Shown here: one piece after another, positions 1-64,000 of the stretch | How the letters are laid out: each line of letters opens with the position of its first letter | How positions within the stretch are numbered: position 1 is the stretch's first letter | Source: Escherichia phage vB_Eco_NicPhage | Length of the DNA stretch: 64,000 bases | Strand: one strand, 5' to 3' | Sequence record: OY726582 | Translations under genes and position numbers: made by a program | The notes under the pieces: generated by a model | Databases searched by the model: none | The model's input: the letters and a program-made list of their open reading frames with translations, nothing else | What the model was told of the DNA's origin: nothing

Positions 1-640
1 TAGTACCTTCAAACTCAAATTCTTTATCAATACCCTTATCCTCGAGATAAGATGACGCAGTGCTCCAACAAACTTTGCGTTTATCTCCGGTGTCTAATGC
101 TGCTTTAAGAAGGTTCAGGATGTCCATATCTGAGAATACGTCAACGTCATCGATTAAGAGAACGCTGTCTGCATCACGGTTGAGCCAAAGTTGTTCGTAA
201 AGGCCAATACCAGAGATTTTACCATTAATGCTTTTGTATTTGATGAAACCATTATCATTAGCATTATTAAGTGCTTTATCCAGAGAATACGTCTTACCAA
301 TACCAGCTGCACCTGAAATAATGAGTGAACGAATTTTGCCATCAATAATACCATTCGTCATCATGTTCATTACTTTAAAGCGTTTGTTGATACGGGTTTT
401 CATATCTTCAGTGCTTTCAACAACTGCAACTGGTGATGTCTCAACTCCTTCCATTACGATGTCTGATTTGAAGACCCATACTCCACGTTCAGAACCATCA
501 ATAATAACGAAAATTTTACCATCACCTAAGTGGGAACATTCAGGATTAAGCTTTGCCGGGAACCAGGTCTTTGTGGCAACATAAGAACCAGAGATTTCGT
601 TATTACGATAGATACCTTTTTTGATTTGAACGTTGAACAT
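1..640 (-). CDS. P-loop NTPase (AAA-like); 3' end runs off the window
   Basis: Open minus-strand frame from ATG at 640 (SD GGAGA upstream) to window edge; translation has Walker A GAAGIGKT and Walker B-like LLIDDVD. Confidence 0.55.
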   Translation of the reverse strand, partial: MFNVQIKKGIYRNNEISGSYVATKTWFPAKLNPECSHLGDGKIFVIIDGSERGVWVFKSDIVMEGVETSPVAVVESTEDMKTRINKRFKVMNMMTNGIIDGKIRSLIISGAAGIGKTYSLDKALNNANDNGFIKYKSINGKISGIGLYEQLWLNRDADSVLLIDDVDVFSDMDILNLLKAALDTGDKRKVCWSTASSYLEDKGIDKEFEFEGT

Positions 641-667
641 TTTATTCTCCAATTTACTCATTTCGTT

Positions 668-710
668 TCGATAGGTCTATAGTATCATATCCTAAAAGCA
701 TGTACACTAC
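668..710 (-). promoter_or_regulatory. T4-type early promoter cassette (variant -35 GTGTACA)
   Basis: Minus strand GTGTACA ... TACTATAGACCTATC upstream of gene ending at 640; member of repeated cassette family. Confidence 0.5.
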
Positions 711-758
711 TTTTTAAAAATATTTTAACCCCCTAAAGGGACCCGAAGGTCCCCACAT

Positions 759-1025
759 TTACTTATCACACTTAGCAACATAATTAGGCATATCACAGAA
801 TACAGAGCGAGTAACTACTCGACCCTTTGACCATGCTTCAGTTGCTTGTCCAGCCGTGCTATTAATATAGCTTGATTTAATGTTCTCAATACCCTGAGAA
901 TGTGATGCATTTACCGAACCGTTAGAAGGCCCAGAAGACTGGTTACCACCAGCTCCTGTACCTGTGGTAGCACCAACAGAGAATGCCATCATTACTGCGA
1001 ATAAACCAATTACTAATTTTTTCAT
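759..1025 (-). CDS. small secreted protein (N-terminal signal peptide)
   Basis: 88 aa ORF; hydrophobic N-terminus MKKLVIGLFAVMMAFSVGA; SD GAGGTAAAT before ATG. Confidence 0.5.
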   Translation of the reverse strand: MKKLVIGLFAVMMAFSVGATTGTGAGGNQSSGPSNGSVNASHSQGIENIKSSYINSTAGQATEAWSKGRVVTRSVFCDMPNYVAKCDK

Positions 1026-1056
1026 ATTTACCTCAAGTTAAGAGTTATTTATCTAC

Positions 1057-2046
1057 TTATTTATAGTAAGAATTATGATTTTCGAGATAGACTTGCTCAA
1101 GGAAATCATCCCAGAAACTCATATCTACTTTTTGTTGCATACCGTTCTTAGCGGCTTGTTCTGATGCTTGTTCTACCTGGTCAACAATGTCTTCCAGGAA
1201 TTCTTGTACAGTTTTAAACGTATGTTTACCAAGCTTAACATCGAGAATAAATGGAGCATCCTGAAGTGGGTAAACCAGGTCGCCGGTTTTGTAAATTTCC
1301 AATAATTGAAGTCCACCACGACATGCATGACTCAATGCTTTCCAGTCAATACCTTCGTTAGCTTCTGCCTTACGAGCACGTTCACCATAGTTCTCTTCCA
1401 GTTTAACCAGGATGGCATTGAACTCTTTATTGGTTAACGTATCTTGGAATTTACGGTCTAACAGATTATAGAATGTTTGCTTACCTGTTTTCTCGTTTTC
1501 GGTTTCAACCCACGAAGCAAATTCACCTACAGGCAGAACATTCTTCATATGTGATAAACGAATTACTGCACCATTATCAAAGTATTGTCCCCATTCATTA
1601 GAACGTTTAAGGGCTTGACGAAGAACAGCCAGTCGAGAACCCTTGACACCGTATTTAGAAGCTTGCTTACGGACATACCCTAAATAAGATTTCATGTTAG
1701 TGGTATAGAAACGAGACCTGTTATCTTGAATATACTTCCATACATCAGGCAAATCAGATTTAACTACTAGACTTTGTGGAGTGTGAAGCATATCTAATGC
1801 GACGGTTTCACCATCCGCAGCTAGTTTAAAGAAATATTTGAGACTATACAACTCATGGTCCACGTCGTCTTTTGTGTTCTTAGAAGATGTGTTATTCGTG
1901 TTCTTGCTCATGTGTTCTTTAACGTTACCGGTCAAGATATCACGAGCATGAGGGACATAAATTTCTTTAAAATCGACGTCAGATTCAGGAGTAGACGTTC
2001 CATAAAGGTGGCTACCAAAGTAGCCTTTCATAATTGTTTTCATCAT
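1057..2046 (-). CDS. nucleotidyltransferase-fold protein (Pol-beta-like GS...D.D motif)
   Basis: 329 aa ORF; motif GSHLYGTSTPESDVDF near N-terminus; start overlaps upstream stop (ATGA). Confidence 0.55.
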   Translation of the reverse strand: MMKTIMKGYFGSHLYGTSTPESDVDFKEIYVPHARDILTGNVKEHMSKNTNNTSSKNTKDDVDHELYSLKYFFKLAADGETVALDMLHTPQSLVVKSDLPDVWKYIQDNRSRFYTTNMKSYLGYVRKQASKYGVKGSRLAVLRQALKRSNEWGQYFDNGAVIRLSHMKNVLPVGEFASWVETENEKTGKQTFYNLLDRKFQDTLTNKEFNAILVKLEENYGERARKAEANEGIDWKALSHACRGGLQLLEIYKTGDLVYPLQDAPFILDVKLGKHTFKTVQEFLEDIVDQVEQASEQAAKNGMQQKVDMSFWDDFLEQVYLENHNSYYK

Positions 2047-2516
2047 TTAGCCTTATATTCAAGAGTAGGACAGACTTTTTCTTTACGAGCTTTAAGGTAT
2101 TCGCCTATTAATGATTTCTTACGTTCAATAGGCTCAAGTCCATTTTTAATTCGTTCTTGGTTTTGTGCAATGAGCTCAATTTCTTTATAATATTTTCTGT
2201 CGTTATATTTGTCTAACAACCAAGACGGACCAATTACCAACCCGGTAGCAATAAAAGCCATGACTGCTACAATTAAAATGCCTACACCAATTGAGGCTGG
2301 AACTAATGTCCATAGACTGCTAAAAACAAAGAATTTAGTTAAAATTTCCTGGCCAATGATTGTGACTGCTGCTAAAATCGCAAATCCAATAATTGAAGCA
2401 GCCAATACCGGGATTAGCGTTTTCCAAAAATAAGCACACAACGTTTTCGGACGATTCCATGTACTATTGAACGCGGCATAAATTTTAAAGTGCCAAGAGT
2501 TTTCATTGATAACCAT
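2043..2516 (-). CDS. small membrane protein (about 3 TM helices)
   Basis: 157 aa ORF; hydrophobic segments; SD AAGGAA before ATG. Confidence 0.5.
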   Translation of the reverse strand: MVINENSWHFKIYAAFNSTWNRPKTLCAYFWKTLIPVLAASIIGFAILAAVTIIGQEILTKFFVFSSLWTLVPASIGVGILIVAVMAFIATGLVIGPSWLLDKYNDRKYYKEIELIAQNQERIKNGLEPIERKKSLIGEYLKARKEKVCPTLEYKAK

Positions 2517-2525
2517 AATAATTCC

Positions 2526-3059
2526 TTATTTCAAAGTTGGGATAATAGAATCGAGATAAGCTTTAAGAGCAACTGCTTCATCTTTGTCTAATGTAATGAT
2601 ATGCTGACGAAGGTCATCAATTCGGCGAATAACTACGACATCACCGTCTTCATAAGAAGGATTAACGCCTAGGACTGTTGTATAGTCAGGGCGGTCCTGA
2701 TTTGTAATAAAAGCATTACGGCATTTAGCCCATTGAAGTTTGGCCTTTTTGGCTGTTTCAGATTCCATTAATTCTTTCACCTTAGTGACGAATGTTTTCC
2801 AATTATTAATAGAAAAACACTCGTCTTCAGTTTCGATATTGGCCGCGTTGTAAAGACCCGGATAAAAACGAACTTGGAGGTCTTCACCAATGTTAATTAC
2901 CTCTCGACGACGTCCAGACGGATTGAGTTTCAAAATCTTGTCCAGTTCCATAGGAAGAATAGTAGCAGCATCATCTTCTTGTGTCAGAACATACACATAA
3001 CCACGTTTTTCGATACATAAATCACCGAACAACTCGGTTGTTTCAATTACAGTTTTCAT
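2526..3059 (-). CDS. hypothetical early protein
   Basis: Track ORF begins at TTG 3071; internal ATG at 3059 (MKTVIETT) has SD GGTGA, so start adjusted. Confidence 0.5.
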   Translation of the reverse strand: MKTVIETTELFGDLCIEKRGYVYVLTQEDDAATILPMELDKILKLNPSGRRREVINIGEDLQVRFYPGLYNAANIETEDECFSINNWKTFVTKVKELMESETAKKAKLQWAKCRNAFITNQDRPDYTTVLGVNPSYEDGDVVVIRRIDDLRQHIITLDKDEAVALKAYLDSIIPTLK

Positions 3060-3060
3060 A

Positions 3061-3240
3061 TTATTCACCAATTAAAGTTTCAACAAAATTCACCAAAGCA
3101 TTCTGGCAAGCGTCAACCTGATTTTCATAAAAATCTCCGTTATCATTTACCGCATGATAAGCTACATCATTCAAATCTGAATCAGCTTCACGTAAGTCAC
3201 GGATAAGGTCCATCAATTTATTAGCTTGTTCACGGGTCAT
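3061..3240 (-). CDS. small hypothetical protein (59 aa)
   Basis: Not in track (under 60 aa); ATG at 3240 overlaps stop of an upstream 36-aa ORF (3237..3347, SD GGAGA); ends TAA just before 2526..3059 gene; downstream of an early promoter cassette. Confidence 0.3.
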   Translation of the reverse strand: MTREQANKLMDLIRDLREADSDLNDVAYHAVNDNGDFYENQVDACQNALVNFVETLIGE

Positions 3241-3365
3241 TTTACCATACTCGTTTCAATAAGATTCACTATGCCGTTTACCATGTTATAAGTAAACATC
3301 GGATAATTGTATTGTACCACAACATAAGCGATAAGCAAAAGTTTCATTTTGTTCTCCGTTTGTTT

Positions 3366-3406
3366 TGATAGGACTACTATAACATAGTCCTACCAAGATG
3401 TAAACT
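3366..3406 (-). promoter_or_regulatory. T4-type early promoter cassette with dyad GATAGGACTA...TAGTCCTA
   Basis: GTTTAC -35, about 17 bp spacer, TATAGT -10 inside 9-bp inverted repeat. Confidence 0.55.
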
Positions 3407-3614
3407 ACCGATTGTGTTTTAAATGTTGATAAAGTTCTTCAACTTGTTTTGGGTCCAAAACAATTAGGTCATTTTCTTGACGAAGATAAATCCATCCCTT
3501 ATCCCCAGGACCATTTTTACAAAACATCACCGTCGTCATATCATCATCTTCAGCGCTTTCAGGTAAAAGTTCAAGTACACCGTCTTCAGATTTTCCAGTA
3601 TAATCGTAAAGCAT
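3405..3614 (-). CDS. hypothetical protein
   Basis: Track ORF 3405..3665; internal ATG (MLYDYTGK) preceded by SD GTGAGGA chosen. Confidence 0.4.
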   Translation of the reverse strand: MLYDYTGKSEDGVLELLPESAEDDDMTTVMFCKNGPGDKGWIYLRQENDLIVLDPKQVEELYQHLKHNR

Positions 3615-3621
3615 AATATCC

Positions 3622-3801
3622 TCACATAATCTCGTTAACATACATTTGCAATTCGGTGTGGGCATCGGCCATCTTTTTCATAGCTCTGTTAATGTCGATG
3701 TCTCCATCTTCGCAACCATGAGCATTTTCCCAATCAGATACCGCATTAGCGTACTCTTCAATCAAAAACATTAACTTAGAAATTTTTTCTTTACGTGACA
3801 T
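3622..3801 (-). CDS. hypothetical protein (59 aa)
   Basis: Track ORF 3622..3870; ATG at 3801 (MSRKEKISK) preceded by SD GAGGAGAA and its own early promoter. Confidence 0.5.
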   Translation of the reverse strand: MSRKEKISKLMFLIEEYANAVSDWENAHGCEDGDIDINRAMKKMADAHTELQMYVNEIM

Positions 3802-3804
3802 AAC

Positions 3805-3858
3805 GTTCTCCTCTAGTAAGTAAGGTTTACTATAACACAACCTGAGGAGAAGTAAACT
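3805..3858 (-). promoter_or_regulatory. early promoter with anti-SD element between -35 and -10
   Basis: GTTTAC-TTCTCCTC-...TTATAGT...-GAGGAGAA(SD)-ATG; inverted repeat TTCTCCTC/GAGGAGAA. Confidence 0.55.
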
Positions 3859-3865
3859 GATAGAT

Positions 3866-3897
3866 GCCAAAAAGCCCCAACCATAAGGAAGGGGCTA
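3866..3897 (-). terminator. rho-independent terminator after rI
   Basis: Minus strand hairpin AGCCCC-TTCCTTATGGTT-GGGGCT followed by TTTTTGG. Confidence 0.65.
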
Positions 3898-3902
3898 GTA
3901 AA

Positions 3903-4205
3903 TTAGATAGATGTAGGCTCTAATTTTATTTTCATGAACTCGGCAAATTGTCTGGCAGTTTTTATGCCTTGTTCATGACATTCAAATGCATCATCACAGG
4001 GACTATTTTTGTAATGCTTTGCCATATACTTATAGAATTTTTCAGAATTCTCGACATTTTGAATTTCAAACAAAGTATATACGTTTTTAATCCCTGATTC
4101 CATAAAGTTATCAAAATATGGGTCGATATGTGCAGTACCAACGATAGGAGTTGTTGCTGCAAAAAACCCCAGCATCGCTATGACAGCTATCGCTCTTAAG
4201 GCCAT
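3903..4205 (-). CDS. rI: lysis inhibition regulator rI
   Basis: 100 aa; N-terminal membrane anchor and strong similarity to T4 RI as recalled (MAL..A.AMLG...DP.FD.FMESGI..VY.LFE); SD AGGAGG. Confidence 0.8.
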   Translation of the reverse strand: MALRAIAVIAMLGFFAATTPIVGTAHIDPYFDNFMESGIKNVYTLFEIQNVENSEKFYKYMAKHYKNSPCDDAFECHEQGIKTARQFAEFMKIKLEPTSI

Positions 4206-4217
4206 ATAGGCCTCCTG

Positions 4218-4430
4218 TTAATTTTGGCCAGTATTTATTTTTCGCCTTTGGACGGCCTTAACATCTGCGAGGTATTTTTCCAGCTTGCGCTTGCGTGTAT
4301 AATCAGCTTTAGAACCAGTTTGACGGATATCCTCGTTTAAATGAGAAATAGAATGTCCTAATTCTCTTCGGATTTCATCCAATTGGGTTACAGTAAGATT
4401 ACGAAGTTGTCTTTCGTTTAATTGCTGCAT
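4218..4430 (-). CDS. hypothetical protein (rI.1 position)
   Basis: 70 aa ORF between tk and rI; SD AAGAGGTA. Confidence 0.5.
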
Positions 4431-4457
4431 ATATACCTCTTGGTTAGATATTAGTAT

Positions 4458-5039
4458 TTATAACAACCCTGTCAAATCGTTCCAATGCTTCCGGCATAAT
4501 GACACATATCTATCGGTATCACCAATTTCAATTTGACTGCCATCTGTAATTGGAAGTCCGTCTTCCGTGACTCTAGCTACCATTGTGGCCTTTTTACCAC
4601 AATGACAGACACCTTTAAGTTCAACAAGCTTATCGGCAATAGCCATTAATGCTTGAGAACCTTCAAATAGATTACCTTTAAAATCTGTTCGTAGTCCATA
4701 TGCCATTACCGGCACATTGTATACGTCAACAATACGACTAAGTTGATACACCTTTTCAGTAGTTAAGAACTGAGCTTCGTCAACAAATACGCAGTGAATA
4801 TCCTTTTGTGCTGCAGCCCATTTATAGAATTCAAAGATATCCATGTCTTTTGTAATTATATTGGCGTCCTGACGAATACCAATACGAGAGACTATTTCAC
4901 CTTTTGAATCGCGAGTATCAATAGCCGGTTTAAGAACTAATACACCCATGCCACGTTCTTTATAGTTATGTGCGGCAGTAAGTAATGAAGCAGACTTACC
5001 AGCGTTCATAGCGGCATAGGTAAAAATTAAACTAGCCAT
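4458..5039 (-). CDS. tk: thymidine kinase
   Basis: 193 aa; P-loop AAMNAGKS; C-terminal CHCG zinc motif; near-identity to T4 Tk over N-terminus as recalled. Confidence 0.9.
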   Translation of the reverse strand: MASLIFTYAAMNAGKSASLLTAAHNYKERGMGVLVLKPAIDTRDSKGEIVSRIGIRQDANIITKDMDIFEFYKWAAAQKDIHCVFVDEAQFLTTEKVYQLSRIVDVYNVPVMAYGLRTDFKGNLFEGSQALMAIADKLVELKGVCHCGKKATMVARVTEDGLPITDGSQIEIGDTDRYVSLCRKHWNDLTGLL

Positions 5040-5048
5040 AAGAGTCCC

Positions 5049-5231
5049 TTATAGTGAATTCATGTAGTCAATGAGTTCTTGTTCTTTCCTGTCAAATGAT
5101 TCCAACAATGCTTGATATTCTTCGTCCGTCAAAGGAGCATATTCATCATACGCATTGGTGGCTGCTTGCTCATCCAATAGGTCATGGATAAGTTCAAACA
5201 GTTTAGTTTTCTCTTCTTTAGTCAATTTCAT
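5049..5231 (-). CDS. hypothetical protein (tk.1 position)
   Basis: 60 aa acidic ORF; SD AAGGTGA. Confidence 0.45.
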   Translation of the reverse strand: MKLTKEEKTKLFELIHDLLDEQAATNAYDEYAPLTDEEYQALLESFDRKEQELIDYMNSL

Positions 5232-5440
5232 TTAGGTTCACCTTCTTTAACGAAATCTGGGTAAGGGTAAAATCCTGAGTAAAACCCTTCACCTTTATGA
5301 TTGCTACAACCTTTGTTCGAACAGTAACACCAATAATCAAAATCACAAGCCATTTCGTCATTGCATAAAGCAAAAACTACAGGCCATTCGCATTTTTCGC
5401 ATTTAGCACCTGTAAGAATTTTTGTTTGACTCATAGCCAT
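5228..5440 (-). CDS. Cys-rich (zinc-binding?) small protein
   Basis: Track ORF 5228..5455 starts at TTG; ATG at 5440 (MAMSQ) has SD AAAGGTGA; multiple CxxC pairs. Confidence 0.45.
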   Translation of the reverse strand: MAMSQTKILTGAKCEKCEWPVVFALCNDEMACDFDYWCYCSNKGCSNHKGEGFYSGFYPYPDFVKEGEPK

Positions 5441-5643
5441 GTCACCTTTAAGCAATATTCTTCTACATGTTGTTTACGGCCTTTCTTATCAATAAAGGTA
5501 TATTCAACGAATGTTCCGATGTAGTCTTTATCTACATCATGTGGACTATTAATTGGACATTTAGTACGACAAATGCGTTCCCATTGACGAATAATTACTG
5601 CCTTATTCTTTGGATCGTATGGATGTGGATAATGTATATTCAT
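5431..5643 (-). CDS. hypothetical protein
   Basis: Track ORF 5431..5658 starts at TTG; internal ATG (MNIHYP) overlaps stop of upstream gene. Confidence 0.4.
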   Translation of the reverse strand: MNIHYPHPYDPKNKAVIIRQWERICRTKCPINSPHDVDKDYIGTFVEYTFIDKKGRKQHVEEYCLKVTWL

Positions 5644-6137
5644 AATAACGGTTCCCAATCAACAATCACAATTTCTAGTTTAGTAGAATACGTATCTAAA
5701 ATCTCTTCGATGACATCCCAGTTTCCACCACCAATACCTGCACCAATTCTTGGCATATAAATTACAGGCTTTATTATCTTATTCTTTCCGAATTCATTTA
5801 ATTCTATTATACAATTCATTAAAGCAGAGTACTCAAAATTAGGTCCCGGCTCAAACTGTGTATAAAGATTAAAGCAATAAGCTTTATGGGTCTTAAAATA
5901 TTTTTCATAAACCGAATAAGTCCCGAGTTTAGACTTGTCTCCGAATTCGGTTTGAAGTTTATCGGCTTCTAAAATTTTTGGATAAGCCTTTGCTAATTGG
6001 CCTGCTACACCGGCGCCCATTGTATGAAAACAATTACACCCATGAGCAATATTATTACCTTTAGAAAACAGGGCGACAATATCGCCCTTGATATAGTTTT
6101 TAATCACTTGCTGCAAGTCCTCTATTATAAGAGTCAA
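5640..6137 (-). CDS. macro-domain protein (ADP-ribose binding/processing fold)
   Basis: 165 aa; motifs NIAHGCNCFHTMGAGVAGQ and IGAGIGGGNW resemble macrodomain Gly-rich loops; apparent TTG start after in-frame TAG with GGTGGA SD. Confidence 0.6.
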   Translation of the reverse strand: MTLIIEDLQQVIKNYIKGDIVALFSKGNNIAHGCNCFHTMGAGVAGQLAKAYPKILEADKLQTEFGDKSKLGTYSVYEKYFKTHKAYCFNLYTQFEPGPNFEYSALMNCIIELNEFGKNKIIKPVIYMPRIGAGIGGGNWDVIEEILDTYSTKLEIVIVDWEPLL

Positions 6138-6447
6138 CTAGACGGTCCACCATAGAGTTGCATGCTGCCTTATCTTTAGGTTCCGCCACCGAGCATTCTA
6201 ATATTTGCCATTTTTTATAGTATCTTTTAATTAAGGTAGACGCCTTGAACCTACTAGACGCCCCATCTTTTTCTCCGTCTTTATACGCGTATAACAATTT
6301 TTGTGAAAAATCTACTTTACACTCTTGACTTTTACCACAATAATCAGACGCCGTTCTGTTTGTATACTCCGTTACATCAGTATATGTAGTATTAGCAAGA
6401 GCGTTAAATGAAACCAAGCTAACTATTAAAGCCAACATTTTGGTCAT
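6100..6447 (-). CDS. vs: secreted protein, Vs-like (position of T4 vs)
   Basis: 115 aa; signal peptide MTKMLALIVSLVSFNALA; synteny between tk block and regB. Confidence 0.45.
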   Translation of the reverse strand: MTKMLALIVSLVSFNALANTTYTDVTEYTNRTASDYCGKSQECKVDFSQKLLYAYKDGEKDGASSRFKASTLIKRYYKKWQILECSVAEPKDKAACNSMVDRLVDSYNRGLAASD

Positions 6448-6986
6448 TCTTTTATTTCCAGTAGTTTATTTGATTTAAGGTAATTAGCCTTTTCTAGGAC
6501 TTCAGAAGCATATTTACTTCCGGCACTTGTCTTCCATCCCGCATTATATGAGGATATAGCTTTTCTTATATCCCCGTTATGTATATTTAACCAATAAGAA
6601 AATTCGATATAAGCCCATCTGGCTGAATTAGACCGCTTAGATAGCATTTTCTTAATTTGGGCATCAGTCATATTATAACCAAGCTGGTTAATTCTTGCCC
6701 TCATTGTCGGTAGATAATTTTGGAACATTCCATACGCATGGTGACCTTTCTTATCTTTAAGATTAATACCGGCAGATGATTCCTGCCATAGTATTGCGGC
6801 CATTATGTATCCAAGTCCTTTCTTATGCATATTTTCATGCGTTTTAAATTTTCCATCCTTAGAAAACTGTTCCCCAAACTGATAAGCATAATTCAAGTTA
6901 TCGAGTTGGACATTACTAAAAGTATGCTCGGAGCTATGTGCTGATAATGAAAGAGCAAATAGACCAGCGAGTAGTGCTTTTCTCAT
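6444..6986 (-). CDS. secreted lytic transglycosylase (SLT-domain) protein
   Basis: 180 aa; signal peptide; SLT motifs AAILWQESS, GMFQ, SSYNAGW; SD GAGGTAAA. Confidence 0.65.
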   Translation of the reverse strand: MRKALLAGLFALSLSAHSSEHTFSNVQLDNLNYAYQFGEQFSKDGKFKTHENMHKKGLGYIMAAILWQESSAGINLKDKKGHHAYGMFQNYLPTMRARINQLGYNMTDAQIKKMLSKRSNSARWAYIEFSYWLNIHNGDIRKAISSYNAGWKTSAGSKYASEVLEKANYLKSNKLLEIKE

Positions 6987-6994
6987 GTTTACCT

Positions 6995-7453
6995 CTAGAT
7001 TTTAATCACTGCTTTAGAAGCTTTTCCTGGTAGTCGTTTACTGTTAATAATAGCCATTCTACATTGAAGAGTCTTCATTTTGAATGCCGGATTTTCGCGA
7101 CAAACTGTAAGTCCTAACCAAAGATTTCCGTCAGTTATTTCTAAACGGCCTGGGCGATATTCGACACCTTCGACAAAATCTTCATCAACATCTGGACGTG
7201 CCGGCATTGATAAAAATTCTGCAACTTCTTTAACATGATTTTTTACTTTATGAAATAATTCAAAAACGTAATTCTCATCTATTTCTCTCTGGATGGCACG
7301 ATCTAAGAGATGTTGAGAATACTTGATATGAAAGCCTGGTAGTCCAAGAGACTTTGCAGCATCTTTTATACTGGCATTTATTTTGCGGAACTCCGTTTCA
7401 AAGATTCGACGGAGTTTATTACGGCGGATAAAAACGTCTGAATTGATAGTCAT
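6995..7453 (-). CDS. regB: RegB site-specific endoribonuclease
   Basis: 152 aa; high similarity to T4 RegB as recalled (MTIN..VFIRRNKLRR.FE.EFR...YSQHLLDRAIQREIDE); SD GAGGAGAA. Confidence 0.85.
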   Translation of the reverse strand: MTINSDVFIRRNKLRRIFETEFRKINASIKDAAKSLGLPGFHIKYSQHLLDRAIQREIDENYVFELFHKVKNHVKEVAEFLSMPARPDVDEDFVEGVEYRPGRLEITDGNLWLGLTVCRENPAFKMKTLQCRMAIINSKRLPGKASKAVIKI

Positions 7454-7459
7454 TTTGAT

Positions 7460-7510
7460 TTCTCCTCTAGTTGACAGGTCTATAGTAACACAACTAGAGG
7501 AGAAGTAAAC
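7460..7510 (-). promoter_or_regulatory. regB early promoter with anti-SD/SD inverted repeat
   Basis: GTTTAC-TTCTCCTCTAG-(23 bp containing TACTATAGAC)-CTAGAGGAGAA-ATCAAAATG; perfect 11-bp inverted repeat. Confidence 0.6.
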
Positions 7511-7514
7511 TACT

Positions 7515-7730
7515 TTATTGATAAAATGGAGTTAAAGCCCAAGATTCTTTAGATACCATATTGGCGAAATGCCTCATCTCTTCGATTTGGCGACGACGCT
7601 GGTCAGCATAGTCTTCTTCGCCTTCTTCCTTACAATCTTCAAGGTCTTCTTCAAGATACTTTAAGTATTCACTACAAATTTTGTTGACCTTTTCTTGAAA
7701 GTCCAATAACCCAGTAATAGTAGAAGCCAT
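7515..7730 (-). CDS. hypothetical acidic protein
   Basis: 71 aa ORF, start overlaps upstream stop. Confidence 0.45.
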   Translation of the reverse strand: MASTITGLLDFQEKVNKICSEYLKYLEEDLEDCKEEGEEDYADQRRRQIEEMRHFANMVSKESWALTPFYQ

Positions 7731-7996
7731 TAGTATTTTTCCTCAGGTCGAAATACTGCACGACACGCCCACATGCTGGCTTCTTTTAGATGTTGCTTAG
7801 CGTACTTAAGAGCCTGCACTGCATCCATATCTTCTTTGGTTTGTTGCTCTGTTTCATTTTCTTTCAAGATATATGCTTCTTCAATCAGAGCATCAAACAA
7901 CAATCCAAGACGGACTTCTGCATCTTTAATAGCGTTCACTTTACCGATTTTATCATCGGTATGCGGCTTGTAGCCTTTGATGTCTTCAATCGACAT
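7730..7996 (-). CDS. hypothetical protein
   Basis: Track ORF 7730..8164; internal ATG (MSIEDIKGY) with SD GAGGAAA chosen. Confidence 0.45.
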   Translation of the reverse strand: MSIEDIKGYKPHTDDKIGKVNAIKDAEVRLGLLFDALIEEAYILKENETEQQTKEDMDAVQALKYAKQHLKEASMWACRAVFRPEEKY

Positions 7997-8210
7997 AAGG
8001 AATTTCCTCATCGGTGGCAAGGTCATATTCGACCAATTGGATAGGCTCATTAATACCATATCCACGTACAGTGATATCAGTTGTCGGATAGTTTCCAGTA
8101 ATATCACCCATTCTAAATGATTCAATGAATGATTGCTCGCCTGAGCAACTAAACCAGGCGGCAAAACATTTTAAAACATCTTCAGACCCTTCTATAATCA
8201 ATTTAGCCAT
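7986..8210 (-). CDS. hypothetical protein
   Basis: 74 aa; ATG overlaps stop of GrcA-like gene (TAATG coupling). Confidence 0.45.
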   Translation of the reverse strand: MAKLIIEGSEDVLKCFAAWFSCSGEQSFIESFRMGDITGNYPTTDITVRGYGINEPIQLVEYDLATDEEIPYVD

Positions 8211-8572
8211 TATAGACTCTCAGTAAAGGTACGAGCGATAACGTCGCGCTGCTGTTCTGGAGTCAGAGAGTTAAAGCGAACTGCATAACCGGATACACGG
8301 ATGGTCAGCTGCGGATATTTTTCTGGATGCTTAACTGCATCTTCTAGAGTTTCACGACGCAGAACGTTAACGTTCAGATGTTGACCACCTTCAATTTTAA
8401 CTTTAGGGTGATGTTCAATTTCAATTTCACGGGCATGCAAACCGTAGAAAATTTCCGGGTCTACAATAGCGTCTTCTTTAAAAGTCTTAGAGACAATAAT
8501 CCGGGCTTGAGTACCGTCTTCAAAATAAATAGTGCCTTTGTGTGTGCCTTCAAGAATTTGATATGCTTTCAT
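8210..8572 (-). CDS. grcA: autonomous glycyl radical cofactor (GrcA/YfiD-like)
   Basis: 120 aa; C-terminus ...[59 protein letters not shown] carries the glycyl-radical RVSGY motif and matches E. coli GrcA as recalled. Confidence 0.85.
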
Positions 8573-8578
8573 ATAACC

Positions 8579-8887
8579 TCAATTAGAAAATAAATTTATC
8601 CAAGTTTTTTCTTTAATCAAAAATGGGTCGGAATTAAACGCCATTAAACTTTGAGTGATTAATCCCTTAAATGGCCCATCAATAAATTCCATTTTGAAAT
8701 GTGGAATACTAGTCATCAGTCGTGCATTAGGAGCAGTACAAAGAACCTGCTGACCTGCGAACGGACCTTTAGTCAAACGATATCGTTTAGGTTTAAAATG
8801 GTAAATCTCATAATTTTCTACAAGAGCCCTTTTATTGCATACCGGGCTATTATAACAATATTCAAAAACTTCAATAGTGGTCATCAT
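8579..8887 (-). CDS. hypothetical protein
   Basis: Track ORF 8579..8950; internal ATG (MMTTIEV) overlaps upstream stop, SD GGAATG. Confidence 0.45.
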   Translation of the reverse strand: MMTTIEVFEYCYNSPVCNKRALVENYEIYHFKPKRYRLTKGPFAGQQVLCTAPNARLMTSIPHFKMEFIDGPFKGLITQSLMAFNSDPFLIKEKTWINLFSN

Positions 8888-9423
8888 TGCATTCCAATCA
8901 CAAAAAATTGAGGACGAGCAATACCGCCGTTGCAATATTTGCTTTTGCAACAGTGTTGGACTGTTTTAATATGTACATTGTAAATCTTATCCATATCAGG
9001 AGCTTTAATAGGCTCGTCAATTATATACAGAATACGAGAAAGCGTTAATCCACGGAATTTAGAACCTTCATTGCCAATAAAACTACGAACAGAATCAGTA
9101 AATAAACGGAATCGAATATCGTCGCTAGAATAACGAGAAAATTCTTTTTCAATGTTGCCAGCAGAAATTTTAGCATAAGCTGAAGTATTAGAAAGAACAA
9201 TAACCGTTCCACCATCATACAGCCAATTAGCAGCAAAGTTAGTCACAGCAATTGATTTACCTGATTGTCGGCCGCCGTCTAAACGAAGTGTACAGTACTG
9301 CTTGAGTACGTCTTCAAATGGTGGGACATAACCGTTCTTACAAATTTCTTCTACTCTAGCATCAGAATGGTGTGTAAAAGCATTCATCAGGGATAGATAA
9401 GGTCCAGTTAAAAATGTTCTCAT
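8884..9423 (-). CDS. P-loop protein (Walker A GRQSGKS)
   Basis: Track ORF 8884..9459; ATG at 9423 (MRTFLTGPY) chosen; contains LDGGRQSGKSIAV. Confidence 0.45.
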   Translation of the reverse strand: MRTFLTGPYLSLMNAFTHHSDARVEEICKNGYVPPFEDVLKQYCTLRLDGGRQSGKSIAVTNFAANWLYDGGTVIVLSNTSAYAKISAGNIEKEFSRYSSDDIRFRLFTDSVRSFIGNEGSKFRGLTLSRILYIIDEPIKAPDMDKIYNVHIKTVQHCCKSKYCNGGIARPQFFVIGMQ

Positions 9424-9599
9424 ATTATTTCTCTTAAGGTTTGGGCCATTCCGTGGCACATGTTAGGTCCTTCGACTCGCTATGTAAACCCATTACCGCA
9501 TTGCGCTCGACCTTATTACAGGTTGGAAAAGGTACATCACTCAGAGGACTCGACGTTCATGAGGAGAGGTTGCGTTCCCCTTTATTAGACAGGAATTAT

Positions 9600-9860
9600 T
9601 TAAGCTTTACCACCAGAAACAATTCCAAAGTTATCAAAATCGTATTCAATATCATCAGCATCCACTTTAGGTCCCGCTACGATGTATGCGATTTCGCGGC
9701 GCTTTGCATAGGTATTGATTTCTTTACCGTCACCACCTAAGAAAGAATATCCATTACGTTTTAATGAGCCAAAGTCTTCAGCATCACCTGCGAATGCTTT
9801 AACTTTAAATTTAGGGCCTTTAACGACTGCTTCTGTGATAAATTCTTGATACGTTTTCAT
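9600..9860 (-). CDS. internal protein (IP family, capsid-targeting leader MKTYQEFITE)
   Basis: Track ORF 9600..9872; start placed at MKTYQEF, the conserved T-even internal-protein leader cleaved by the prohead protease. Confidence 0.6.
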   Translation of the reverse strand: MKTYQEFITEAVVKGPKFKVKAFAGDAEDFGSLKRNGYSFLGGDGKEINTYAKRREIAYIVAGPKVDADDIEYDFDNFGIVSGGKA

Positions 9861-9875
9861 TTTTATGTCCATTAG

Positions 9876-10289
9876 TTAGTAAATTGATTTGCCATAATAT
9901 TTGTACCAAGACGGCCGTTGAGCAATTTTTTCATCTAAGCGTGCTTGACTTATCGCAATGGACGCTTCGGACGGGTCATAATTATTACGAAATTCGGCAG
10001 GGATGTCGGAAATATCCTGGACTGTCGTGTCCTTGATTTTGAAACCACGTTTCAAGCATTCAGCGATTAGCTCGATTTGACGTAAACGTAAAAATTCGAG
10101 TTTGTCGTAAAAGAATGTTACGTGACCTGTGCCTAAGATAAATGTTGGAGGGATTTTAAAATCCTTTACACGTTTACCGTTTTGAACATGTTTACGGACT
10201 GCACCAAATACGCGTGGTAATTCACGATACTCAGCCATAAGATGTTGGTCGGCCAGTTCAGAAACAAGTGTTAAATTGATACGGGTCAT
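9876..10289 (-). CDS. denV: endonuclease V (pyrimidine-dimer DNA glycosylase)
   Basis: Near-identity to T4 EndoV from [28 protein letters not shown] onward as recalled; start moved to that ATG. Confidence 0.9.
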
Positions 10290-10347
10290 AATTTCCTCCA
10301 AGTAGTTGATGAATGTATAGTATCAAAGTCCTTGGAGGAAGTAAACA

Positions 10348-10629
10348 CTATTTTTCTGAAGCGCCTGAAATATATTTTTCAAGACGTTGTTTCATTAGCG
10401 AGCCGTTCTTAGCGATTTCTTCCGGTTTATCGCACATACGTAACAAGGCTTCAAGCTTAGCGATATCGCTGGTACGTTCAAATTTGCGAGTATCTATCTT
10501 ACTAGCAAGTTCAGAAATACGTGCTAATAGACTTTCGGCTTCAACCAAAGCTGCACCTAGCTTAGTTGCAAATGTGTCAGTAGCTTCGTTAAGAATAGAT
10601 TCTGATAAAAATTCACTATATGTTTTCAT
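10348..10629 (-). CDS. internal protein (IP family, leader [10 protein letters not shown])
   Basis: Track ORF 10348..10644; IP-type leader at internal ATG immediately after lysozyme stop. Confidence 0.55.
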
Positions 10630-11114
10630 ATATACGCTTTCCAAGTTCCTGTTTTAAATGTTGAGATTACGCGTTTCGCGCGATTAGGTGTCTGACGATA
10701 CCATTTAGATTGGGCTAGATTTACTGCCGCTTCATCCCAACGTTTCTGTTGAAGCATACGAAGAGAATTAGTAAAACCGGCGACGCCTGATACACCCATT
10801 TGGAAGACCATATTGACCAATGCACACCGACGAACCGCATCTAAAGAATCATATACCGGTTTAAGTTTAGCATTACCCAAGATTCCGCGAACGGCTTTAT
10901 CAACGTCTTCATTAAATAGCTTTTCAGCCTCATCAAGGGTAATTGTACCGTTGCATTTACGTCCGATCATTCTGTCAAGTTCAGCTTTAGCTACGGCTAA
11001 AGACGGGGTCTTTGTTACTAAATGGCCTATGCCAATAGTCCAAAAGCCTTCGGTGTCTTTGTATAAAGTCAGTCTAAGACCTTCGTCATTACGAAGCATT
11101 TCAAATATATTCAT
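10626..11114 (-). CDS. e: endolysin (T4-type lysozyme e)
   Basis: From [15 protein letters not shown]...TIGIGHL; catalytic E11/D20/T26 context conserved; SD GGGAGGT; track N-terminal extension rejected. Confidence 0.95.
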
Positions 11115-11146
11115 AATACCTCCCACGTTTATAGGAGGTATTTATT
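11115..11146 (-). promoter_or_regulatory. RBS-sequestering hairpin with embedded late-promoter-like box upstream of lysozyme e
   Basis: Minus strand TACCTCC-TATAAACGT-GGGAGGTA-ttATG: 7-bp stem pairs the SD; TATAAACG in the loop resembles late TATAAATA. Confidence 0.6.
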
Positions 11147-11148
11147 AC

Positions 11149-11607
11149 TTATAGGAGTGTAGTGAGCACCTTATATAATGATTTGCCCATTACATATTCC
11201 CATTGAGAAGGTTTAATTAAAGCGAATGCATCAAATTCAGGAATCTGTCGTCCGTCTGGGAATGTATGATAGGAATTACAAACACTGTTTCTGAATTGCT
11301 CGTGCTCTACAGGGATGGTATATAGGAACAGATGAATATTCTTATTGTCTGAGTAATGATGTTCACCTAGGTCTTTCAGGAAGGCAGGGTCATATTGTGT
11401 AAACCCAGTTTCTTCTTCGCATTCACGAATAGCGGCTTCAATAGGAGATTCACCCGGCTCGACACGTCCTTTAGGAATATCCCACCGATGAGCTAAAGAA
11501 CCTTTAGGACGAGAACCAGTTACACGCCCCATGAATAATTCTTTATCTTCGGTAAGGAAAATAATACCGGCTGATAGTTCTTTCACTTTATTTTTCTTAC
11601 TCATCAT
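11149..11607 (-). CDS. nudE: Nudix hydrolase
   Basis: 152 aa; Nudix box GRVEPGESPIEAAIRECEEETGF; adjacent to e as in T4 (e.1). Confidence 0.8.
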   Translation of the reverse strand: MMSKKNKVKELSAGIIFLTEDKELFMGRVTGSRPKGSLAHRWDIPKGRVEPGESPIEAAIRECEEETGFTQYDPAFLKDLGEHHYSDNKNIHLFLYTIPVEHEQFRNSVCNSYHTFPDGRQIPEFDAFALIKPSQWEYVMGKSLYKVLTTLL

Positions 11608-11833
11608 CTCGGTCCCATGATTTGGCCATTAATTCGGACATAAATTCTTCAATGCGCGTTTCTTTAGATGGACTTTCACTATTAGAGACCGCAAGTTTGT
11701 AATCTGCAATAGGACAGAACATATCAAGGTCCATATTAAGGTCGTCTTTGATTTTTTCTTCTGACACATCTTTATCGTATGTGTACAGATAACTATCACA
11801 TGATTCTGATTTAATGTAAATTGCTATACTCAT
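11597..11833 (-). CDS. hypothetical acidic protein
   Basis: Track ORF 11597..11848; start at MSIAIY with SD AGGAAT overlapping upstream stop. Confidence 0.4.
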   Translation of the reverse strand: MSIAIYIKSESCDSYLYTYDKDVSEEKIKDDLNMDLDMFCPIADYKLAVSNSESPSKETRIEEFMSELMAKSWDRDDE

Positions 11834-12321
11834 CTCAAATTCCTGCATTCGGTAATAAAACGTTCAACTTCATTATTCTTGGCTTTTATCTTGTCTTTAT
11901 GTTCTTGTAAACTACTTTTAATAAGATTAATAATGATAGCGACAGTGCCGCCGCCAATGATGCCACCAATAATACTTACGATAGTAGATGCTAATAAGAT
12001 AGCAATAATATCAACAAAACCGAAAGAACTCACCTTAGTACTAAAAAACCATACCGATGGTACAAATATAATCCATCCTGCTATCCATTGGCACTTATTG
12101 AAAAACTTTTCAAGATCAGCTTGAGTTGTTCGTATTACTTCATCGATAGGTTGATAACCGTTAATGTATCTGTTCACGATAATACCTGCTGGCTGGTCGA
12201 TTTTAAATTCTTGGCAAATACGTTTAACTAAGTAGGATGGACATCCTGTCCAATCTATTGAATAGTATGAAATACCTTTATTGCCGTCGTCTATATTAGA
12301 CCAATATGTTTTGTTAATCAT
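11830..12321 (-). CDS. membrane protein with C-terminal ERFITECR tail
   Basis: 163 aa; TM helices (WIAGWIIFVPSVWFF, IIAILLASTIVSIIGGIIGG); C-terminal motif shared with four neighbouring genes. Confidence 0.5.
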   Translation of the reverse strand: MINKTYWSNIDDGNKGISYYSIDWTGCPSYLVKRICQEFKIDQPAGIIVNRYINGYQPIDEVIRTTQADLEKFFNKCQWIAGWIIFVPSVWFFSTKVSSFGFVDIIAILLASTIVSIIGGIIGGGTVAIIINLIKSSLQEHKDKIKAKNNEVERFITECRNLR

Positions 12322-13007
12322 TACCAGCCTTCCATAGGGAATTCCAGATAAACTTGAGCGTTGACACGAATTTCATTGGTAATCTTTTTAACTCGGTCTG
12401 TATTACGAGATACACGTCCGAACCAACGCCATCCATTACTAATTGCACGAGAACCAGTGTGCCATGTTTGCCAATCAAACTGAAGAAGAGTACGGTCTGG
12501 AGCTTCCCATTTCTCTAGTTCACCTTTTTCAATTTTTTCGAGGACTTCTTTGTGCCACTGGCGATAGATAAGTTCGCCATCAGGAATCTGACTGAACTCT
12601 GCAGTTCCTGTTGCAAAATGAGTAGGACACACGTCAGCGTTAACAAGACCAAGAATATGTTCAGAATGGTAACGAGGGTTGTCATAGTCAGGTTGTCCTG
12701 CAGTAATAAAGTGTTGACCAACTGGAATATCAGGGCGAGGAACATCGTCATGGTGGTATCCAGGGATAGCAGGATACCACCCAGGCATCAGCATATGAAC
12801 CCGAGAATCAAATACAACATGTTGATTAGTCCAATCAATTGGGAGATTGGCAATAAAGCTACGAGTGATTGAGCCACCATTATCCCAAGCAAAACCCAAA
12901 TCACAATTAAAGAACATTGGTTCATTTTTGATTCGGTCATTTTGTACGTTATGTGCAAAACTACCAACTGCACGAGCTTGACTATTAAACACTTTAGAAC
13001 TATTCAT
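12321..13007 (-). CDS. hypothetical protein (His/Asp-rich, possible metal-binding)
   Basis: 228 aa ORF; SD GAGGAAAA; no confident family assignment. Confidence 0.5.
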   Translation of the reverse strand: MNSSKVFNSQARAVGSFAHNVQNDRIKNEPMFFNCDLGFAWDNGGSITRSFIANLPIDWTNQHVVFDSRVHMLMPGWYPAIPGYHHDDVPRPDIPVGQHFITAGQPDYDNPRYHSEHILGLVNADVCPTHFATGTAEFSQIPDGELIYRQWHKEVLEKIEKGELEKWEAPDRTLLQFDWQTWHTGSRAISNGWRWFGRVSRNTDRVKKITNEIRVNAQVYLEFPMEGW

Positions 13008-13008
13008 A

Positions 13009-13314
13009 TTATTTTCCTCGACATTCTTTAATGAAATTTTCTAGATTGGTAGATTCAATAGCTTTTTTACGAGCTTCTGCGTGTTCTTCTTCAGACAATT
13101 TACATTTATAATTGACCCAGACGTTATGGTCGAAACTAGTCGTGGCATATAATAACAATGCTCCAACGAATAGCAAAAACGGCGATAAGAATACAAAACC
13201 AGGAACACCATCCATACTGTAAGCCTTTTGTAATACTGCAACAGAAAGAGCTGCGTAAAAAAGTGATACAAATATTGTTAAAAGACCAATTCGGTTGGTT
13301 TCGCCTAATTTCAT
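13009..13314 (-). CDS. membrane protein with C-terminal ENFIKECR tail
   Basis: 101 aa; two TM helices; SD GAGGAGAA; preceded by early promoter cassette. Confidence 0.55.
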   Translation of the reverse strand: MKLGETNRIGLLTIFVSLFYAALSVAVLQKAYSMDGVPGFVFLSPFLLFVGALLLYATTSFDHNVWVNYKCKLSEEEHAEARKKAIESTNLENFIKECRGK

Positions 13315-13334
13315 AATATTCTCCTCATGTTTTA

Positions 13335-13378
13335 ATAGGACTACTATAACATAGTCCTATCAGTTTGTACACTTATTT
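13335..13378 (-). promoter_or_regulatory. early promoter cassette (dyad ATAGGACTAC...ATAGTCCTAT)
   Basis: Same cassette as at 3366, 14897, 21671, 22002. Confidence 0.5.
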
Positions 13379-13573
13379 TGACATTTCTTCGATGTCACGA
13401 CGATACCCATCACGAACTTCACGAAGAGCTTCAAGGCCACACATAGGCTCGATACCAGTAATGTGAACTTGATTAATCTGATACTCTACATCTTCTAACT
13501 GAGCGAAAACATAACGACGTTCTGCTGCACAACCAGGTTTAGCTTTACCGAAACGTTTATTCAAAGTAGTCAT
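13373..13573 (-). CDS. hypothetical protein
   Basis: Track ORF 13373..13591; ATG at 13573 (MTTLNKRFG) has SD GGAGAT and a promoter cassette directly upstream. Confidence 0.45.
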   Translation of the reverse strand: MTTLNKRFGKAKPGCAAERRYVFAQLEDVEYQINQVHITGIEPMCGLEALREVRDGYRRDIEEMSK

Positions 13574-13597
13574 TTTTATATCTCCATTCACTCATTT

Positions 13598-13640
13598 GTT
13601 TTGATAGGTCTATAGTATCAACAACTACAGACCTTGTAAA
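13598..13640 (-). promoter_or_regulatory. early promoter cassette (GATAGGTCTATAGTATCA variant)
   Basis: GTTTAC -35 and TACTATAGACC -10 region directly upstream of 13373..13573. Confidence 0.55.
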
Positions 13641-13653
13641 CTGTTTTGTGAAA

Positions 13654-14685
13654 TTATTTGAAAGGTTTTACCATATGAAAGTTTTGTTTGAAACGCTTGA
13701 CGTAATCGTCGTGTCCTAAGCTTTGGTACATACTTACTACTTTGCTATAATTTTCCCAAGCGAACTCACGGAACCATCCTGATGTGATTGATGTACAGAC
13801 CTTTTCAAGGGCCATCATAAAACTATCACGTGGATGGATTTCAAAGTTATTAGGAATCTGAGAACGTTCTAACGCTAGTACACATGATTCTTCGTATACG
13901 CCGGCCAATTTGACCATTTCTGGTAATGATTCGAACTTCTCGCGTGAGGTCATGACTTCAGAACCATCTTTCATATAAAATGTATACGCTGGACGGTCTG
14001 TTAGTGCAATGGCTTCGTGAATAGTATCATGATCGTATGTGTAGATGTCATCTTTAAAGAATGCGCTTTTAGAAGTGTCAAGAACCGGGTGAGCATAATT
14101 CAAAGTTTCTTTCTGGCGTTTCAGCATAATTTCAGTAAGTTCATCGTTCAGTGTAACACCTTTACCACGAAGATACTGAATATGGTTCATAGTCTTTAAA
14201 AAGAATGGATTATTTTTCTTGAAACGATGAGACATCTTAATTGCAAGACATATCTCAGGAGTTGCCCAGTAAAACCCGTTCAAACGGTCTTTAGTCAAAT
14301 TTTTCTTGGCGTATTTTAAAAGGTCATAAGAAGACGTGAAATCTTCAGGAGTGAGTTCACCGACTAATTCACGGACATTAGTGATTGCCGGAACAATATA
14401 TGCTTCAAAATGAGTTTCGCGTCCATTATGGAAGCATTTGAAAACTTGGACATCAGGGTTATCTTGGTGAACATATACACCCATCATTTGATTTTTGAAT
14501 GCATTCCAAGAACCTTGGTCCGCAATAAAGTCCCAATCACTATTTTTAATAGCGCTAGAATCAATAAGACCGTGATAGTGAAGTGCACGAGAACCAATAA
14601 CTAACATCATAATATTTTCCTCGGAGTAATTCATTAACTTAAATTTCACGACATGCGATATTATATTCATCCCAGAGGTCATCAT
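13654..14685 (-). CDS. nucleotidyltransferase-fold-like protein
   Basis: 343 aa; motif VIGSRALHYHGLIDSSAIKNSDWDF resembles Pol-beta NTase GS...D.D; weak. Confidence 0.45.
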   Translation of the reverse strand: MMTSGMNIISHVVKFKLMNYSEENIMMLVIGSRALHYHGLIDSSAIKNSDWDFIADQGSWNAFKNQMMGVYVHQDNPDVQVFKCFHNGRETHFEAYIVPAITNVRELVGELTPEDFTSSYDLLKYAKKNLTKDRLNGFYWATPEICLAIKMSHRFKKNNPFFLKTMNHIQYLRGKGVTLNDELTEIMLKRQKETLNYAHPVLDTSKSAFFKDDIYTYDHDTIHEAIALTDRPAYTFYMKDGSEVMTSREKFESLPEMVKLAGVYEESCVLALERSQIPNNFEIHPRDSFMMALEKVCTSITSGWFREFAWENYSKVVSMYQSLGHDDYVKRFKQNFHMVKPFK

Positions 14686-14890
14686 GTGAAGCCTCTACCA
14701 ATGGAACGATTGTACCGTTTATGTCTTCATTATAAGGGCAAATTGTACAGTGCGCATCTTCGAATCGGATGCCTTTGTGTTCAGATTTTTTATAACGCAT
14801 ATCGAATATCTTTGCAAACTTTTCACGAGTAATGGTTTTAGCAACCACTTTAGTTCCGATACTTTCGTAATAAATCATTGTGGACTCCAT
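14639..14890 (-). CDS. hypothetical protein (Cys/His-containing)
   Basis: 83 aa ORF immediately downstream of early promoter cassette. Confidence 0.4.
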   Translation of the reverse strand: MESTMIYYESIGTKVVAKTITREKFAKIFDMRYKKSEHKGIRFEDAHCTICPYNEDINGTIVPLVEASHDDLWDEYNIACREI

Positions 14891-14896
14891 TTGTTT

Positions 14897-14937
14897 TGAT
14901 AGGACTACTATAACATAGCCCTATCTTGTTGTAAACT
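14897..14937 (-). promoter_or_regulatory. early promoter cassette
   Basis: GTTTAC ... dyad GATAGGACTACTATAACATAGCCCTATC. Confidence 0.55.
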
Positions 14938-14940
14938 GTT

Positions 14941-15138
14941 TTAGCAAGAATAACTAGATGATACCCAGCCTTGAACAGTGATACTATTGTGGGATAATGA
15001 GATCGCGTCCTGGAGATTCAGACCTGCGTTATCTTCAATCCATAATGTAACTTCTTCGCGTTCTTCTGTTGCAATTTGGAACAGGTTTTCCAGAGCAGCT
15101 ACTGCCGTACGTACAGCACAATCTAATTCACGAGACAT
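14941..15138 (-). CDS. small protein, paralog 1 of W-V-S-S-S-x-x-C tail family
   Basis: 65 aa; ends QGWVSSSYSC; ATG with SD GGAAACA. Confidence 0.5.
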   Translation of the reverse strand: MSRELDCAVRTAVAALENLFQIATEEREEVTLWIEDNAGLNLQDAISLSHNSITVQGWVSSSYSC

Positions 15139-15147
15139 ATTGTTTCC

Positions 15148-15420
15148 TTAGCAAGTGTGAGAAGATGCGACCCAACCACCGGTTTCGAGGCTCAGGTTGT
15201 AGTCGTATTGGTAAACGTCAGCCCATTCAGCATAGCCGTTTTTTGCACAACGTTCAAGATCGGCTTTAAGATGTCCGGGTGAATGATAGGTTCCACCCAT
15301 ACCATAAGCTGGGTACAAGTTGAATGTTGTGTTTTGTTTATCAGCAATTTCTTTGGCAGCCTCAATAGCTGCATAGATTTTTGCTACAGCTTCAGCCAGT
15401 TCGGTTTGTTCTTTAGACAT
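15148..15420 (-). CDS. small protein, paralog 2 of W-V-S-S-S-x-x-C tail family
   Basis: 90 aa; ends GGWVASSHTC; SD GGAATCA. Confidence 0.5.
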   Translation of the reverse strand: MSKEQTELAEAVAKIYAAIEAAKEIADKQNTTFNLYPAYGMGGTYHSPGHLKADLERCAKNGYAEWADVYQYDYNLSLETGGWVASSHTC

Positions 15421-15429
15421 AATGATTCC

Positions 15430-15735
15430 TTAGCACAACGCAGAAGACGAAACCCAAGCACCTTCAGTAATAACGTAACCATTACCTTCACGCTTAACAT
15501 CGCCACCATTATTTTCAATTTCATCTTTCATCCACTGGGATACGATTTCACCCTTAGGATAATAAGTACGACCGCTACCATAATCACCTACAGAAAATGA
15601 TACGGCATATTGGTCTGCGATCTTTGTTGCTTCTTCTTCGATACGTTCAGCTTGATTCAGAAGTTTATAAATTGCATCTGAAGCGGATTTGGCATCATTA
15701 AACTCTGGTACTTTAATTTCAATAATCTTACTCAT
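15430..15735 (-). CDS. small protein, paralog 3 of W-V-S-S-S-x-x-C tail family
   Basis: 101 aa; ends GAWVSSSALC; SD AAGGAATG. Confidence 0.5.
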   Translation of the reverse strand: MSKIIEIKVPEFNDAKSASDAIYKLLNQAERIEEEATKIADQYAVSFSVGDYGSGRTYYPKGEIVSQWMKDEIENNGGDVKREGNGYVITEGAWVSSSALC

Positions 15736-16091
15736 TTTCTACATTCCTTAATAAAGTTTTCTATTGTTTCATTTTCACGTCTAGCTAGGAGTTCATTATA
15801 ACTAATCATTTGAGAAGCGTAAACCTTTTTATTTTTCTTGTTATGGTTTATAAAATCGTAGTAAAAATAGACTACAGTACAAAATGATGCGATGGATGCA
15901 AAGGCTTGGGTATACCGTAAGTCTTGCCATTGGTCTGTGAATCCACCAGTGTTCCCTATAAATCCTAACACAACGCCGTCAATAAGAAATCCAACTAATC
16001 CAAAGGCAAATCCCACGCCAATACTTATAATAAAAATTAGAATGTTCTCACCAAGAGAAGGCCATACGGTTAAGAGTTGAGGCTTTTGCAT
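15732..16091 (-). CDS. membrane protein with C-terminal ENFIKECRK tail
   Basis: 119 aa; 2-3 TM helices; SD AAGGAAAT. Confidence 0.5.
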   Translation of the reverse strand: MQKPQLLTVWPSLGENILIFIISIGVGFAFGLVGFLIDGVVLGFIGNTGGFTDQWQDLRYTQAFASIASFCTVVYFYYDFINHNKKNKKVYASQMISYNELLARRENETIENFIKECRK

Positions 16092-16465
16092 CTTATTTCC
16101 TTAACGAATTCCATAGCTTCTTCATATTCATACTTTTTAACAGCTTCATCATACTGAGCTTGGGCTTTTGCGCACTGAACTCTCCATTCTCTTACTCGAG
16201 CTCTGTGATGACGGCCTTGGTGCCAATATCCAATCCAGTTAATAGGCATTAATAAAAACGGTACAATAAGTGGTGCGACGAACATTAATGAAAACGCTGC
16301 ATCAGACGATATAACTTCACTAGAATCTAAAACAGCTCCTATAATCATAAAGATTAAAAATGCTAAAGCTAAAATAGGGCCAAATAATACTTCATTTGGG
16401 ATTAATTTACGCTTGTATTCATACGCCCAGGGCTTACTTGGCATGTATAGGGTTGGCTTTGACAT
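16070..16465 (-). CDS. membrane protein with C-terminal EFVKEIRCK tail
   Basis: Track ORF 16070..16495; start moved to MSKPTLY (SD GGAATGTAGAGAAT); two TM helices. Confidence 0.45.
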   Translation of the reverse strand: MSKPTLYMPSKPWAYEYKRKLIPNEVLFGPILALAFLIFMIIGAVLDSSEVISSDAAFSLMFVAPLIVPFLLMPINWIGYWHQGRHHRARVREWRVQCAKAQAQYDEAVKKYEYEEAMEFVKEIRCKSLNS

Positions 16466-17036
16466 ATTCTCTACATTCCATAATAAATTGCTCAAGGATT
16501 AAATTGTTAGTGAAATTAGGACTAACAACCATAGTTTCATAAAGCGCATCAATAGCACTTAAAGCATCAACTCTTTTAAGCAAAGGCTTGCCTTCATACA
16601 TAGTTTCAGAATCGATGATTAACGTAAAGTAATATTTTTTATTATCGACTAGAACTTCTGTATCGATATAAAACATGTTAGACCTTAAAAGCTTATCTCT
16701 AAAACCATAATAATCTTCAGAGCGTTCGCTGATATATTCCCATTCAGTGTTTAAACAACAAACAGACCATGTAGGAGCAACGAAATCAGTGAATCTAATA
16801 TCATGGTCTGCAACTAGTTTAGCAATAGCTCCGATATCATGAATCATAATACCTGGGGCTAATAAAGATTTTCTGCTATGGCTAGCCGTTTTCTCAGTAG
16901 TCTCATAAGAAGACGACCAGTACCATTTACGTCCGGTTGCAACATATCGTAATGAATCAACTAAAGACGTAGGTGGATTTACCTTATCTCGGAACTCTTC
17001 GAACATTGAGTCAATATCATTATTTTGGTTTCGCAT
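16434..17036 (-). CDS. hypothetical protein with EQFIMECR motif near C-terminus
   Basis: Track ORF begins at TTG 17057; ATG at 17036 (MRNQNNDID) has SD AAAGGAG. Confidence 0.5.
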   Translation of the reverse strand: MRNQNNDIDSMFEEFRDKVNPPTSLVDSLRYVATGRKWYWSSSYETTEKTASHSRKSLLAPGIMIHDIGAIAKLVADHDIRFTDFVAPTWSVCCLNTEWEYISERSEDYYGFRDKLLRSNMFYIDTEVLVDNKKYYFTLIIDSETMYEGKPLLKRVDALSAIDALYETMVVSPNFTNNLILEQFIMECREYVKANPIHAK

Positions 17037-17054
17037 GTTAACTCCTTTATTATC

Positions 17055-17085
17055 CAAAAGGAGGACCGGAGTCCTCCGTATTATT
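17055..17085 (-). terminator. hairpin terminator/attenuator after PspA-like gene
   Basis: Minus strand GGAGGAC-TCCG-GTCCTCC followed by TTTTGG. Confidence 0.5.
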
Positions 17086-17679
17086 TTATTTCAAAGAGTT
17101 AATATATTCTTGTACATCAGCAGAAGTGGTTTCGACGCCGGCTGGAGTGCCATTGAACGTTTCAACACGAGTCAGAGTGTCTTCGATATCAACCTTAGTC
17201 AGTGCAGCGATTTCAATTACATCATCGGCCGTAGAGATACCAAGGGCATTGGCTGCTCGAGTTTCACGAATGTATTCGAGTTTGATTGCCAGGTTCTGAC
17301 GAGCATCGTCAAGTTCAACCACCTTACGAGCAATTTCAATTCGCATAGCGGCATACCCGTCAGCTTTTGTATTAAGTTGTTCGGCAGTTCGACGATACAG
17401 AAGACCAAGCTTAGCATGCATAGTAACATCTTGTCCTTCAGCCAGGAGCTTACGAATTTCAAGTTCCTTAGAAGCGGCTTGCTTGTTCTTTTCATTAACA
17501 AGTTCGCGAATACGTTTTTCTTCATTAATAGATTTAACAGAAGCCGTTTTTAGTTCTTTGATTTGGGTAATCAACTTATCTGCAGCTGCGTTATACTGTT
17601 CTTCGACAGTCAGATTTTTAGCCATAGCAGTACCCAGTTTAGTGCGGATGAATTCAACAAGTTTCTTCAGTGTGTTCAT
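17086..17679 (-). CDS. coiled-coil protein, possibly PspA/IM30-like
   Basis: Track ORF begins at TTG; ATG ([10 protein letters not shown]) with SD AAAGGTAAT; long amphipathic helical sequence; family call weak. Confidence 0.45.
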
Positions 17680-17749
17680 ATTATTACCTTTCAATTGGTG
17701 GTTTATTATCCAACGAGAGCATTATACTCTGCTCTCAAGAGTTTGTAAA

Positions 17750-17977
17750 TTATTTTTTAATCAAATTGACATAAAACTTGGCGTCTTCTGGGTGCATGCC
17801 TTCGCAGTATTCTTCAACCATGAACTTCTTAACAGCTTCATAAGGACCACTCAGATTAAGCTCAGTTGTCCAGAACTTGGAATCTTGGGCTGAATCGATA
17901 TGAACTTCAGGGTGACGGTTGCGAATAACTTCTTCTGTGTATTCATAATCAACGACATCAATACTAACTTTAGCCAT
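17750..17977 (-). CDS. hypothetical protein
   Basis: 75 aa; SD GAGAGGAAAA; promoter cassette upstream. Confidence 0.5.
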   Translation of the reverse strand: MAKVSIDVVDYEYTEEVIRNRHPEVHIDSAQDSKFWTTELNLSGPYEAVKKFMVEEYCEGMHPEDAKFYVNLIKK

Positions 17978-17997
17978 TTTATTTTCCTCTCATTTTA

Positions 17998-18040
17998 TTT
18001 GATAGGTCTATAGTAACACCGTCCTTGGTGTTTGTACATC
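17998..18040 (-). promoter_or_regulatory. early promoter cassette (variant -35)
   Basis: TGTACAAAC ... GTGTTACTATAGACCTATC upstream of 17750..17977. Confidence 0.5.
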
Positions 18041-18542
18041 ATTTATTTTTAATTTTGCAAATTTTTCCAGCTTCAATGCACGCAGCATAGATGATGCTCT
18101 GGGCAATTTTATTGCTAGTGGACCTTGCAATCACACTAAGAACAATTTCTTTTTCTTCACCACCACATCCCCAGCTATTTTGCCCATGTGTACCTTTAAC
18201 TACGGCTGAAACTTCAACAGAACGTCCACCATCAGAAGTCTTAACATCCACAACCCAATCACCGTCTTTCTCATTAACCTGTGGTTTATCCCAAGAAATA
18301 CTAATATATGATTCACCGTCAATAGAAGTCGCCGGGTTTTTCTCTACAGTAAGACCTTCGCTTTCTAACCATTCAATAGTATTTGAGCATAAATCTGTAG
18401 AACATCTCATCGGAAAGCGGCATGATTTTTCACCTTTAGATGCAGCATCATACATCTTTTCCAAAATACGCTTTTGTACATTTTTAAAAACAACGTCACG
18501 CGATTCTTCAGATTTTTTATTCAGTTCAGTATAAAGACTCAT
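18039..18542 (-). CDS. hypothetical protein
   Basis: 167 aa; SD GAGGAAAA; promoter cassette upstream. Confidence 0.5.
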   Translation of the reverse strand: MSLYTELNKKSEESRDVVFKNVQKRILEKMYDAASKGEKSCRFPMRCSTDLCSNTIEWLESEGLTVEKNPATSIDGESYISISWDKPQVNEKDGDWVVDVKTSDGGRSVEVSAVVKGTHGQNSWGCGGEEKEIVLSVIARSTSNKIAQSIIYAACIEAGKICKIKNK

Positions 18543-18561
18543 AATGTTTTCCTCATTTGTT

Positions 18562-18602
18562 TTGATAGGTCTATAGTATCATACCTCAAGGAGAAGTAAA
18601 CA
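18562..18602 (-). promoter_or_regulatory. early promoter cassette
   Basis: GTTTAC-TTCTCCTTGAGG...GATACTATAGACCTATC upstream of 18039..18542. Confidence 0.55.
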
Positions 18603-18631
18603 ACTTTGTGAAAAATTTATCTGCCCTAGAT

Positions 18632-18665
18632 GCCCGAAAGCCCCAACCATAGGAAGGGGCTTAAG
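18632..18665 (-). terminator. hairpin (weak terminator) after IPIII-like gene
   Basis: Same AGCCCC...GGGGCT hairpin as at 3866 but poor U-tract. Confidence 0.4.
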
Positions 18666-18679
18666 TGATTGTAACTTAA

Positions 18680-19306
18680 TTATTTACGGGTTTTTGCATA
18701 CTGAGCAGCGTCAGCAGCCAAACGACCTGCCTGACGAAGTTTTTCTTTAATCTCATCGTGAAGTGGTTGAGTGTACTTCAAACCTTCAATAGTCAAATAA
18801 AGACGATAAAGGTCTGGGGTATCAAGGTTGTTGATATGTTGGCCATTACGAAGACTGTTGAATTCACGAACGAGTGAAGATGTATCGGATTCAATATCAC
18901 GAACAAGCGAAGATAGTTGTTTATATTTTTTTTCCAGGCTAGAAGTATCAAACTTAAGAGCAGGAGCTTTAGGAGTTGCTTTTACTTCCGGCTTAGGCTC
19001 AGGTTTTGCTACTGCTTTAGGGGTCGCAGGTTTAGGAGTGGTAGGAGCAGGTTTTACTTTAGGCGAACCAGATTTAGCAGAAACACCACCACTAACAATA
19101 TCTTTGAATGCTTTAGAAGCTCTGTAATATTCTTTTTGGCTGGAAGTGTCGATACCGTACATGGCTTGAACGTTTTTGAAAAACTCTGTACTAGTTTTTG
19201 TACCAGAAATAGCATCGTAAGCAGCTTGCCACTTCTCTTTTGTCATACGTACACCGGCTTCGGTGATTACTTCCGTTTCGGCTAAAAATTCATTAAAAGT
19301 ATACAT
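18680..19306 (-). CDS. internal protein, IPIII-like (leader MYTFNEFLAE, Lys/Pro/Ala-rich core)
   Basis: 208 aa; IP-type N-terminal leader; size close to T4 IPIII; late promoter TATAAATA upstream. Confidence 0.55.
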   Translation of the reverse strand: MYTFNEFLAETEVITEAGVRMTKEKWQAAYDAISGTKTSTEFFKNVQAMYGIDTSSQKEYYRASKAFKDIVSGGVSAKSGSPKVKPAPTTPKPATPKAVAKPEPKPEVKATPKAPALKFDTSSLEKKYKQLSSLVRDIESDTSSLVREFNSLRNGQHINNLDTPDLYRLYLTIEGLKYTQPLHDEIKEKLRQAGRLAADAAQYAKTRK

Positions 19307-19341
19307 TGATGGTCCTTAGAAAGTAGGTTTATTGTTTACTA

Positions 19342-19349
19342 TATTTATA
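19342..19349 (-). promoter_or_regulatory. late promoter (TATAAATA) for IPIII-like gene
   Basis: Exact TATAAATA on minus strand about 35 nt upstream of ATG at 19306. Confidence 0.55.
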
Positions 19350-19350
19350 C

Positions 19351-19380
19351 AAAAAAGCCCCAACCTTTCGGAAGGGGCTA
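19351..19380 (-). terminator. rho-independent terminator at end of tRNA/stable-RNA unit
   Basis: Minus strand AGCCCC-TTCCGAAAGGTT-GGGGCT + TTTTTTG. Confidence 0.7.
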
Positions 19381-19680
19381 TATACCTTGTCGGGGTTTCC
19401 ACCTACTAGGTAAGTGTTTGTACGAAACGCCGGGATTTGAACCCGGTTATTATGTAGTTGACGCTACTCAATATTTTAAAAGGCCATATCTCGACCATAT
19501 CCGAACGTTCCGTCAAAAACGCTACTCGGCTTACGGCAAAGATATTTCCTCGAATCGATAATTCTGTGCGCCGTTTCTGCTGTGATGTAAGGGGATATTA
19601 ACAAATCATAAAGATTTATTAAGACCAGTCCTTACTCAGGGAACATCAGTCCGACGTCTTGCCGGTAGCGACCCGGCTTC
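19381..19680 (-). ncRNA. candidate small stable RNA(s) with tRNA-like T-arm (possible counterpart of T4 species 1/2 RNAs)
   Basis: About 300 bp with no ORF of 60 aa or more on either strand in a densely packed genome; flanked by tRNAs and a strong terminator; contains CCGGGTTCAAATCCCGG and repeated GAGTAGCGT. Confidence 0.3.
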
Positions 19681-20025
19681 TTATTTTGGCATATCGTCAA
19701 TTTGCTCTCGACGCCGACGCCATAGATTAATCGCTTCATAGGCACATTCTGCGTTTGGTATATGACGGCAATAATATAATGATTCGCGTTTCTGGAACCG
19801 ATGTTGCAACGGGATTTCGTTTAAAAGGTCTTTACGGTCAAAGTATTCAAAACTAGTTAACCCAGAACGGTTTTTAAGAAACTTCCAATGTCCGAATTCA
19901 TTTTGAAAATAAACATAATCAGCATGCTGATACAGCGAATTAATTAACCTATCGGAAATAACTGTTTCACGTTCGTTAAAATAAAACGTTAAGTCATGAA
20001 CTACCAGATAAATATTGCCTTTCAT
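19681..20025 (-). CDS. hypothetical protein between tRNA genes and putative stable-RNA region
   Basis: Track ORF 19681..20073 would overlap tRNA-Arg; ATG at 20025 (MKGNIYLVV) with SD GAGGAAAA chosen. Confidence 0.45.
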   Translation of the reverse strand: MKGNIYLVVHDLTFYFNERETVISDRLINSLYQHADYVYFQNEFGHWKFLKNRSGLTSFEYFDRKDLLNEIPLQHRFQKRESLYYCRHIPNAECAYEAINLWRRRREQIDDMPK

Positions 20026-20043
20026 ATTTTCCTCACTTGAAGT

Positions 20044-20120
<77 letters not shown>

Positions 20121-20123
20121 GAT

Positions 20124-20200
20124 TGGTGACCCAGACCAGATTCGAACTGGTAACCTTTCCCTTATGAGGGGACTGCTGCTAACCGTTGAGCTACAGGGCC
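20124..20200 (-). tRNA. tRNA with CAU anticodon (Ile2-type or Met)
   Basis: 77-nt cloverleaf: GGCCCTG acceptor, anticodon loop CUCAUAA, T-arm ACCAG-TTCGAAT-CTGGT, encoded CCA; 5' half resembles E. coli ileX as recalled. Confidence 0.75.
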
Positions 20201-20279
20201 TAAATAACTTTCTATTATGAAAGGCACTTTAGAGCACCTTTGGTAATAGAGGGTATGAATTAATAATAACACATAATTC

Positions 20280-20795
20280 TTAAAGCAAATCAATCATTTT
20301 AACAGTTGGCAAAACGATTTCTTCTTCAATATAAGCAAATTCAACACATTCAACTACACGCAAGAAATCATAATCATAATATTCAGAAGCATGACCAAGA
20401 ATACCAATGAGACCTTCTGATACCAAATATCCATTCTCATGGAACAGGTCGAATACACGCGATTCGTCTTCTTCAGATTTATTACCGAGGTCGACTTCAA
20501 TATCAAAGACCTTTTTAATGAATTCTGGATAAAGCTGGTCTGAGAACAGTCCTTCAACCAAGTATTCATAGATTAAAAGCGAACAATCACTGAATAGTGT
20601 ATTACCACAGTAACGTTCAGCTTTAGTGCTGGAATGACGGCTCTTAAATTTCTTTAAGAGATATTTAAACTGTTGGAGCTCATGCTCTTCTACACCAAAT
20701 AATGTTTTGGTTTTATAGTTGTCGCCGTCATTTTCCCAAGTAGTGACATCAATTACGTAACCTTTAGGAATTGTACTGCCTAAACAAATATTCAT
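20280..20795 (-). CDS. hypothetical acidic protein
   Basis: 171 aa ORF. Confidence 0.5.
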   Translation of the reverse strand: MNICLGSTIPKGYVIDVTTWENDGDNYKTKTLFGVEEHELQQFKYLLKKFKSRHSSTKAERYCGNTLFSDCSLLIYEYLVEGLFSDQLYPEFIKKVFDIEVDLGNKSEEDESRVFDLFHENGYLVSEGLIGILGHASEYYDYDFLRVVECVEFAYIEEEIVLPTVKMIDLL

Positions 20796-20799
20796 TTAC

Positions 20800-21090
20800 T
20801 CACCGTACCATATTAATGTAATTATATTCAATGCAACGTAATTTCAAAGGATTCTTGAAAATATCATATTCAAGAGGGCCTTTTTCTGTTTCAACAAAGA
20901 AATCGAAGTTAACGCTGTTAAATTTACGGTCTTCCCAGAGTAATTTAACTTGCGAAGACGAACGGTCGATATAAACCTTTTCAACCACGAAGTTGGTCAG
21001 AATACCATAGTCATCGACTAGTGCTTTAGCTGCAGCTCGGTCGCTTTCATATCCGTTCTCGACAGATTTTACTTTAGCATAAAGAATCAT
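20800..21090 (-). CDS. hypothetical protein
   Basis: 96 aa ORF. Confidence 0.45.
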   Translation of the reverse strand: MILYAKVKSVENGYESDRAAAKALVDDYGILTNFVVEKVYIDRSSSQVKLLWEDRKFNSVNFDFFVETEKGPLEYDIFKNPLKLRCIEYNYINMVR

Positions 21091-21458
21091 GAATGTTCCA
21101 CCATTTCAAAGGTACGAGCATCAACAATATGATACCAGTCAAAATTTTCTTCCGCGTTTTTATAAATTTCGCGAAGAGCTTCAACAGTTTTTCCTGTAGC
21201 AACAAGGTCGTCAATACCACCAAGAGGATAACAGTCATAACCAGCAAACAGAAGGAAATTAATAGTTTCTGTAGGTTCTGTAGGTTCTGGATGCAGAACA
21301 CCATTATCATCTACTACTTCAAAGAATGTGTAAGAAGGAGTACAAGTTTTAATCCAGGCCCATGCTTGAGCTGCTGAATCAAACGGATTACGGAATAAAC
21401 GACAATCCGGGTCTTTAGAAGGATTTGCTTCAAAATCCGCATATATGTGATATTTCAT
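21087..21458 (-). CDS. hypothetical protein (contains PEPTEPTE repeat)
   Basis: Track ORF 21087..21476; ATG (MKYHIY) with SD AAGGTGAG. Confidence 0.5.
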   Translation of the reverse strand: MKYHIYADFEANPSKDPDCRLFRNPFDSAAQAWAWIKTCTPSYTFFEVVDDNGVLHPEPTEPTETINFLLFAGYDCYPLGGIDDLVATGKTVEALREIYKNAEENFDWYHIVDARTFEMVEHS

Positions 21459-21459
21459 T

Positions 21460-21645
21460 TTACTCACCTTTTGCAATTTTATCCATAACGATAGCGATTA
21501 AGCCGATTAGAAATGCTACTACCAATGAGATAGAGTTTTCAGTTGTTGTCAGTAGTCCGCAAATGAATCCTACAAACATCGAAAAACTAAAAGCCATTGA
21601 AGCAATTACTACAGCAACATTACGAATCAGTTCAGCGCGTTTCAT
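21460..21645 (-). CDS. small membrane protein
   Basis: Track ORF 21460..21666; ATG (MKRAELIR) with SD GGAGAAAT; two hydrophobic helices. Confidence 0.45.
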   Translation of the reverse strand: MKRAELIRNVAVVIASMAFSFSMFVGFICGLLTTTENSISLVVAFLIGLIAIVMDKIAKGE

Positions 21646-21670
21646 TTTATTTCTCCATTTACTCATTTGA

Positions 21671-21712
21671 TTTGATAGGACTACTATAACATAGTCCTAT
21701 CATCATGTAAAC
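21671..21712 (-). promoter_or_regulatory. early promoter cassette
   Basis: GTTTAC ... dyad GATAGGACTACTATAACATAGTCCTATC upstream of 21460..21645. Confidence 0.55.
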
Positions 21713-21714
21713 TA

Positions 21715-21978
21715 TTAAATACCAGCTTCGCGTTTAACATAATCGACGTAAGCTTGGATAGCTTTCTTGCTGGTAATTTTTACCTGGCCTCGTCCGTTGC
21801 CTTCTTTAGAGTTTTTCTTAACAACTACATTACCATCTTTAACACCCCATACATGGACATAAGTACCGATGTTTCGGTCGTAGAACATTGCATGGTCGTT
21901 GTTGTAAGAGAATGATTCGTAGTTCTCTGACAGAGTAGAAGATTGAGATTCAGCGATAAATTCTTTATAGGTTTTCAT
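21715..21978 (-). CDS. internal protein (IP family, leader MKTYKEFIAE)
   Basis: 87 aa; IP leader; own promoter cassette upstream. Confidence 0.6.
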   Translation of the reverse strand: MKTYKEFIAESQSSTLSENYESFSYNNDHAMFYDRNIGTYVHVWGVKDGNVVVKKNSKEGNGRGQVKITSKKAIQAYVDYVKREAGI

Positions 21979-22001
21979 TTGTTTTTCCGTTTGGTTGTTG
22001 A

Positions 22002-22042
22002 TTTGATAGGACTACTATAACATAGTCCTATCAGCATGTAAA
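22002..22042 (-). promoter_or_regulatory. early promoter cassette upstream of IP gene
   Basis: Identical 28-bp dyad and GTTTAC as at 21671. Confidence 0.55.
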
Positions 22043-22046
22043 CTAC

Positions 22047-22334
22047 TTACAGAAGAGTTTTTGCAATAATTTTAAGCTGAGCTACAGAAATATGCTTAGC
22101 TTTAAACAGTGCGGTCTCTTCGGCCGGAGAGATAACAACAGTAGCGCCATCTTTCTTAGCAGACCATCCATCCCCTAAGTAAACAGTACCTTTTACTTCT
22201 TCACCATCAACCAGACTAATCATCGGTTTACCCTCACGTCCTTTATTTGCTTTAATAACTTCGGAAGTAAGGGTTGCTTCGGTCAGAGTAGAAACGTTAG
22301 CAACAGGTGATATAAATTCTTTATAGGTTTTCAT
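22047..22334 (-). CDS. internal protein, IPI-position (leader MKTYKEFI)
   Basis: 95 aa; IP leader; immediately upstream of 57B as ipI is in T4. Confidence 0.6.
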   Translation of the reverse strand: MKTYKEFISPVANVSTLTEATLTSEVIKANKGREGKPMISLVDGEEVKGTVYLGDGWSAKKDGATVVISPAEETALFKAKHISVAQLKIIAKTLL

Positions 22335-22357
22335 TTTATTTCCTTGAGGTCGTTTAT

Positions 22358-22400
22358 TTGATAGGATGATAGTAACACACCATCGTCCTTATGTAAACTG
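22358..22400 (-). promoter_or_regulatory. early promoter cassette upstream of ipI-like gene
   Basis: GTTTAC ... imperfect dyad AGGATGAT...ATCGTCCT. Confidence 0.5.
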
Positions 22401-22411
22401 TTTTGTGAAAA

Positions 22412-23097
<686 letters not shown>

Positions 23098-23101
23098 TTT
23101 A

Positions 23102-23836
23102 TTACCTTAAGATTGTTTCAATTTTAGAATAAAGCTCTTCTAAAGAGCCGTCGTTTGTAATAACTAAATCGCCTTCTTCAATAGGCAACCCAGCTTCTGT
23201 AATATGTTTATCGGTGGATTCCGTACCAGAGCGAACCACATGAATAACTGTAGCACCCATCGCTCTAGCGGTTTCCATTTCATGGACTTGGCGTGTATCG
23301 GTCACAACATAGTAATCGAAATCACTTCCAATATAATCCATATAGTTTAATGCAAAAAGTTTAACCCAATACATACGGTCAAATAAATTAACGACAACAT
23401 CCGTACCGAGGGCTTGCATAAGACGGCGGATTGACCATGTGTCGTTGATATTATTTATAGCTTCACGCAGGGCTTCATATGGTTTAATATCTAGATACGA
23501 ATATCCACCTTCTAACGATGATAATACTTTAACATTATTAATCGGTAAATATTGACTTTGCAAATAAATTAGCGCTTCTTCCAATAATTCAATAACATCC
23601 AACTTATTGAGATTTAATGGTGTTTCACGGTCGTATCCAATGCCTTCAAAGTATTCGTATTTCAACTCTGTGAATACATCAGGATTTTCAGCATGCCTAC
23701 GTCCCCAGGCTATTGCTAGAGCGTCTTTAATTGGATATGCTAATTGGTATTTTACGGATTTAAAGTTTGAATTGATGTAATCAGCAGTGGTGTCTTTACC
23801 ACTACGTTTGATGCCACTTAAAAAGATTAGCTCCAT
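23102..23836 (-). CDS. 1: deoxynucleoside monophosphate kinase gp1
   Basis: 244 aa; MELIFLSGIKRSGKDTTADYI... nearly identical to T4 gp1 N-terminus as recalled. Confidence 0.9.
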   Translation of the reverse strand: MELIFLSGIKRSGKDTTADYINSNFKSVKYQLAYPIKDALAIAWGRRHAENPDVFTELKYEYFEGIGYDRETPLNLNKLDVIELLEEALIYLQSQYLPINNVKVLSSLEGGYSYLDIKPYEALREAINNINDTWSIRRLMQALGTDVVVNLFDRMYWVKLFALNYMDYIGSDFDYYVVTDTRQVHEMETARAMGATVIHVVRSGTESTDKHITEAGLPIEEGDLVITNDGSLEELYSKIETILR

Positions 23837-23889
23837 AGGTTTTCCTCATATAATTTATGAGTGATTATAACATACGGAGCTAGAAGCGA

Positions 23890-24480
23890 TTAACGCAAGG
23901 AAGGGTGTCTAGAAATGGATTTAGATTCGACTGCTTGACGTGGTTGTTGAGATACAATGACTTCACCATCCTTTTCTATCGTCATGTACGCATAGTGAAT
24001 AGTTGCTACGCACGTAACGGCAGGGTCAGAGTCTTCGGTGTAACTAAATTCAATTTCACTCAAATCAGAAATCCATGGTTTATAGAAATTCGCCGTCAAA
24101 ACTACTTCAGTCTTATTGTTGTTTAAAATGTGCAAAGTAACAAACTCAGGACCATCGGAGTGGGCCGTATTATGTCCGGTTATATAGTTATTAGTGCTGA
24201 GCATCCATTTATACATGTTCATCCAGGACGTCATGTCTTCATCAACTATAAATCGTACAACAAAAGGGTCGTATTCAAATGTGGTGCCTGCACGCATTGC
24301 ACGTCCTAACCCCATCGTGCCTGTCACAGTTTCAACAACAGGAATTCTCACACCTGGCAATGGAGCCGTTTGGGCATTGAGCACAAAACCTGAAGTTCGT
24401 GTACTATCTGGGATATCCACAACAAAGTTTGTTATATTTGTTTGGTTAAAAATCTGTCTCGTTGGACGAGTCATAAGCAC
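23890..24480 (-). CDS. 3: tail completion / sheath stabiliser gp3
   Basis: Assigned by synteny 1-3-2-4-53; 196 aa in track, true start uncertain (T4 gp3 is about 176 aa). Confidence 0.6.
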   Translation of the reverse strand: MLMTRPTRQIFNQTNITNFVVDIPDSTRTSGFVLNAQTAPLPGVRIPVVETVTGTMGLGRAMRAGTTFEYDPFVVRFIVDEDMTSWMNMYKWMLSTNNYITGHNTAHSDGPEFVTLHILNNNKTEVVLTANFYKPWISDLSEIEFSYTEDSDPAVTCVATIHYAYMTIEKDGEVIVSQQPRQAVESKSISRHPSLR

Positions 24481-24485
24481 CTCAA

Positions 24486-24530
24486 AAACGCTTTAATAAA
24501 AATGCAGTATAATGGTTTTAGGTCTCTTCC
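24486..24530 (+). promoter_or_regulatory. middle-promoter-like module (MotA-box-like GCTTTA + 12 bp + TATAAT), antisense to genes 2/4
   Basis: AAAACGCTTTA-ataaaaatgcag-TATAAT-GGTTTTAGGTC; shares 17 nt with uvsY promoter region. Confidence 0.35.
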
Positions 24531-24576
24531 ATTAATCCGGTTCAACAGAATATCAGAAGAACGGAAGAGAATAGAA

Positions 24577-25398
24577 TTAAGATTTCCAAACAGTATTCGC
24601 AGAGAAACGTTTTCCTTTTGACATAAACTGCTGAGTAGGTAACATGATTATGTTAGCCCAGTCTTTAGGAGCTATTTCTGTTATTGTTCCTCTAATGTGG
24701 CCTGGCAGGTATGCTTTAATCATTTTGTCAGCACCTTGAAATCCTTTCACCTTGCTCCAGTCTATCTTCAACTTTGTGTTATTAGTAATAGTAGTTGTGC
24801 TAGCATATTGCTTCAGCAATTCTTCAAGAAACTGTTGTCGTGCTTTAGGTGGGATATAGTGCAAGTTTAACCCGTACATCAAATTATGTTTACCTAATCC
24901 TAAATAAATAATCAAAGGATATCGGTCCCAGTATGGCAGAGTATCTTTATGTTTAGCATCATACACGTAAGTATAAATTTTGCCTGGCGTAGGCTTGACT
25001 ACTTTATGACCTTTTACACTTTTTTTAATTGTTTCAACAAACCACTTAGATGATTTGTTGTTTACTGCTGCGCCTTCATTTCTAATCTTTTCTCGTATTG
25101 AACTGCGAAACGAGTTTATCATCAGAAGTTGACGTTCTTGCTTATTGAGTTTATTTTTAGGTTTAGATTCAAGCGTTTCAATTTTCTGTGCAGTCTTAAT
25201 AGATGATGCATATCTAGACATTGCAGATGTAAACGACGAGTATTTTATTCCTTTTGATTCTGCAAATGCTTTTGCAGTGATTCCTTTCTCTTTAGCTTTC
25301 TTGTATTCTAATCCTATCTCAATCCATTTTCTTTCATTCATAGACTGAGCAATCTTAGGGGCTTGTACGCCTTCAGATATAATTTGGAATATGCTCAT
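24577..25398 (-). CDS. 2: DNA end protector protein gp2
   Basis: 273 aa, same size and position as T4 gp2. Confidence 0.75.
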
Positions 25399-25400
25399 AA

Positions 25401-25850
25401 TTACCCCTTGTATCCGAGTTTTCTAAGACCATCTTCGGTTAGAACTCGAAATTTTATATTTCTCTTTTCAGCAACAGCTGAGGCAGCTTTCCATTTGTCG
25501 CAGTTCACAGACCAGGTATATATTTCATTCATATAACGTTTCTTAGCCGCAGTTGTAAGATTCACCGGTTTAATAGGTGGTTGAGTTTCTTTCTTTGGTT
25601 TTATTTCTACAAAGAACTCTTGACCTGATGCATCTTTCATCCATATGTCCATGTAGTATCGACGTTTCTTGCCTTCAGCATTACAAAAATATGGAATTAC
25701 TGCTGTTTCACTACCCCATGCAATAATTTCTGGATTTTTATCCAACCATTCGAAAAAGAATTTTTCCCAGTTTGAACGATACGTTATTTTGGTATGGTCT
25801 CCACGGTATTTTTTTAAATTTTTTGGGACCCATTTACCAGAGTAGGCCAT
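25401..25850 (-). CDS. 4: head completion protein gp4
   Basis: Track ORF 25401..25994 trimmed to ATG at 25850 (MAYSGKW...) with SD GGAGGA and late promoter upstream; 150 aa as T4 gp4. Confidence 0.75.
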
Positions 25851-25861
25851 GTTGTCCTCCT

Positions 25862-25869
25862 TATAAATA
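25862..25869 (+). promoter_or_regulatory. late promoter TATAAATA (gene 53)
   Basis: Exact T4 late promoter consensus about 40 nt upstream of gp53 start. Confidence 0.65.
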
Positions 25870-25876
25870 GTATTAT

Positions 25877-25884
25877 TATTTATA
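25877..25884 (-). promoter_or_regulatory. late promoter TATAAATA (gene 4), divergent from gene 53 promoter
   Basis: Exact consensus on minus strand about 27 nt upstream of gp4 ATG. Confidence 0.6.
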
Positions 25885-25911
25885 CCAATTTCATATTGGA
25901 AGGAGACTATC

Positions 25912-26487
25912 TTGTTATTTACATTCTTCGACCCAATAGGATATAGTGCTAAAACAGTTGATAAGAATGCACCTACTATTCCTATGACAGACATATTTCG
26001 TAACTATAAAGAGTACTTTAAGCGTGTTGCTGCCAATTATAGATTACGTTCTTATTATATTAAAGGCTCTCCGCGTCCTGAAGAACTAGCGAATATCATT
26101 TATGGCAACCCTCAATTATACTGGGTTCTTTTGATGTGCAACGATAACTACGACCCGTATTATGGTTGGATTACATCTCAGGAAGCAGCGTATCAAGCTT
26201 CTATTCAGAAATATGCTAATGCTGGCGGCGACCAAATTCTTTATCATATTAACGAGAACCGTGAGAAATTTTACAATTTGGTTTCATATCCTGACGAGCC
26301 TTTAGTGTGGTACGATAAAGGTGATGAAGCTCGTAAGTATCCGCAATATAAAGGACCTTTAGCTGCAGTAGATATTTATGAAGCGGCTGTATTAGATAAC
26401 GAAAAACTTCGTAAAATAAAAATTGTTGCAAAAGAAGATATAAACTCGTTTATTACTGATTTGATTCGTGAGATGGAGATTGCATAA
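25912..26487 (+). CDS. 53: baseplate wedge protein gp53
   Basis: 191 aa; begins MLFTFFDP; apparent TTG start 8 nt after AGGAG; stop overlaps gp5 ATG. Confidence 0.8.
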   Translation: MLFTFFDPIGYSAKTVDKNAPTIPMTDIFRNYKEYFKRVAANYRLRSYYIKGSPRPEELANIIYGNPQLYWVLLMCNDNYDPYYGWITSQEAAYQASIQKYANAGGDQILYHINENREKFYNLVSYPDEPLVWYDKGDEARKYPQYKGPLAAVDIYEAAVLDNEKLRKIKIVAKEDINSFITDLIREMEIA

Positions 26488-28220
26488 TGGAAATGATTAG
26501 CAGTAGCCTTAATTGGTTCGTGGGTGTTGTCGAGGACAGAATGGACCCATTAAAACAAGGGCGAGTTCGAGTTCGAGTCGTTGGTCTTCATCCAGCACAG
26601 AGAGCACAAGGTGATGTACAAGGTATTCCTACAGAAAAACTTCCATGGATGACTGTTATTCAACCTATTACGTCTGCATCAATGTCAGGTATTGGTGGTT
26701 CTGTTACAGGTCCTGTTGAAGGAACTCGAGTATATGGTCATTTCTTAGACAAATGGAAAACAAACGGGATTGTACTTGGTACATACGGTGGAATCGTACG
26801 TGAAAAGCCTAATAGACTTGAAGGTTTTTCAGACCCGACAGGCCAGTATCCACGACGTTTAGGTAATGATACGAACGTATTAAACCAAGGTGGTGAAGCT
26901 GGTTATTATTCAAACTCTAACGTAATTCAAGATAACAACTTGGATTATGGTATAAACCCAGATGATACAGATTTAGCAAATATTCCAGAAGATGATGACC
27001 CTAATTTTACAATAACAGAAATGTTACGTCGTGACGAAGGTCTTCGTGATAAAGTGTATTGGGACCATCTCGGATATCCTACCGTAGGTATTGGACACCT
27101 TATCGTAATGGAAAAGACCCGAGATATGTCTCGAATTAATAAATTGTTATCCGATCAAGTAGGGCGTGAAGTAACAGGAAATCCGGGAACTATTACATTA
27201 GAAGAAGCAACAGCGTTATTTGAGAAAGACCTTGCTAAGATGCAGAAAGATATTCGTTCTAATTCTAAAGTAGGTCCTGTTTATGCTAAAATGAACAGAT
27301 CTCGCCAAATGGCATTAGAAAACATGTGCTTCCAGATGGGTGTTGGTGGTGTAGCAAAATTCAATACTATGCTTAAAGCAATGGCCGAAGGTGATTGGAA
27401 AACTGCATACAAATCTGGACGCGATTCATTATGGTTCCAACAGACTAAAGGACGCGCTTCACGTGTAACAACAATTATTTTAACAGGTAACATGGAATCA
27501 TACGGTGTTCCTGTTAAAACACCGCCTTCACCAGGAGTTGGTGCCGATTTAGTTACTAGAAATACCGATCCAGAAGACCCGGCTGGTCCTCCTGTTCCAT
27601 TAGATTCACGCATCCTTTTTAAAGAACCGGAATCAAGTTATCGTGGTGAGTATCCATACGTTCATGCTATGGAAACAGAAAGCGGTCATATCCAAGAATT
27701 TGACGATACTCCAGGTAATGAACGTTATCGCTTAGTTCATCCAACAGGGTCATATGAGGAAGTTTCTCCGTCTGGGCGTCGTACTCGTAAAACTGTAGAA
27801 GACCTTTTTGACATCACTAATGGCGATGGGAACTTTTTGATTTCTGGCGATAAGCTTGTTAACGTTGGTGCTAATGAAATATATTATAACATGGCAGACC
27901 GCCTCCATCAAATAGACGGCAATGACACAATCTTTATTCGTGGTAATCAATCTAAAACTGTTGAAGGCGATGGAACTCTTTACGTTAAGGGTAATATCAA
28001 AATAGTTGTTGACGGAAATGCAGATATTCTTGTTAAAGGTGATGCAAAAACTCAGGTCGAAGGGAATCATGATTACACCGTCAACGGAAACGTTAAATGG
28101 ACTGTTAATGGTAATGTTGATATGACTGTTGCCGGGGATTGGGCAGAAACAATGTCTACAATGAGCTCAGTAGCTTCAGGACAATACACCGTTGACGGAT
28201 CTCGTATTGATATTGGGTAA
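26487..28220 (+). CDS. 5: baseplate hub + tail lysozyme gp5
   Basis: 577 aa; N-terminal OB domain, central T4-lysozyme-like domain (TVGIGHL...), C-terminal VxGxxxxx beta-helix repeats. Confidence 0.95.
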   Translation: MEMISSSLNWFVGVVEDRMDPLKQGRVRVRVVGLHPAQRAQGDVQGIPTEKLPWMTVIQPITSASMSGIGGSVTGPVEGTRVYGHFLDKWKTNGIVLGTYGGIVREKPNRLEGFSDPTGQYPRRLGNDTNVLNQGGEAGYYSNSNVIQDNNLDYGINPDDTDLANIPEDDDPNFTITEMLRRDEGLRDKVYWDHLGYPTVGIGHLIVMEKTRDMSRINKLLSDQVGREVTGNPGTITLEEATALFEKDLAKMQKDIRSNSKVGPVYAKMNRSRQMALENMCFQMGVGGVAKFNTMLKAMAEGDWKTAYKSGRDSLWFQQTKGRASRVTTIILTGNMESYGVPVKTPPSPGVGADLVTRNTDPEDPAGPPVPLDSRILFKEPESSYRGEYPYVHAMETESGHIQEFDDTPGNERYRLVHPTGSYEEVSPSGRRTRKTVEDLFDITNGDGNFLISGDKLVNVGANEIYYNMADRLHQIDGNDTIFIRGNQSKTVEGDGTLYVKGNIKIVVDGNADILVKGDAKTQVEGNHDYTVNGNVKWTVNGNVDMTVAGDWAETMSTMSSVASGQYTVDGSRIDIG

Positions 28221-28223
28221 TAT

Positions 28224-28739
28224 ATGGCACAAATACTTCCTTTAAATACCGACTTAGGAGAAGACATGGAAGGGGCGTCAATAGACGCCCTTTTTACTCC
28301 ACAGTTAGAAACAACCGAAACTTTAGTGTCAATAAATATAACAGATTATGAACCGACACAAGGCATTACGGTAGATGGTAATCGTTTATATGGAACATAT
28401 GAAAGTGTGTTTAGCTTTTCTTCGGACGCATTGAAATACCGATTAAATGATGATTTTGAAACCGCATCTTCATGGGATGATTTACCAAAAGATGAGTCCA
28501 CACAGTTATATTTGTGGAGAGCTCCTCAGAATCTTCGTAAAGTGTTTAGTTATACGGTTGAAATGATTTATAACTACCAAGAAGAAAGTTCATCAGGCGG
28601 TTCTAGAAGTGACTCTGGTACAGAACCTCCACCGGCTCCAGTACAAAAAACTCTTACTAAGGTTTATACAAAAACTATAGTAGGAAATTGGAGCAAATGG
28701 GCTCATCAATTACGAAACTATGTTTATGTGAGGCCGTGA
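28224..28739 (+). CDS. 5.1: gp5.1 baseplate-associated protein
   Basis: 171 aa; position directly after gene 5. Confidence 0.7.
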
Positions 28740-28741
28740 AA

Positions 28742-29035
28742 ATGTCTGGCTTAAGTTACGACAAGTGCGTTACAACAGGTCATGAAGCATGGCCTCCTAC
28801 TGTAATAAATGCTTCCCAATCTAAAGTGTTCACCGGCGGTATTCCTGTTCTTGTGGCAGGAGACCAAATAACACCTCATACAGAAATTAAAAAACCATAC
28901 GAGACTCATGGAGGTGTTACTGAACCTCGTACATCTAAAGTATACGTCACCGGTAAAAAGGCCGTTCAAATGGCTGACCCAATTTCATGCGGGGATACTG
29001 TTTCTCAGGCCTCGTCAAAAGTCTTTATAAAATAG
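28742..29035 (+). CDS. 5.4: gp5.4 PAAR-like spike tip protein
   Basis: Track ORF trimmed to ATG at 28742 (MSGLSYDKC); about 97 aa; position before gene 6. Confidence 0.7.
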
Positions 29036-29043
29036 GAATTAAA

Positions 29044-31017
29044 ATGGCAAACACTCCTGTAAATTATCAATTAACCCGAACAGCGAATGCTATTCCCGAG
29101 ATTTTTATCGGGGGCACATTTGCCGAAATAAAACAAAACATTATCGAATGGCTCCATGGACAGAATGAATTTCTTGATTATGATTTTGAAGGTTCACGCT
29201 TAAATGTATTGTGCGACCTTTTAGCATATAACACTCTTTACATCCAACAGTTCAGTAATAGTGCAGTGTATGAAAGTTTTATGCGTACTGCAAACTTGCG
29301 TAGTTCTGTTGTACAAGCGGCTCAAGATAACGGATATCTGCCTTCATCTAAATCAGCAGCACAAACAGAAATTATGCTAACATGTACAGATGCATTAAAT
29401 AGAAACTATATCACCATTCCACGTGGCACTCGTTTCTTAGCATACGCTAAAGATACTTCTGTTAACCCGTATAACTTTGTTTCTACTGAAGATGTCATTG
29501 TAGTTAAAGACAAAAATAACCAATATTTTCCACGTCTTCGATTAGCTCAAGGACGTATTGTTCGCACTGAATTAACATTTGATAGATTAAAACCTATCAT
29601 TATTCGTGATAAGAATATTGACCGTAATTTGGTTAAGTTGTATGTTGACGGAGCAGAATGGATTAACTGGACTCGTAAGTCGATGGTTCACGCTGGTTCT
29701 ACGTCAACAATCTATTATATGCGTGAAACAGTTGATGGGAACACCGAATTTTATTTTGGTGAAGGCGAAATCTCTATTAACACGTCAGAAGGTGCGTTAA
29801 CATCTAACTATATTGGTGGCCTTAAACCTGTTCAGGGTTCTAAAATCGTAATTGAGTATATTTCTACTAATGGCGCAGATGCTAACGGTGCTGTAGGATT
29901 TTCTTATGCTGATACATTAGCTAATATCACGGTAATAGATATTAATGAGAACCCTAGCAATAACCCAGACTTTGTTGGGGCCGACGGCGGTGGTGACCCT
30001 GAAGATATTGAACGTATCCGCGAATTAGGCACAATTAAACGCGAAACTCAACAACGTTGTGTAACCGCTTCCGACTATGACACATTCGTTTCTGAGCGGT
30101 TTGGTTCTATTATTCAGGCGGTTCAAACATTCACAGATTCATCTAAACCAGGGTACGCATATATTGCTGCTAAGCCTAAATCTGGATTGTATTTGACTTC
30201 TGTCCAACGTGATGATATCAAAAACTATTTGAATGATTATAACTTAGGGACTATTACACCTGTTGTTATTTCGCCTGATTATTTGTTTATCAAAATGAAT
30301 ATCAAAGTTACATACGCGTTGAATAAACTTCAAGAATCAGAGCAATATCTTGAAGGGCAAATTATTAATAAAATTGACCGATATTATATTGAAGATGTAG
30401 AAATTTTTAACTCATCGTTTGCAAAATCTAAAATGCTAACTTATGTCGATGATGCAGATATTTCTATTATTGGTTCTTCAGCTACTATTCAAATGGTTCG
30501 CGAAGTACAAAACTTCTATAAAACGCCTGAGGCCGGTATTAAATACAATAATCAGATTAAAGATAGATCGATGGAATCTAATATATTCTCGTTTGATTCG
30601 CACAGACCTAATCCAGAAAATGCAAACGAAACTATTAAATATGGTGTTCGCATAGTATCTTCTGACCGTAATGACCGTGGCATAGGTCAAGTTATTATTG
30701 GTCCATTTGCGGACGGTGATGTTGTTGAAAACGAAAATATACAACCTTATACAGGTAATGATTTTAATAAACTTACTGTTACTGACGGACGAAACAAATA
30801 CTATTCAATTGGTGAAGTGAATTATCCTGCCGATTCGATTTATTGGAACATTGCTAAAATTGACCTCACTTCAGACCGTTTTGAAGTTCAAACAATTGAA
30901 CTTTATTCCGACCCTGCAGATGATATTATTTTTACAAAGGATGGTTCTTTAATCGTATTCGAAAATGACTTACGTCCTCAGTACTTAACTATAGATTTGG
31001 AGCCTATTTCACAATGA
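29044..31017 (+). CDS. 6: baseplate wedge protein gp6
   Basis: Start at MANTPVNYQLTRTA; about 657 aa; synteny. Confidence 0.9.
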   Translation: MANTPVNYQLTRTANAIPEIFIGGTFAEIKQNIIEWLHGQNEFLDYDFEGSRLNVLCDLLAYNTLYIQQFSNSAVYESFMRTANLRSSVVQAAQDNGYLPSSKSAAQTEIMLTCTDALNRNYITIPRGTRFLAYAKDTSVNPYNFVSTEDVIVVKDKNNQYFPRLRLAQGRIVRTELTFDRLKPIIIRDKNIDRNLVKLYVDGAEWINWTRKSMVHAGSTSTIYYMRETVDGNTEFYFGEGEISINTSEGALTSNYIGGLKPVQGSKIVIEYISTNGADANGAVGFSYADTLANITVIDINENPSNNPDFVGADGGGDPEDIERIRELGTIKRETQQRCVTASDYDTFVSERFGSIIQAVQTFTDSSKPGYAYIAAKPKSGLYLTSVQRDDIKNYLNDYNLGTITPVVISPDYLFIKMNIKVTYALNKLQESEQYLEGQIINKIDRYYIEDVEIFNSSFAKSKMLTYVDDADISIIGSSATIQMVREVQNFYKTPEAGIKYNNQIKDRSMESNIFSFDSHRPNPENANETIKYGVRIVSSDRNDRGIGQVIIGPFADGDVVENENIQPYTGNDFNKLTVTDGRNKYYSIGEVNYPADSIYWNIAKIDLTSDRFEVQTIELYSDPADDIIFTKDGSLIVFENDLRPQYLTIDLEPISQ

Positions 31018-34000
31018 CAGTAAAAGCGCCAGCAGTCACAAGTCTCAGAATATCCAAGTTGTCCGCTAACCAAGTTCAAATACGCTGGGATGACGTTGGT
31101 GCTAATTTCTACTATTTCGTAGAAATCGCTGAGACTAAAACGGCAGACGGGGGAATAATTCCCCCTGCCAGCTACAGATGGATAAATTTAGGATATACTC
31201 CTAATAGCAACTGGTTCGAAAGTAGCTTAGACCCATTAACTTCTTATATTATTCGTGTATCAACTGCCGCCGAAGGCTTCGAGAGATCTGATTGGGTATA
31301 TACCGAAATATTTGAATCATTTCAGACTAACGCGTATACATTTCAACATATGATTGAAATGCAATTGGCTAACACTTTTATTAGAGAAAAATTTACAAAT
31401 AACAACATGTCTTATGTCGATTTTAATAACGACACTATAATGGCAGCTCTAATGAATGAATCGTTCCAATTTAGCCCTGCTTATGCGGATATTTCATCTA
31501 TTAAAAATTTCATTATTGGCGAAAATGAGTATCATGAAATTCAAGGTTCGATTCAACAGGTGTGTCATGATATAAACCGTGTTTATTTGATGGAATCCGA
31601 AGGAATTCTTTATTTGTTTGAACGATATCAGCCTGTGGTTAAAGTCTCTAATGATAAGGGACAAACCTGGAAATCGGTTAAATTGTTTAATGACCGTGTA
31701 GGGTACCCTGTATCAAGAACAGTGTATTACCAGACAGGTTATACCACGTATGTTCTTGGGTATGATAAATTATTTTACGGCCGTAAATCAACTGACGTTC
31801 GTTGGTCTGCTGATGATGTGAGATTTAGTTCTCAAGATATAACATTTGCTAAAATTGGTGACCAGTTAAATTTAGGATTTGATGTAGAAATATTTGGTAA
31901 CTACGCATCATTACCTGCTAACGTATCACGTATTGCAGAAGCTATCGTTTGCAACGACGATTATGTATACGTTGCTGCTCGAGATAAAGTTCGTTTTATT
32001 AAAACTAGTAATGCCCCTATTGATTCAGACCCGTTATCTCCGACATATTCCGAACGTTTGTTTGAACAAGAAACATTTAACATCACAGGTAACCCTAAGG
32101 CAGTTTGCTATAAAATGGATTCTGTTGGCGGTAAAATATTTGCACTGATTATCGGCGAAGTTGTTAATCTTAATGACGACCCGAGGACCACTCCTATTGT
32201 TGATTCTGCTGATAAGGGCGTTTACGTTCTAGACCATGATGCTGGCACATTTAAACGTGTGTTTGGTAATACTGAAGAAGAACGCCGTCGTATTGAACCT
32301 GGGTACACCAGTATGTCTACTGATGGTGTTGAGTTATCTATTTCATCTAGTAATTTTAAATTTCTAGAATCGGATATTGTTGATGACCCAAAAACACAAA
32401 TCAAGTACGGTTTAATCGGTGCTGTTAAATATGAGTATCCTCGCGAATGGTTGGCTGATAAACATTATCATATGATGGCATTTATTTCAACTGAAGACTC
32501 TCAATGGGAATCGTTCACTCCTCAACCGATGGAATACTATGCTGAGCCATTCTTTAGTTATTCTAGAAAGTCCGGTACTCGATGTTGGATTAATAACTCA
32601 GACAAGGCTGTTGTAATTTATTCTGATTTACTTTACACTAAGGTTATTGAGAATCATCCACTTAGTTCTTCAGACCGTGAAGTTCATGAATATTGGAAGG
32701 ACGGTGACTGTACAATAGTGATGCCTAACGTAGATTTCACCGGATTTAAAAAATATGCATCCGGCATGATTTTCTATAAATCATCAGGTGAGATTATTTC
32801 TTATTATGATTTTAGTTATCGTGTTAGAGATAATGTTTCTATAATTTGGAAGCCTACTAATATATTCTTAACAGCATCGTTACAAAACCAAGAAAAAGAT
32901 ACCACATGGACTCCTGTAGAAGAGAACGGTATTGCAGACCCAGATTTACGACCATTGCTCACTACAATGATGCCGGAGTCTTATCTTTTAGATAATACAA
33001 ACTTCGAAGCATTCTGCGAGGCTTATATTCAGTATCTTTCTGATGGTTATGGGACCCATTATAACAACCTTTTAAATCTTATTAAAAATCAATATCCGCG
33101 CGAAGAACATGCGTGGGAATATTTATGGTCTGAGATTTATAAACGAAACATTTACTTAAACGCCGAAAAACGCGATTTAGTGTCTCGTTTCTTTGAATCA
33201 AGAAGTTATGACTTCTATTCAACTAAAGGAACTGAAGCGTCATATAAATTCTTGTTTAAAGTGCTTTATAACGAAGATGTTGAAATTGAAATTGAATCTA
33301 GTTCCGGGACCGAATATGATATCATCATTGAATCTGATTCGTTGACAGAAGATTTGGTCGGACAAACCATATACACCGCTACAGGACGTTGTAATGTGAC
33401 GTATATCGAGAGAAGTTACTCTAAAGGTAAATTACAATGGACTGTAACAATTCACAACCTCTTAGGTCGTTTAATCCAAGGACAGGAAGTTAAAGCTGAA
33501 AGACTCCCTGGTTTTGAAGGTGAAATTGTTCGTGGTATTAAAGGTAAAGAGCTTTCTCAGAACAACATCGATTACATAAATCGTGGTAGAGCATACTACG
33601 TAATGAAGATTAAATCTAAACTTCCATCATCTCGTTGGAAATCAGACGTATTACGTTTTGTTCATCCGGTTGGATTTGGATTTATCGCAATTACCCTTCT
33701 CACAATGTTTATTAACACCGGATTAACACTTAAACATGTTGAAACCATTATTAATAAATACAAAAACTATAAGTGGGATTCTGGATTACCGACTAAATAT
33801 GCAGACCGAGTGGCTAAATTAGACCCACAAGGAAATGTTGAGTTTGACCCTATTACAGGTAAAGCGATATATGAAATAGGCCCTATGGCTGGTCAAGATT
33901 ATCCATTACCTGAAGATTATAACGCTGAAAACAATAACTCCATATTTCAAGGTCAACTTCCATCGGAACGACGTAAACTGATGAGCCCATTATTTGATGC

Positions 34001-34112
34001 GTCCGGAACAACATTCTCTAGATTTAGAGATTTGGTTGAACAACGGTTAATCGATACTGTAGGAAATCCAAGAGACCCCGTGAATCCACCACAGGTTAAA
34101 TTAGATGAATGA
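31014..34112 (+). CDS. 7: baseplate wedge initiator gp7
   Basis: 1032 aa, same length as T4 gp7; synteny. Confidence 0.9.
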   Translation: MTVKAPAVTSLRISKLSANQVQIRWDDVGANFYYFVEIAETKTADGGIIPPASYRWINLGYTPNSNWFESSLDPLTSYIIRVSTAAEGFERSDWVYTEIFESFQTNAYTFQHMIEMQLANTFIREKFTNNNMSYVDFNNDTIMAALMNESFQFSPAYADISSIKNFIIGENEYHEIQGSIQQVCHDINRVYLMESEGILYLFERYQPVVKVSNDKGQTWKSVKLFNDRVGYPVSRTVYYQTGYTTYVLGYDKLFYGRKSTDVRWSADDVRFSSQDITFAKIGDQLNLGFDVEIFGNYASLPANVSRIAEAIVCNDDYVYVAARDKVRFIKTSNAPIDSDPLSPTYSERLFEQETFNITGNPKAVCYKMDSVGGKIFALIIGEVVNLNDDPRTTPIVDSADKGVYVLDHDAGTFKRVFGNTEEERRRIEPGYTSMSTDGVELSISSSNFKFLESDIVDDPKTQIKYGLIGAVKYEYPREWLADKHYHMMAFISTEDSQWESFTPQPMEYYAEPFFSYSRKSGTRCWINNSDKAVVIYSDLLYTKVIENHPLSSSDREVHEYWKDGDCTIVMPNVDFTGFKKYASGMIFYKSSGEIISYYDFSYRVRDNVSIIWKPTNIFLTASLQNQEKDTTWTPVEENGIADPDLRPLLTTMMPESYLLDNTNFEAFCEAYIQYLSDGYGTHYNNLLNLIKNQYPREEHAWEYLWSEIYKRNIYLNAEKRDLVSRFFESRSYDFYSTKGTEASYKFLFKVLYNEDVEIEIESSSGTEYDIIIESDSLTEDLVGQTIYTATGRCNVTYIERSYSKGKLQWTVTIHNLLGRLIQGQEVKAERLPGFEGEIVRGIKGKELSQNNIDYINRGRAYYVMKIKSKLPSSRWKSDVLRFVHPVGFGFIAITLLTMFINTGLTLKHVETIINKYKNYKWDSGLPTKYADRVAKLDPQGNVEFDPITGKAIYEIGPMAGQDYPLPEDYNAENNNSIFQGQLPSERRKLMSPLFDASGTTFSRFRDLVEQRLIDTVGNPRDPVNPPQVKLDE

Positions 34113-35109
34113 TTCAAGTGTTATCTATCGTGCAATAGTTACATCAAAATTTAGAACAGAGAAAATGCTGAATTTTTATAATTCAGTTGGGGATGGAGAC
34201 GATAAGAACTCCATTTATATTACGTTTGGACGTTCAGAGCCTTGGGCGTCAAATGAAAATGAGGTGGGCTTCGCCCCACCTTATCCTACAGATTCTGTTC
34301 TTGGTGTTACTGATATGTGGACCCATATGATGGGTACCGTTAAAGTTTTACCTTCAATGTTAGATTCTGTTATTCCTAGGCGTGATTGGGGAGATGTGCG
34401 ATATCCAGACCCTTACACGTTTAGAATTAACGATATAGTCGCATGTAATACTGCTCCGTACAACGCGACAGAAGTTGGAGCCGGTTGGTTAATTTACCGT
34501 TGTTTAGACGTCCCTGACGTAGGGCTCTGTTCAATAGAATCTTTAGATAATAAAGATGAATGTCTTAAATTAGGTGGTAAATGGACCCCGTCTGTTCGTT
34601 CTATGTCTCCTCCTGAAGGCAGAGGCGATGCTAATGGGGTTATCGAAACCGGTGATGGATATATTTGGGAATACCTTTATGAGATTCCTGCCGATGTGTC
34701 AATTAACCGTTGCACTAACGAATATCTTGTAGTTCCATGGCCGGAAGAAATTAAAGAAGACCCCACCCGTTGGGGATATGAAAATAACTTAACTTGGCAA
34801 CAAGATGACTACGGCTTGATTTACCGTGTTAAAGCTAATACGATGCGCTTTAAAGCATATTTTGATTCGGTTTATTTCCCTGAGGCAGCTTTGCCTGGTA
34901 ACAAGGGGTTTAGACAGATATCAATTATCGCAAACCCATTAGAAGCTAAGAAAAATCCAAATGACCCTAATGTTAAAGCAGAAAAGGATTATTACGACCC
35001 TAGAGACCTACAACGTCATTCTGGTGAAATGATTTATATGGAAAACCGCCCACCTGTTATTATGGCAATGGACCAAACAGAAGAAATTAACATTTTGTTT
35101 ATGTTTTAA
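34105..35109 (+). CDS. 8: baseplate wedge protein gp8
   Basis: 334 aa as in T4; synteny. Confidence 0.9.
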   Translation: MNDSSVIYRAIVTSKFRTEKMLNFYNSVGDGDDKNSIYITFGRSEPWASNENEVGFAPPYPTDSVLGVTDMWTHMMGTVKVLPSMLDSVIPRRDWGDVRYPDPYTFRINDIVACNTAPYNATEVGAGWLIYRCLDVPDVGLCSIESLDNKDECLKLGGKWTPSVRSMSPPEGRGDANGVIETGDGYIWEYLYEIPADVSINRCTNEYLVVPWPEEIKEDPTRWGYENNLTWQQDDYGLIYRVKANTMRFKAYFDSVYFPEAALPGNKGFRQISIIANPLEAKKNPNDPNVKAEKDYYDPRDLQRHSGEMIYMENRPPVIMAMDQTEEINILFMF

Positions 35110-35110
35110 T

Positions 35111-35138
35111 TAGGGAGCCTTCGGGCTCCCATTTTTGT
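35111..35138 (+). terminator. rho-independent terminator after gene 8
   Basis: GGGAGCC-TTCG-GGCTCCC + ATTTTTG. Confidence 0.7.
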
Positions 35139-35141
35139 ATC

Positions 35142-35149
35142 TATAAATA
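35142..35149 (+). promoter_or_regulatory. late promoter TATAAATA (gene 9)
   Basis: Exact consensus after gp8 terminator. Confidence 0.65.
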
Positions 35150-35181
35150 GAATATAATATCGGACAACAAAAGGCAGAATT

Positions 35182-36054
35182 ATGGCATTTTTTAAGCAAA
35201 CTCCTAAACAATTAATCGATACCGGCGAAATTGGTAATGCCTCAACAGGTGATATCTTATTCGACGGTGGTAATAAAATAAATGACGATATCAACGCTAT
35301 TTACAATGCATTTGGCGATCAACGTAAAATGGCCGTAGCAGATGGAACCGGACCTACAGGTCAAACTATTCATGCCACAGGTTATTATCAAAAAGGAAAG
35401 GCGATCGATTATCAAACTCCTATTAAACCCGGCACCATGCATGATATTGATGCTTCTGATGGCGGTGTGATTGTTATTATTGACCGTCCTGAATTAGGTG
35501 ATTCTGTAGAATTCATAAACTCTAATGGGTCTATTTCTGTTAACAATCCTTTAAGTATCCAAGTAACCGATGGTTCAATTAAAGGTGTTCTTAATAATCT
35601 TGTTATTTCCACCCCTTATACCCATGTTGTTCTTCGTTGTGTTGAACTTAACGGGCCAACTTCAGTATGGAATTATTCTACTGATAGCATGTTTGGGCAG
35701 AAAGAATCTCCTGTCGATGGGACTTGGAGTCTTACAGGAAACTCAGTTTCTATTCCTCTGTTTTATCGCACAGATTATAATATGGCTAAATTGCTTGTTA
35801 CATGCCAATCCGCCGACGGTAGAAAAATAAAAACATGCGAAATAAATATTCTAATAGATACAATTAACTCAGAAGTTCTTTCTACTGAATTTGCAGTAAT
35901 GCGAGTTGGTAATGTAGATGAAACCGACGAGATTGCTAATATTAGCTTTAGTATTATTAACAACTTTGCTACTATGACGATTACATCCGATATTATTGGA
36001 TTACGTTCAGCAGTTAAAATTATCTCAACTCAGAAAATTGGGGTCGCTCAATAA
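35182..36054 (+). CDS. 9: baseplate wedge / long tail fiber socket gp9
   Basis: 290 aa; late promoter TATAAATA upstream. Confidence 0.9.
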   Translation: MAFFKQTPKQLIDTGEIGNASTGDILFDGGNKINDDINAIYNAFGDQRKMAVADGTGPTGQTIHATGYYQKGKAIDYQTPIKPGTMHDIDASDGGVIVIIDRPELGDSVEFINSNGSISVNNPLSIQVTDGSIKGVLNNLVISTPYTHVVLRCVELNGPTSVWNYSTDSMFGQKESPVDGTWSLTGNSVSIPLFYRTDYNMAKLLVTCQSADGRKIKTCEINILIDTINSEVLSTEFAVMRVGNVDETDEIANISFSIINNFATMTITSDIIGLRSAVKIISTQKIGVAQ

Positions 36055-37859
36055 TGAAACAAAATATTAAAATTGGTAACGTCGTTGATGACGGACAAGG
36101 CGATTACCTTCGTCGAGGTGGTGAAAAAATAAATGAGAACTTTGACGAAATCTATTATGAATTAGGTGATGGTGAAGTTCCTTATGCCGCTGGCGCATGG
36201 AAGACTTATGATGCGGCTGATGGTCTTAATCTTAAGGCCGCTTGGGGTAAATCTTATGCAATTAATACTACTTCTGGGCGAGTTTCGGTAAATCTTCCTA
36301 AAGGTACAATTGCAGACTATAATAAAGTTATTCGTGCTCGTGACGTATTTGCAACTTGGAACATTAACCCTGTTACTTTAATTCCGGCAAACGGAGACAC
36401 GATTAAAGGTTCTTCATCTCCAGTAGAAATTAACGTTCAGTTCTCTGATTTAGAATTAGTTTATTGTGCTCCTGGACGTTGGGAATACATCAAGAACAAA
36501 CAAATTGATAAAATAGTTAGCTCTGACATTAGTAATGTTGCTCGTAGAGAATATCTGGTTGAAACCCAAGGTCAGACCGATTTCATGGATGTTTTTAACG
36601 GGACCTCTTATAACGTTAACAACATTCGCGTAAAACATCGTGGCAACGAATTATATTATGGTGATGTGTTCAGTGATAATAGTGATTTTGGTTCTCCTGG
36701 TGCTAATCCTGGTGAACTGGTTGCACTTGATGGATTTAATATTAGATTACGCCAACCATGTAATGTTGGGGACACTGTACAAATTGAGACATTCCTAGAT
36801 GGTGTTTCTCAGTGGCGTAGTTCATATACTCGTCGCCAAGTTCGCATTTTAGATAGTAAATTGACTGCTAAAAAGTCTATTGACGGAAGTATTTACGTCA
36901 CTGATTTGAGTACGTTCCGGTCTATTCCATTTACAGCATTTGGTATTAATCCTACAGAACCACCTAACCCGAATTCATTAGAAGTTCGCTTCAATGGTAT
37001 TCTCCAAGAATTAGCTGGTACTGTTGGAACTCCTATTTTCCGTTGTGAAGGTGTGGATGCTGATTCTGAAGAGTCATGCGCTAATCTCGGTGGGACATGG
37101 ACTCAATCGTATACAGATTATGCGATTGAATATACTGATAATATCCCTAGCGCAATTCTGTTTGACCGTCAATTTGAAGACCAAGACATTATTACCATCA
37201 CATGGTTTAATAACGATTTAGGAACTCTTCTTGAAATGGAAGAAATTCTTGATGTCGCTGATGAGAAATATGTTTCTCAAGGGTCTAACATTGAAATTAC
37301 TGGTGACGTTGCATTAACCGATTTCGATAAAATTGGATGGCCTAATGTAGAACCTGTTCCTAAGTATGAACGTGAATTCTCGACTATCTCAGCAATATTT
37401 GATACAATTTATCCTGTCGGGACTATTTACGAAAATGCGGTTAACCCTAATAATCCGGCCACTTATTTAGGTTTTGGTTCATGGAAAATTTGGGGACAAG
37501 GCAAAGTATTAGCAGGTTGGAATGACGACGCGTCGGATCCTAATTTTGCATTAAATAATAATGACCTTGACGTCAATGGTAACCCTACTCATACTGCAGG
37601 TGGTACCGTTGGTGTAACAACCATCACATTAGAAAATGCTGATTTACCAGCTACACAAACCGATGAAAAGGTTCTTATTTCTGATGATAATGGTACAGTA
37701 ATTATAGGCGGTTGCCAATACGACCCGGATGAAGAAGGTCCTATTTACACTAAATATCGTGAAGACCATGCAAAGACTAATGAATCTCATGTTCCAGCGC
37801 GTTCTATAACTAATATTCAGCCATCTATAACTGTATACCGTTGGGTAAGGATTGCATAA
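36054..37859 (+). CDS. 10: baseplate wedge / short tail fiber attachment gp10
   Basis: 601 aa; synteny. Confidence 0.9.
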
Positions 37860-38518
37860 TGACTGTACTTAATACAAAGGCGGGAGTTATTTCCCGCCAT
37901 GCTGATTTTTTGAATTACAGAAAAAATCCAGCTCAAATTGATGTTTTAAACAACCAAGCTGTAGGTTCCGTGACTATTTCTCAGTTAGCTCGCGGTTTTT
38001 ATGACGCTAACGTAGAATCTGCAATAAATGATGTCCATAATATGGCACGAGCTGATATTGGTACTGTTGTCACAAACACTTCAGGCATATCGCCTGAAGG
38101 TACAGCACAAGTTGATTATTGGACTTTTTCTGGTGATGTTCTCGACGATACTTTGGCCCCTGGAACGCCGGTCGTTATTAACGTATTTGGACTTGCTGTT
38201 AAAGCAACAATTGGTATGACTGATAACGAATTAACGGCACAAGTTCGTATAGCTTTACAAGAAGCCATTGCTAATCAAATCGCTATTTCTTCTTATAAAG
38301 ACCATCCGTCTGAAGGTAATAAACTTCAGGTGACATATTTAGATAACCAACGTCATGTGTTGCCAACATATGCTTCGTTTGGTGTAACAATTTCGCAAGA
38401 AATTTTGTCTGAAGCAAAATCCGGATACGGAACATGGAATTTATTGGGTGCCCAAACGGTTACTCTTGATAACCATGATACTCCTACCGTTTTCTACCAC
38501 TTTGTGAGAGCCTCATGA
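37859..38518 (+). CDS. 11: baseplate wedge / STF connector gp11
   Basis: Track starts at TTG; ATG ([13 protein letters not shown]) overlaps gp10 stop (TAATG). Confidence 0.9.
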
Positions 38519-40098
38519 GTAATAACAATACATACCAACACGTTTCAAACGAATCCATTTACGTTGAATTCGACCCTACGGGGTCGAATTTTCCAGACAC
38601 AGTCACTAATGTCCAAGCCGCATTAGCTGCCATTTCTCCTTCAGGTGTTAATGGTGTACCTGAAGCAACAACTACTACACCAGGAATTATTCAAATAGCT
38701 ACTCCACAAGAAGTTATTGATGGATTAGATAATAGTAAAGCTGTTACTCCGGCAACACTGAATGCTCGTCTACAATATCCTAATGCAACTGAAACTCAAT
38801 ATGGCTTAACTCGTTATGCTACTGAAGATGAAGCAGTAACCGGAACTATTGACGATGCATCAATTACTCCGCTTAAATTGAATCAAAAAATAGACAATGT
38901 ATTTCAGACAAAAGTGTCAACAGAAGCAACAAATGGTGTAATTAAAATTTCAACTTCTGCTGCGGCATTAGCTGGTTCTGACGATACAACGGCAATGACC
39001 CCGTTAAAAACACAACAATTAGCAATTAAACTTATTTCACAAATTGCTCCAAATAATAGTGACGCCACCGAATCTATTAGCGGTGTTGTTCGTTTGGCTA
39101 CAGTTGCTCAAGCGCAACAAGGCACCCTTCGTGAAGGCTATGCAATTTCACCTTATACCTTTATGAATTCAGTAGCATCAGAAACTAATAAAGGTGTCGT
39201 TAAACTAGGGACACAGACCGAAGTAAATAGTAACAACTCTTCAGTTGTAGTGACCGGCGCAACATTAAACGGGCGTGGGGCTACAACTTCTTTACGTGGA
39301 GTTGTTCGTTTAACTACACAAGCGGGTAGCCAATCAGGTGGTGATGGTTCTTCTGCCCTTGCTTGGAATGCTGATGTTATCCACCAACGAGGCGGACAAA
39401 CTATTAATGGCACGCTTCGCATTAATAATACGTTGACGGTTGGTTCTGGTGGCGCTAATATAACGGGTAATGTCAATATGACCGGCGGTTATATTCAAGG
39501 CAATCGTATTGTGACTCAAAATGAATTAGACCGAATTCTTCCAGTTGGCGCTATTACAATGTGGGCTGCAGATAGTTTACCGAGTTCTGACTGGCGCTTC
39601 TGTCACGGTGGGACCGTTTCTGCTTCAGAATGTCCGGTATATGCTTCTAGAATTGGGACACGATATGGTGGTAGTTCTTCTAACCCAGGCTTGCCTGATA
39701 TGCGTGGATTATTTGTTCGCGGCTCAGGTCGTGGTAACCATTTAACTAACCCTAATGTTAATGGTAATGACCAATTCGGTAAGCCTCGTCTGGCGGTAGG
39801 TTGTACCGGTGGATATGTCGGTGAAGTGCAAAAACAACAGATGTCGTATCATAAGCATGCTGGTGGTTTTGGCGAACATGACGATTCCGGTGCATTTGGT
39901 AATACTCGTCGTTCAAACTTTGTTGGTACTCGTAAAGGACTTGACTGGGATAACCGTTCATATTTTACTAACGAAGGATATGAAATTGATCCAGCGTCTC
40001 AGCGTAACTCTAAATATACCATGAATCGTCCAGAATTAATTGGAAATGAAACTCGTCCATGGAATATTTCTTTAAACTATATCATTAAGGTAAAATAA
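38515..40098 (+). CDS. 12: short tail fiber gp12
   Basis: 527 aa as T4 gp12; repetitive Gly/Thr-rich shaft. Confidence 0.9.
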
Positions 40099-41546
40099 TG
40101 ACTGATATAACTCTGGTAGATTTACCATATGTTGACGGCCCGCCAGACGCGGGTCAGAGTCGTATTGAATGGATTAAAAACGATGAAGAAATAACAGGTG
40201 CTGACACAAAATACGGTTCTGAAGGTGTAATGAACCGCCCTATTGTTGAAGTTCAACGTAACGTAGAAGCGTTAGATGTTAATATTAAAACTATAGCATC
40301 TTCTTTGAATACGGCCAATGAAGATATCAAAGTTATTCAAGGTATTTTAGATGTTTCTGGGGATGTTGATGCTCTTGCACAGATAGGCCAGAACACCCAA
40401 GATATTGATGTCATTAAAGTCACAGTTCAAACCCATGCTAATGAATTGAATGATTTGAATGAACATATTGATGCGAATACTGATGATATTGGTGTTTATA
40501 ATCAGGAAACAGATTCAGTTTATAGAACGGTTCGTAATGACCTGCTTTGGATTAAAAATGAATTAGGACAATATACTGGTCAAGATATTAATGGGGTTCC
40601 TACTCCAGGAAATGATAGCACTGGTATGAAACGCCGTATTATGACTAATAGCTCCGTAATTGTTGACCACGGTGTTCGATTAACTGATTTAGAAACTAAA
40701 TTTGCTGATTCTGACGTCGGCTCTTTAACTATTGAAGTCGAACACTTGCGCGAAGAAATGGGCCCTCGTACTTCTTTCACTACTCCAGTGTTTAGTCGTC
40801 TTTCCGGTATTGATTTAACTTTGTCGCGTCAAAATGCTGACTTGGATGGCATTAAACAGTCTATTGGGTATCCTAATACGACTTCTATTATTACTACAAC
40901 TAATGCGAATAGTTCAGCAATAAACGACATTAATCTTGAGCTCAATCAATCAGGTGGTATTAAACCTCGTTTGACTACGGTAGAAACTGCCATTGGCGCT
41001 GATGATTTGCCTACTACAATCCAAGGACGTATTAAACTCAATACTGATGCTATCGGAGCATTGAACACTGTTGTCGGCTCTGATTCTTCGTCAGGACTGC
41101 GTTTTAATGTGTCATGGTTAAATAACGTAGTTGGTGTTGACGCTTCAGGTGGGAAACCGGAACCAGACGGCTCTTTGCTTTATCGTACTCGAGAGCTTGA
41201 AGGAACTATCAGTGGGATGAGTAATGACATTCAGAACATTCAAACTGATGTTGGGACTAATAGCACAGGAATTAAGGGTTCTGTAAACACATTAAATACT
41301 CTTATAAATGGCACCAACCCAAATGGTTCGACTGTTGAAGAACGCGGTATATTGCCTACAGTTAAAAGTCATGATATGACAATTAATGGTTTAACTTCTA
41401 GAATTGCTACTCTTGAAACTGATTTGGCCGCTGCAGAAGCTGAAATCCAAACTCTTAAGGACGCTGGATATATTGAAGATGCTCCTTCAGACGGTAAATT
41501 CTATGTTCGCAAAGATGGCGCATGGGTTGAACTTCCTACAGCTTAA
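40098..41546 (+). CDS. wac: fibritin (whisker antigen control)
   Basis: 482 aa coiled-coil; C-terminal foldon GYIEDAPSDGKFYVRKDGAWVELPTA. Confidence 0.95.
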   Translation: MTDITLVDLPYVDGPPDAGQSRIEWIKNDEEITGADTKYGSEGVMNRPIVEVQRNVEALDVNIKTIASSLNTANEDIKVIQGILDVSGDVDALAQIGQNTQDIDVIKVTVQTHANELNDLNEHIDANTDDIGVYNQETDSVYRTVRNDLLWIKNELGQYTGQDINGVPTPGNDSTGMKRRIMTNSSVIVDHGVRLTDLETKFADSDVGSLTIEVEHLREEMGPRTSFTTPVFSRLSGIDLTLSRQNADLDGIKQSIGYPNTTSIITTTNANSSAINDINLELNQSGGIKPRLTTVETAIGADDLPTTIQGRIKLNTDAIGALNTVVGSDSSSGLRFNVSWLNNVVGVDASGGKPEPDGSLLYRTRELEGTISGMSNDIQNIQTDVGTNSTGIKGSVNTLNTLINGTNPNGSTVEERGILPTVKSHDMTINGLTSRIATLETDLAAAEAEIQTLKDAGYIEDAPSDGKFYVRKDGAWVELPTA

Positions 41547-41552
41547 TGAAAA

Positions 41553-41566
41553 GGGCCTTCGGGCCC
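41553..41566 (+). other. UUCG-tetraloop hairpin after wac (transcript 3' stability element)
   Basis: GGGCC-TTCG-GGCCC without U-tract; similar hairpins after genes 18, 19 and uvsW. Confidence 0.4.
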
Positions 41567-41578
41567 TAAAGGATTTAT

Positions 41579-42505
41579 ATGTCAGGTTATAATGCACAAA
41601 ACCCTAAAGAATTAAAGGATGTAATATTACGTCGTTTAGGCGCTCCTATTGTAAATGTTGAATTAACTACGGACCAAATTTATGATTGTATTTCACGAGC
41701 GTTAGAACTTTATGGCGAATACCATTTTGACGGGTTGAATAAAGGTTTCCATGTATTTTTTGTTGATGACGAAGAAAAATACCGTCACGGCGTATTTGAT
41801 ATGCGTGGTTCTAACGTATTTGCCGTAACAAGAATTATAAGAACAAATGTTGGCTCTATTACTTCAATGGATGGTAATGCAACTTATCCATGGTTCACCG
41901 ATTTCCTTTTAGGAATGGCTGGTGTTTCAGGTGGTATGGGTAGTAATTGTGGTAAATTCTACGGCCCAAACGCTTTTGGCGCTGACCTCGGGTATTATTC
42001 TCAATTAGTATCTTATATGGGTATGCTTCAAGATATGATTGCTCCTCTTCCAGATTTTTGGTTTAACTCTGCAAACGAGCAATTAAAAGTAATGGGTAAC
42101 TTTAGACAGAAAGATGTCATTATCGTTGAATCGTATGTTCGCTCTTATATCGAGACCCATAAGATGGTAGGAAATACAGTAGGGTACGGTCAGGTTGGTC
42201 CTCGTGATTCATGGTCTATTTCTGAACGTTATGATAATCCAGACCATAATTTGGTAGGACGTCGAGTTGGTGAAGATCCTGCAACTAAACAAGGCGCATA
42301 TAACAACCGCTGGGTTAAAGATTATGCAACTGCATTAGCTAAAGAGCTTAATGGACAAATTCTTGCTAAACATCAAGGTATGATGTTACCTGGTGGCGTC
42401 ACTGTTGATGGTGTTCGATTAATTGAAGAAGCTCGTTTAGAGAAAGAAGCTTTACGAGAAGAGTTATATTTACTGGACCCTCCTGCAGGTATTTTGGTAG
42501 GTTAA
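41579..42505 (+). CDS. 13: neck protein gp13
   Basis: 308 aa; synteny. Confidence 0.9.
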
Positions 42506-42506
42506 T

Positions 42507-43142
42507 ATGGCAACATACTACAGATTGTATATTACAACATTTGAAACATCCACCGGTATAAAGATTTATGGTGGTAAACACAAATCAGTTTACGAAGACC
42601 CTTCAAAAGACCCTTATACTGGGTCTGGTACCTTTATACGAAGGGCCAAAAGAAAATACGGTCCGTCTTGTATAAAAGAAATTATATGGTCTAAGCCATT
42701 TGAATCTAAAGCTCTAATGGACGAAGCTGAAGAGTTACTGGTAGATGAATTATCCATTTTAGAAAATTGCGCAAATCTTGTTAAAGGTGGTGCAGGCGGA
42801 AGGTCGTATATTAACCCAGAAGATAATCCATCTATAGGACAAAAACGTTCAGCCCAATCTAAAAAGAAAATGTCTGACGCCGCAAAATCAAGAAAATGGA
42901 CTGAAGAAGGGTTAAGAAAACGTAAAGAATCTACAGCAAGAATGTGGAAAGATTTCAAACATAGACATCCTGATTTTTCTGGTTCAAAAAATCCGGCAGC
43001 TCGAAAAGTTAGTGTAAATGGTAAAATATTTAACACCTGCAAAGAATGTGGTGAAGAATTTAATATCACATCAAGCGCGGTTATAGGCCGATGCAAAAAC
43101 AACAAACCTAAATGGGCAGGATGGAATTATGTCGACGTATAA
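42507..43142 (+). CDS. GIY-YIG family homing endonuclease (Seg-like), inserted between genes 13 and 14
   Basis: 211 aa; N-terminal YRLYITTF...GIKIYGGKH resembles the GIY-YIG module; basic C-terminal region with CKECG; ATG 2 nt after gp13 stop; 3' end overlaps gp14 start. Confidence 0.65.
42507..43142 (+). mobile_element. freestanding homing endonuclease gene (HEG) insertion
   Basis: Extra ORF relative to T4, where 13 and 14 are adjacent; GIY-YIG-like N-terminus. Confidence 0.55.
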
Positions 43143-43893
43143 TTCAAATTTATTTGCAAAGTTAGAAAACCGAGAAGGCTATTCTAAAACTAATGAAACC
43201 GAGATTTTAAACAAATACGTGAACTTCAACAAATACGAAAATAGTCAAACCCTAGCTGATGTGTTAGTAGCAGAAAGCATACAGATGCGCGGTATTGAAT
43301 GTTTTTATGTTCCACGTGAATATGTTGCCGTGGACCTTATCTTTGGTGAGGACCTTAAAAATAAATTTACTAAAGCATGGAAATTTGCTGCATATCTGAA
43401 CTCTTTTGAAGGTTATGAAGGAGCGAAATCGTTCTTCAGCAACTTCGGAATGCAAGTTCAAGACGAAGTTACATTATCTATTAACCCAGGTCTTTTCAAA
43501 CACCAGGTCAACAATCAGGAGCCTAAGGAAGGTGATTTAATATACTTCCCAATGGACAACAGTTTGTTTGAGATTAACTGGGTTGAACCATATGACCCAT
43601 TCTATCAAGTAGGTAAAAATGCGATTCGTAAAATTACTGCAGGCAAGTTTATTTACTCTGGCGAAGAAATCAATCCGGTGCTTCAGAAAAATGAAGGTAT
43701 CAATATACCTGAATTTAGTGACTTGGAACTTAACCCTGTTAGAAATCTTGACGGTATCCATGACATTAATATCGATGAATATTCTGAAGTTGAGCAAATC
43801 AATTCAGAGGCAAGTGAATACGTTGAGCCGTATGTAGTAGTTAACAACCGTGGTAGACAAAATTCACCATTTGACGATGGGTTTATGAATTAA
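43129..43893 (+). CDS. 14: neck protein gp14
   Basis: 254 aa; synteny. Confidence 0.9.
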
Positions 43894-43942
43894 TAAATAG
43901 ATAAGATAAAGCAAACACCGGTCGAAAGGCCGGTTAGGAGAA

Positions 43943-44894
43943 ATGATGTTTGGTTATTTTTACAACTCGTCGTTCAGGCGATATATCACAATGATGGGCG
44001 ATTTGTTTTCAAATATCCAAGTTAACCGTCAATTGTCTACAGGCAATAAATTAATTAGAGTTCCTATTACGTATGCATCTAAAGAGCACTTTATGATGAA
44101 ACTTAATAAATGGACCTCTATAAACTCACAAGAAGATGTGGCTAAAGTCGAAACTATTCTACCACGTATAAATCTCCAAATGGTGGATTTCGTTTATAAC
44201 CCAACGTTTAAAACGAATATATTGAATAACTCTCTTTTGAGTAAATCGACTAAGGATATTGTAGACCAATACAACCCATCACCAATTAAAATGATTTTTG
44301 AACTGAGCATCTTTACTCGTTATGAAGATGATATGTTCCAAATCGTTGAGCAAATTATTCCATATTTTCAGCCGCATTTTAATACGACTATGATTGAGCA
44401 ATATGGGCAGGATATTCCATTTGAAAGGGATATTAAAGTCGTATGGATGGCAGCAGCAATGGATGAACAAATAGACGGTGATAATTTATCTCGTCGACGT
44501 TTAGAGTGGTCATTAACATTTGAAGTAAATGGATGGATGTATCCTCCGGTAGGCGCAGCTGAAGGCCTTATTAAAACGACTTATCTTGATTTTCATGCTA
44601 AACGGTGATAATTTATCTCGTCGACGTTTAGAGTGGTCATTAACATTTGAAGTAAATGGATGGATGTATCCTCCGGTAGGCGCAGCTGAAGGCCTTATTA
44701 AAACGACTTATCTTGATTTTCATGCTAATGAACGAGACCTTCAAACAGCCGCCAGTGTTTTTGAATCAGTTGATACAGAAATTAAACCGAGAGACGTTGA
44801 AGCACAAGATTGGAATGGTGAAGTTGAACAAACTTATACTCATGATATTCCAATCCCGTCTCCACCAACCCCTCCTGGTCCTAGAAAACAATAA
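43943..44894 (+). pseudogene. 15: gene 15 (tail sheath stabiliser / tail terminator) split by a 127-bp tandem duplication; frames 43943..44608 and 44586..44894
   Basis: The peptide GDNLSRRRLEWSLTFEVNGWMYPPVGAAEGLIKTTYLDFHA occurs at the end of one track ORF and the start of the next in a different frame; removing one copy restores a single ORF of about 274 aa (T4 gp15 about 272 aa). Confidence 0.75.
44475..44728 (+). repeat. perfect tandem direct duplication, 2 x 127 bp, inside gene 15
   Basis: 44475..44601 is identical to 44602..44728 by direct reading; unit length is not a multiple of 3. Confidence 0.9.
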
Positions 44895-44903
44895 GAGGTA
44901 AAT

Positions 44904-47220
<2,317 letters not shown>

Positions 47221-47247
47221 AAATAAAGCAAATTAAGAGGAATTAAA

Positions 47248-49230
47248 ATGTCACTTCTCTCTCCGGGCGTTGAGCTCAAAGAAACTACCGTACAGAGTAC
47301 TGTAGTTAATAACTCCACTGGTACTGCTGCCCTGGCTGGAAAATTCCAATGGGGACCTGCATTCCAGATTAAACAAATCACTGATGAAGTTGCATTAGTT
47401 GATATGTTTGGTACTCCTAATACGGATACAGCAGATTATTTCATGTCTGCTATGAACTTCCTTCAATATGGTAATGACCTTCGTGTTGTACGCGCAGTTG
47501 ACCGTGATACTGCTAAGAACTCATCTCCTGTAGCGGGCAATATTGAATTCACAATCTCTGCTGCTGGTAGTAACTATGCAGTTGGTGATAAAATTATCGT
47601 TAAGTATTTGACCGAAACTGTTGAAGCAGATGGTTATGTCACTTCAGTTGATGTCGATGGTAAAATTCTTAACATTTATATCCCAACCGGTAAAATTATT
47701 GCTCGTGCAAAAGAAATTAATGAATATCCGGCATTGGGTTCTAACTGGACCGCCGAAGTTGCCAGTTCTTCTTCTGGACTCTCTGGCGTTATTACAATTG
47801 GTTCTATCGTAACCGATTCGGGTATTCTGTTAACTGAAGTTGAAACTTCTGAAGAAGCTATTACTTCTCTAACTTTCCAAGAATCTATTAAAAAATATGG
47901 TGTCCCAGGCGTAGTTGCTCTTTATCCTGGTGAACTTGGCGACCAGCTCGAAATTGAAATCGTATCTAAAGCAGACTACGACAAAGGTGCTTCAGCCCAG
48001 TTAAAAATTTATCCTGATGGTGGTACTCGTGCATCTACTGCTAAAGCAATCTTTGGGTATGGCCCACAAACTGATGACCAATATGCAATTATCGTTCGTC
48101 GTAACGATGCTGTAGTTCAGAGCGTAGTTCTTTCTACTAAACGTGGTGAACGCGATATTTATGGTAGTAATATCTTTATTGATGATTTCTTTGCTAAAGG
48201 CGCAAGCAATTATATTTTCGCTACTGCACAAGGTTGGCCAAAAGGTTTCTCTGGCGTAATCAAACTGGGCGGTGGTTTATCATCTAATGAAACGGTTGAC
48301 GCTGGTGATTTAATGGAAGCTTGGGATTTGTTTGCTGACCGCGAATCTGTTAATGCGCAGTTGTTTATTGCCGGTTCTTGTGCAGGTGAATCTTTAGAAG
48401 TTGCTTCTACAGTTCAGAAACATGTTGTAGCAATTGGTGATTCTCGCCAAGATTGCTTGGTTCTTTGCTCACCGCCACGTGCAACTATAGTCGGTATTCC
48501 TGTTAATCGTGCAGTTGATAATCTGGTTGATTGGCGTACTGCATCAGGATCTTACACTGATAATAACTTTAATGTAAGTTCTACTTATGCTGCTATTGAC
48601 GGTAACTATAAATATCAATACGACAAATATAACGATGTGAATCGTTGGGTTCCGTTAGCTGCTGATATTGCCGGTCTTTGTGCTCGCACAGACAATATTT
48701 CTCAGCCTTGGATGTCTCCGGCCGGTTATAACCGTGGACAAATTCTTAACGTTATTAAGCTTGCAATTGAAACTCGTCAACCACAACGTGATCGTTTGTA
48801 TCAGGAAGCTATTAACCCTGTTACTGGTACCGGTGGTGATGGATATGTTCTGTATGGTGATAAAACTGCCACTTCCGTTCCTTCACCATTTGACCGTATT
48901 AACGTTCGTCGTTTGTTCAATATGGTTAAAACGAACATTGGTTCAGCATCTAAATATCGCCTGTTTGAATTGAACAACGCATTTACCCGTTCTTCTTTCC
49001 GTACAGAGACTTCTCAATATCTACAGGGTATTAAAGCTCTCGGTGGTGTATATAACTTTAAAGTTGTTTGTGATACTACCAATAACACCCCAGCAGTTAT
49101 CGACCGTAATGAATTTGTAGCTACTTTCTACTTACAACCTGCCCGCTCGATAAATTATATTACGTTGAACTTTGTAGCAACAGCAACTGGTGCCGATTTC
49201 GACGAACTAATTGGTGCTGTAGGTGGCTAA
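47248..49230 (+). CDS. 18: tail sheath protein gp18
   Basis: 660 aa; late promoter and SD AAGAGG upstream. Confidence 0.95.
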   Translation: MSLLSPGVELKETTVQSTVVNNSTGTAALAGKFQWGPAFQIKQITDEVALVDMFGTPNTDTADYFMSAMNFLQYGNDLRVVRAVDRDTAKNSSPVAGNIEFTISAAGSNYAVGDKIIVKYLTETVEADGYVTSVDVDGKILNIYIPTGKIIARAKEINEYPALGSNWTAEVASSSSGLSGVITIGSIVTDSGILLTEVETSEEAITSLTFQESIKKYGVPGVVALYPGELGDQLEIEIVSKADYDKGASAQLKIYPDGGTRASTAKAIFGYGPQTDDQYAIIVRRNDAVVQSVVLSTKRGERDIYGSNIFIDDFFAKGASNYIFATAQGWPKGFSGVIKLGGGLSSNETVDAGDLMEAWDLFADRESVNAQLFIAGSCAGESLEVASTVQKHVVAIGDSRQDCLVLCSPPRATIVGIPVNRAVDNLVDWRTASGSYTDNNFNVSSTYAAIDGNYKYQYDKYNDVNRWVPLAADIAGLCARTDNISQPWMSPAGYNRGQILNVIKLAIETRQPQRDRLYQEAINPVTGTGGDGYVLYGDKTATSVPSPFDRINVRRLFNMVKTNIGSASKYRLFELNNAFTRSSFRTETSQYLQGIKALGGVYNFKVVCDTTNNTPAVIDRNEFVATFYLQPARSINYITLNFVATATGADFDELIGAVGG

Positions 49231-49262
49231 TAAGACGCCTGATGGGCTATTTCGGTAGCCCA

Positions 49263-49270
49263 TATAAATA
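49263..49270 (+). promoter_or_regulatory. late promoter TATAAATA (gene 19)
   Basis: Exact consensus following hairpin after gene 18. Confidence 0.7.
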
Positions 49271-49342
49271 TACTATATCGTTTAAAAATTAATTCTATGG
49301 GCATCAGGTTAATCCTAAGCCCATATTACTACAGAGGCTAAT

Positions 49343-49834
49343 ATGTTTGTAGATGACGTAACTCGTGCCTTCGAATCAGGTGATTTCGCTCGCCCTAACC
49401 TGTTCGAAGTAGAAATCTCTTATCTTGGGCAAAACTTTAGCTTCCAGTGTCGTGCTACGGCTCTTCCTGCTGCGATTGTTGAAAAGGTTCCTGTTTCTTA
49501 TATGAACCGTAAAATTAACGTGGCCGGTGATCGTACATTCGATGATTGGACTATTACAGTAATGAACGATGATGCTCATAGCATTCGTCAGAAATTTGTT
49601 GATTGGCAAGGTATTGCAGCAGGACAAGGTAATGAAATTACCGGTGGTAAACCTGCTGAATATAAAAAGTCTGCTATCGTTCGTCAATTTGCCCGTGATG
49701 CTAAAACGGTCACTAAAGAAGTTGAAATTGTCGGCTTGTGGCCTACTAACGTTGGCGAAGTATCTCTTGACTGGGACAGCAATAACGAGATTGAAACGTT
49801 CGAAGTAACTCTTGCTCTTGATTGGTGGGAATAA
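49343..49834 (+). CDS. 19: tail tube protein gp19
   Basis: 163 aa as T4 gp19; late promoter upstream. Confidence 0.95.
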   Translation: MFVDDVTRAFESGDFARPNLFEVEISYLGQNFSFQCRATALPAAIVEKVPVSYMNRKINVAGDRTFDDWTITVMNDDAHSIRQKFVDWQGIAAGQGNEITGGKPAEYKKSAIVRQFARDAKTVTKEVEIVGLWPTNVGEVSLDWDSNNEIETFEVTLALDWWE

Positions 49835-49882
49835 TCTGGTTGGGGAGAAATCCCCAGCTTCCCGTGATGACGGAGAAGTCCA

Positions 49883-49890
49883 TATAAATA
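49883..49890 (+). promoter_or_regulatory. late promoter TATAAATA (gene 20)
   Basis: Exact consensus upstream of portal gene. Confidence 0.7.
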
Positions 49891-49918
49891 TAACTATAAT
49901 TCCCATTCGGAGAATACA

Positions 49919-51490
49919 ATGAAATTTAATATCTTAAGTTTGTTTGCTCCATGGGCAAAAATGGACGAACGTGATTACAAAGACCAAGAAAAAGAAAATT
50001 TAGAATCTATCACCGCACCAAAATTAGACGACGGCGCTAAAGAATACGAAGTATCTGAAAATGAAGCACAGCAAACATATAATGCTATGTTTCAGAGAAT
50101 GTTCGGTAGTCAAGAACCAGGGCTCAAATCAACCCGTGAATTAATCGATACGTATCGAAATTTGATGACGAACTATGAAGTGGATAATGCAGTCTCTGAA
50201 ATAGTTTCCGATGCTATCGTGTATGAAGATGATACAGAAGTCGTTTCTATAAATTTAGACAACACAAAATTTAGTCCAAATATCAAATCAATGATGTTGG
50301 ATGAATTTAACGAAGTGTTAAATCATTTATCTTTCCAACGTAAAGGTTCAGATCATTTTAGACGTTGGTATGTAGATTCTCGAATTTTCTTCCATAAAAT
50401 TATTGACCCTAAACGCCCTAAAGAAGGTATTAAAGAGCTTCGTCGTTTAGATCCACGTCAAGTTCAATATGTCCGTGAAGTTATTACAACCACTGAAGCC
50501 GGTGTTAAAATAGTCAAGGGTTATAAAGAATATTTCATTTATGACACATCACACGAATCTTACGCTTGTGATGGTCGCATATATGAAGCTGGCACAAAAA
50601 TAAAAATCCCTAAAGCCGCGATTGTTTATGCCCATTCTGGTTTAGTTGATTGTTGTGGTAAAAATATCATTGGTTATTTGCATCGGGCTATTAAGCCGGC
50701 GAACCAATTAAAACTTCTTGAAGATGCCGTCGTAATTTATCGTATTACTCGTGCTCCTGATCGTCGTGTATGGTACGTTGATACAGGTAATATGCCTTCA
50801 AGAAAAGCAGCAGAACATATGCAACATGTTATGAATACGATGAAAAACCGTATTGCATATGATGCTACTACAGGCAAGATTAAAAACCAGCAGCATATTA
50901 TGTCGATGACCGAAGATTATTGGTTACAACGACGTGATGGTAAAGCAGTAACAGAAGTTGATACATTACCAGGTGCAGATAATACCGGAAATATGGAAGA
51001 TGTACGTTGGTTCCGTAATGCGCTTTATATGGCTTTACGTATTCCTATTACCCGTATTCCAAGTGACCAAGGTGGTATACAGTTTGATGCTGGTACTTCT
51101 ATTACACGAGATGAATTATCATTTGGTAAATTTATTCGTGAGCTGCAACATAAATTTGAAGAGATATTCCTAGACCCGCTTAAAACTAATTTAATTCTTA
51201 AAGGAATTATTACAGAAGATGAGTGGAATGATGAAATAAATAATATTAAGATAAAATTTCATCGGGATAGTTATTTCTCGGAATTAAAGGATGCTGAGAT
51301 TCTGGAGCGTCGCATTAATATGCTTCAGATGGCCGAACCATTTATTGGTAAATATATTTCTCACAGAACAGCTATGAAAGATATTCTTCAGATGTCTGAC
51401 GAGGAAATTGAACAAGAGGCTAAGCAAATTGAAGAAGAGTCGAAAGAGGCTCGTTTCCAAGACCCCGACCAAGAACAAGAGGATTTTTAA
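49919..51490 (+). CDS. 20: portal vertex protein gp20
   Basis: 523 aa; late promoter upstream. Confidence 0.95.
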
Positions 51491-51723
51491 TGGACGATTT
51501 AATTCAAGCTATTAAATCAAACGACCTCGTTGCTACTCGAAAGTTTTTTGAAAGTGCAATGGCAGAAAAAACGGTTCGTTTGATTGAAGCACGCAAAGCA
51601 GAAATCGCGTCTCAATTTTTGATTGAAGGCGAAGAACCTGAAGAAGAAGAAAAGAAAGCTTCGGAAGACGACGCTGATGAAGGCGATGACGACGAAGACG
51701 AAGATGATGAGGACGATGAATAA
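51490..51723 (+). CDS. 67: prohead core protein gp67
   Basis: 77 aa with poly-acidic C-terminus; synteny. Confidence 0.85.
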
Positions 51724-52148
51724 TGTATCTTATCCCTGAATCTTATGAATTGGTACTCGAAAATGTCGAAGCACTTATTCCTGAAGCACAGGGCCGAATC
51801 GATGCATTGTCTTCTGCTCTCGATATTGACGATATAAATACTATTATCGAGAACATGCTTGAAACTGAAACGGATTTAGCTGTTGCAATGGCTTCCATTA
51901 TTAATGAAGAACAGTTAAATGAGTTTATCGTTAAACATGTTTCTTCTCGTGGTGAAGTCACCCGCACTAAAGACCGTAAAACTCGTGAACGTAACGCGTT
52001 CCAAACAACCGGACTTTCTAAAGCAAAACGTAGACAAATCGCTCGTAAGGTCGTTAAAGCTAAAAAAGCTAACCCTTCAGGCCAAGTTAAAGGCTTGCGT
52101 AGGCGTAAAAAGGCTCTTAAACGTCGTAAAGCATTAGGATTAAGCTAA
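51723..52148 (+). CDS. 68: prohead core protein gp68
   Basis: 141 aa; basic C-terminus; synteny. Confidence 0.85.
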
Positions 52149-52789
52149 TGAATAAACCCGAGTTACTTATTGAAACTTGGGGTCAACCCGGTGAGATTAT
52201 TGATGGCGTTCCAATGTTGGAATCTCATGATGGAAAAGATTCTGGCTTAAAACCAGGGCTTTATATAGAAGGTATTTTTCTTCAGGCAGAGGTTGTTAAC
52301 CGAAATAAACGTTTATATCCTAAACGCGTTTTGGAAAAAGCAGTAAGTGACTATATTAAAGAACAAGTCGCAACCAAACAAGCCCTTGGAGAATTAAACC
52401 ATCCACCTCGTGCAAATGTTGACCCTATGCAAGCCGCTATCATTATTGAAGATATGTGGTGGAAAGGAAACGATGTATATGGACGTGCTAGAATTATTGA
52501 AGGCGACCATGGTCCCGGCGATAAATTAGCTGCTAATATACGAGCTGGTTGGATTCCAGGTGTTTCCTCTCGTGGTCTTGGTTCTTTAACCGACACCAAT
52601 AAAGGGTACCGTATCGTGAACGAAGGATTTAAATTAACCGTCGGTGTAGATGCCGTATGGGGTCCTTCTGCTCCAGATGCTTGGGTTACTCCTAAACAAA
52701 TATCAGAATCAGAAAATTCGGTGGAAATCACCAAAAACAGTGCTGATGAAGCATTTAAAGCTCTCGCAGAGAGTTTAAAAGCATTATAA
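52148..52789 (+). CDS. 21: prohead core protease gp21
   Basis: 213 aa; synteny. Confidence 0.9.
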   Translation: MNKPELLIETWGQPGEIIDGVPMLESHDGKDSGLKPGLYIEGIFLQAEVVNRNKRLYPKRVLEKAVSDYIKEQVATKQALGELNHPPRANVDPMQAAIIIEDMWWKGNDVYGRARIIEGDHGPGDKLAANIRAGWIPGVSSRGLGSLTDTNKGYRIVNEGFKLTVGVDAVWGPSAPDAWVTPKQISESENSVEITKNSADEAFKALAESLKAL

Positions 52790-52792
52790 ATA
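52785..52792 (+). promoter_or_regulatory. late promoter TATAAATA (gene 22)
   Basis: Exact consensus in 21-22 intergenic region. Confidence 0.7.
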
Positions 52793-52822
52793 ATAATGTA
52801 ATCTAAACCACAGGACACTAAA

Positions 52823-53635
52823 ATGATCAAAGAACAACTTTTGAAAGAAGCTCAGAATATCGAGACTTCAGTTGCTCTTAATAGTGTTTTCGAATCAGTA
52901 GAACTGTCTCCGGACGTTAAAGCTAATTTCAGCACTGTATTCGAAGCCACCGTTAAGCAGGAAGCAGTCAAACTAGCTGAATCTCATATCAAAGCTATCG
53001 CCGAAAAAGCCGAAGAAGAAGTTGAAAAGGCTAAAGAAGATGCTGAAGAGAAAGCTGATAAAAAATTGGCTGAACAAGCTTCTAAATTCCTGGACCATCT
53101 TGCAAAAGAATGGCTCGCAGAAAACCAAATCGCAGTTGATAAAGGCATTAAAGCTGATTTGTTCGAATCCATGCTTGGTGGTCTGAAAGAACTGTTTGTT
53201 GAACATAACGTTGTTGTTCCAGAAGAATCTGTAGATGTTGTAGCAGAAATGGAAGAAGAGCTGGCCGAACATAAAGAAGAAACCGCTCGTTTGTTCGAAG
53301 AAGTTACCAAACGTGATGCATATATCAATTACGTTCAGCGTGAAACCGCTATTAATGAAAGCGTAAAAGACCTGACTGAATCTCAGAAAGAAAAAGTTAT
53401 TGGCCTGGTTGAAGGTATGGATTATTCTGACGCATTTGGTACTAAGTTAACTGCTATTGTAGAAATGGTTAAAGGTTCTACTAAAGAAGAAGCCGCTATT
53501 ACCGAAAGTATAAATACAGTTGACAATGACGCTGCCGGTCTTAATTTTGTTGCCGAAGCAGTTGACACTACCACAACTCAGGTAGAACAGAATTCTAATG
53601 TAAGTTTATATGCGAAAGTCGCATCTCGTTTCTAA
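52823..53635 (+). CDS. 22: prohead core scaffold protein gp22
   Basis: 270 aa acidic coiled-coil; late promoter upstream. Confidence 0.9.
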   Translation: MIKEQLLKEAQNIETSVALNSVFESVELSPDVKANFSTVFEATVKQEAVKLAESHIKAIAEKAEEEVEKAKEDAEEKADKKLAEQASKFLDHLAKEWLAENQIAVDKGIKADLFESMLGGLKELFVEHNVVVPEESVDVVAEMEEELAEHKEETARLFEEVTKRDAYINYVQRETAINESVKDLTESQKEKVIGLVEGMDYSDAFGTKLTAIVEMVKGSTKEEAAITESINTVDNDAAGLNFVAEAVDTTTTQVEQNSNVSLYAKVASRF

Positions 53636-53652
53636 TTTAAAGGTTAACACAA

Positions 53653-55221
53653 ATGACTACTATCAAAACTAAAGCTCAGCTCGTAGACAAATGGAAAGAA
53701 CTGCTGGAAGGTGAAGGCCTGCCGGAAATCGCTAATAGCAAGCAGGCTATTATCGCTAAAATCTTCGAAAACCAGGAAAAAGATTTCGAAGTATCCCCTG
53801 AATATAAAGACGAGAAAATCGCTCAGGCATTTGGTTCTTTCTTGACCGAAGCTGAAATTGGTGGTGACCATGGTTATAATGCTCAGAACATCGCAGCAGG
53901 TCAAACCTCTGGTGCAGTAACCCAAATTGGGCCGGCAGTTATGGGTATGGTTCGTCGTGCTATTCCTAATCTAATCGCTTTTGATATTTGTGGTGTTCAG
54001 CCTATGAACAGCCCGACCGGTCAGGTATTTGCTCTCCGTGCAGTATATGGTAAAGACCCTATCGCTGCTGGCGCTAAAGAAGCTTTCCATCCGATGTATG
54101 CCCCAGACGCGATGTTCTCTGGTCAGGGTGCTGCTAAGAAATTCCCAGCTCTGGCTGCTGACACTACTACTGTTGTAGGTGATATCTATACTCACTTCTT
54201 CCAAGAAACTGGTACTGTATATCTGCAAGCTTCTGCTGTCGTAACACTTGATTCTGGTGCAACTGATGCAGCTAAATTAGATGCAGAAGTTAAGAAACAA
54301 ATGGAAGCTGGTGCACTGGTAGAAATCGCTGAAGGTATGGCTACTTCTATCGCTGAACTCCAGGAAGGTTTCAACGGTTCTACCGATAACCCATGGAATG
54401 AAATGGGCTTCCGTATCGATAAACAAGTTATCGAAGCTAAATCTCGCCAGCTGAAAGCTGCTTACTCTATCGAATTAGCACAAGACCTCCGTGCAGTACA
54501 CGGTATGGATGCTGATGCTGAACTGAGCGGTATTCTGGCTACAGAAATTATGCTAGAAATCAACCGTGAAGTTGTTGATTGGATTAACTACTCAGCACAG
54601 GTTGGTAAATCTGGTATGACCCTGACTCCGGGTTCTAAAGCTGGTGTATTTGACTTCCAGGACCCGATTGATATCCGTGGTGCTCGTTGGGCCGGTGAAA
54701 GCTTTAAATCTCTGTTGTTCCAGATTGATAAAGAAGCAGTTGAAATTGCTCGTCAAACCGGTCGTGGTGAAGGTAACTTCATTATCGCTTCCCGTAACGT
54801 AGTTAACGTACTGGCTTCAGTTGATACTGGTATTTCTTACGCTGCACAGGGCCTGGCTTCTGGTTTTAATACCGACACTACTAAGTCTGTATTTGCCGGT
54901 GTACTTGGTGGTAAATACCGCGTATACATCGACCAGTATGCTAAACAGGATTACTTCACCGTTGGTTACAAAGGCGCTAACGAAATGGATGCAGGTATTT
55001 ACTATGCTCCTTACGTTGCACTTACCCCGCTGCGTGGTTCCGATCCTAAGAACTTCCAGCCGGTAATGGGCTTTAAAACTCGTTACGGTATCGGTGTTAA
55101 CCCGTTTGCTGAAAGTTCCCTGCAGGCTCCAGGTGCTCGCATCCAGTCCGGTATGCCATCTATCCTGAACAGCCTTGGTAAGAACGCTTACTTCCGCCGT
55201 GTATATGTAAAAGGCATCTAA
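53653..55221 (+). CDS. 23: major capsid protein gp23
   Basis: 522 aa; codon usage typical of a highly expressed gene; terminator downstream. Confidence 0.95.
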   Translation: MTTIKTKAQLVDKWKELLEGEGLPEIANSKQAIIAKIFENQEKDFEVSPEYKDEKIAQAFGSFLTEAEIGGDHGYNAQNIAAGQTSGAVTQIGPAVMGMVRRAIPNLIAFDICGVQPMNSPTGQVFALRAVYGKDPIAAGAKEAFHPMYAPDAMFSGQGAAKKFPALAADTTTVVGDIYTHFFQETGTVYLQASAVVTLDSGATDAAKLDAEVKKQMEAGALVEIAEGMATSIAELQEGFNGSTDNPWNEMGFRIDKQVIEAKSRQLKAAYSIELAQDLRAVHGMDADAELSGILATEIMLEINREVVDWINYSAQVGKSGMTLTPGSKAGVFDFQDPIDIRGARWAGESFKSLLFQIDKEAVEIARQTGRGEGNFIIASRNVVNVLASVDTGISYAAQGLASGFNTDTTKSVFAGVLGGKYRVYIDQYAKQDYFTVGYKGANEMDAGIYYAPYVALTPLRGSDPKNFQPVMGFKTRYGIGVNPFAESSLQAPGARIQSGMPSILNSLGKNAYFRRVYVKGI

Positions 55222-55242
55222 TCTTAATTGATTAAATCTTAT

Positions 55243-55276
55243 TTTGGGAGACTTCGGTCTCCCATTTTTGGTTTTA
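55243..55276 (+). terminator. rho-independent terminator after gene 23
   Basis: TGGGAGAC-TTCG-GTCTCCCA + TTTTTGGTTTT. Confidence 0.75.
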
Positions 55277-55543
55277 TTTCTGTGCAATTTCGATGTAAGT
55301 TTTCAAAATATTTTGCCAATTAGGCATACCTTCTTGGACATATGCCGGAGAACCATCTTTGTTTTTGAATGATGCAAGTTTATCAGTGGCCCAATAACCT
55401 TTAGCTCGAGCTTCAGAATCAACTTTCATCCATACTTTGTTGAAGGCATTACCATTAACTTTTGCACCATATTTTTCTACTAACTTAACTGCTTCAGCTT
55501 CCAGAACTTTTAAAGTATCTCGTAAGAAACGTGCTTTAGTCAT
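55274..55543 (-). CDS. hypothetical early protein encoded antisense between late genes 23 and 24
   Basis: 89 aa; SD AGAGGAG; own early promoter cassette at 55563..55603; occupies the T4 segD position but has no endonuclease motifs. Confidence 0.55.
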   Translation of the reverse strand: MTKARFLRDTLKVLEAEAVKLVEKYGAKVNGNAFNKVWMKVDSEARAKGYWATDKLASFKNKDGSPAYVQEGMPNWQNILKTYIEIAQK

Positions 55544-55562
55544 TTTGTTTACTCCTCTGTAG

Positions 55563-55603
55563 TTGATAAGTCTATAGTATCACATACTAAATACGTTGTA
55601 AAC
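55563..55603 (-). promoter_or_regulatory. early promoter cassette inside late region
   Basis: GTTTACAACG...GATACTATAGACTTATC upstream of minus-strand ORF 55274..55543. Confidence 0.5.
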
Positions 55604-55609
55604 AATCTT

Positions 55610-55617
55610 TATAAATA
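55610..55617 (+). promoter_or_regulatory. late promoter TATAAATA (gene 24)
   Basis: Exact consensus about 28 nt upstream of gp24 ATG. Confidence 0.65.
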
Positions 55618-55644
55618 ATCTATATCACATAAGGAAAAAATGCA

Positions 55645-56928
55645 ATGAGTAAAATCCAAAAATTATTGCGTGAATCTACAACGTCTACTAGCAACTCAAT
55701 TGGTCGCCCAAATCTCGTTGCTTTGACTCGCGCTACGACTAAATTAGTATATTCTGACATTGTAGCAACACAAAGAACTAATCAACCTGTTGCTGCTTTT
55801 TATGGTATCAAATATCTTAACCCAGATAATGAATTTACATTTAAAACTGGTGCTACTTATGCTGGCGAAGTTGGATATGTAGACCGAGAAAAAATTACTG
55901 AACTCACAGAAGAATCAAAAGTCACACTAAATAAAGGTGATTTTTTCAAATATAATAATATCGTCTATAAAGTGTTAGAAGATACACCATTTGCAGATAT
56001 TCAAGAAAGTGATCTAGAATTAGCTCTTCAGATTGCAGTCGTTCATTTAAAGGTACGGTTATTTTCAGATGCAGCGGTAACAAGCAAATTTGAAAGCTCT
56101 GATAGCGAAATTTCTGATGCAAGATTCCAGATTAATAAATGGCAAACTTCAGTCAAATCTCGTAAACTTAAAACTGGCCTCACGGTTGAATTAGCGCAAG
56201 ATTTGGAAGCGAATGGATTTGATGCCCCTAACTTCTTAGAAGATTTGCTTGCTACTGAAATGGCTGATGAAATTAATAAAGATATTCTTCAGTCTTTAAT
56301 TACTGTATCGAAACGTTATAAAGTTACTGGAATTACTGACACCGGATTTATTGACTTGAGCTATGCATCCGCTCCAGAAGCAGGTCGTTCATTATATCGA
56401 ATGGTGTGTGAAATGGTATCACACATTCAAAAAGAGACAACTTATACTGCAACGTTTTGTGTAGCCTCAGCTCGTGCAGCTGCTATTCTTGCTGCTTCTG
56501 GTTGGTTAAAACATAAGCCAGAAGATGACAAGTATCTTTCACAAAATGCTTATGGATTCTTGGCAAATGGATTACCTCTTTACTGCGATACCAACAGTCC
56601 GTTAGATTATGTTATTGTGGGTGTTGTAGAAAATATCGGCGAAAAAGAAATTGTAGGGTCCATCTTTTATGCTCCATACACTGAAGGAGTAGATTTAGAT
56701 GACCCGGAACATGTCGGTGCATTTAAAGTTGTAGTTGATCCGGAAAGTTTGCAACCGTCTATCGGATTATTGGTTAGATATGCTTTATCAGCAAATCCTT
56801 ACACAGTAGCAAAAGACGAAAAAGAAGCGAGAATAATTGATGGTGGGGACATGGATAAAATGGCAGGACGTTCAGACTTGTCTGTTTTACTCGGTGTTAA
56901 ATTGCCTAAAATTATTATAGATGAATAA
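55645..56928 (+). CDS. 24: capsid vertex protein gp24
   Basis: 427 aa as in T4; paralog of gp23; late promoter upstream. Confidence 0.95.
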   Translation: MSKIQKLLRESTTSTSNSIGRPNLVALTRATTKLVYSDIVATQRTNQPVAAFYGIKYLNPDNEFTFKTGATYAGEVGYVDREKITELTEESKVTLNKGDFFKYNNIVYKVLEDTPFADIQESDLELALQIAVVHLKVRLFSDAAVTSKFESSDSEISDARFQINKWQTSVKSRKLKTGLTVELAQDLEANGFDAPNFLEDLLATEMADEINKDILQSLITVSKRYKVTGITDTGFIDLSYASAPEAGRSLYRMVCEMVSHIQKETTYTATFCVASARAAAILAASGWLKHKPEDDKYLSQNAYGFLANGLPLYCDTNSPLDYVIVGVVENIGEKEIVGSIFYAPYTEGVDLDDPEHVGAFKVVVDPESLQPSIGLLVRYALSANPYTVAKDEKEARIIDGGDMDKMAGRSDLSVLLGVKLPKIIIDE

Positions 56929-56930
56929 AC

Positions 56931-56960
56931 AAAAAAAGGGACCTTACGGTCCCTTTTTTC
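56931..56960. terminator. bidirectional terminator between gene 24 and rnlB
   Basis: AAAAAAA-GGGACC-TTAC-GGTCCC-TTTTTT, flanked by convergent genes. Confidence 0.75.
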
Positions 56961-56961
56961 G

Positions 56962-57960
56962 TTATGATACTAATTCAATCCATGCAGGACGCAGAACATC
57001 TTGCACCATTCGGACTAATTCTTTCTTAACAAGATTCGGATTATCAGATGATGTTAATACAATACCTTCACGAGAAGTTTCTTCCAGAATATCTTGAACA
57101 GTCAATCCCATCACTTTGCCAAAATCTTTTGGCGTTACAGTCCCAATCTTAGAAATAACATTATTAACACGATTTAATGTAACATAACAAGCTAGAACAT
57201 CAAGCAAGTTTTTGTCAATTTCGGTTAATGGAACCTGAGTTTTAATAGGCTTATCAGACTTTTTCTTTTCACTGAATTTAGAGTTCTTGCACTTAATAGC
57301 TACACGAGTACCGTTTGGCAGCCATTTAGGAAAACAAGGCTTCAGAACATAACCTTCTGCTGTATTATCGCCAATAACATTAGCATCAAATACACAATTA
57401 TTTGCTTCTACAAGGTCTTCTGACGCAGTAGCATTATAAGCGGCTAAGACAGAATCAAGGTCGTTTGGAATCATGATAAGAGCATCAAATGTGCCACGTC
57501 CAAGCATTGGTGCCATTTTAAAACCGAATTCATTACAGAAATCTTGCATTTCGTAATCGGTCAAATACGTATTATCACCACTTTCTGTATTGATAAGGAT
57601 ATCGAACACATAAAAATCTTTTTCACCGTAGTCAACACCTTTCTGGATTCCACCACCAGCGAATTCACCAAAGACCTGATATGATACAGCTCGAGAACTA
57701 CCCATTACTTCTTGAACGTTTTTAATAGCCTTATCATACTTCTTGAGTACAATTTCATAACCATAAAAATCTTCTGCTGGAAGAATAGGGCCTGTGCGCT
57801 TGGCGCATGTGACGTTGTCACGTTCAATTATTAACGAGAAGTTAGTCCCATGGATTTTCTCACGTGCTACCCAAACACCAGTAGTCAAACCATTAGTGTA
57901 GAGTTTTTCAATAAACTTAGAGTTGTAGTGGTTTTCAAGACTGCTGTATTTCTTAAACAT
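56962..57960 (-). CDS. rnlB: RNA ligase 2
   Basis: 332 aa; near-identity to T4 Rnl2 as recalled ([21 protein letters not shown]...[12 protein letters not shown] with nucleotidyl-transferase motif I Lys). Confidence 0.9.
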
Positions 57961-58045
57961 AAATCACCATTATAAATAATAATATCAAAATAATTAGCAG
58001 AGACTCTATCTCTGACCGGATGTTTAATTTGAATGGATAGAACCT

Positions 58046-58080
58046 AGATTCATTATACCATCAAAAATTGTAAAGCATAT
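58046..58080 (-). promoter_or_regulatory. middle (MotA-dependent-type) promoter upstream of rnlB
   Basis: Minus strand ATATGCTTTACA + 13 bp + TATAAT. Confidence 0.45.
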
Positions 58081-58331
58081 TAGAACTTGATTTCTATCCA
58101 ATGACCATCACGCTGGTCGTGATTAATTTTGTACTGAAAGCCGTTATCACGAAGCCATTGACCGACTTGTTCAGTTATAGTTAAATCATTCTTTGACGGA
58201 TAGTACGTGAATTGTGTCTGGCCTTTATCAGCGGCTTTCTCTGCCATCACAGAGAAGTTAGTAATAAAATCACTCAACAAATTAGCTTTAGTGGCCAGCG
58301 CCCTTTCTCTTAATTCCTGTGCAAAACTCAT
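58080..58331 (-). CDS. hypothetical protein (T4 24.2 position)
   Basis: 83 aa ORF between rnlB and hoc. Confidence 0.5.
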   Translation of the reverse strand: MSFAQELRERALATKANLLSDFITNFSVMAEKAADKGQTQFTYYPSKNDLTITEQVGQWLRDNGFQYKINHDQRDGHWIEIKF

Positions 58332-58528
58332 TTCTTCACCTTTTTGTTAATCAAACGTTTACGGTATACAACTTTTTCTTTTGCTTTAAACTTTGACCGA
58401 GCTGTCTCGGCTTTAGTCCATAGTAATCCAACTTCTTTAGGTTGTAAACCAATTTTTTGAGCAATTTCTACGAATGAAAATCCCGCCTCATGTAATGTAT
58501 AAACTTCAACTTCAGCTCTCATAATCAA
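58328..58528 (-). CDS. small basic protein, possible HTH (T4 24.3 position)
   Basis: 66 aa; FSFVEIAQKIGLQPKEV resembles a helix-turn-helix. Confidence 0.45.
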   Translation of the reverse strand: MIMRAEVEVYTLHEAGFSFVEIAQKIGLQPKEVGLLWTKAETARSKFKAKEKVVYRKRLINKKVKK

Positions 58529-58590
58529 TCCCGTATTATTTGGTTTGTGCCATTATATACATAAATCTCAAGTTGTGTTTTGTATGCTTT

Positions 58591-58620
58591 AAAAACGAAG
58601 AAAGGGGCCGAAGCCCCTTA
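58591..58620 (-). terminator. rho-independent terminator after hoc
   Basis: Minus strand GGGGC-TTCG-GCCCC + TTTCTTCGTTTTT. Confidence 0.65.
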
Positions 58621-58623
58621 CGA

Positions 58624-59754
58624 TTATGGATACGTATAGATGATACCAGTTTCCAAAGCAGTTTTATGGATGATGTATCCATTACGTGATTCTTGAACAT
58701 CAACTTCCGGATAGTCTTTCATCATCTTCTGAAGAGTGTAACGATGCAGGTAGTATTTACTATCTGGATCTTCAGTTTTCCAATCTTTACCTTCTTCAGT
58801 CATTTTTTGGATTTCATCCATAACCCACCAACCGCACCAGATGTAAGCTGAAGTACGATGTGGAAGAGGATGAACATAAGGTAGTTCACCTTCTGGTTCT
58901 GGAGCAACTTTATCAGTTACCTGAACTTGACCTTCTGCTGTAATAGTTTTGCTATCGTAATCAGTTGCAGTAATAGTTGCAGTAACTTCAATAGTTTGAC
59001 TTCCAATAGACGAGGTATCAACGGTATATACATTAGTTGACCCTTCTACAGGAGAAGAATCTTTCTTCCATGAATACGCAATTTGCGCTTCTTCTGGAGC
59101 ATCCGTAACATTAGCCGTAAATGTAGCCGAAGCATCTTGTTGAACATTAATAGAAGGAGGAGTCAATGTAACCTGTGGATTCATTGTCTTCTTATTAACC
59201 GTTAATGATACTTCATTCGAAGTAACTTCCTTTGCATCATAATCTGTCGCAGTTACTTGGGCTACACATTTAATTCTTTTTACTCCACTTGTAGTTGGAG
59301 TATAGCTAAATGTAGAGTTAGTTTCTCCACCAACCTGTGAATCATCTACATACCACTGATACGTAGCAGACGCTCCAGCTGGTTGAGAAGCTAAGGCAGC
59401 AGTAAATTGAACTGGGGTTCCAATTACTCCAGCTGAAGGACTATTGGGAGTTACAGCTAAGGTAGTCGTTTGTGTCTTGTTTTGAACTGTGATGGTTGTA
59501 GAAGCTTCTGCTGTTTCAGCTTCAGCTTCTGGAACTGTATTTGTTGCAACTACTTTAATAGTCTTTTGACCGGCAGGTCCTTTTAGTACATAACTAAAAG
59601 TTGCTTCAGCTCCATCTTGCGGAACATCATCTACAGACCAAGCATATGTAATAGTTCCACCTCCAGTTTCACCACTGGGAGTAGCAGTAAACTGCTTAGT
59701 CTCATCTATAACTCCAGTAGGTGTTTTAGGAGTTATATCAACTGTAAAAGCCAT
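58624..59754 (-). CDS. hoc: highly immunogenic outer capsid protein Hoc
   Basis: 376 aa as T4 Hoc; Thr/Val-rich Ig-like repeats and conserved C-terminal capsid-binding region. Confidence 0.85.
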   Translation of the reverse strand: MAFTVDITPKTPTGVIDETKQFTATPSGETGGGTITYAWSVDDVPQDGAEATFSYVLKGPAGQKTIKVVATNTVPEAEAETAEASTTITVQNKTQTTTLAVTPNSPSAGVIGTPVQFTAALASQPAGASATYQWYVDDSQVGGETNSTFSYTPTTSGVKRIKCVAQVTATDYDAKEVTSNEVSLTVNKKTMNPQVTLTPPSINVQQDASATFTANVTDAPEEAQIAYSWKKDSSPVEGSTNVYTVDTSSIGSQTIEVTATITATDYDSKTITAEGQVQVTDKVAPEPEGELPYVHPLPHRTSAYIWCGWWVMDEIQKMTEEGKDWKTEDPDSKYYLHRYTLQKMMKDYPEVDVQESRNGYIIHKTALETGIIYTYP

Positions 59755-59763
59755 AAGTTATCC

Positions 59764-60432
59764 TTATTTTAATGTTACGAAAGAAGAATTACGAGTTTCA
59801 CGAATTAGAACTGATCCATCGCGATTAATATAATAAATTAAGCTAAATAATGTTTGGTGAGCAGAAGCATGCACAAAACTAGTTGGGCGAGATTTCCAAT
59901 CTGGGGTTTCGGCTATCCATTGATAAATCCACCAAGGAACAGTAACATATCCTGGGCCTTTGCCTAATTTAATGAGTGTAGGACTAAAATTTTCAGGCAG
60001 AACAAATTTTACTTCTTTATTTACCTCTGGCTCCGGCTCTTTTTCAGATTCAACAACCTGAGTAATTGCTTCTTCGAATTTATCATGGTCGAATTCTTTT
60101 TCTTGTTCGACAACTTCTAATACTTCAACTTGTTCTGTTGGAGAATCAAACAACAGAATAGCTTCTTCTTTAACTTCTTCGTTGGTGAAATTAACACCGT
60201 CCACATCATCTGCGGCAGTAATTAAATCGGTGATAGATAATCCATCGGTTTCAGGTAATGGTTCATCAGCCAGTGCGTTAAGAGCTTCTTCGATATCAAT
60301 AACAATATTATCGAATGATTTTGTTTTCTTAACACTAATGCCAAATTGTTCCGCATATTCAAACAGTTTAGCTTTGGCTTCCTTTTTATCAGAAAGAGCA
60401 CGTAACTCTTCAATATAGTCTTTATCGATCAT
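59764..60432 (-). CDS. inh: prohead protease inhibitor Inh
   Basis: 222 aa; synteny hoc-inh-segE-uvsW; SD GAGGAAAT. Confidence 0.75.
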   Translation of the reverse strand: MIDKDYIEELRALSDKKEAKAKLFEYAEQFGISVKKTKSFDNIVIDIEEALNALADEPLPETDGLSITDLITAADDVDGVNFTNEEVKEEAILLFDSPTEQVEVLEVVEQEKEFDHDKFEEAITQVVESEKEPEPEVNKEVKFVLPENFSPTLIKLGKGPGYVTVPWWIYQWIAETPDWKSRPTSFVHASAHQTLFSLIYYINRDGSVLIRETRNSSFVTLK

Positions 60433-60445
60433 GGTATTTCCTCAT

Positions 60446-60453
60446 TATAAATA
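60446..60453 (+). promoter_or_regulatory. late promoter TATAAATA upstream of segE-like/uvsW
   Basis: Exact consensus in inh/segE divergent region. Confidence 0.55.
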
Positions 60454-60481
60454 TAACTATATTTATTACATGGAAAAGAGT

Positions 60482-61213
60482 ATGTATCACTTTGTTTATG
60501 AGACCGTAAATTTAATTAATGGTAAAAAGTACATTGGCAAACATTCTACAGAAAATTTAAATGATTCGTATCTAGGGTCAGGTGTTGCCTTAAATCGCGC
60601 TATCAAAAAATACGGAGAAGAATCATTTAAACGTTCAATAATTAAACAATTTGAAACTTCCGCTGAAGCTTTAGAATACGAAGCTCAGTTAGTAACAGAG
60701 GATTTGGTCAAATCTAACGAGTATTATAATATGCGCCAAGGCGGTGAAGGTGGAAGGTATAAGTACACCGAAGCTGATAAGACTAAAATGTCTAATAGTG
60801 CTAAAGAACGAATAAAGAGGCTTGGTCATAATCTTTTAGGAAAACACAGATCGGAAGAAACAAAAAGAAAACTATCTGAAACAAATAAACGTCGATACTC
60901 TGAAGACCCAACATGCCACGGGCGGTATGGTACAGGAAAGCCAAAGATTGATAAAATTAAAGGTCCTAAAAATCCTACAACTCTAAATAAAATTTGTGTT
61001 AACAACGGTAAAGAAAACAGATTTATATCAGCCGAGGACCCGATGCCTGAAGGATTTGTAAAAGGAATGGTCCAACTTAATAGAAAATCTAGAAAGGGCT
61101 GTGAAGTAAAACCTACGACCACCGGCAGAATATGGGTAAATAACGGGGCTATAAATAAATTAGTAAATCCGTTATCCATCCCAGATGGATATGTTAAAGG
61201 CCGTTTAAGGTAA
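60482..61213 (+). CDS. segE: GIY-YIG homing endonuclease, SegE-like
   Basis: Track ORF 60431..61213; start likely MYHFVYETVN (SD GGAAAAG; alt ATG 60470); GIY-YIG module YHFVYETVN...KYIGKHS and C-terminal NUMOD-like repeats; T4 segE occupies this position. Confidence 0.7.
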   Translation: MYHFVYETVNLINGKKYIGKHSTENLNDSYLGSGVALNRAIKKYGEESFKRSIIKQFETSAEALEYEAQLVTEDLVKSNEYYNMRQGGEGGRYKYTEADKTKMSNSAKERIKRLGHNLLGKHRSEETKRKLSETNKRRYSEDPTCHGRYGTGKPKIDKIKGPKNPTTLNKICVNNGKENRFISAEDPMPEGFVKGMVQLNRKSRKGCEVKPTTTGRIWVNNGAINKLVNPLSIPDGYVKGRLR

Positions 61214-61218
61214 TTATT

Positions 61219-62733
61219 ATGACAGATATTAAAGTACATTTTCACGATTTTAGCCATGTAAGAATTGAATGCGACGAAAGCGTGTTCTATGAATTACGCG
61301 ACTTTTTTAGCTTTGAAGCCGATGGGTACAAATTCAACCCGCGTTACAAATATGGGAACTGGGATGGTAGAATTCGACTTTTAGATTACAACCGTTTGTT
61401 ACCATATGGACTTGTAGGACAAATAAAAAAGTTCTGTAGCAATATGAGTTATTCTGTATGGGTTGACCCTAAAATCTTTGAGACCGAAGACCTTACCAGA
61501 GAAGATTTTGACGCATGGCTTTCTAAACAAGAAATTTATTCGGGCAACGCCAAAATCGAACCACATTGGTATCAAAAAGATGCAGTATATGAAGGACTAG
61601 TTAATCGTCGTCGAATTTTAAACCTTCCGACATCAGCAGGTAAATCACTAATCCAAGCACTTTTAGCTCGATATTATCTAGAGAACTATGAAGGTAAAAT
61701 TCTCATTATCGTCCCTACAACAGCATTGACAACCCAGATGGCTAATGATTTTGTTGATTATCGCTTGTTTAGTCATTCGATGATTAAGAAAATTGGCGGT
61801 GGTGCTGATAAAGCAGACAAATCTAAAAACGACGCTCCAATTATTGTTGGCACATGGCAAACAGTAGTTAAGCAGCCTAAAGAATGGTTCTCTCAGTTCG
61901 GTATGATGATGAACGATGAATGCCACTTAGCAACAGGCAAAAGTATTTCTTCAATCATCGCAGGATTAAATAATTGTATGTTTAAATTCGGTTTATCTGG
62001 CTCATTAAGAGACGGAAAGGCCAATGTAATGCAGTACGTAGGTATGTTCGGCGAAATCTTCCGTCCTGTTAGCACGTCTAAATTAATGGAAGATGGACAG
62101 GTAACTGAGCTTAAGATTAATAGTATTTTCCTTCGTTATCCAGACGAATTCGCCACCAAATTAAAAGGTAAAACATACCAAGAAGAAGTTAAAATTATTA
62201 CCGGACTAAAACGACGTACAAAGTGGATTGCTCAACTTTCAGTCAAATTGGCTAAGAAAGACGAGAACGCTTTTGTAATGTTTAAACACGTTACACACGG
62301 TAAAGAAATATTTGAAGCTATTAAAGAGCTTGGATACGAAAAAGTTTATTACGTATCAGGTGAAGTTGATACTGAAACACGTAACGCGCTTAAAGTCATG
62401 GCAGAAAATGGTAAAGGCATTATTATTGTCGCATCATATGGAGTATTCTCTACTGGTATTTCAGTCAAGAATCTTCATCATGTTATTTTTGCCCATGGTG
62501 TTAAATCAAAAATTATCGTACTTCAAACCGTAGGTCGCGTGCTTCGTAAGCATGGTTCTAAATCTGTTGCTACAGTTTGGGATCTCATCGACGATGCAGG
62601 TGTAAAACCTAAATCATTAAATACTAAAAAGAAGTATACTCATCTTAATTACTTGTTAAAACACGGTATTGATCGTATCCAACGTTACGCTGATGAGAAA
62701 TTTAACTATGTAATGAAAACAATTAATTTATAA
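61219..62733 (+). CDS. uvsW: UvsW RNA-DNA / DNA-DNA helicase
   Basis: 504 aa; SF2 helicase motifs (PTSAGKS, DECH); strong similarity to T4 UvsW N-terminus as recalled. Confidence 0.9.
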   Translation: MTDIKVHFHDFSHVRIECDESVFYELRDFFSFEADGYKFNPRYKYGNWDGRIRLLDYNRLLPYGLVGQIKKFCSNMSYSVWVDPKIFETEDLTREDFDAWLSKQEIYSGNAKIEPHWYQKDAVYEGLVNRRRILNLPTSAGKSLIQALLARYYLENYEGKILIIVPTTALTTQMANDFVDYRLFSHSMIKKIGGGADKADKSKNDAPIIVGTWQTVVKQPKEWFSQFGMMMNDECHLATGKSISSIIAGLNNCMFKFGLSGSLRDGKANVMQYVGMFGEIFRPVSTSKLMEDGQVTELKINSIFLRYPDEFATKLKGKTYQEEVKIITGLKRRTKWIAQLSVKLAKKDENAFVMFKHVTHGKEIFEAIKELGYEKVYYVSGEVDTETRNALKVMAENGKGIIIVASYGVFSTGISVKNLHHVIFAHGVKSKIIVLQTVGRVLRKHGSKSVATVWDLIDDAGVKPKSLNTKKKYTHLNYLLKHGIDRIQRYADEKFNYVMKTINL

Positions 62734-62758
62734 GGGCTTCGGCCCTTAGGAGATAAAA

Positions 62759-62989
62759 ATGGTACTTGAATTTAAACAATTTTTATACGAAGCATCTATT
62801 GACGAATTCATGGGTAAAATTGCTAGTTGTCATACCCTAGAAGGGCTTGAAGAATTGGAAGCTTATTATAAGAAACGTATAAAAGAAACGGAATTAAAAG
62901 ATACAGATGATATTTCTGTCAGGGATGCCTTAGCAGGTAAGCGTGCCGAACTTGAAGGCGATGATGAGGATGTGGAAGAAGACTTCTAA
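62759..62989 (+). CDS. uvsW.1: UvsW.1 accessory protein
   Basis: 76 aa acidic ORF directly after uvsW, as in T4. Confidence 0.75.
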   Translation: MVLEFKQFLYEASIDEFMGKIASCHTLEGLEELEAYYKKRIKETELKDTDDISVRDALAGKRAELEGDDEDVEEDF

Positions 62990-63047
62990 TTAAAAAAAGG
63001 CCCGACCTTTTTGGAAGGGCCAAAAACCATAGGCAAAAAAGGTAACA

Positions 63048-63215
63048 CTATAGTAAAAGTTGGGTTTCATTCAATTGCTCTTCTGAACTTTCTGAAACCG
63101 GCAATTGTTGGACATAATTATAACAAGGACCAGGATGTGCTGGACCTTTGTCTGTTTCAACAACCAATGCAGAATCGATTGGAGTTTTACAGACAACACA
63201 AATCTTATCTGACAT
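63048..63215 (-). CDS. uvsY.-2: small Cys-containing protein (uvsY.-2 position)
   Basis: 55 aa minus-strand ORF MSDKICVVCKTPIDS... with SD GGAGGCAAT; preferred over the antisense plus-strand track ORF 63011..63217. Confidence 0.5.
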   Translation of the reverse strand: MSDKICVVCKTPIDSALVVETDKGPAHPGPCYNYVQQLPVSESSEEQLNETQLLL

Positions 63216-63247
63216 GATTGCCTCCTAAGTTGAAATTACATATCTAT

Positions 63248-63472
63248 TTATACCACTCGCATGCACATATCGATACCCATATCTTTTGTATAAAAATACT
63301 CGTCGATGTACCCAGCAAACTTCCCTTTAATATAAAGGACGTCTTCGCCACAAGGGTGGTCTGCCAGGATACGAATATCCTGACGACGTAGACGATACTT
63401 TTCCATTAAGAATTTAATTTCAGTTTCAAATTCTTCGTCATTATTAAAGGCATCTTCAATTGAATAACGCAT
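63248..63472 (-). CDS. uvsY.-1: UvsY.-1-like small protein
   Basis: 74 aa; ATG overlaps uvsY stop (TAATG). Confidence 0.65.
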   Translation of the reverse strand: MRYSIEDAFNNDEEFETEIKFLMEKYRLRRQDIRILADHPCGEDVLYIKGKFAGYIDEYFYTKDMGIDMCMRVV

Positions 63473-63885
63473 TATTGCCCCGCTTCAAATTCTCGCATAT
63501 CCTGGATATGTTTAAGTGCAAAACTACGAGACTTAACTGCGTCAAGTGCACCACTACAGAACTCAAGTAAAATTCCCCAGTATTGTAAAGTAGTCTCTAT
63601 TTTAAGCACATCTTTATCTGCAGCCAGGACAGTTTTCATTTCAGATTTCTCGTATCGGTCCATACTGAATTCATCACCGTCACCTCGTCCCGAGTAGTAG
63701 TCTAATCTTGCTTTTAGAGCAGTTTTCTTCTGAGTCTCTATACGCAACATTTCTTTACGAATAAATGAGTGCTTACGTAGCCATTTGCTGTATAACTTAA
63801 CATTATTCGCCGTCTCATATTGCAACTTTGTCATATCAATAGCTAAGTCTGCGTCTAACTCTTCCTGTAAATCTTCCAGCTTCAT
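63472..63885 (-). CDS. uvsY: recombination mediator UvsY
   Basis: 137 aa; near-identity to T4 UvsY as recalled (M.LEDLQEEL...LQYE.ANNV.LYSKWL.KHS.I.KEMLRIE.QKK.ALKARLDYYSGRGDGDEFSMDRYEKSEMKTVL). Confidence 0.95.
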   Translation of the reverse strand: MKLEDLQEELDADLAIDMTKLQYETANNVKLYSKWLRKHSFIRKEMLRIETQKKTALKARLDYYSGRGDGDEFSMDRYEKSEMKTVLAADKDVLKIETTLQYWGILLEFCSGALDAVKSRSFALKHIQDMREFEAGQ

Positions 63886-63925
63886 AATATTCTCTCTTTA
63901 ACTAATAATCTCCCGGCTGTATCGG

Positions 63926-63968
63926 AAGGACCTAAAACCATTATACATAGGTTGCCTTGAAGCATTAC
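63926..63968 (-). promoter_or_regulatory. middle (MotA-type) promoter upstream of uvsY
   Basis: Minus strand AATGCTTCA + 12 bp + TATAAT-GGTTTTAGGTCC. Confidence 0.5.
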
Positions 63969-64000
63969 ACTCTATTGCTTGACGCTAACTGAAGTTTAAT

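Follow-up and report, generated by a model that had tools for sequence, protein, structure and literature searches.

PeSLs (promoter-early stem-loop elements) are repeated intergenic cassettes that combine an A/T-rich upstream region with an early promoter and end, on the 3′ side, in a Shine-Dalgarno sequence (SD) and ATG; their stem-loop lies between or over the -35 and -10 elements, just before the start, or just upstream of the promoter (PMC2839356, PMC4122927). They concentrate in hyperplastic regions beside variable ORFs, with crossovers inside the PeSLs (PMC2839356, PMC4122927). One stem-loop from an RB49 PeSL matched rrnB T1 in reducing the expression of a lacZ gene placed after it (PMC2839356).

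The window analysed here is a stretch of 64,000 nt of Escherichia phage vB_Eco_NicPhage (record OY726582). Its best match is Mosigvirus G53 (97.7% identical) and its gene order is nrdC.10-tk-regB-denV-e-tRNA-ipI-57B-1-3; on this identity and gene order the phage is an RB69/JS09-like Mosigvirus, a T4-type coliphage. A first-pass annotation had described about 13 near-identical repeats upstream of minus-strand genes. All 13 sites proved to be real copies, but one, at 10346 (denV), had been missed, and our profile search gives 14 copies, 14/14 on the minus strand. Because the nhmmer profile was built from these same 14 copies, their recovery at E<=1e-8 is a given; the next best match follows, after a sharp gap, only at E=0.05. 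The strict motif GTTTAC-N15-19-TAYDRT has 13 matches where 0.98 are expected, every one of them on the minus strand, and 0/100 shuffled sequences reached that number. Sites 668, 13335 and 17998 escaped this motif because of their variant -35 elements (GTGTAC, GTGTAC and ATGTAC, respectively). Two promoter-like sites without the downstream module, 15824 and 58449, were excluded. Thirteen of the 14 cassettes lie inside a 22-kb early accessory region and the 14th beside an ORFan between genes 23 and 24; the genes downstream are mostly for small proteins of unknown function, together with regB, denV and ipI. The cassettes, named by the position of the 5′ end of the -35 (707, 3405 ... 55603), and the terminators near them are as follows (z, spacer-shuffle z).

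638–732, minus strand: cassette 707, drives nrdC.10, a gene running off the window start; -35 GTGTAC 707–702, -10 TACTAT 684–679, predicted start ~672, SD GGAG 650–647, ATG 640–638; no embedded hairpin (z +0.4).
735–754, minus strand: terminator-type hairpin just upstream of cassette 707, GGGGACC-UUCG-GGUCCC then UUU.
3345–3430, minus strand: cassette 3405, drives a 36-aa ORF, then tk.1; -35 3405–3400, -10 TATAGT 3381–3376, predicted start ~3369, ATG 3347; 13-bp helix over the -10, arms 3396–3384 and 3377–3365 (dG -18.0, z -6.1). The stop codon of the ORF upstream overlaps the -35.
3799–3882, minus strand: cassette 3857, drives mobD.2a (59 aa); marginal pairing of spacer arm TTCTCCTC 3851–3844 with SD GAGGAGAA 3813–3806 (dG -13.7, z -1.8).
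3869–3896, minus strand: intrinsic terminator 15 nt upstream of the cassette 3857 -35, AGCCCCTTCC-loop-GGTTGGGGCT then TTTTT.
7451–7535, minus strand: cassette 7510, drives regB; -35 7510–7505, -10 TACTAT 7487–7482, predicted start ~7475, ATG 7453; 14-bp helix of spacer arm 7504–7491 (TTCTCCTCTAGTTG) with SD arm 7473–7460 (CAACTAGAGGAGAA; dG -21.4, z -5.7).
10287–10371, minus strand: cassette 10346, drives denV; predicted start ~10310; 10-bp helix of spacer arm 10340–10331 (TTCCTCCAAG) with SD arm 10302–10293 (CTTGGAGGAA; dG -17.6, z -5.8).
13312–13397, minus strand: cassette 13372, drives an RB69ORF133c homologue (101 aa); -35 GTGTAC; 12-bp helix over the -10, arms 13362–13351 and 13344–13333 (z -7.1).
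13571–13666, minus strand: cassette 13641, drives a 66-aa ORF absent from RB69, p000v and phiC120; 11-bp helix in shifted register, 13634–13624 (AGGTCTGTAGT) with 13616–13606 (ACTATAGACCT; z -4.4).
14876–14961, minus strand: cassette 14936, drives an RB69ORF135c homologue (79 aa); 11-bp helix over the -10, arms 14925–14915 (GATAGGGCTAT, one G·U pair) and 14908–14898 (z -5.4).
17975–18064, minus strand: cassette 18039, drives frd.3 (75 aa); -35 ATGTAC; small hairpin within the spacer, arms 18032–18027 and 18020–18015 (z -3.8).
18540–18626, minus strand: cassette 18601, drives a 167-aa ORF of unknown function; no significant embedded hairpin (z -0.8).
18637–18661, minus strand: terminator-type hairpin upstream of cassette 18601, AGCCCCTTCC-loop-GGTTGGGGCT then TTT, of one family with that at 3869–3896.
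21643–21737, minus strand: cassette 21712, drives tRNA.4 (61–68 aa); 12-bp helix over the -10, arms 21702–21691 and 21684–21673 (z -6.1).
21976–22068, minus strand: cassette 22043, drives an 87-aa internal-protein-like ORF; 12-bp helix over the -10, arms 22033–22022 and 22015–22004 (z -6.0).
22332–22423, minus strand: cassette 22398, drives ipI (IPI*, nuclease inhibitor, 95 aa; PF11634, 3e-50); marginal helix over the -10, arms 22389–22378 and 22374–22363 (dG -11.0, z -1.8).
55541–55628, minus strand: cassette 55603, drives the 89-aa ORFan 55274–55543, located between major capsid gene 23 and vertex gene 24 on the opposite strand; no embedded hairpin (z -0.1) and no co-directional gene upstream. 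An ORF driven from within the capsid region had been predicted here, and is present.

The elements follow one order: an A-rich, UP-like stretch, as a rule overlapping the 3′ end of the preceding ORF, then -35 (GTTTAC), spacer, TG, -10, module, leader, SD and ATG. Promoter, leader, SD and ATG are present in 14/14 copies, as are a TG at -15/-14 and a TAnnnT -10. A conserved block, AG(A/T)CCTATCAAA, follows the -10 and spans the predicted start site; the leader (20–35 nt) is A-rich and unstructured, and the SD usually contains GGAG, with the ATG at the 3′ end of the cassette. The ~17-bp spacer of the first-pass annotation holds throughout (17–18 bp in 14/14), but its GTTTAC -35 is replaced by a variant in three copies. 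Near-identity likewise holds only in part: pairwise identity over the 48-nt core averages 0.53 (range 0.23–0.94, 14 copies), and only the five GATAGGACTA...TAGTCCTATC (class-A) copies come close to being identical among themselves. The cassettes match the published RB69 early-promoter logo (PMC1524935), including C at -3 to -1. By these sequence features, the repeats are a strong early promoter/leader/RBS cassette of the RB69-like T4-type lineage, and from the consensus and the published RB69/T4 promoter work host sigma-70 RNA polymerase would be expected to fire them immediately after infection.

The -10 had been described as embedded in an inverted repeat. A helix straddling the -10/+1 is indeed significant in six copies (3405, 13372, 13641, 14936, 21712 and 22043) and marginal in a seventh (22398), but the other copies differ or have none: the spacer pairs with the SD region significantly in two (7510, regB; 10346, denV) and marginally in a third (3857), the hairpin of 18039 is confined to the spacer, and in the spacer-shuffle test of the 14 copies an embedded hairpin is absent at 707, 18601 and 55603. 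Altogether 9/14 window copies have a significant embedded hairpin (z -3.8 to -7.1). One of the dyads put forward earlier (TTGATA...TATCAA) is only a 5–6 bp palindrome of negligible predicted stability. The dyad symmetry is thus not one conserved palindrome; rather, in about two-thirds of the copies the spacer is tuned to pair with a partner further downstream, the -10/+1 block in some and the SD region in others.

This tuning extends to public variants, 46/103 of which reach empirical p<=0.01 for a hairpin, against 1 expected. Spacers with GGACT pair with modules carrying TAGTCC and those with GGTCT with TAGACC (counts 18:0:0:12). Among 33 unique denV promoter-leaders, arm/SD duplexes have a mean of -13.8 kcal/mol when cognate and -8.3 when not, and the cognate partner is the best of all in 20/33, with at least nine different helix sequences; for regB the cognate partner ranks first in 6/8, and the helix covaries in orthologues, that of T4 included. 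Between copies and lineages both helix sequence and register vary while pairing is kept (GGACTA, GGTCTA, GGGCCAT, AATTGTGA, anti-SD arms). G·U pairs are favoured on the sense over the antisense strand, 49 vs 20 in the -10 class and 10 vs 2 in the SD class, an asymmetry that fits sense RNA or the non-template DNA strand alike. Folding energy shows the same preference in the -10 class (MFE -14.9 sense vs -11.7 antisense, p=5e-7); the SD class as a whole has no such preference (-8.9 vs -9.4), its G·U bias being that of strong members only. The embedded hairpins thus appear to be selected and read on the sense strand.

If transcription begins 7 nt past the -10, as T4 and RB69 would suggest, the 5′ arm of the hairpin precedes the predicted start; were this placement off by 2–3 nt, some 5′ arms would fall partly within the RNA made from the cassette's own promoter. 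On the predicted placement, that RNA would lack the hairpin and be open to ribosomes; own leaders are in fact open, with a mean MFE of -0.44 kcal/mol and 95% at >= -2. All nine hairpin cassettes in the window abut an upstream stop codon (-1 to 12 nt), and a terminator-type hairpin lies just upstream of three of the five copies without a significant embedded hairpin (707, 3857 and 18601). An embedded hairpin and an intrinsic terminator within 50 nt upstream are nearly mutually exclusive (counts 4/59/27/34, OR 0.085, p=8e-7; after collapse to 85 contexts, 2/37/19/27, p=1e-4), these Fisher p-values being inflated because cassette copies are related by descent, which the collapse corrects only partly. 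Given the covariation, the sense G·U bias, the position of the 5′ arm and the exclusivity with terminators, the hairpins most likely act on read-through RNA.

Part of this evidence speaks against a DNA-level role, in which a dimeric protein of phage or host origin would bind the -10 dyad as an operator and so shut off early promoters, or the dyad would work in double-stranded DNA as a cruciform or a signal for recombination. Six copies do have the dyad centred on their -10, T4 early-promoter shut-off has been described as incompletely understood (PMC3014915), and a DNA-binding recombination protein was speculated on by the PeSL authors. Yet sequence and register that vary while pairing is kept are what one expects of a structure rather than a protein-binding site, the G·U pairs favour one strand only, and dependence on an upstream terminator would be unexpected for an operator; we consider such a role highly improbable.

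Action on RNA could take several forms. In the mechanism that we favour, only RNA from an upstream promoter would fold the hairpin, so that each gene would be insulated from upstream transcription. The SD-pairing type (regB, denV and, weakly, mobD.2a) would keep ribosomes from initiating on read-through RNA; the -10-straddling type, which makes no SD contact and has no U-run behind it, may be an attenuator, a processing signal or a 3′-end stabiliser, and a terminator before the promoter would make the hairpin dispensable and usually absent. As proposed by the PeSL authors, the stem-loops could instead be terminators or attenuators of incoming RNA polymerase, stopping read-through rather than silencing it. 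The exclusivity with canonical terminators fits this proposal equally well, the hairpins come directly after the stop codon of the upstream ORF, and the RB49 stem-loop was as effective as rrnB T1 on lacZ (PMC2839356). However, a terminator scan detected none of the window's embedded hairpins: none has a U-run, the next sequence being AUCAAAACAAA or AAAUCAAAAUG. The proposal would also leave unexplained that the regB/denV 3′ arm is the SD, covarying with the spacer across genera, and we regard it as possible but doubtful. Translational coupling, in which a ribosome ending at the upstream stop (0–4 nt before the -35) opens the hairpin at its 5′ arm and so exposes the SD, and the downstream gene is translated only together with the upstream ORF, would suit 7510 and 10346, where the stop codon lies 1–4 nt before the -35 and the 5′ arm begins right after the -35, inside the footprint of the terminating ribosome. 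It is unlikely, since some lineages have the anti-SD arm over the -10/discriminator, ~25 nt downstream of the -35 and outside that footprint, and it is inapplicable to the -10-straddling class.

The shuffling of genes by cassettes, also suggested in the first-pass annotation, is borne out at individual junctions. A 262-bp module with one ORF (13372–13635) has cassettes 13372 and 13641 as its exact boundaries. RB69, p000v and phiC120 lack this module; the single cassette found there instead is a chimera of the 13641 upstream half and the 13372 downstream half, joined at the -35. Swaps of IP genes between relatives are bounded by cassettes 21712, 22043 and 22398, with edges at 21656 and 21714–21716 for cassette 21712. 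The annotation of a relative records 43-bp direct repeats flanking IP genes. Further replacement edges lie in, or at most 7 bp from, cassettes 707 (700, the left edge of 358 bp that are replaced in comparison with RB69 and phiC120), 7510 (edge 7514), 18039 (17971–18018) and 18601 (18557 and 18660). Among 109 unique public variants, 20/52 spacer clusters are joined to at least two different leaders, and three spacer/leader cases show all four combinations. As read from these genome comparisons, crossovers inside cassettes have exchanged small accessory genes among relatives: the cassettes being short direct repeats, homologous recombination removes, adds or exchanges the small ORFs beside them.

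What did not emerge from the comparison with six relatives is an enrichment of breakpoints at cassette-bearing over other gene boundaries (8/28 vs 13/62, p=0.22), and several indels have no cassette (5052–5650, 9599 and 20044). Both points would suit the view that the repeats are just strong early promoters, conserved as such, with dyads that are by-products of copying and indels that fall at gene boundaries generally, without a special role in shuffling or on RNA; the near-identity of the five class-A copies would fit recent duplication. Such promoters would not account for a chimeric junction exactly at the -35, four-gamete combinations of spacer and leader halves, a spacer order tuned to the downstream sequence, at least nine covarying helices at orthologous denV promoters, the occurrence of this design in T4 as well, or the near-exclusivity of hairpins and upstream terminators, and we judge this view quite unlikely. 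Overall, these repeats are probably Mosigvirus early-expression cassettes at which recombination swaps accessory ORFs and whose hairpins insulate genes from upstream transcription.

Comparison with described systems supports the suggestion made earlier that the repeats are an already known kind of element, the PeSL, whose sequence-level features are found here, though not all in every copy. Helix covariation, the sense G·U bias, a 5′ arm upstream of the start and near-exclusivity with upstream terminators go beyond that earlier suggestion. The same hairpin design is seen at the regB (-23.1 kcal/mol), denV (-18.0) and ipII promoters of T4.

Over positions 1-24000 the window is 97.7% identical to Escherichia phage vB_EcoM_G53 and 94-97% identical to JS09, ATK47, p000v, phiC120 and RB69, and all six of these phages belong to Mosigvirus, Tevenvirinae. 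Public Mosigvirus genomes number more than 150, and 158 records match at 95-99% identity. The minus-strand genes run in the order nrdC.10, nrdC.11, mobD.1, tk.1, mobD.2a, rI, tk, vs, regB, vs.3-8, an IP gene, denV, e, nudE, e.2-e.6, frd.3, tRNAs, tRNA.2-4, IP genes, 57B, 57A, 1 and 3; late baseplate and head genes follow this early block on the plus strand. The motif GTTTAC-N15-19-TAYDRT matched the window 13 times, on the minus strand every time, against a mean of 0.98 matches in dinucleotide shuffles, and 13 matches were reached in 0 of 100 shuffles. Three sites listed in the first-pass annotation lie outside this strict motif, having GTGTAC (668 and 13335) or ATGTAC (17998) as their -35, and their register matches the family. 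An nhmmer profile was built from 14 clear copies, whose own recovery at E<=1e-8 is expected by construction; the best non-member gave E=0.05. By motif and profile search, all 13 sites of the first-pass annotation are genuine, but one copy, 10346, had been overlooked, which brings the total to 14. Its description of the copies as near-identical was too strong: the 48-nt cores average 53% identity (range 23-94%), and just five copies, those of the GATAGGACTA...TAGTCCTATC type, have nearly the same sequence.

Members of the cassette family, named by the first base of the -35 (window coordinates), and the hairpin found in each; SD, Shine-Dalgarno
707, minus strand: no embedded hairpin
3405, minus strand: -10-straddling hairpin
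3857, minus strand, mobD.2a: marginal, anti-SD helix of 8 bp
7510, minus strand, regB: SD-pairing helix of 14 bp, -21.4 kcal/mol, z -5.7
10346, minus strand, denV: SD-pairing helix of 10 bp, -17.6 kcal/mol, z -5.8
13372, minus strand: -10-straddling hairpin
13641, minus strand: -10-straddling hairpin
14936, minus strand: -10-straddling hairpin
18039, minus strand: hairpin within the spacer, z -3.8
18601, minus strand: no embedded hairpin
21712, minus strand: -10-straddling hairpin
22043, minus strand: -10-straddling hairpin
22398, minus strand: marginal embedded hairpin
55603, minus strand: no embedded hairpin

Thirteen of the 14 copies lie within 0.6-22.4 kb and none in the 26-55 kb late block. 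The remaining copy, 55603, adjoins an ORFan located between genes 23 and 24; the earlier claim that it drives an ORF antisense to the capsid genes agrees with a minus-strand ORF of 89 aa that occupies the gap separating gene 23 (major capsid) from gene 24 (vertex). All cassettes are placed 5' of minus-strand early-region ORFs in the correct orientation, and the first gene after the cassette is in most cases of unknown function. Two promoter-like sites, 15824 and 58449, were left out of the family because they lack the conserved downstream block. Promoter-like sites without this block occupy 15795-15824 and 17721-17749 on the minus strand; the 15824 site is the exact edge of a 250-bp segment missing in p000v and phiC120, and the 17749 site agrees with the sigma-70 consensus at 11 of 12 positions. 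At the Rfam gathering-score cut-off only two tRNAs at 20047-20200 matched, and the cassettes were assigned no family.

Read on the minus strand, a cassette consists of an A/T-rich stretch, the -35, a spacer of 17-18 bp, TG, TATAGT or TACTAT, a conserved AG(A/T)CCTATCAAA block, an A-rich leader of 20-35 nt, the SD and ATG (consensus aAA.taGTTTAC-N9-G..T.TGtTAcwaT-AGaCCTATCAAA.caAa). The 17-18 bp spacer, TG at -15/-14, a TAnnnT -10, and an SD and start codon at the 3' end are found in 14/14 copies; the -35 is GTTTAC in 11, GTGTAC in two and ATGTAC in one. The 30 nt upstream are 57-83% A+T in individual copies (window, 62%). GGAG, the cleavage motif of the RegB endoribonuclease, is present in most cassette SDs (10/14, regB's own included) and absent in 22043 and 22398 (IP-gene cassettes), 18039 and 18601.

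Early promoters of RB69 were predicted genome-wide by Nolan et al. 2006, with a logo and coordinates (PMC1524935). The window cassettes share with them the GTTTAC -35, the TAnnnT -10, a GT-rich sequence before -12, A-rich positions -40 to -44 and C at -3 to -1, and both sets stand 5' of T4 early-gene orthologues and novel ORFs; dyads, stem-loops and recombination have 0 occurrences in that paper. On the basis of the C at -3 to -1 we placed the predicted start at the A of CCTATC. Judged by these sequence features, the cassette promoter is a T4-type early promoter as predicted for RB69, and is predicted to be fired by the unmodified host sigma-70 RNA polymerase right after infection. Full-text literature searches found no start-site maps for this lineage, and at the orthologous sites of T4 the RefSeq record has no annotated promoter features. 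The AG(A/T)CCTATCAAA block covers -6 to +7 of every cassette (e.g. 7481-7469), is conserved with or without a hairpin and recurs in the T4 denV promoter (L197 of our comparison sequences); it might be a discriminator, an initial transcribed sequence or an RNA signal.

When the spacer-to-ATG fold of each cassette was compared with folds of controls shuffled in the spacer only, 9 of 14 copies proved to contain a significant embedded hairpin (z -3.8 to -7.1). Six have an 11-13 bp helix straddling the -10 (-15.5 to -18.2 kcal/mol, z -4.4 to -7.1), with the 5' arm in the spacer and the 3' arm beginning at the end of the -10 and reaching about +3. In two copies, regB and denV, the stretch directly 3' of the -35 pairs with the SD region. 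The predicted start is always downstream of the 5' arm, and the promoter's own transcript is predicted to be unstructured (about 0 kcal/mol). The earlier proposal that the -10 is embedded in an inverted repeat therefore describes the straddling helix of six copies; there is no single conserved palindrome, and the other copies differ. A second dyad proposed there, TTGATA...TATCAA, is a palindrome of 5-6 bp around a 9-nt loop that RNAfold never chose, and was dismissed as insignificant.

Selection on this pairing is seen across phages. Public viral contigs supplied orthologous promoters of regB and denV, and a pattern search added 109 unique variants of the cassette. A column-by-column test of covariation in a MAFFT alignment of sequences upstream of regB was dropped, because arm length and register differ between lineages and the columns are consequently non-homologous; cognate and non-cognate arm/SD duplexes were compared instead. 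The 33 unique denV promoter-leaders contain at least 9 different helix sequences (for example, arm/SD TTCCTCCAAG/CTTGGAGGAA, TCTCCTGTAG/CTACAGGAGA, ATCTCCGTTTG/CAAACGGAGAT, GATGTCTTC/GGAGGACATC and TAGTAGCCTT/GGAGGCTACTA), yet cognate duplexes average -13.8 kcal/mol versus -8.3 for non-cognate ones, and the cognate partner beats all others in 20/33. For regB the means are -18.1 (cognate) and -11.6 kcal/mol (non-cognate), the cognate duplex being best in 6/8. In several lineages the anti-SD arm lies over the -10/discriminator, not beside the -35, and ends at or before the predicted start. T4 regB has the form GTTTAC-TTTTCCTCTTGACTG...CAGTTAAGAGGAGAA (-23.1 kcal/mol, with the -10 inside the loop), T4 denV has the same design (-18.0 kcal/mol) together with the TACTATAGACCTATCAAC block, and T4 ipII has a 14-bp helix straddling the -10.

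The -10-straddling helices behave likewise: the A/T polymorphism of TAG(T/A)CC follows the spacer, GGACT occurring with TAGTCC in 18 variants and GGTCT with TAGACC in 12, with 0 cross-combinations. Among 103 classifiable variants, 46 reached an empirical p<=0.01 in the spacer shuffle, where 1 was expected, and in 95% of the public variants the own leader folds no better than -2 kcal/mol. Straddling helices of unrelated sequence occur in other lineages (comparison sequences L019 and L020, regB; L037, denV; and L157), among them GGGCCAT/ATGGCCC, GATAGGGT/ACCCTATC and a helix of 15 bp closing a 3-nt loop. The -10-straddling architecture is retained across lineages and its sequence is not.

Such inverted repeats could also act at the DNA level, as an operator bound by a protein or as a symmetric cruciform. 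In strong helices of the -10-straddling type, G·U pairs number 49 when the sense strand is read and 20 when the antisense strand is; in strong SD helices the counts are 10 and 2. The sense fold of the -10 class is 3.2 kcal/mol more stable than the antisense fold (p=5e-7). The SD class as a whole has no sense advantage in folding energy (-8.9 versus -9.4 kcal/mol for antisense), and its preference for the sense strand is seen only in the G·U counts of its strong members. This strand bias, together with the variable sequence and register of the helices, argues against both an operator and a cruciform; we favour a structure read on the sense strand, either in RNA or, formally, in the non-template DNA strand.

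Both arms are present only in transcripts arriving from upstream; on this basis a cassette that a terminator already shields should be able to do without the hairpin. Scoring any intrinsic terminator up to 50 nt upstream of the -35, we found in 124 unique contexts 4 with hairpin and terminator, 59 with the hairpin only, 27 with the terminator only and 34 with neither (OR 0.085, p=8e-7); after collapsing to 85 contexts the corresponding numbers were 2, 37, 19 and 27 (p=1e-4). The prediction thus holds: embedded hairpin and upstream terminator are nearly mutually exclusive and behave as alternatives. In the window, the stop codon of the upstream gene adjoins the -35 in all nine hairpin cassettes, at a distance of -1 to 12 nt. 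A terminator AGCCCCUUCC-loop-GGUUGGGGCU precedes cassettes 3857 and 18601, and GGGGACC-UUCG-GGUCCC-UUU precedes 707; cassette 55603 has no co-directional gene upstream and neither an embedded hairpin nor an upstream terminator-type hairpin. We also considered the embedded hairpins themselves as intrinsic terminators and rejected this, since A-rich sequence and no U-run follows them and the terminator scan detected 0. The G+C-rich hairpin with U-run of a Rho-independent terminator is seen only in the upstream hairpin 3869-3896, and weakly in 735-754 and 18637-18661. A terminator AGCCCCTTCC-loop-GGTTGGGGCT with T-run is itself repeated (3869-3896, 18637-18661 and about 19360-19390), and its relatives stand before cassettes in other phages.

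Aligning the window to six relatives revealed exchanges at the cassettes, in line with the idea of cassette-mediated shuffling: a 262-bp ORF module and swapped IP genes differ there. The 262 bp at 13372-13635, encoding one 66-aa ORF, are missing from RB69, p000v and phiC120, and the edges of the segment are exactly cassettes 13372 and 13641. The single cassette of these relatives is a chimera with an upstream half like 13641 and a downstream half like 13372, joined at the -35. Replacements of IP genes are bounded by cassettes 21712, 22043 and 22398, with homology extending about 25 nt into the shared N-terminus. The breakpoints of the IP swaps, at 21949 and 22312, fall 22-29 nt inside the ORFs, in the shared MKTY... 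N-terminus, so that the homology used for recombination comprises the cassette and roughly the first 10 codons. Cassettes 707, 7510, 18039 and 18601 adjoin other replacements. Of the 52 spacer clusters in the public variants, 20 occur with at least two different leaders, and three cases show all four combinations. Eight of 28 breakpoint clusters fall in cassettes, more than at random positions (p=1e-4); compared with random gene boundaries they are not significantly enriched (8/28 versus 13/62, p=0.22). We regard cassette-mediated exchange as a set of clear individual cases and claim no enrichment over gene boundaries. Indels without a cassette occur at 5052-5650, 9599 and 20044. The most recurrent indel point is 9599, where all six relatives carry 730-1060 bp extra (IP genes); the minus-strand stretch 9460-9600, between vs.8 and a 90-aa IP-like ORF, is an unusually G+C-rich intergenic sequence of 140 nt with no cassette and no Rfam match. 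At 21006-21674 of p000v (L004) a homing-endonuclease gene takes the place of the window's tRNA-Arg(TCT) (20044-20153).

The best-supported reading of these results is that strong early-promoter cassettes double as recombination modules, and that their embedded hairpins would shield individual genes from RNA reading in from upstream. In regB and denV this would be achieved by concealing the ribosome-binding site: the SD is paired with a strand 5' of the internal promoter start in 7510, 10346 and, marginally, 3857, and not in the six -10-straddling copies. A broader version, which we put forward tentatively and consider somewhat less probable than its opposite, is that T4-type early promoters commonly lie within a hairpin whose 5' arm precedes the start site, that genes of the regB/denV type are translated only from their own early-promoter RNA, and that hairpins and terminators are interchangeable insulators. 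SD-paired genes would then stay silent on read-through RNA started at early or middle promoters further upstream, synthesis of RegB and DenV would be confined to the first minutes of infection, and cassettes could be shuffled without disturbing the expression of their neighbours.

For the window itself the finding is largely confirmatory, extending the concept of the PeSL (promoter-early stem-loop, the repeated promoter/stem-loop/SD cassette of T4-type phages) to RB69-type (Mosigvirus) coliphages. These coliphages are widely isolated for phage therapy, and the window provides base-level examples of accessory ORFs being gained and lost through cassettes. What the analysis adds is mechanistic: covariation, the strand-specific G·U bias and the near-exclusivity with terminators together argue that the stem-loop part of the PeSL acts on RNA coming from upstream. 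Should this be confirmed, the classical T4 translational gates with a promoter inside a hairpin would gain an early-promoter version, and the mutual insulation of densely packed, freely shuffled gene cassettes would be accounted for.

PeSLs were described in RB49/phi1 (Arbiol et al. 2010, PMC2839356) and in T4/PST and KVP40/nt-1 (Comeau et al. 2014, PMC4122927), an analysis outside which the RB69-type Mosigvirus lineage lay. Their authors distinguished five positional subclasses of stem-loop, each of them preceding the start site, indicated G-T pairs, and suggested that the stem-loop works as a terminator/attenuator on transcription from upstream (PMC2839356, PMC4122927). The first-pass annotation had recognized the window cassettes as PeSL-like, and feature by feature they fit the published definition (promoter, stem-loop, SD/ATG, hyperplastic location): repeated intergenic elements with an A/T-rich upstream sequence, an early promoter, a stem-loop before the start and SD plus ATG at the 3' end, clustered in hyperplastic regions beside small accessory ORFs. 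Crossovers inside the cassette, which PeSLs also have, are seen in the window as individual cases. The T4/PST consensus TTTACW-N17-TAYWAT is compatible with the window copies. The stem-loop is embedded in 9/14, of terminator type and just upstream in 707, 3857 and 18601, marginal in 22398, and of neither kind in 55603. Unlike the GGGG...CCCC type of RB49, the window stem-loops are A/T-richer and have no U-run; a subset pairs with the SD, a feature unmentioned in PMC2839356 and PMC4122927; and, unlike in PeSLs as published, embedded hairpins and upstream terminators are alternatives.

PMC2839356 cites Repoila et al. 1994 for repeats flanking T-even IP genes, and RB69-derived annotation notes a 43 bp direct repeat around IP genes. 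Cassettes 21712, 22043 and 22398 resemble these repeats in flanking IP genes that vary among relatives, but the window family also stands before regB, denV, frd.3, nrdC.10 and several ORFans.

Full-text literature searches found no description of an SD-sequestering hairpin embedded in an early promoter, nor of the SD-pairing subclass, the covariation evidence or the terminator exclusivity, although older literature may mention regB/denV hairpins or contain such a remark; in the 2010 review of T4 post-transcriptional control the regB promoter is termed simply "a typical early promoter" (PMC3014915). The closest relatives are the T4 gates of e, soc, 49 and I-TevI, and also mobE and segB, in which a late or middle internal promoter lies in a hairpin, long upstream transcripts are silent and internal-promoter transcripts are translated (PMC3014915). 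As in the e, soc, 49 and I-TevI gates, the helix that sequesters the SD has its 5' strand upstream of the promoter start. Whereas the late and middle gates delay expression, the early-promoter version at regB, denV and mobD.2a would limit translation to the period of early-promoter firing, and with covariation as the evidence for its function it may be the mirror image of the late-promoter gates of e, soc and I-TevI.

Follow-up and report, generated by a model that had tools for sequence, protein, structure and literature searches.

The macrodomain gene that lies between tk.3 and vs in Escherichia phage vB_Eco_NicPhage is the Mosigvirus orthologue of T4 tk.4 (adfM). The gene was analyzed within a 64,000-nucleotide stretch of the phage DNA (sequence record OY726582), referred to here as the window. 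Most likely, this T4 AdfM orthologue is made as a stand-alone macrodomain from the tk-vs transcription unit and erases DarT2 thymidine ADP-ribosylation through a Lys-independent mechanism similar to that of the Streptomyces coelicolor macrodomain SCO6735. Because the role of the T4 gene has already been published, the anti-DarT finding is not new; both the gene and its anti-DarT2 role were known, and what is new is a correction of the start and length of the gene together with the Gln-type active site. This active site, as predicted from the alignments described below, separates T4-type AdfM from both DarG and PhiKZ AdfM.

By its sequence, the window comes from a T4-like Mosigvirus; in megablast, Shigella phage JK36 and many similar isolates match it with 99.4% identity over 3.1 kb. 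The preliminary description had placed the open reading frame (ORF) in the tk-vs early block, and it indeed lies within the order tk, tk.2, tk.3, tk.4, vs, vs.1, and regB (Table 1); all genes of the tk.4 neighborhood are on the minus strand. Between positions 4300 and 9600, neither promoter-like sites (17, versus 19.0 expected from shuffled sequence) nor terminator-like sites (4 versus 3.5 expected) occur in excess, and therefore no promoter is claimed. GenBank product names are erratic in the JK36 block corresponding to window positions 6444..9000, where the label “endoribonuclease” is given to vs.1 and to several vs.x genes. The homologue of vs.6 (window 8210..8572) is “pyruvate formate-lyase” in GenBank versus “autonomous glycyl radical cofactor GrcA” in the T4 RefSeq record. 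Across the 64 kb of the window, just two tRNA genes are present, tRNA-Arg(tct) and tRNA-Met(cat), which are 3 nt apart on the minus strand (20044..20200).

Table 1. Features of the tk.4 (adfM) region, in window coordinates
Feature	Position	Strand	Evidence or remark
tk	4458..5039	minus	Pfam TK, E = 7e-57
Three small genes between tk and tk.4: DUF7438, phage zinc-binding domain, DUF7202 (tk.3)		minus	
tk.3 homologue (DUF7202), downstream neighbor	5431..5643	minus	4-nt overlap of its ATG with the tk.4 stop
ORF, TTG-initiated, 165 codons	5640..6137	minus	ORF list; TTG directly after TAG
tk.4 (adfM) CDS, predicted; 155-aa stand-alone macrodomain, GTG start	5640..6107	minus	85% identity to T4 Tk.4
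tk.4 stop codon TAA	5640-5642	minus	
Loop 2, P119-W130 (PRIGAGIGGGNW), diphosphate-binding loop	5718..5753	minus	Alignment to TARG1 GCGLDRLQW
N80-L-Y-T-Q84 motif, end of strand 75-84	5856..5870	minus	Model strand and profile alignments
Y82	5862..5864	minus	Invariant, 261/261
D49	5961..5963	minus	Invariant, 261/261
Loop 1, H22-G36 (HGCNCFHTMGAGVAG)	6000..6044	minus	Contains H22 and N25
Terminator-like hairpin AGGGCGATATTGTCGCCCT, followed by GUUUUCU; U-run to ~6062	6070..6088	minus	Codons 7-13
vs (valyl-tRNA synthetase modifier), upstream neighbor	6100..6447	minus	JK36, RB32, and T4 annotation
tk.4 GTG start, inside GTGATTAA	6105..6107	minus	Coincides with the ATG of tk.4 in seven other phages
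Shine-Dalgarno-like GAGGA, 10 nt upstream of the GTG	6118..6122	minus	Within the false 10-codon extension; sequence reading
TAG-TTG, ORF-calling artefact	6135..6140	minus	
vs.1	6444..6986	minus	
regB	6995..7453	minus	Pfam REGB_T4, E = 2e-69

The minus-strand ORF of 165 codons from TTG is present as described, and both motifs quoted for it, HGCNCFHTMGAGVAGQ and IGAGIGGGNW, are found in its translation. The length of 165 aa and the TTG start had to be abandoned, and the position of the TTG after an in-frame TAG, which had been considered unusual, is an artefact of the mechanical definition of an ORF. In tblastn searches, alignments with homologues from other phages begin only at residue 10 or 11 of the 165-aa ORF. 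The near-identical gene of JK36 is annotated in GenBank as a 468-nt CDS for 155 aa, and tk.4 is also 468 nt long in T4 and RB32. When the DNA sequences are aligned, the ATG of T4 and RB32 tk.4 falls exactly on the GTG of the window, and the tk.4 genes of phages KMB42, Moon, Melville, F48, and Cronus likewise have ATG at this position, with proteins that start M-I-x-x-Y. Furthermore, T4 has an in-frame TAG immediately before the tk.4 ATG, which rules out conservation of the 10-residue extension. On the basis of the homologue alignments, the JK36 annotation, the aligned ATG codons, and the T4 stop codon, we assign the gene to 5640..6107 on the minus strand, with a predicted GTG start and a product of 155 aa, expected to begin M-I-K-N-Y-I-K. 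Two other candidate starts were rejected: TTG 6135-6137, which is not accompanied by homologous residues, and an inner TTG (6114-6116), which lies 1 nt after the GAGGA. In T4 and RB32, GAGGA is found 11 nt before the tk.4 ATG. The vs stop codon (TAA, 6100-6102) is also contained in GTGATTAA, and the resulting 8-nt overlap of vs and tk.4 suggests that tk.4 is probably translationally coupled to vs.

A GC-rich, 8-bp hairpin is located 20 nt past the start of tk.4. T4, RB32, and KMB42 carry it with no base changed; it is absent from Moon, Melville, F48, and Cronus and annotated as “terminator” in phage NBG1 (MH243438). In the minimum-energy fold of positions 6050-6125, the Shine-Dalgarno region also pairs with the U-run (z = -2.8). 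The hairpin could be a terminator or an RNA-stabilizing end for vs that attenuates adfM, or it could enforce the translational coupling. The macrodomain CDS of NBG1 (1241..1699) is shortened to 127 aa from the internal Met30 and thereby loses the H22-G-C-N25-C motif; this 127-aa CDS is probably a mis-annotation.

The assignment of the protein to the macrodomains, proposed in the preliminary description from its Gly-rich loops, was borne out by Pfam, by profile searches of the PDB, and by an AlphaFold2 model compared with known structures using Foldseek. The Pfam Macro profile (PF01661) is matched with 28.4 bits (gathering threshold, 22; E = 1.7e-6) over positions 2-117 of 118, and PHROG 335 is matched with an E value of 2.7e-66. 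A PDB search with the single sequence recovered BT1257, Poa1p, SCO6735, DarG, and TARG1. With the family profile, the scores were 70 bits for BT1257, 64 for TARG1, 58.9 for SCO6735 (the structure of which, 5E3B, ranks 8th), 55 for MtbDarG, and 53 for Poa1p. The AlphaFold2 model, for which an alignment of 84 family sequences was the input, has a mean pLDDT of 95.9 and a pTM of 0.91, and it displays the three-layer α/β/α macro fold as predicted structure. In the Foldseek comparison with the PDB, TARG1 was matched with E = 2.9e-10, and TM scores were 0.80 for Poa1p, 0.77 for BT1257, and 0.75 for DarG; SCO6735 was also matched. BT1257 and Poa1p are among the best matches in both fold and sequence. 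The protein belongs to the TARG1/DarG/SCO6735 class, named “ALC1-like” in the SCO6735 paper (PMC9411070), and not to the MacroD or viral-macrodomain classes. The ADP-ribose-binding Asn and both Gly-rich loops are present (N25, G31-x-G33, and G122-x-G124-x-x-G127-G128). Net charge or pI as a proxy for DNA binding was uninformative and was dropped: the window protein has a pI of 6.3, and PhiKZ AdfM, which is biochemically proven, is itself at 5.05.

The window protein is identical to T4 Tk.4 (NP_049723) at 132 of 155 positions (85%) over the full length and without gaps (E = 2e-105), and none of the 23 substitutions falls at an invariant position. Both genes share the tk.3 and vs neighbors and the gene order, all family-invariant residues, and the 5′ hairpin, while they differ in the start codon (ATG in T4, GTG in the window) and in the overlap with vs (4 nt in T4, 8 nt in the window). 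The HIDEN-SEQ preprint, dated 20 Nov 2025, reported that a genome-wide transposon library of T4 on a DarTG2 host gave tk.4 as the single significant hit, that a clean tk.4 deletion makes T4 sensitive to DarTG2, and that the gene was renamed adfM; removal of ADP-ribose from DNA by T4 AdfM was the authors’ proposal, made without an assay (bioRxiv 10.1101/2025.11.20.689424). This result fits earlier work in which loss of the NADAR eraser AdfN (gp30.3, specific for DarT1 guanine marks) left T4 and T2 still resistant to DarTG2. A role in countering DarT-type ADP-ribosylation, as suggested in the preliminary description, has therefore been reported for an orthologue with 85% identity and the same gene order, and the T4 phenotype would be expected to extend to the phage studied here. 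Neither the sequence nor the literature searched offered support for the other role suggested there, against Thoeris or NAD-derived signaling.

Residue conservation was assessed in 261 family members, comprising 120 listed matches from a clustered database and 141 representatives from an exhaustive HMMER search whose pairwise identity does not exceed 50%. All 261 proteins have Q84, D49, and Y82; N25, C26, G33, and N80 occur in 260, G122 and G124 in 259, and H22 in 253. N25 is equivalent to DarG N22, SCO6735 N27, and PhiKZ AdfM N23, and H22 is equivalent to SCO6735 H24 and Poa1p H23; the roles of residues equivalent to N25 and H22 have been described for DarG (PMC5179494), SCO6735 (PMC9411070), and PhiKZ AdfM (PMC13309987). 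Q84 is the last residue of the strand 75-84 in the AlphaFold2 model, and in the family-profile alignments it falls on TARG1 K84, on the corresponding lysine of both DarG macrodomains (DarG K80, in the FPTK motif), and on the PhiKZ gp104 lysine. In place of the Lys84-Asp125 catalytic dyad of TARG1 (OARD1), Tk.4 has Q84 and, according to the profile alignments, G126; similarly, the catalytic lysine of DarG (TaqDarG K80) is replaced by Gln84. A small MAFFT alignment of the window protein, DarG, TARG1, gp104, and BT1257 shifted the catalytic strand by 2 residues, so that Y82 fell on K80; it was rejected in favor of the profile alignments, which agree with the predicted strand end. At the positions of the invariant D49 and Y82, DarG has Tyr and Pro, and these two residues could be the clade’s own catalytic or substrate-selecting residues.

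A Gln at this position has a precedent in SCO6735, where Gln85 was described as being “in an equivalent position” to DarG K80 and TARG1 K84 (PMC9411070). DarG relies on K80 (PMC5179494), and TARG1 relies on K84 with D125. In SCO6735, the Q85A or Q85E mutation abolishes activity and N27S nearly abolishes it; the enzyme cleaves the thymidine-linked ADP-ribose made on DNA by DarT and protects Streptomyces from DarT, and a water-mediated, lysine-independent mechanism was proposed by its authors (PMC9411070). Like Tk.4, SCO6735 (PDB 5E3B) stands alone as an ALC1-class macrodomain, without a DarT gene beside it, and has Gln for Lys along with the His, Asn, and GxG features. The candidate SCO6735-type features of Tk.4 comprise Q84, N25, H22, G122, and G124, the equivalence of Q84 and Q85 being an indirect one, by way of TARG1 and DarG and the SCO6735 paper; with a query limited to the C-terminal part of the protein, the alignment to SCO6735 covered the Gly loop alone. 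However, SCO6735 is bacterial and distant, with 22% identity in Foldseek, and the equivalents of D49 and Y82, which are invariant in the Tk.4 family, are not among the residues studied there. Bacteroides BT1257 (PDB 2FG1 and 2AFC) also shares the H, N, and Q residues, with Gln at the Q84 position, and a PRIGxGxAGGxW loop.

The macrodomain of the DarG antitoxin (PDB 5M31, 5M3I, and 7OMU) is of the catalytic-Lys type, in contrast to the Gln of Tk.4. DarG also carries a DarT-binding domain at its C terminus and is encoded next to darT, whereas Tk.4 is a macrodomain of 155 aa only, with vs and tk.3 as neighbors. Against the NCBIfam DarG equivalog model NF048014, the window protein scored 32.7 bits, with a cutoff of 250, and matched model positions 4-146 of 338. 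A phage protein that was independently named AdfM, PhiKZ gp104, clears a TNTC oligonucleotide of the ADP-ribose attached by DarT2 in vitro and rescues DarT2 toxicity (Cell Rep 2026; PMC13309987). Both it and Tk.4 are phage-encoded stand-alone macrodomains countering DarTG2, but gp104 is of the DarG-like lysine type (FPTKDNW; E = 9e-25 to MtbDarG) and is imported into the phage nucleus, and its BLASTP match to the window protein covers only 23 residues (E = 6e-4). PhiKZ AdfM and T4-type AdfM thus represent different macrodomain lineages. We consider it quite possible, if tentatively, that two or more separate recruitments gave phages their anti-DarT2 macrodomains, PhiKZ AdfM being DarG-derived and Lys-using and the Tk.4 clade being Lys-less, with Gln84, D49, and Y82 and a water mechanism like that of SCO6735.

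In the mechanism that we propose, the host DarT2 toxin would ADP-ribosylate thymidines in single-stranded phage DNA, and the Tk.4 protein would bind the ADP-ribose via its two Gly-rich loops and N25 and then hydrolyze the ribose-thymine bond, so that replication could proceed. Q84, held by N25, may position the distal ribose for attack by water, as in SCO6735. We infer a Lys-independent reaction because the lysine that DarG and TARG1 use for catalysis is missing from Tk.4. The Trp residue of DarG that was proposed to stack on thymine, W83, is not conserved and corresponds to P87 in the window protein. In DarG, the W83A mutation had little effect, and the isolated macrodomain is sufficient as an antitoxin (PMC5179494).

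The fold alone leaves the substrate unfixed, since yeast Poa1p, an ADP-ribose-1″-phosphate phosphatase, is among the closest solved relatives (PDB 6LFQ-6LFU) and shares the H-x-C-N-C motif. A housekeeping enzyme, either a Poa1p-like phosphatase or an O-acetyl-ADP-ribose deacetylase, that clears NAD-derived metabolites instead of repairing DNA is nonetheless an unlikely identity for Tk.4. The RefSeq name of the T4 protein (“phosphatase; contains A1pp phosphatase motif”) and the PHROG 335 name (“phosphatase”) both point to such an enzyme but were transferred by homology only, and while H22 matches Poa1p H23, the residue mutated for PDB 6LFS, the small-molecule phosphatase Poa1p has Ser and not Gln at the Q84 position in a pairwise alignment. 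The sole phenotype reported for T4 tk.4 is specific to DarTG2; in addition, both activities can coexist, as TARG1 and SCO6735 take several substrates. It is very unlikely that Tk.4 neutralizes DarT2 without catalysis, by binding the toxin or masking the ADP-ribosylated product in the manner of the small inhibitors AdfA and AdfB, which were reported to block DarT activity. The dead Q85A variant of SCO6735 does still inhibit DarT by interaction, more than dead DarG or TARG1 (PMC9411070), but the K80A macrodomain of DarG alone did not inhibit DarT (PMC5179494), and Tk.4 lacks the C-terminal DarT-binding domain of DarG. Moreover, N25, Q84, and the GxG loops are near-invariant over the 261 relatives, most of which are at most 50% identical, which argues for selection on enzyme chemistry rather than on one toxin-binding surface.

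Macrodomains are versatile, and relatives of Tk.4 are fused to NUDIX and DUF4326 domains, one fused relative having a weak ThsA_Macro Pfam match; the main target could therefore be sought among the phage’s own Alt, ModA, and ModB marks, RNA ADP-ribosylation of the CmdTAC type, or Thoeris-type cyclic ADPR, with DarT2 as a side activity. We regard this as highly improbable, as no supporting screen or assay was found. Alt and Mod enzymes modify arginine, and to our knowledge ALC1-class macrodomains do not cleave ADP-ribosylated arginine. CmdTAC has been described as a robust defense against T-even phages, which carry tk.4 (PMC11618068). Reversal of DarT2 thymidine ADP-ribosylation is the reading that we retain.

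The Tk.4 family was detected by tblastn in 2,798 of 50,697 phage records, with carriers among Straboviridae, Felixounavirus-like, rV5-like, Vibrio, Pseudomonas, Acinetobacter, and Bacillus phages. The exhaustive HMMER search of 1.84 billion clusters yielded 18,509 representatives with E values up to 1e-3, of which 1,195 had E values up to 1e-30. Some family members, among them P0209 and P0234, are fused to NADAR and DUF4326 (472 aa; P0229, L010/L011 6001..7419), to DUF4326 alone, or to NUDIX, and the macrodomains of these fusions are of the Gln type. The fusion partners are consistent with ADP-ribose processing, and a Macro-NADAR fusion would combine erasers of thymine- and guanine-linked ADP-ribose. 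The contigs with Macro-NADAR-DUF4326 fusions are 13-17 kb long and ORFan-rich, and their context gave no further clue. In the Tequatrovirus KMB42, the flank upstream of tk.4 is 94-100% identical to that of T4, and identity is again ~100% just downstream of the gene, while between positions of about +140 and +490 in tk.4 it is only 40-74%; the KMB42 protein is ~58% identical to the window protein. The KMB42 tk.4 gene represents a cassette-like allele replacement in a conserved context, as expected under arms-race selection.

For the gene that lies between tk.3 and vs in the window, the labels “phosphatase” and “hypothetical protein” are best replaced by adfM (anti-DarT2 macrodomain), with 155 aa and a GTG start. 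If phages did recruit such macrodomains at least twice, the Gln chemistry of the Tk.4 clade could widen the range of substrates to DNA, protein Glu/Asp, RNA, and ADPr-1″-P, and the cassette-like allele swaps in T4-like phages would stem from an arms race against a variety of ADP-ribosyltransferase toxins. The widespread toxin-antitoxin defense DarTG stops phages by ADP-ribosylating their DNA, and knowing which phages carry an eraser aids the prediction of host range, for example in the choice of therapeutic T4-like phages.

Follow-up and report, generated by a model that had tools for sequence, protein, structure and literature searches.

A predicted ribosome-binding-site hairpin split by the early promoter of regB in T4-type phages

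Introduction

Why should the early promoter of regB carry, between its -35 and -10 hexamers, a sequence complementary to the Shine-Dalgarno (SD) sequence of the very gene that it serves? In T4, regB is transcribed from an early promoter that is shut off at 2-3 min, and in T4 relatives RegB regulates its own synthesis by cleaving the GGAG of the regB SD (2010 review of T4 post-transcriptional control). Production of RegB "must be tightly regulated" according to reviews, which give transcription from the early promoter and leave abundant regB read-through RNA unmentioned. For e, soc, 49 and I-TevI, together with mobE and segB, the 2010 review describes a ribosome-binding site that long transcripts sequester and that an internal late promoter sets free; regB, denV, alc, motB.2 and nrdC.8 are absent from the known cases listed there. 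A preliminary description of the DNA studied here proposed that regB is subject to a comparable, promoter-position-dependent translational control. In this work, the regB leader was analysed together with the other early-promoter cassettes of the same DNA and of T4, and its conservation was followed across T4-type phages.

Results

An anti-SD arm within the regB promoter

The analysed DNA (64,000 nucleotides of Escherichia phage vB_Eco_NicPhage, sequence record OY726582; hereafter the window) comes from an RB69-like, T4-type Mosigvirus, and the 1.4 kb surrounding the regB leader share 99.4% identity with Shigella phage JK45 and 98.5% with RB69. The regB coding sequence (6995..7453, minus strand; 152 amino acids) encodes a product 100% identical to RB69 RegB and is separated by a gap of 61 nt from the TAA stop codon (7515..7517, minus strand) of the upstream ORF, a homologue of RB69ORF117c. 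The gene is preceded by a promoter of the early type, GTTTAC-N17-TACTAT, with an AT-rich upstream region (caataaagta). Its -35 hexamer GTTTAC (7505..7510, minus strand) matches the T4-type early consensus and lies inside the RB69 predicted promoter Pe:61376, and its -10 hexamer TACTAT occupies positions 7482..7487 (minus strand). A generic sigma-70 scan misses this promoter (8/12 matches to TTGACA/TATAAT), and its identification relies on the T4-type consensus together with the promoter prediction published for RB69.

On the minus strand, the leader reads GTTTAC, TTCTCCTCTAGTTG, tgt, TACTAT, agacctgt, CAACTAGAGGAGAA, atcaaa, ATG (7453). The first of the two arms, the anti-SD TTCTCCTCTAGTTG (7491..7504, minus strand), is situated within the -35/-10 spacer and is present only in RNA initiated upstream, the -10 hexamer lies in the hairpin loop, and the 3' arm CAACTAGAGGAGAA (7460..7473, minus strand) contains the regB SD GGAG (7465-7462). 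The inverted repeat has a perfect core of 14 bp (7504-7491 with 7473-7460), its arms lie 17 nt apart, and a repeat search extends the arms to 19 nt at 89% complementarity (7455-7473 and 7491-7509). The order given in the preliminary description (-35, arm, -10, SD, ATG) is exactly that of the minus strand, i.e. GTTTAC, TTCTCCTCTAG, ttgtgt, TACTAT, agacctgtcaa, CTAGAGGAGAA, atcaaa, ATG (7453-7451); the stem of 11 bp that it reported is present, but its length was understated, as perfect complementarity extends over 14 bp.

From the usual spacing of 7 nt after the -10 hexamer, transcription is predicted to start at about 7475, i.e. between the arms and 2 nt ahead of the 3' arm. Since the predicted start lies there, RNA initiated at this promoter should lack the anti-SD arm, in agreement with the earlier proposal. 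When folded, a 90-nt RNA containing both arms reaches -23.2 kcal/mol (z = -3.77; 1 of 200 shuffled sequences was equally good), and the whole SD is paired in both the MFE and the centroid structures. A 40-nt RNA beginning at the predicted start reaches -2.5 kcal/mol, with the SD free.

Anti-SD arms at the denV and mobD.2a-like promoters

A promoter scan of the window revealed an anti-SD arm upstream of denV, a site absent from the preliminary description. The denV promoter (minus strand; -35 GTTTAC at 10346-10341, -10 TACTAT at 10322-10317; RB69 Pe:64934) carries the 5' arm TTCCTCCAAG in its spacer (10331..10340), and the 3' arm CTTGGAGGAA (10293..10302), containing the SD, precedes the ATG (10289-10287). 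The denV hairpin folds with -22.0 kcal/mol (z = -2.9), and it constitutes a third case, stronger than that of the mobD.2a-like gene described below. The promoters of all three genes coincide with independently predicted RB69 early promoters (Pe:61376, Pe:58138 and Pe:64934 for regB, the mobD.2a-like gene and denV, respectively).

The site at 3805..3858, which had been presented as a second example of the regB layout, does have this layout but proved to be a weak copy. The promoter of the mobD.2a-like gene (minus strand; -35 GTTTAC at 3857-3852, -10 TATAGT at 3834-3829; RB69 Pe:58138) contains the 5' arm TTCTCCTC (3844..3851), and the 3' arm GAGGAGAA (3806..3813), corresponding to the SD, is followed by the ATG (3801-3799). 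The arms form only 8 bp and are 30 nt apart, and the 92-nt fold has a z-score of -0.44. An intrinsic terminator following rI (3866..3894, minus strand; GCCCC..GGGGC and then a T run) is located immediately upstream of the 3857 promoter, and in RB69 a terminator was predicted between rI and mobD.2a with TransTerm. As the mobD.2a-like site stands directly behind this terminator, little read-through RNA should reach the 3805-3858 hairpin. In three close relatives the arms are invariant and the loop varies, and the site therefore carries no covariation information. In the same promoter, the -35 sequence GTTTACT (3851-3857) is complementary to AGTAAAC after the -10 (3825-3831), which would allow an alternative helix of 7 bp with a 19-nt loop.

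Predicted effect on translation and supply of read-through RNA

The free energy required to make the region from the SD to the AUG single-stranded (opening cost) was computed for read-through and promoter-proximal RNA. For regB of the window it amounts to 17.7 kcal/mol in the former vs. 4.4 kcal/mol in the latter, for denV to 12.0 vs. 1.6 kcal/mol, and for the mobD.2a-like gene to 11.7 vs. 5.6 kcal/mol. The values for T4 regB are 17.9 and 4.3 kcal/mol, and those for T4 e (lysozyme), an experimentally validated benchmark computed identically, are 15.2 and 4.9 kcal/mol. The e hairpin lowers lysozyme synthesis on early transcripts 100-fold (2010 review). Because their opening costs are comparable to that of T4 e, the hairpins of regB and denV are predicted to fall within the translation-silencing range.

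Read-through into regB is to be expected, since there is no terminator between the stop codon of the upstream ORF and the 5' arm. Between the denV promoter and regB, the window contains no terminator-like site except one weak 5-bp match, and in T4 no minus-strand terminator-like site was found from ipIII to regB. The MotA-dependent middle promoters Pvs.7 (64382) and PipIII (66724) of T4 are located upstream of regB and denV, and T4 has an established pathway for extending its early transcripts. By standard ribosome footprint dimensions, the edge of a terminating ribosome lies about 10 nt past the stop codon. The stop codon of the upstream ORF ends 10 nt before the 5' arm and thus before the first base pair, so that ribosomes terminating there are unlikely to open the hairpin.

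The regB SD is itself a RegB site. RegB is blocked by RNA structure, and the leaders of regB, motB.2 and nrdC.8 are cut in vivo (Durand, 2006), so at least some transcripts of these three genes have an open SD. The same sensitivity to structure suggests a role of the hairpin in RNA processing or stability, in which it would shield GGAG from RegB, or protect the upstream cistron's 3' end against exonucleases, and keep long transcripts intact; 16 structured GGAG sites of T4 are indeed resistant to RegB (Durand, 2006). However, the SD of T4 denV is RegB-resistant for sequence reasons (Durand, 2006) and nevertheless has the hairpin, and lineage L033 retains the regB helix with a GAGGA SD lacking GGAG. 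This explanation seems improbable, and since shielding is compatible with translational masking, it would be an added consequence more than a rival.

Conservation of the pairing at regB and denV

Regions upstream of regB were compared in named phages of six other genera and in 42 IMG/VR contigs. The hairpin layout recurs in T4, Mosigvirus, Kanagawavirus, Gelderlandvirus, Dhakavirus and further lineages, and the sequences of the arms differ among them. The T4 arms are TTTTCCTCTTGACTG and CAGTTAAGAGGAGAA, within a full helix (UUUUCCUCUUGACUG with CAGUUAAGAGGAGAA) of 15 bp including two G.U pairs. The corresponding pairs are ATCTCCTTTTAG and CTAAAAGGAGAT in Kanagawavirus, TTTCTCCTCTTTATG and CATAAAGAGGAGAAA in Gelderlandvirus, ATCTCCTGTAG and CTACAGGAGAT in Dhakavirus, TCTCCTGTAAG and CTTACAGGAGA in lineage L038, and CTCCTCTTG and CAAGAGGAG in L039. 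L033 (ATCCTCATTTG and CAAATGAGGAT) differs in the SD core itself, which reads GAGGA, and its anti-SD has followed this change.

A MAFFT alignment of the whole region from the -35 to the ATG put the arms out of register, and mini-hairpins were used for the pair counts instead, with no anchors to set their register other than the spacer's first CC and the leader's last GG. The regB count included all 19 distinct sequences with CC near the spacer start, also the helix-less ones. Both sides had changed in 10 of 15 pairs; there were 42 double-change cells, compared with 18.6 +/- 3.3 after shuffling (none of 500 shuffles reached 42), and the covariation score was 0.286 vs. 0.112 for shuffled sequences, falling to 0.125 or less when partners were slid by 1-3 columns. 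For denV (17 distinct upstream regions), 41 double-change cells were counted vs. 15.6 +/- 3.2 (0/500 shuffles), with a covariation score of 0.356 vs. 0.127. As compensatory changes exceed those of the shuffles at both loci, the sequence comparison indicates that SD/anti-SD pairing is maintained independently at two unrelated genes, regB and denV, whose synteny is conserved across genera.

Compensatory change could also arise at the level of DNA or without adaptation, the repeat being a cruciform, a protein-binding site for early-promoter shut-off, a recombination hotspot, or a quasipalindrome shaped by templated mutation with no selection on RNA. The counts of G.U vs. A.C combinations inside the helices (5:2 at regB and 0:2 at denV, the cases not being independent) do not single out the sense RNA strand, which leaves room for such an origin, as does the still unexplained shut-off of early promoters. 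In T4, imperfect palindromes are reported to be corrected by templating (Ripley's rII work). On the other side, the full T4 regB helix needs its two G.U pairs, which are A.C mismatches on the other strand, and templated mutation does not explain why the 3' arm coincides with the SD at two unrelated genes and in at least five further T4 cassettes. A sequence-specific protein operator was rejected, because the arm sequences vary among promoters and lineages while the pairing is kept. Taken as a whole, we regard the DNA-level and non-adaptive explanations as highly improbable.

The regB helix is absent or incomplete in Gaprivervirus and in lineages L043/44 and L041, and in Krischvirus regB has no promoter of its own. 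In Jiaodavirus and Karamvirus the anti-SD pairing of regB is only 5-7 bp long and lies outside a GC-rich hairpin enclosing the -10. These leaders (Jiaodavirus L007, L046 and L047; Karamvirus-like L020-L026) are nested, with an outer anti-SD helix, e.g. UUUCCUU/AAGGAGA, around an inner hairpin of the type GGGCCAT..ATGGCCC or AGGGCTAT..ATAGCCCT. In the Aeromonas phages AS-gz and avDM1 (L055 and L056), a strong intrinsic terminator is followed by a regB promoter without an anti-SD arm (100 nt upstream). The layout of these two related phages fits the idea that the anti-SD arm may be needed only where read-through occurs. At denV of four IMG/VR contigs (L067, L075, L076 and L077), the anti-SD GTC(C/T)TCC, seen in the stretch about 35-1 nt before the ATG, is placed right after the -10 (about -6 to +1) and not in the spacer; this relocated arm pairs with GGAGGAC at the SD and remains upstream of the predicted start.

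Hairpins in other early-promoter cassettes

The T4 genome and the window were scanned for GTTTAC-N16-18-TAnnnT followed by an SD and ATG, which yielded 33 and 15 cassettes, respectively. Expected numbers were obtained by pairing each spacer with the leaders of other cassettes. Duplexes of the spacer with its own leader of -15 kcal/mol or lower were found in 12 of the 33 T4 cassettes vs. 0.85 expected (0 of 5000 permutations) and in 6 of the 15 cassettes of the window vs. 1.57 expected (p = 0.0004). With the SD region only, 6 T4 cassettes passed this threshold vs. 0.43 expected (0 of 5000 permutations).

Two types of hairpin were distinguished. Type A hairpins have the SD as their 3' arm and are represented in T4 by regB, denV, alc, alt.-3, nrdC.8, motB.2 and ndd.4, and in the window by regB, denV and the mobD.2a-like gene. 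Their 3' arm takes in the complete SD in every case, leaving 2-7 nt to the ATG. Type B hairpins, whose 3' arm consists of the first transcribed bases and whose SD is free, occur at dmd, mobD.2, ipI, ipII and 30.7 of T4 and in six cassettes of the window, five of them with ATAGGACTA..TAGTCCTAT. About half of the strong promoter-embedded hairpins of T4 and the window thus leave the SD free, and SD masking cannot therefore be the function of the whole hairpin class. Hairpins were found behind upstream terminators in 1-2 of 8 cases vs. 16 of 40 elsewhere, which is a trend only.

Several single cassettes deserve mention. The minus-strand cassettes at 3405, 13372, 14936, 21712 and 22043 of the window are near-identical, and in them ATAGGACTA-tgttatag-TAGTCCTAT encloses the -10 and leaves the SD unpaired. 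An early promoter at 18542-18601 (minus strand) shows the same GTTTACTTCTCCTT start and the SD TGAGGAA, with a pairing of only -7.4 kcal/mol, and appears to be a degenerate version of the anti-SD cassette. In T4 ndd.4 (166749-166807), some 13 nt separate the annotated start codon (166764) from the predicted start site, and this codon lacks an SD of its own and falls within ACTATGGAGGAACAG, the arm that carries the SD; the real start looks to be the in-frame ATG at 166749, preceded by the SD GGAGG.

Early cassettes of this general architecture, termed PeSLs, have been described in RB49/phi1, PST/T4 and nt-1/KVP40 (Arbiol, 2010, PMC2839356; Comeau, 2014, PMC4122927), a published class to which the preliminary description had not recognized that its hairpins belong. 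As far as the accessible text of these papers goes, a PeSL is defined as an early promoter whose stem-loop either sits in the -35/-10 spacer or covers the -10, with an SD and ATG at the 3' end; it shares with the cassettes studied here the AT-rich upstream region and the occurrence in many copies per genome. The same text assigns the stem-loops a role in termination or attenuation and in recombination, reports that transcription of a reporter was terminated by one from RB49, extends the class to PST/T4 and does not discuss SD pairing. The regB hairpin might then be a generic PeSL, which would attenuate or terminate transcription by polymerases that come in from upstream and offer a patch of homology for cassette shuffling; its overlap with the SD would be incidental, a purine-rich SD being a convenient 3' arm. 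The equal abundance of SD-free hairpins agrees with this explanation, and the identical 14-nt GTTTACTTCTCCTC and the same SD block ACTAGAGGAGAA that the 3857 and 7510 cassettes have in common suggest cassette copying.

Other features of the regB and denV hairpins speak against it. The sequence behind the 3' arm (ATCAAAATG) contains no U-tract, a terminator would lose strength with loops of 17-30 nt, and the helices are AT-rich, unlike the tested G(n)/C(n) stems. An intrinsic (Rho-independent) terminator was rejected on account of these loops, of the tail AUCAAAAUG without a U-tract and of a terminator scan that was negative at the regB, denV and mobD.2a-like sites. Moreover, compensatory change at the syntenic regB and denV genes over many genera points to orthologous maintenance and not to shuffling, and the invariable coverage of the whole SD by the 3' arm is hard to reconcile with an incidental overlap. 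In contrast to the PeSLs described in the accessible text, the regB/denV subclass has the SD itself as its 3' arm and a long loop, and its helix is conserved by compensatory change at orthologous core-region genes, whereas PeSLs are placed around ORFans. A generic PeSL function of the regB hairpin is therefore considered unlikely.

Discussion

The evidence is best accommodated by a hairpin that conceals the ribosome-binding site and is interrupted by the early promoter of the same gene, which would limit translation of regB to its own early transcripts; we regard this as the probable function of the element. A pyrimidine-rich anti-SD just after the -35 would serve as the 5' arm and the SD region as the 3' arm, with the -10 and the start site in the loop. 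Polymerases coming from upstream early or middle promoters would copy both arms, and the resulting helix of 10-15 bp would bury the SD and, in regB, also the GGAG cut by RegB itself. The local promoter would give a leader of about 25 nt with the 3' arm alone, leaving the SD open for translation and, in the case of regB, for RegB autoregulation too. RegB, DenV and several other early proteins would thus be made only from their own immediate-early transcripts, and their synthesis would stop at early-promoter shut-off (2-3 min) despite ongoing read-through and middle transcription across the genes.

Three features speak for SD masking and against a generic hairpin. Loops of 17-30 nt are ill-suited unless the SD has to serve as the 3' arm; this arm invariably includes the entire SD, with 2-7 nt left to the ATG; and the relocated denV anti-SD arm (-10 to +1) stays upstream of the start. 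SD masking is weakened by the type B hairpins, which need another explanation, by the G.U vs. A.C counts, which do not mark the sense RNA as the selected strand, and by the negative association between hairpins and upstream terminators, which is a trend only. The translational control originally proposed for regB is consistent with the geometry of the leader, its conservation and its predicted energetics, which match or exceed those of T4 e; the differential translation itself we infer from these properties.

The regB element shares with T4 e, soc, 49, I-TevI and segB and with Aeh1 mobE the sequestration of the SD and/or AUG on RNA initiated upstream and an internal promoter whose transcripts lose the 5' arm, and the predicted opening costs at regB and denV are comparable to those of T4 e. 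The parallel to e, soc and I-TevI drawn in the preliminary description is justified for this SD-masking layout and for the promoter lying between the arms, but the promoter is early and not late. Unlike e, soc, 49 and I-TevI, which are served by a late promoter (TATAAATA, gp55), the regB-type element has a sigma-70 early promoter with the 5' arm in its -35/-10 spacer; because its internal promoter is early, it should be viewed as a variant, not a member, of the e/soc/I-TevI type. Hairpins of the e type delay translation until late infection, whereas the logic of the regB type would be inverted, with expression in the first minutes only and insulation from read-through and middle transcripts. 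RegB autoregulation acts on the same GGAG of the regB SD through cleavage by a protein in trans, in distinction to the RNA structure acting in cis, and the hairpin should also decide which regB transcripts RegB can reach.

In the literature searched, no prior report of an anti-SD within early promoters of T4 came to light, although one may exist in older papers; Nolan (2006) predicted the RB69 promoters and did not mention stems. An SD-masking hairpin combined with an early promoter thus appears to be a mechanism familiar in principle that has been present, unnoticed, in T4 itself at regB.

A broader idea is that T4-type early cassettes (PeSLs) in general are self-insulating modules, each bringing a mobile gene whose promoter spacer encodes an anti-SD or leader-pairing arm; this arm would limit translation to the cassette's own promoter, and untranslated read-through RNA would become exposed to Rho. 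This generalization we find doubtful and offer as speculation. If correct, it would explain the terminator-like behaviour of PeSLs without U-tracts, part of the distinction between immediate-early and delayed-early expression, including its chloramphenicol sensitivity, and the confinement of RegB synthesis to the first 2-3 minutes.

If the proposed function of the regB hairpin is correct, RegB, the nuclease responsible for ending the T4 early phase, would be subject to a further level of control in cis, and there would be a concrete, testable reason why the synthesis of several early proteins ceases despite continued transcription of their genes from upstream. The layout is present in T4 itself, which makes experiments straightforward. 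For synthetic phages and operons it would supply a design rule, an anti-SD in the promoter spacer making expression dependent on promoter identity. Part of the PeSL family would then act as translational insulators, which bears on how horizontally acquired genes may be plugged into densely transcribed phage genomes without inheriting the expression of their neighbours.

Follow-up and report, generated by a model that had tools for sequence, protein, structure and literature searches.

A vs.6 gene of an Escherichia phage encoding a GrcA-like glycyl-radical cofactor with a radical domain probably copied from host grcA

What is a protein of 120 amino acids, the C-terminal half of which reads like a piece of an Escherichia coli protein, doing in the genome of a T4-like phage, which enzyme could it serve there, and does its resemblance to the host protein go back to constraint on the amino acid sequence or to an exchange of DNA? 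These questions are raised by a small open reading frame of Escherichia phage vB_Eco_NicPhage (sequence record OY726582). The stretch of DNA that was analysed as a whole comprises 64,000 nucleotides and is referred to as the window.

The gene, its neighbours and its protein family

The window corresponds to positions 54811-118810 of Shigella phage JK42 and extends from nrdC.10 through tk, vs, regB, denV, e and tRNAs to baseplate and head genes. The 2 kb surrounding the open reading frame are 99.9% identical to JK42 and 97.9% identical to RB69, both of which belong to Mosigvirus, and the order vs.7 - vs.6 - vs.5 is common to the window, RB69, T2 and T4. The encoded protein is matched over its full length, i.e., residues 1-120, by phrog_1209 (E = 1.3e-62). 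Judged from synteny and sequence, the open reading frame is the vs.6 ortholog, a full-length member of phrog_1209 and a gene that is already known; the RefSeq name for vs.6 in T4, T2 and RB69 is 'autonomous glycyl radical cofactor GrcA'. The features of the locus are as follows:

8210..8572, minus strand: open reading frame for 120 amino acids, vs.6 ortholog, with ATG start and TAA stop, assigned by Gly_radical, TIGR04365, phrog_1209 and synteny
8393..8572, minus strand: codons 1-60, N-terminal half of the phage type, homologous to the disordered half of GrcA but diverged (50% nucleotide identity and 18/60 identical amino acids compared with E. coli grcA)
8222..8392, minus strand: codons 61-117, host-derived patch for the structured glycyl-radical domain, near-identical to Escherichia grcA on the nucleotide level
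8285..8299, minus strand: RVSGY glycyl-radical motif, residues 92-96, identified in the translated sequence, which was aligned with GrcA G102 and PflB G734
8288-8290, minus strand: radical glycine G95, equivalent to GrcA G102
8577..8580, minus strand: Shine-Dalgarno-like GAGG, separated from the ATG by 4 nt and overlapping the vs.7 stop codon, read directly from the sequence
8579..8887, minus strand: vs.7 ortholog, upstream neighbour, according to the annotation of JK42 and RB69
7986..8210, minus strand: vs.5 ortholog, downstream neighbour, the start of which shares 1 nt with the vs.6 stop, according to open reading frames and the annotation of JK42/RB69

A promoter/terminator scan of positions 7400-10400 revealed no convincing promoter directly upstream of vs.6 and no excess over shuffled sequences; its sole promoter site, TTTACA-17-TAACAT at 9488-9460 upstream of vs.8, is weak. 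WWTGCTTWA, the pattern of the T4 middle promoter (MotA box), occurs 26 times in the whole window compared with 11.2 copies expected from shuffles, none of 100 shuffles reaching 26, and no copy is present on the minus strand between 8573 and 9600, i.e., from vs.6 to the intergenic gap at 9424-9599. As to the neighbouring genes, the orthologs of vs.1, vs.7 and vs.8 (window 6444-6986 and 8579-9423, minus strand) are labelled 'endoribonuclease' in JK42 and hypothetical in RB69, T2 and T4, while the vs.1 equivalent of phage KP182 is named lytic transglycosylase domain protein; the labels in JK42 seem to have been carried over from the annotation of the adjacent regB. Two adjacent phage tRNA genes, tRNA-Arg(TCT) and tRNA-Met(CAT), were detected by ARAGORN at window positions 20044-20200 (minus strand), in agreement with the annotation of JK42 apart from an offset of a few bases.

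An initial annotation, made from the sequence alone, had described the protein as a GrcA-like glycyl-radical cofactor, and family searches bear this out. Pfam Gly_radical matches residues 60-101 with the C-terminal end of the model (E = 2e-18), the best match in the PDB is the NMR structure of GrcA, 6OWR (phmmer, E = 3.5e-42), followed by PflB, 1H16 (E = 6.7e-27), and TIGR04365, 'autonomous glycyl radical cofactor GrcA', ranks first among the NCBIfam models, with 158.5 bits and an alignment starting at residue 18 (profile position 23). This score stays below the equivalog cut-off of 170 bits set for TIGR04365, which E. coli GrcA surpasses with 233.9 bits; the experimentally validated T4 protein misses it as well (151.1 bits), and we ascribe the shortfall to the diverged N-terminal half and not to a different function. 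Like E. coli GrcA (YfiD, 6OWR), the phage protein is small (~14 kDa) and stands alone, consists essentially of a glycyl-radical domain and possesses a homologous N-terminal half. The domain is of the PFL type, featuring RVSGY with the radical glycine and homology to residues 693-759 of PflB. Unlike its host counterpart, the phage protein has an N-terminal half that is 7 residues shorter, and its gene resides in an early-region gene block of the phage, away from the regulation that acts on host grcA.

Global alignment with E. coli GrcA (127 amino acids, from NZ_CP023386.1) places residues 61-120 against GrcA residues 68-127, with 60 of 60 positions identical. The resemblance of the C-terminal ~60 residues including RVSGY, given in the initial annotation as almost residue for residue, proved complete, and the match is far beyond chance. 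The C-terminal domains of PflB (residues 693-759) and TdcE contain the same domain and motif at only 80% and 78% amino acid identity over the last 60 residues, respectively. The 60-residue domain comprises 35 columns that are invariant across all homologs, and the columns of RVSGY do not vary among 15 homologs from phages and bacteria. That the N-terminal half differs, as also claimed earlier, is evident from 18 identical aligned positions among its 60 residues; homology to the disordered half of GrcA is nonetheless recognizable, though at only ~30% identity, with Q5, A/V-R, IV-K, D34 and R48 as well as ED and RE among the positions kept with bacterial GrcA. A single-sequence AlphaFold2 model of the protein reached a mean pLDDT of 35.8, too low to inform on folding of the N-terminal half. 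Homologs were found in 1588 phage records, covering T4-like phages of Escherichia, Klebsiella, Enterobacter, Cronobacter, Citrobacter and Aeromonas and also T5-like phages, and the start MKAYQ is common to T4-like and T5-like phages.

Predicted role as a spare part for pyruvate formate-lyase

The protein encoded in the window shares 94.2% amino acid identity with the vs.6 protein of T4 (NP_049730.1), and all differences but one are located in the N-terminal half, where six substitutions occur; the remaining one concerns residue 73, an arginine in the window and a histidine in T4. The T4 vs.6 product, which on the basis of established naming and RefSeq annotation we take to be Y06I, likewise is encoded between denV and regB, consists of 120 amino acids and ends in a host-like domain.

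As reported in PMC8683613, Wagner et al. (2001, pmid 11444864) showed that T4 Y06I as well as E. coli YfiD receive a glycyl radical from the PFL activating enzyme, and both proteins are described there and in PMC13450708 as forming a complex with oxygen-cleaved PFL and restoring its activity. Repair of PflB, as the initial annotation had envisaged it, has consequently been demonstrated biochemically for the 94%-identical T4 ortholog and is already published (Wagner et al., 2001, as cited in PMC8683613). In YfiD, residues 1-60 are disordered and promote binding to cleaved PFL and installation of the radical, while residues 61-127 bear the radical and are folded like PFL residues 693-759 (PMC8683613). 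To T4 specialists, both the gene and its biochemistry are textbook matter, and the identity of the protein is no new question.

For the phage under study, these data suggest that host PflA would put the radical on Gly95 of the phage protein and that residues ~54-120, predicted to share the fold of PflB residues 693-759, would dock into host PflB molecules that have lost their own radical domain by oxygen cleavage at Gly734. The Gly95 radical would then regenerate the thiyl radical at Cys419, and conversion of pyruvate to acetyl-CoA and formate could resume. The diverged N-terminal half would be the counterpart of the disordered half of GrcA and would aid both binding of cleaved PflB and radical installation. 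Infection by a T4-type phage presumably entails shut-off of host expression and degradation of host DNA, such that neither new host GrcA nor new PflB would be formed, and a spare part supplied by the phage may keep fermentative provision of ATP and acetyl-CoA going when oxygen is low or fluctuating.

Among the roles considered, PflA-dependent spare-part rescue of PflB is the best supported because the docking domain is letter-for-letter that of GrcA and the N-terminal half is homologous. From the 94% identity to the T4 protein and the identical docking domain we infer that the window protein itself is activated by PflA and rescues PflB; as its N-terminal half is strongly unlike that of GrcA, where this half matters for binding, its quantitative behaviour could differ. 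Compared with E. coli grcA, the last 60 codons exhibit no nonsynonymous and seven synonymous changes, indicative of purifying selection. Taken together, it is very probable that the open reading frame is the Mosigvirus vs.6 ortholog and encodes an autonomous glycyl-radical cofactor that, by homology, rescues PflB and whose radical domain was copied from host grcA. In the literature searched, no report was found on an in vivo benefit of vs.6 to any phage, be it in terms of burst size or of oxygen dependence.

Other enzymes of the formate-lyase type might be served besides or instead of PflB, mainly TdcE, the 2-ketobutyrate/pyruvate formate-lyase. The identity of the last 60 residues to TdcE, 78%, almost equals that to PflB, and homologs from T5-like phages carry residues resembling those of TdcE/PflB (NALTREQQ.DVISRTFTQAM). 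The window protein, however, copies GrcA exactly and not TdcE, and rescue of PFL is the only one that has been demonstrated for any spare-part protein (PMC13450708, PMC8683613), which renders this extension rather unlikely. Strong divergence of the N-terminal half, which governs binding to cleaved PFL in GrcA, could also be taken as a sign of an antagonist or decoy that titrates PflA or occupies PflB and thereby diverts host fermentation or brings it to a halt. A radical glycine and a whole docking domain identical to those of functional host GrcA would be superfluous in a decoy, and according to PMC8683613 PFL regains activity in vitro with the T4 ortholog, so that we regard such a role as highly unlikely.

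The initial annotation had furthermore named the anaerobic ribonucleotide reductase NrdD as a possible beneficiary, and the phage does have its own: NrdD and NrdG are encoded ~16 kb away (JK42 44406-46690, outside the window), so that the protein could conceivably repair or supplement phage NrdD, possibly after activation by NrdG. This part of the claim found no support. BLASTP detects no similarity to NrdD of JK42 (E = 9.1, with the RVSGY region unaligned), the NrdD family is absent among the NCBIfam hits of the window protein, and the C-terminal domain reproduces the PFL-type domain of GrcA without any difference. Class III ribonucleotide reductases are without a known spare part, and reviews regard spare parts as validated for PFL only (PMC13450708, PMC8683613). 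Neither is vs.6 adjacent to nrdDG in T4, RB69 or the window. The arrangement in Aeromonas phage phiAS5 (NC_014636.1 122324-122701) speaks in favour of a connection, as a distant homolog with 45% amino acid identity and the motif RISGY is located directly after nrdG, the end of which it overlaps by 4 nt, and before nrdC/nrdH; it is the only gene-neighbourhood hint that links a phage spare-part protein to anaerobic ribonucleotide reductase. All in all, a function in the repair of NrdD is very improbable for the window protein, and rescue of PflB remains the preferred reading.

A host-like patch at the DNA level

Over its last 60 codons, vs.6 shares 96.1% nucleotide identity with E. coli grcA in the window, 97.2% in RB69, 97.8% in T2, 98.3% in T4 and 99.5% in phage OES_C-2, values that lend weight to the earlier view of the C-terminal module as host-derived. 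Exact matches to E. coli grcA measure 172 nt (T2), 138 nt (T4), 134 nt (RB69) and 65 nt (window), and identical codons amount to 53 of 60 in the window, 56 of 60 in T2 and 59 of 60 in OES_C-2. Identity to grcA collapses directly upstream of codon 61 (EGGQHLN), the N-terminal half being 50% identical. At the other end, it stops 0-4 codons before the stop codon, with an end-point that varies among phages, and no similarity to the grcA region was found downstream of the vs.6 stop. The grcA genes of Citrobacter, Klebsiella pneumoniae and Salmonella are 92.8%, 88.3% and 83.9% identical to that of E. coli, respectively, such that the phage segment is closer to it than any of these. In a neighbour-joining tree of a 168-nt core, the window sequence groups with Escherichia grcA in 295 of 300 bootstraps. 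Genes for PflB and TdcE were considered as donors and rejected, with 77% and 72% nucleotide identity, respectively, versus 96% for grcA.

OES_C-2, an Escherichia phage of the Tequatrovirus type, deserves separate mention as it possesses the most host-like copy seen (PQ642263.1 63817-64173). Its vs.6 allele has a deletion of two codons in the N-terminal half and encodes 118 amino acids, and its patch extends as far as the stop codon, differing from E. coli grcA at only one of 185 nt (99.5% identity).

Could the host-like C-terminus be the outcome of purifying selection only, acting on an anciently acquired gene in which no recent exchange with host DNA took place? Extreme conservation of the 60-residue domain, with its 35 invariant columns, would fit such a history. 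Synonymous sites refute it: in Cronobacter phage leB, an identical sequence of 60 amino acids is encoded with only 33 of 60 codons shared with E. coli grcA (83.9% nucleotide identity), as opposed to 53-59 of 60 in the E. coli phages, and protein constraint is therefore not the explanation of the nucleotide identity observed in the latter. The 172-nt exact match of T2 is likewise at odds with selection on the protein, as is a jump in GC content at third codon positions (GC3) that coincides with the boundary and tracks the host. In E. coli phages, GC3 is 18-28% before the boundary and 35-45% after it, the N-terminal half of the window gene being at 28%; the corresponding values for Klebsiella phages are 23% and 60-63%, and the 3' halves of host grcA are at 43% in E. 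coli and 67% in Klebsiella. Since Klebsiella phages moreover match grcA of K. pneumoniae instead of that of E. coli, an origin by purifying selection on an old gene has a very low probability.

Exchange of DNA with the host is thus the preferred explanation, and its direction can be read from the two halves of the genes. The 5' and 3' halves of bacterial grcA diverge evenly between species, and only the phage genes are mosaic; together with the shift of GC3 towards the host in the phage patch, this argues for transfer from host to phage. Transfer from phage to host was rejected on the grounds of the same even divergence of the bacterial halves and of a patch GC3 that tracks the host. In the E. 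coli phages, the patch appears to have been copied from host grcA visibly recently. The patch of the window contains four third-position changes in addition to those of T4, all of them to A or T, which is consistent with drift to phage composition after transfer.

Host-specific versions of the patch and their possible origin

Jiaodavirus phages of Klebsiella, represented by KP182 and Nispero, possess a vs.6 gene with the same break-points, and their patch encodes residues of the Klebsiella type (LLDAVEH) and is 91-97% identical to grcA of K. pneumoniae and 83-85% identical to that of E. coli. Megablast searches with the host genes yielded a reciprocal picture. Nucleotides 200-384 of E. coli grcA matched 638 phage records at 95% identity or above, stemming from Tequatrovirus/Mosigvirus, and Klebsiella phages at only 85-89%. 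Nucleotides 202-369/374 of K. pneumoniae grcA matched 106 phage records from Jiaodavirus at 95-99%, and E. coli phages at only 85-88%. As controls, grcA of Salmonella found its best phage match at 83.8%, with none reaching 95%, and grcA of Enterobacter reached 86.3% at best among the matches listed, with one other record in the 90-95% band and none at 95%; patches derived from either of these two genes were accordingly not found in phages.

A host patch on the nucleotide level is likewise absent from the homologs in T5-like phages, Krischvirus, Slopekvirus, Karamvirus, Pseudotevenvirus and Aeromonas phages, which exhibit 58-85% identity. Among them, the homologs of T5-like phage AKFV33 (27054-27422), adjoining a tRNA cluster, and of Salmonella phage LmqsSP1 combine the MKAYQ N-terminus with C-terminal residues, NALTREQQNDVISRTFTQAM, that are nearer to PflB/TdcE than to GrcA (71-76% nucleotide identity, without host patch). 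Klebsiella phage 05F, a Slopekvirus, encodes a 60-residue domain of the Klebsiella type with 100% amino acid identity and only 80% nucleotide identity to K. pneumoniae grcA, which means that either an old transfer has been ameliorated or the phage protein has converged on the sequence of its host counterpart.

On the level of sequence, these data show that recombination has brought a copy of the radical domain (codons 61-117) from host grcA into the phage gene, in E. coli phages and Klebsiella phages independently, and this keeps the domain identical to host GrcA. Overwriting from the host gene has thus occurred at least twice, and the varying 3' end-points in E. coli phages suggest either several events or a subsequent exchange between alleles of different phages. 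The source may have been pieces of degraded host DNA, by homologous recombination with the phage gene. Once present, a patch with long perfect homology should favour further conversion, leading to concerted evolution with the host ortholog. On balance, we lean towards the view that the phage gene evolves in concert with host grcA, in that a segment of ~170 nt, coding for the domain predicted to dock into host PflB and to be recognised by host PflA, is repeatedly overwritten during infection and each lineage carries the exact version of its current host genus. The 638 and 106 genus-specific records, the varying 3' end-points and the retention of the phage N-terminal half throughout may all be accommodated in this way. 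No description of a host-specific nucleotide patch or of concerted evolution was found in the literature searched, the coverage of which is incomplete for key older papers.

Intragenic recombination between host and phage has been reported in psbA of cyanophages. By analogy, psbA resembles vs.6 as a phage copy of a damage-prone host component that keeps a host energy pathway running after shut-off; it differs in that protein and pathway are unrelated and that in vs.6 only the domain docking to the host enzyme is exchanged. The vs.6 patch represents a clean example of host-to-phage gene conversion that is confined to one domain of an auxiliary metabolic gene. It could mark the recent host history of T4-like phages and offer a model for the homogenisation of phage and host genes. 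Judged from the sequences, the host-genus-specific nucleotide patch is a genuine and tidy feature of the gene's evolution that goes beyond existing annotations and is of modest interest.

When the window was compared by megablast with 5426 E. coli genomes, grcA was matched at 8202/8205-8394 with ~95-96% identity. For window positions 1-22000, all matches listed (best place per genome) fell within 8202-8395 and lay on grcA or pflB, while positions 21000-43000 and 42000-64000 produced no match to any of the 5426 genomes. Among the matches listed, the 3' half of vs.6 thus is the sole part of the window with megablast similarity to E. coli chromosomes. In a collection of plasmids, grcA was present on NZ_CP170105.1, NZ_CP093490.1 (Klebsiella) and CP125156.1 (5.37 Mb), records that are very large or contain chromosomal neighbours (srmB) and that probably are mislabelled chromosomal fragments or chromids.
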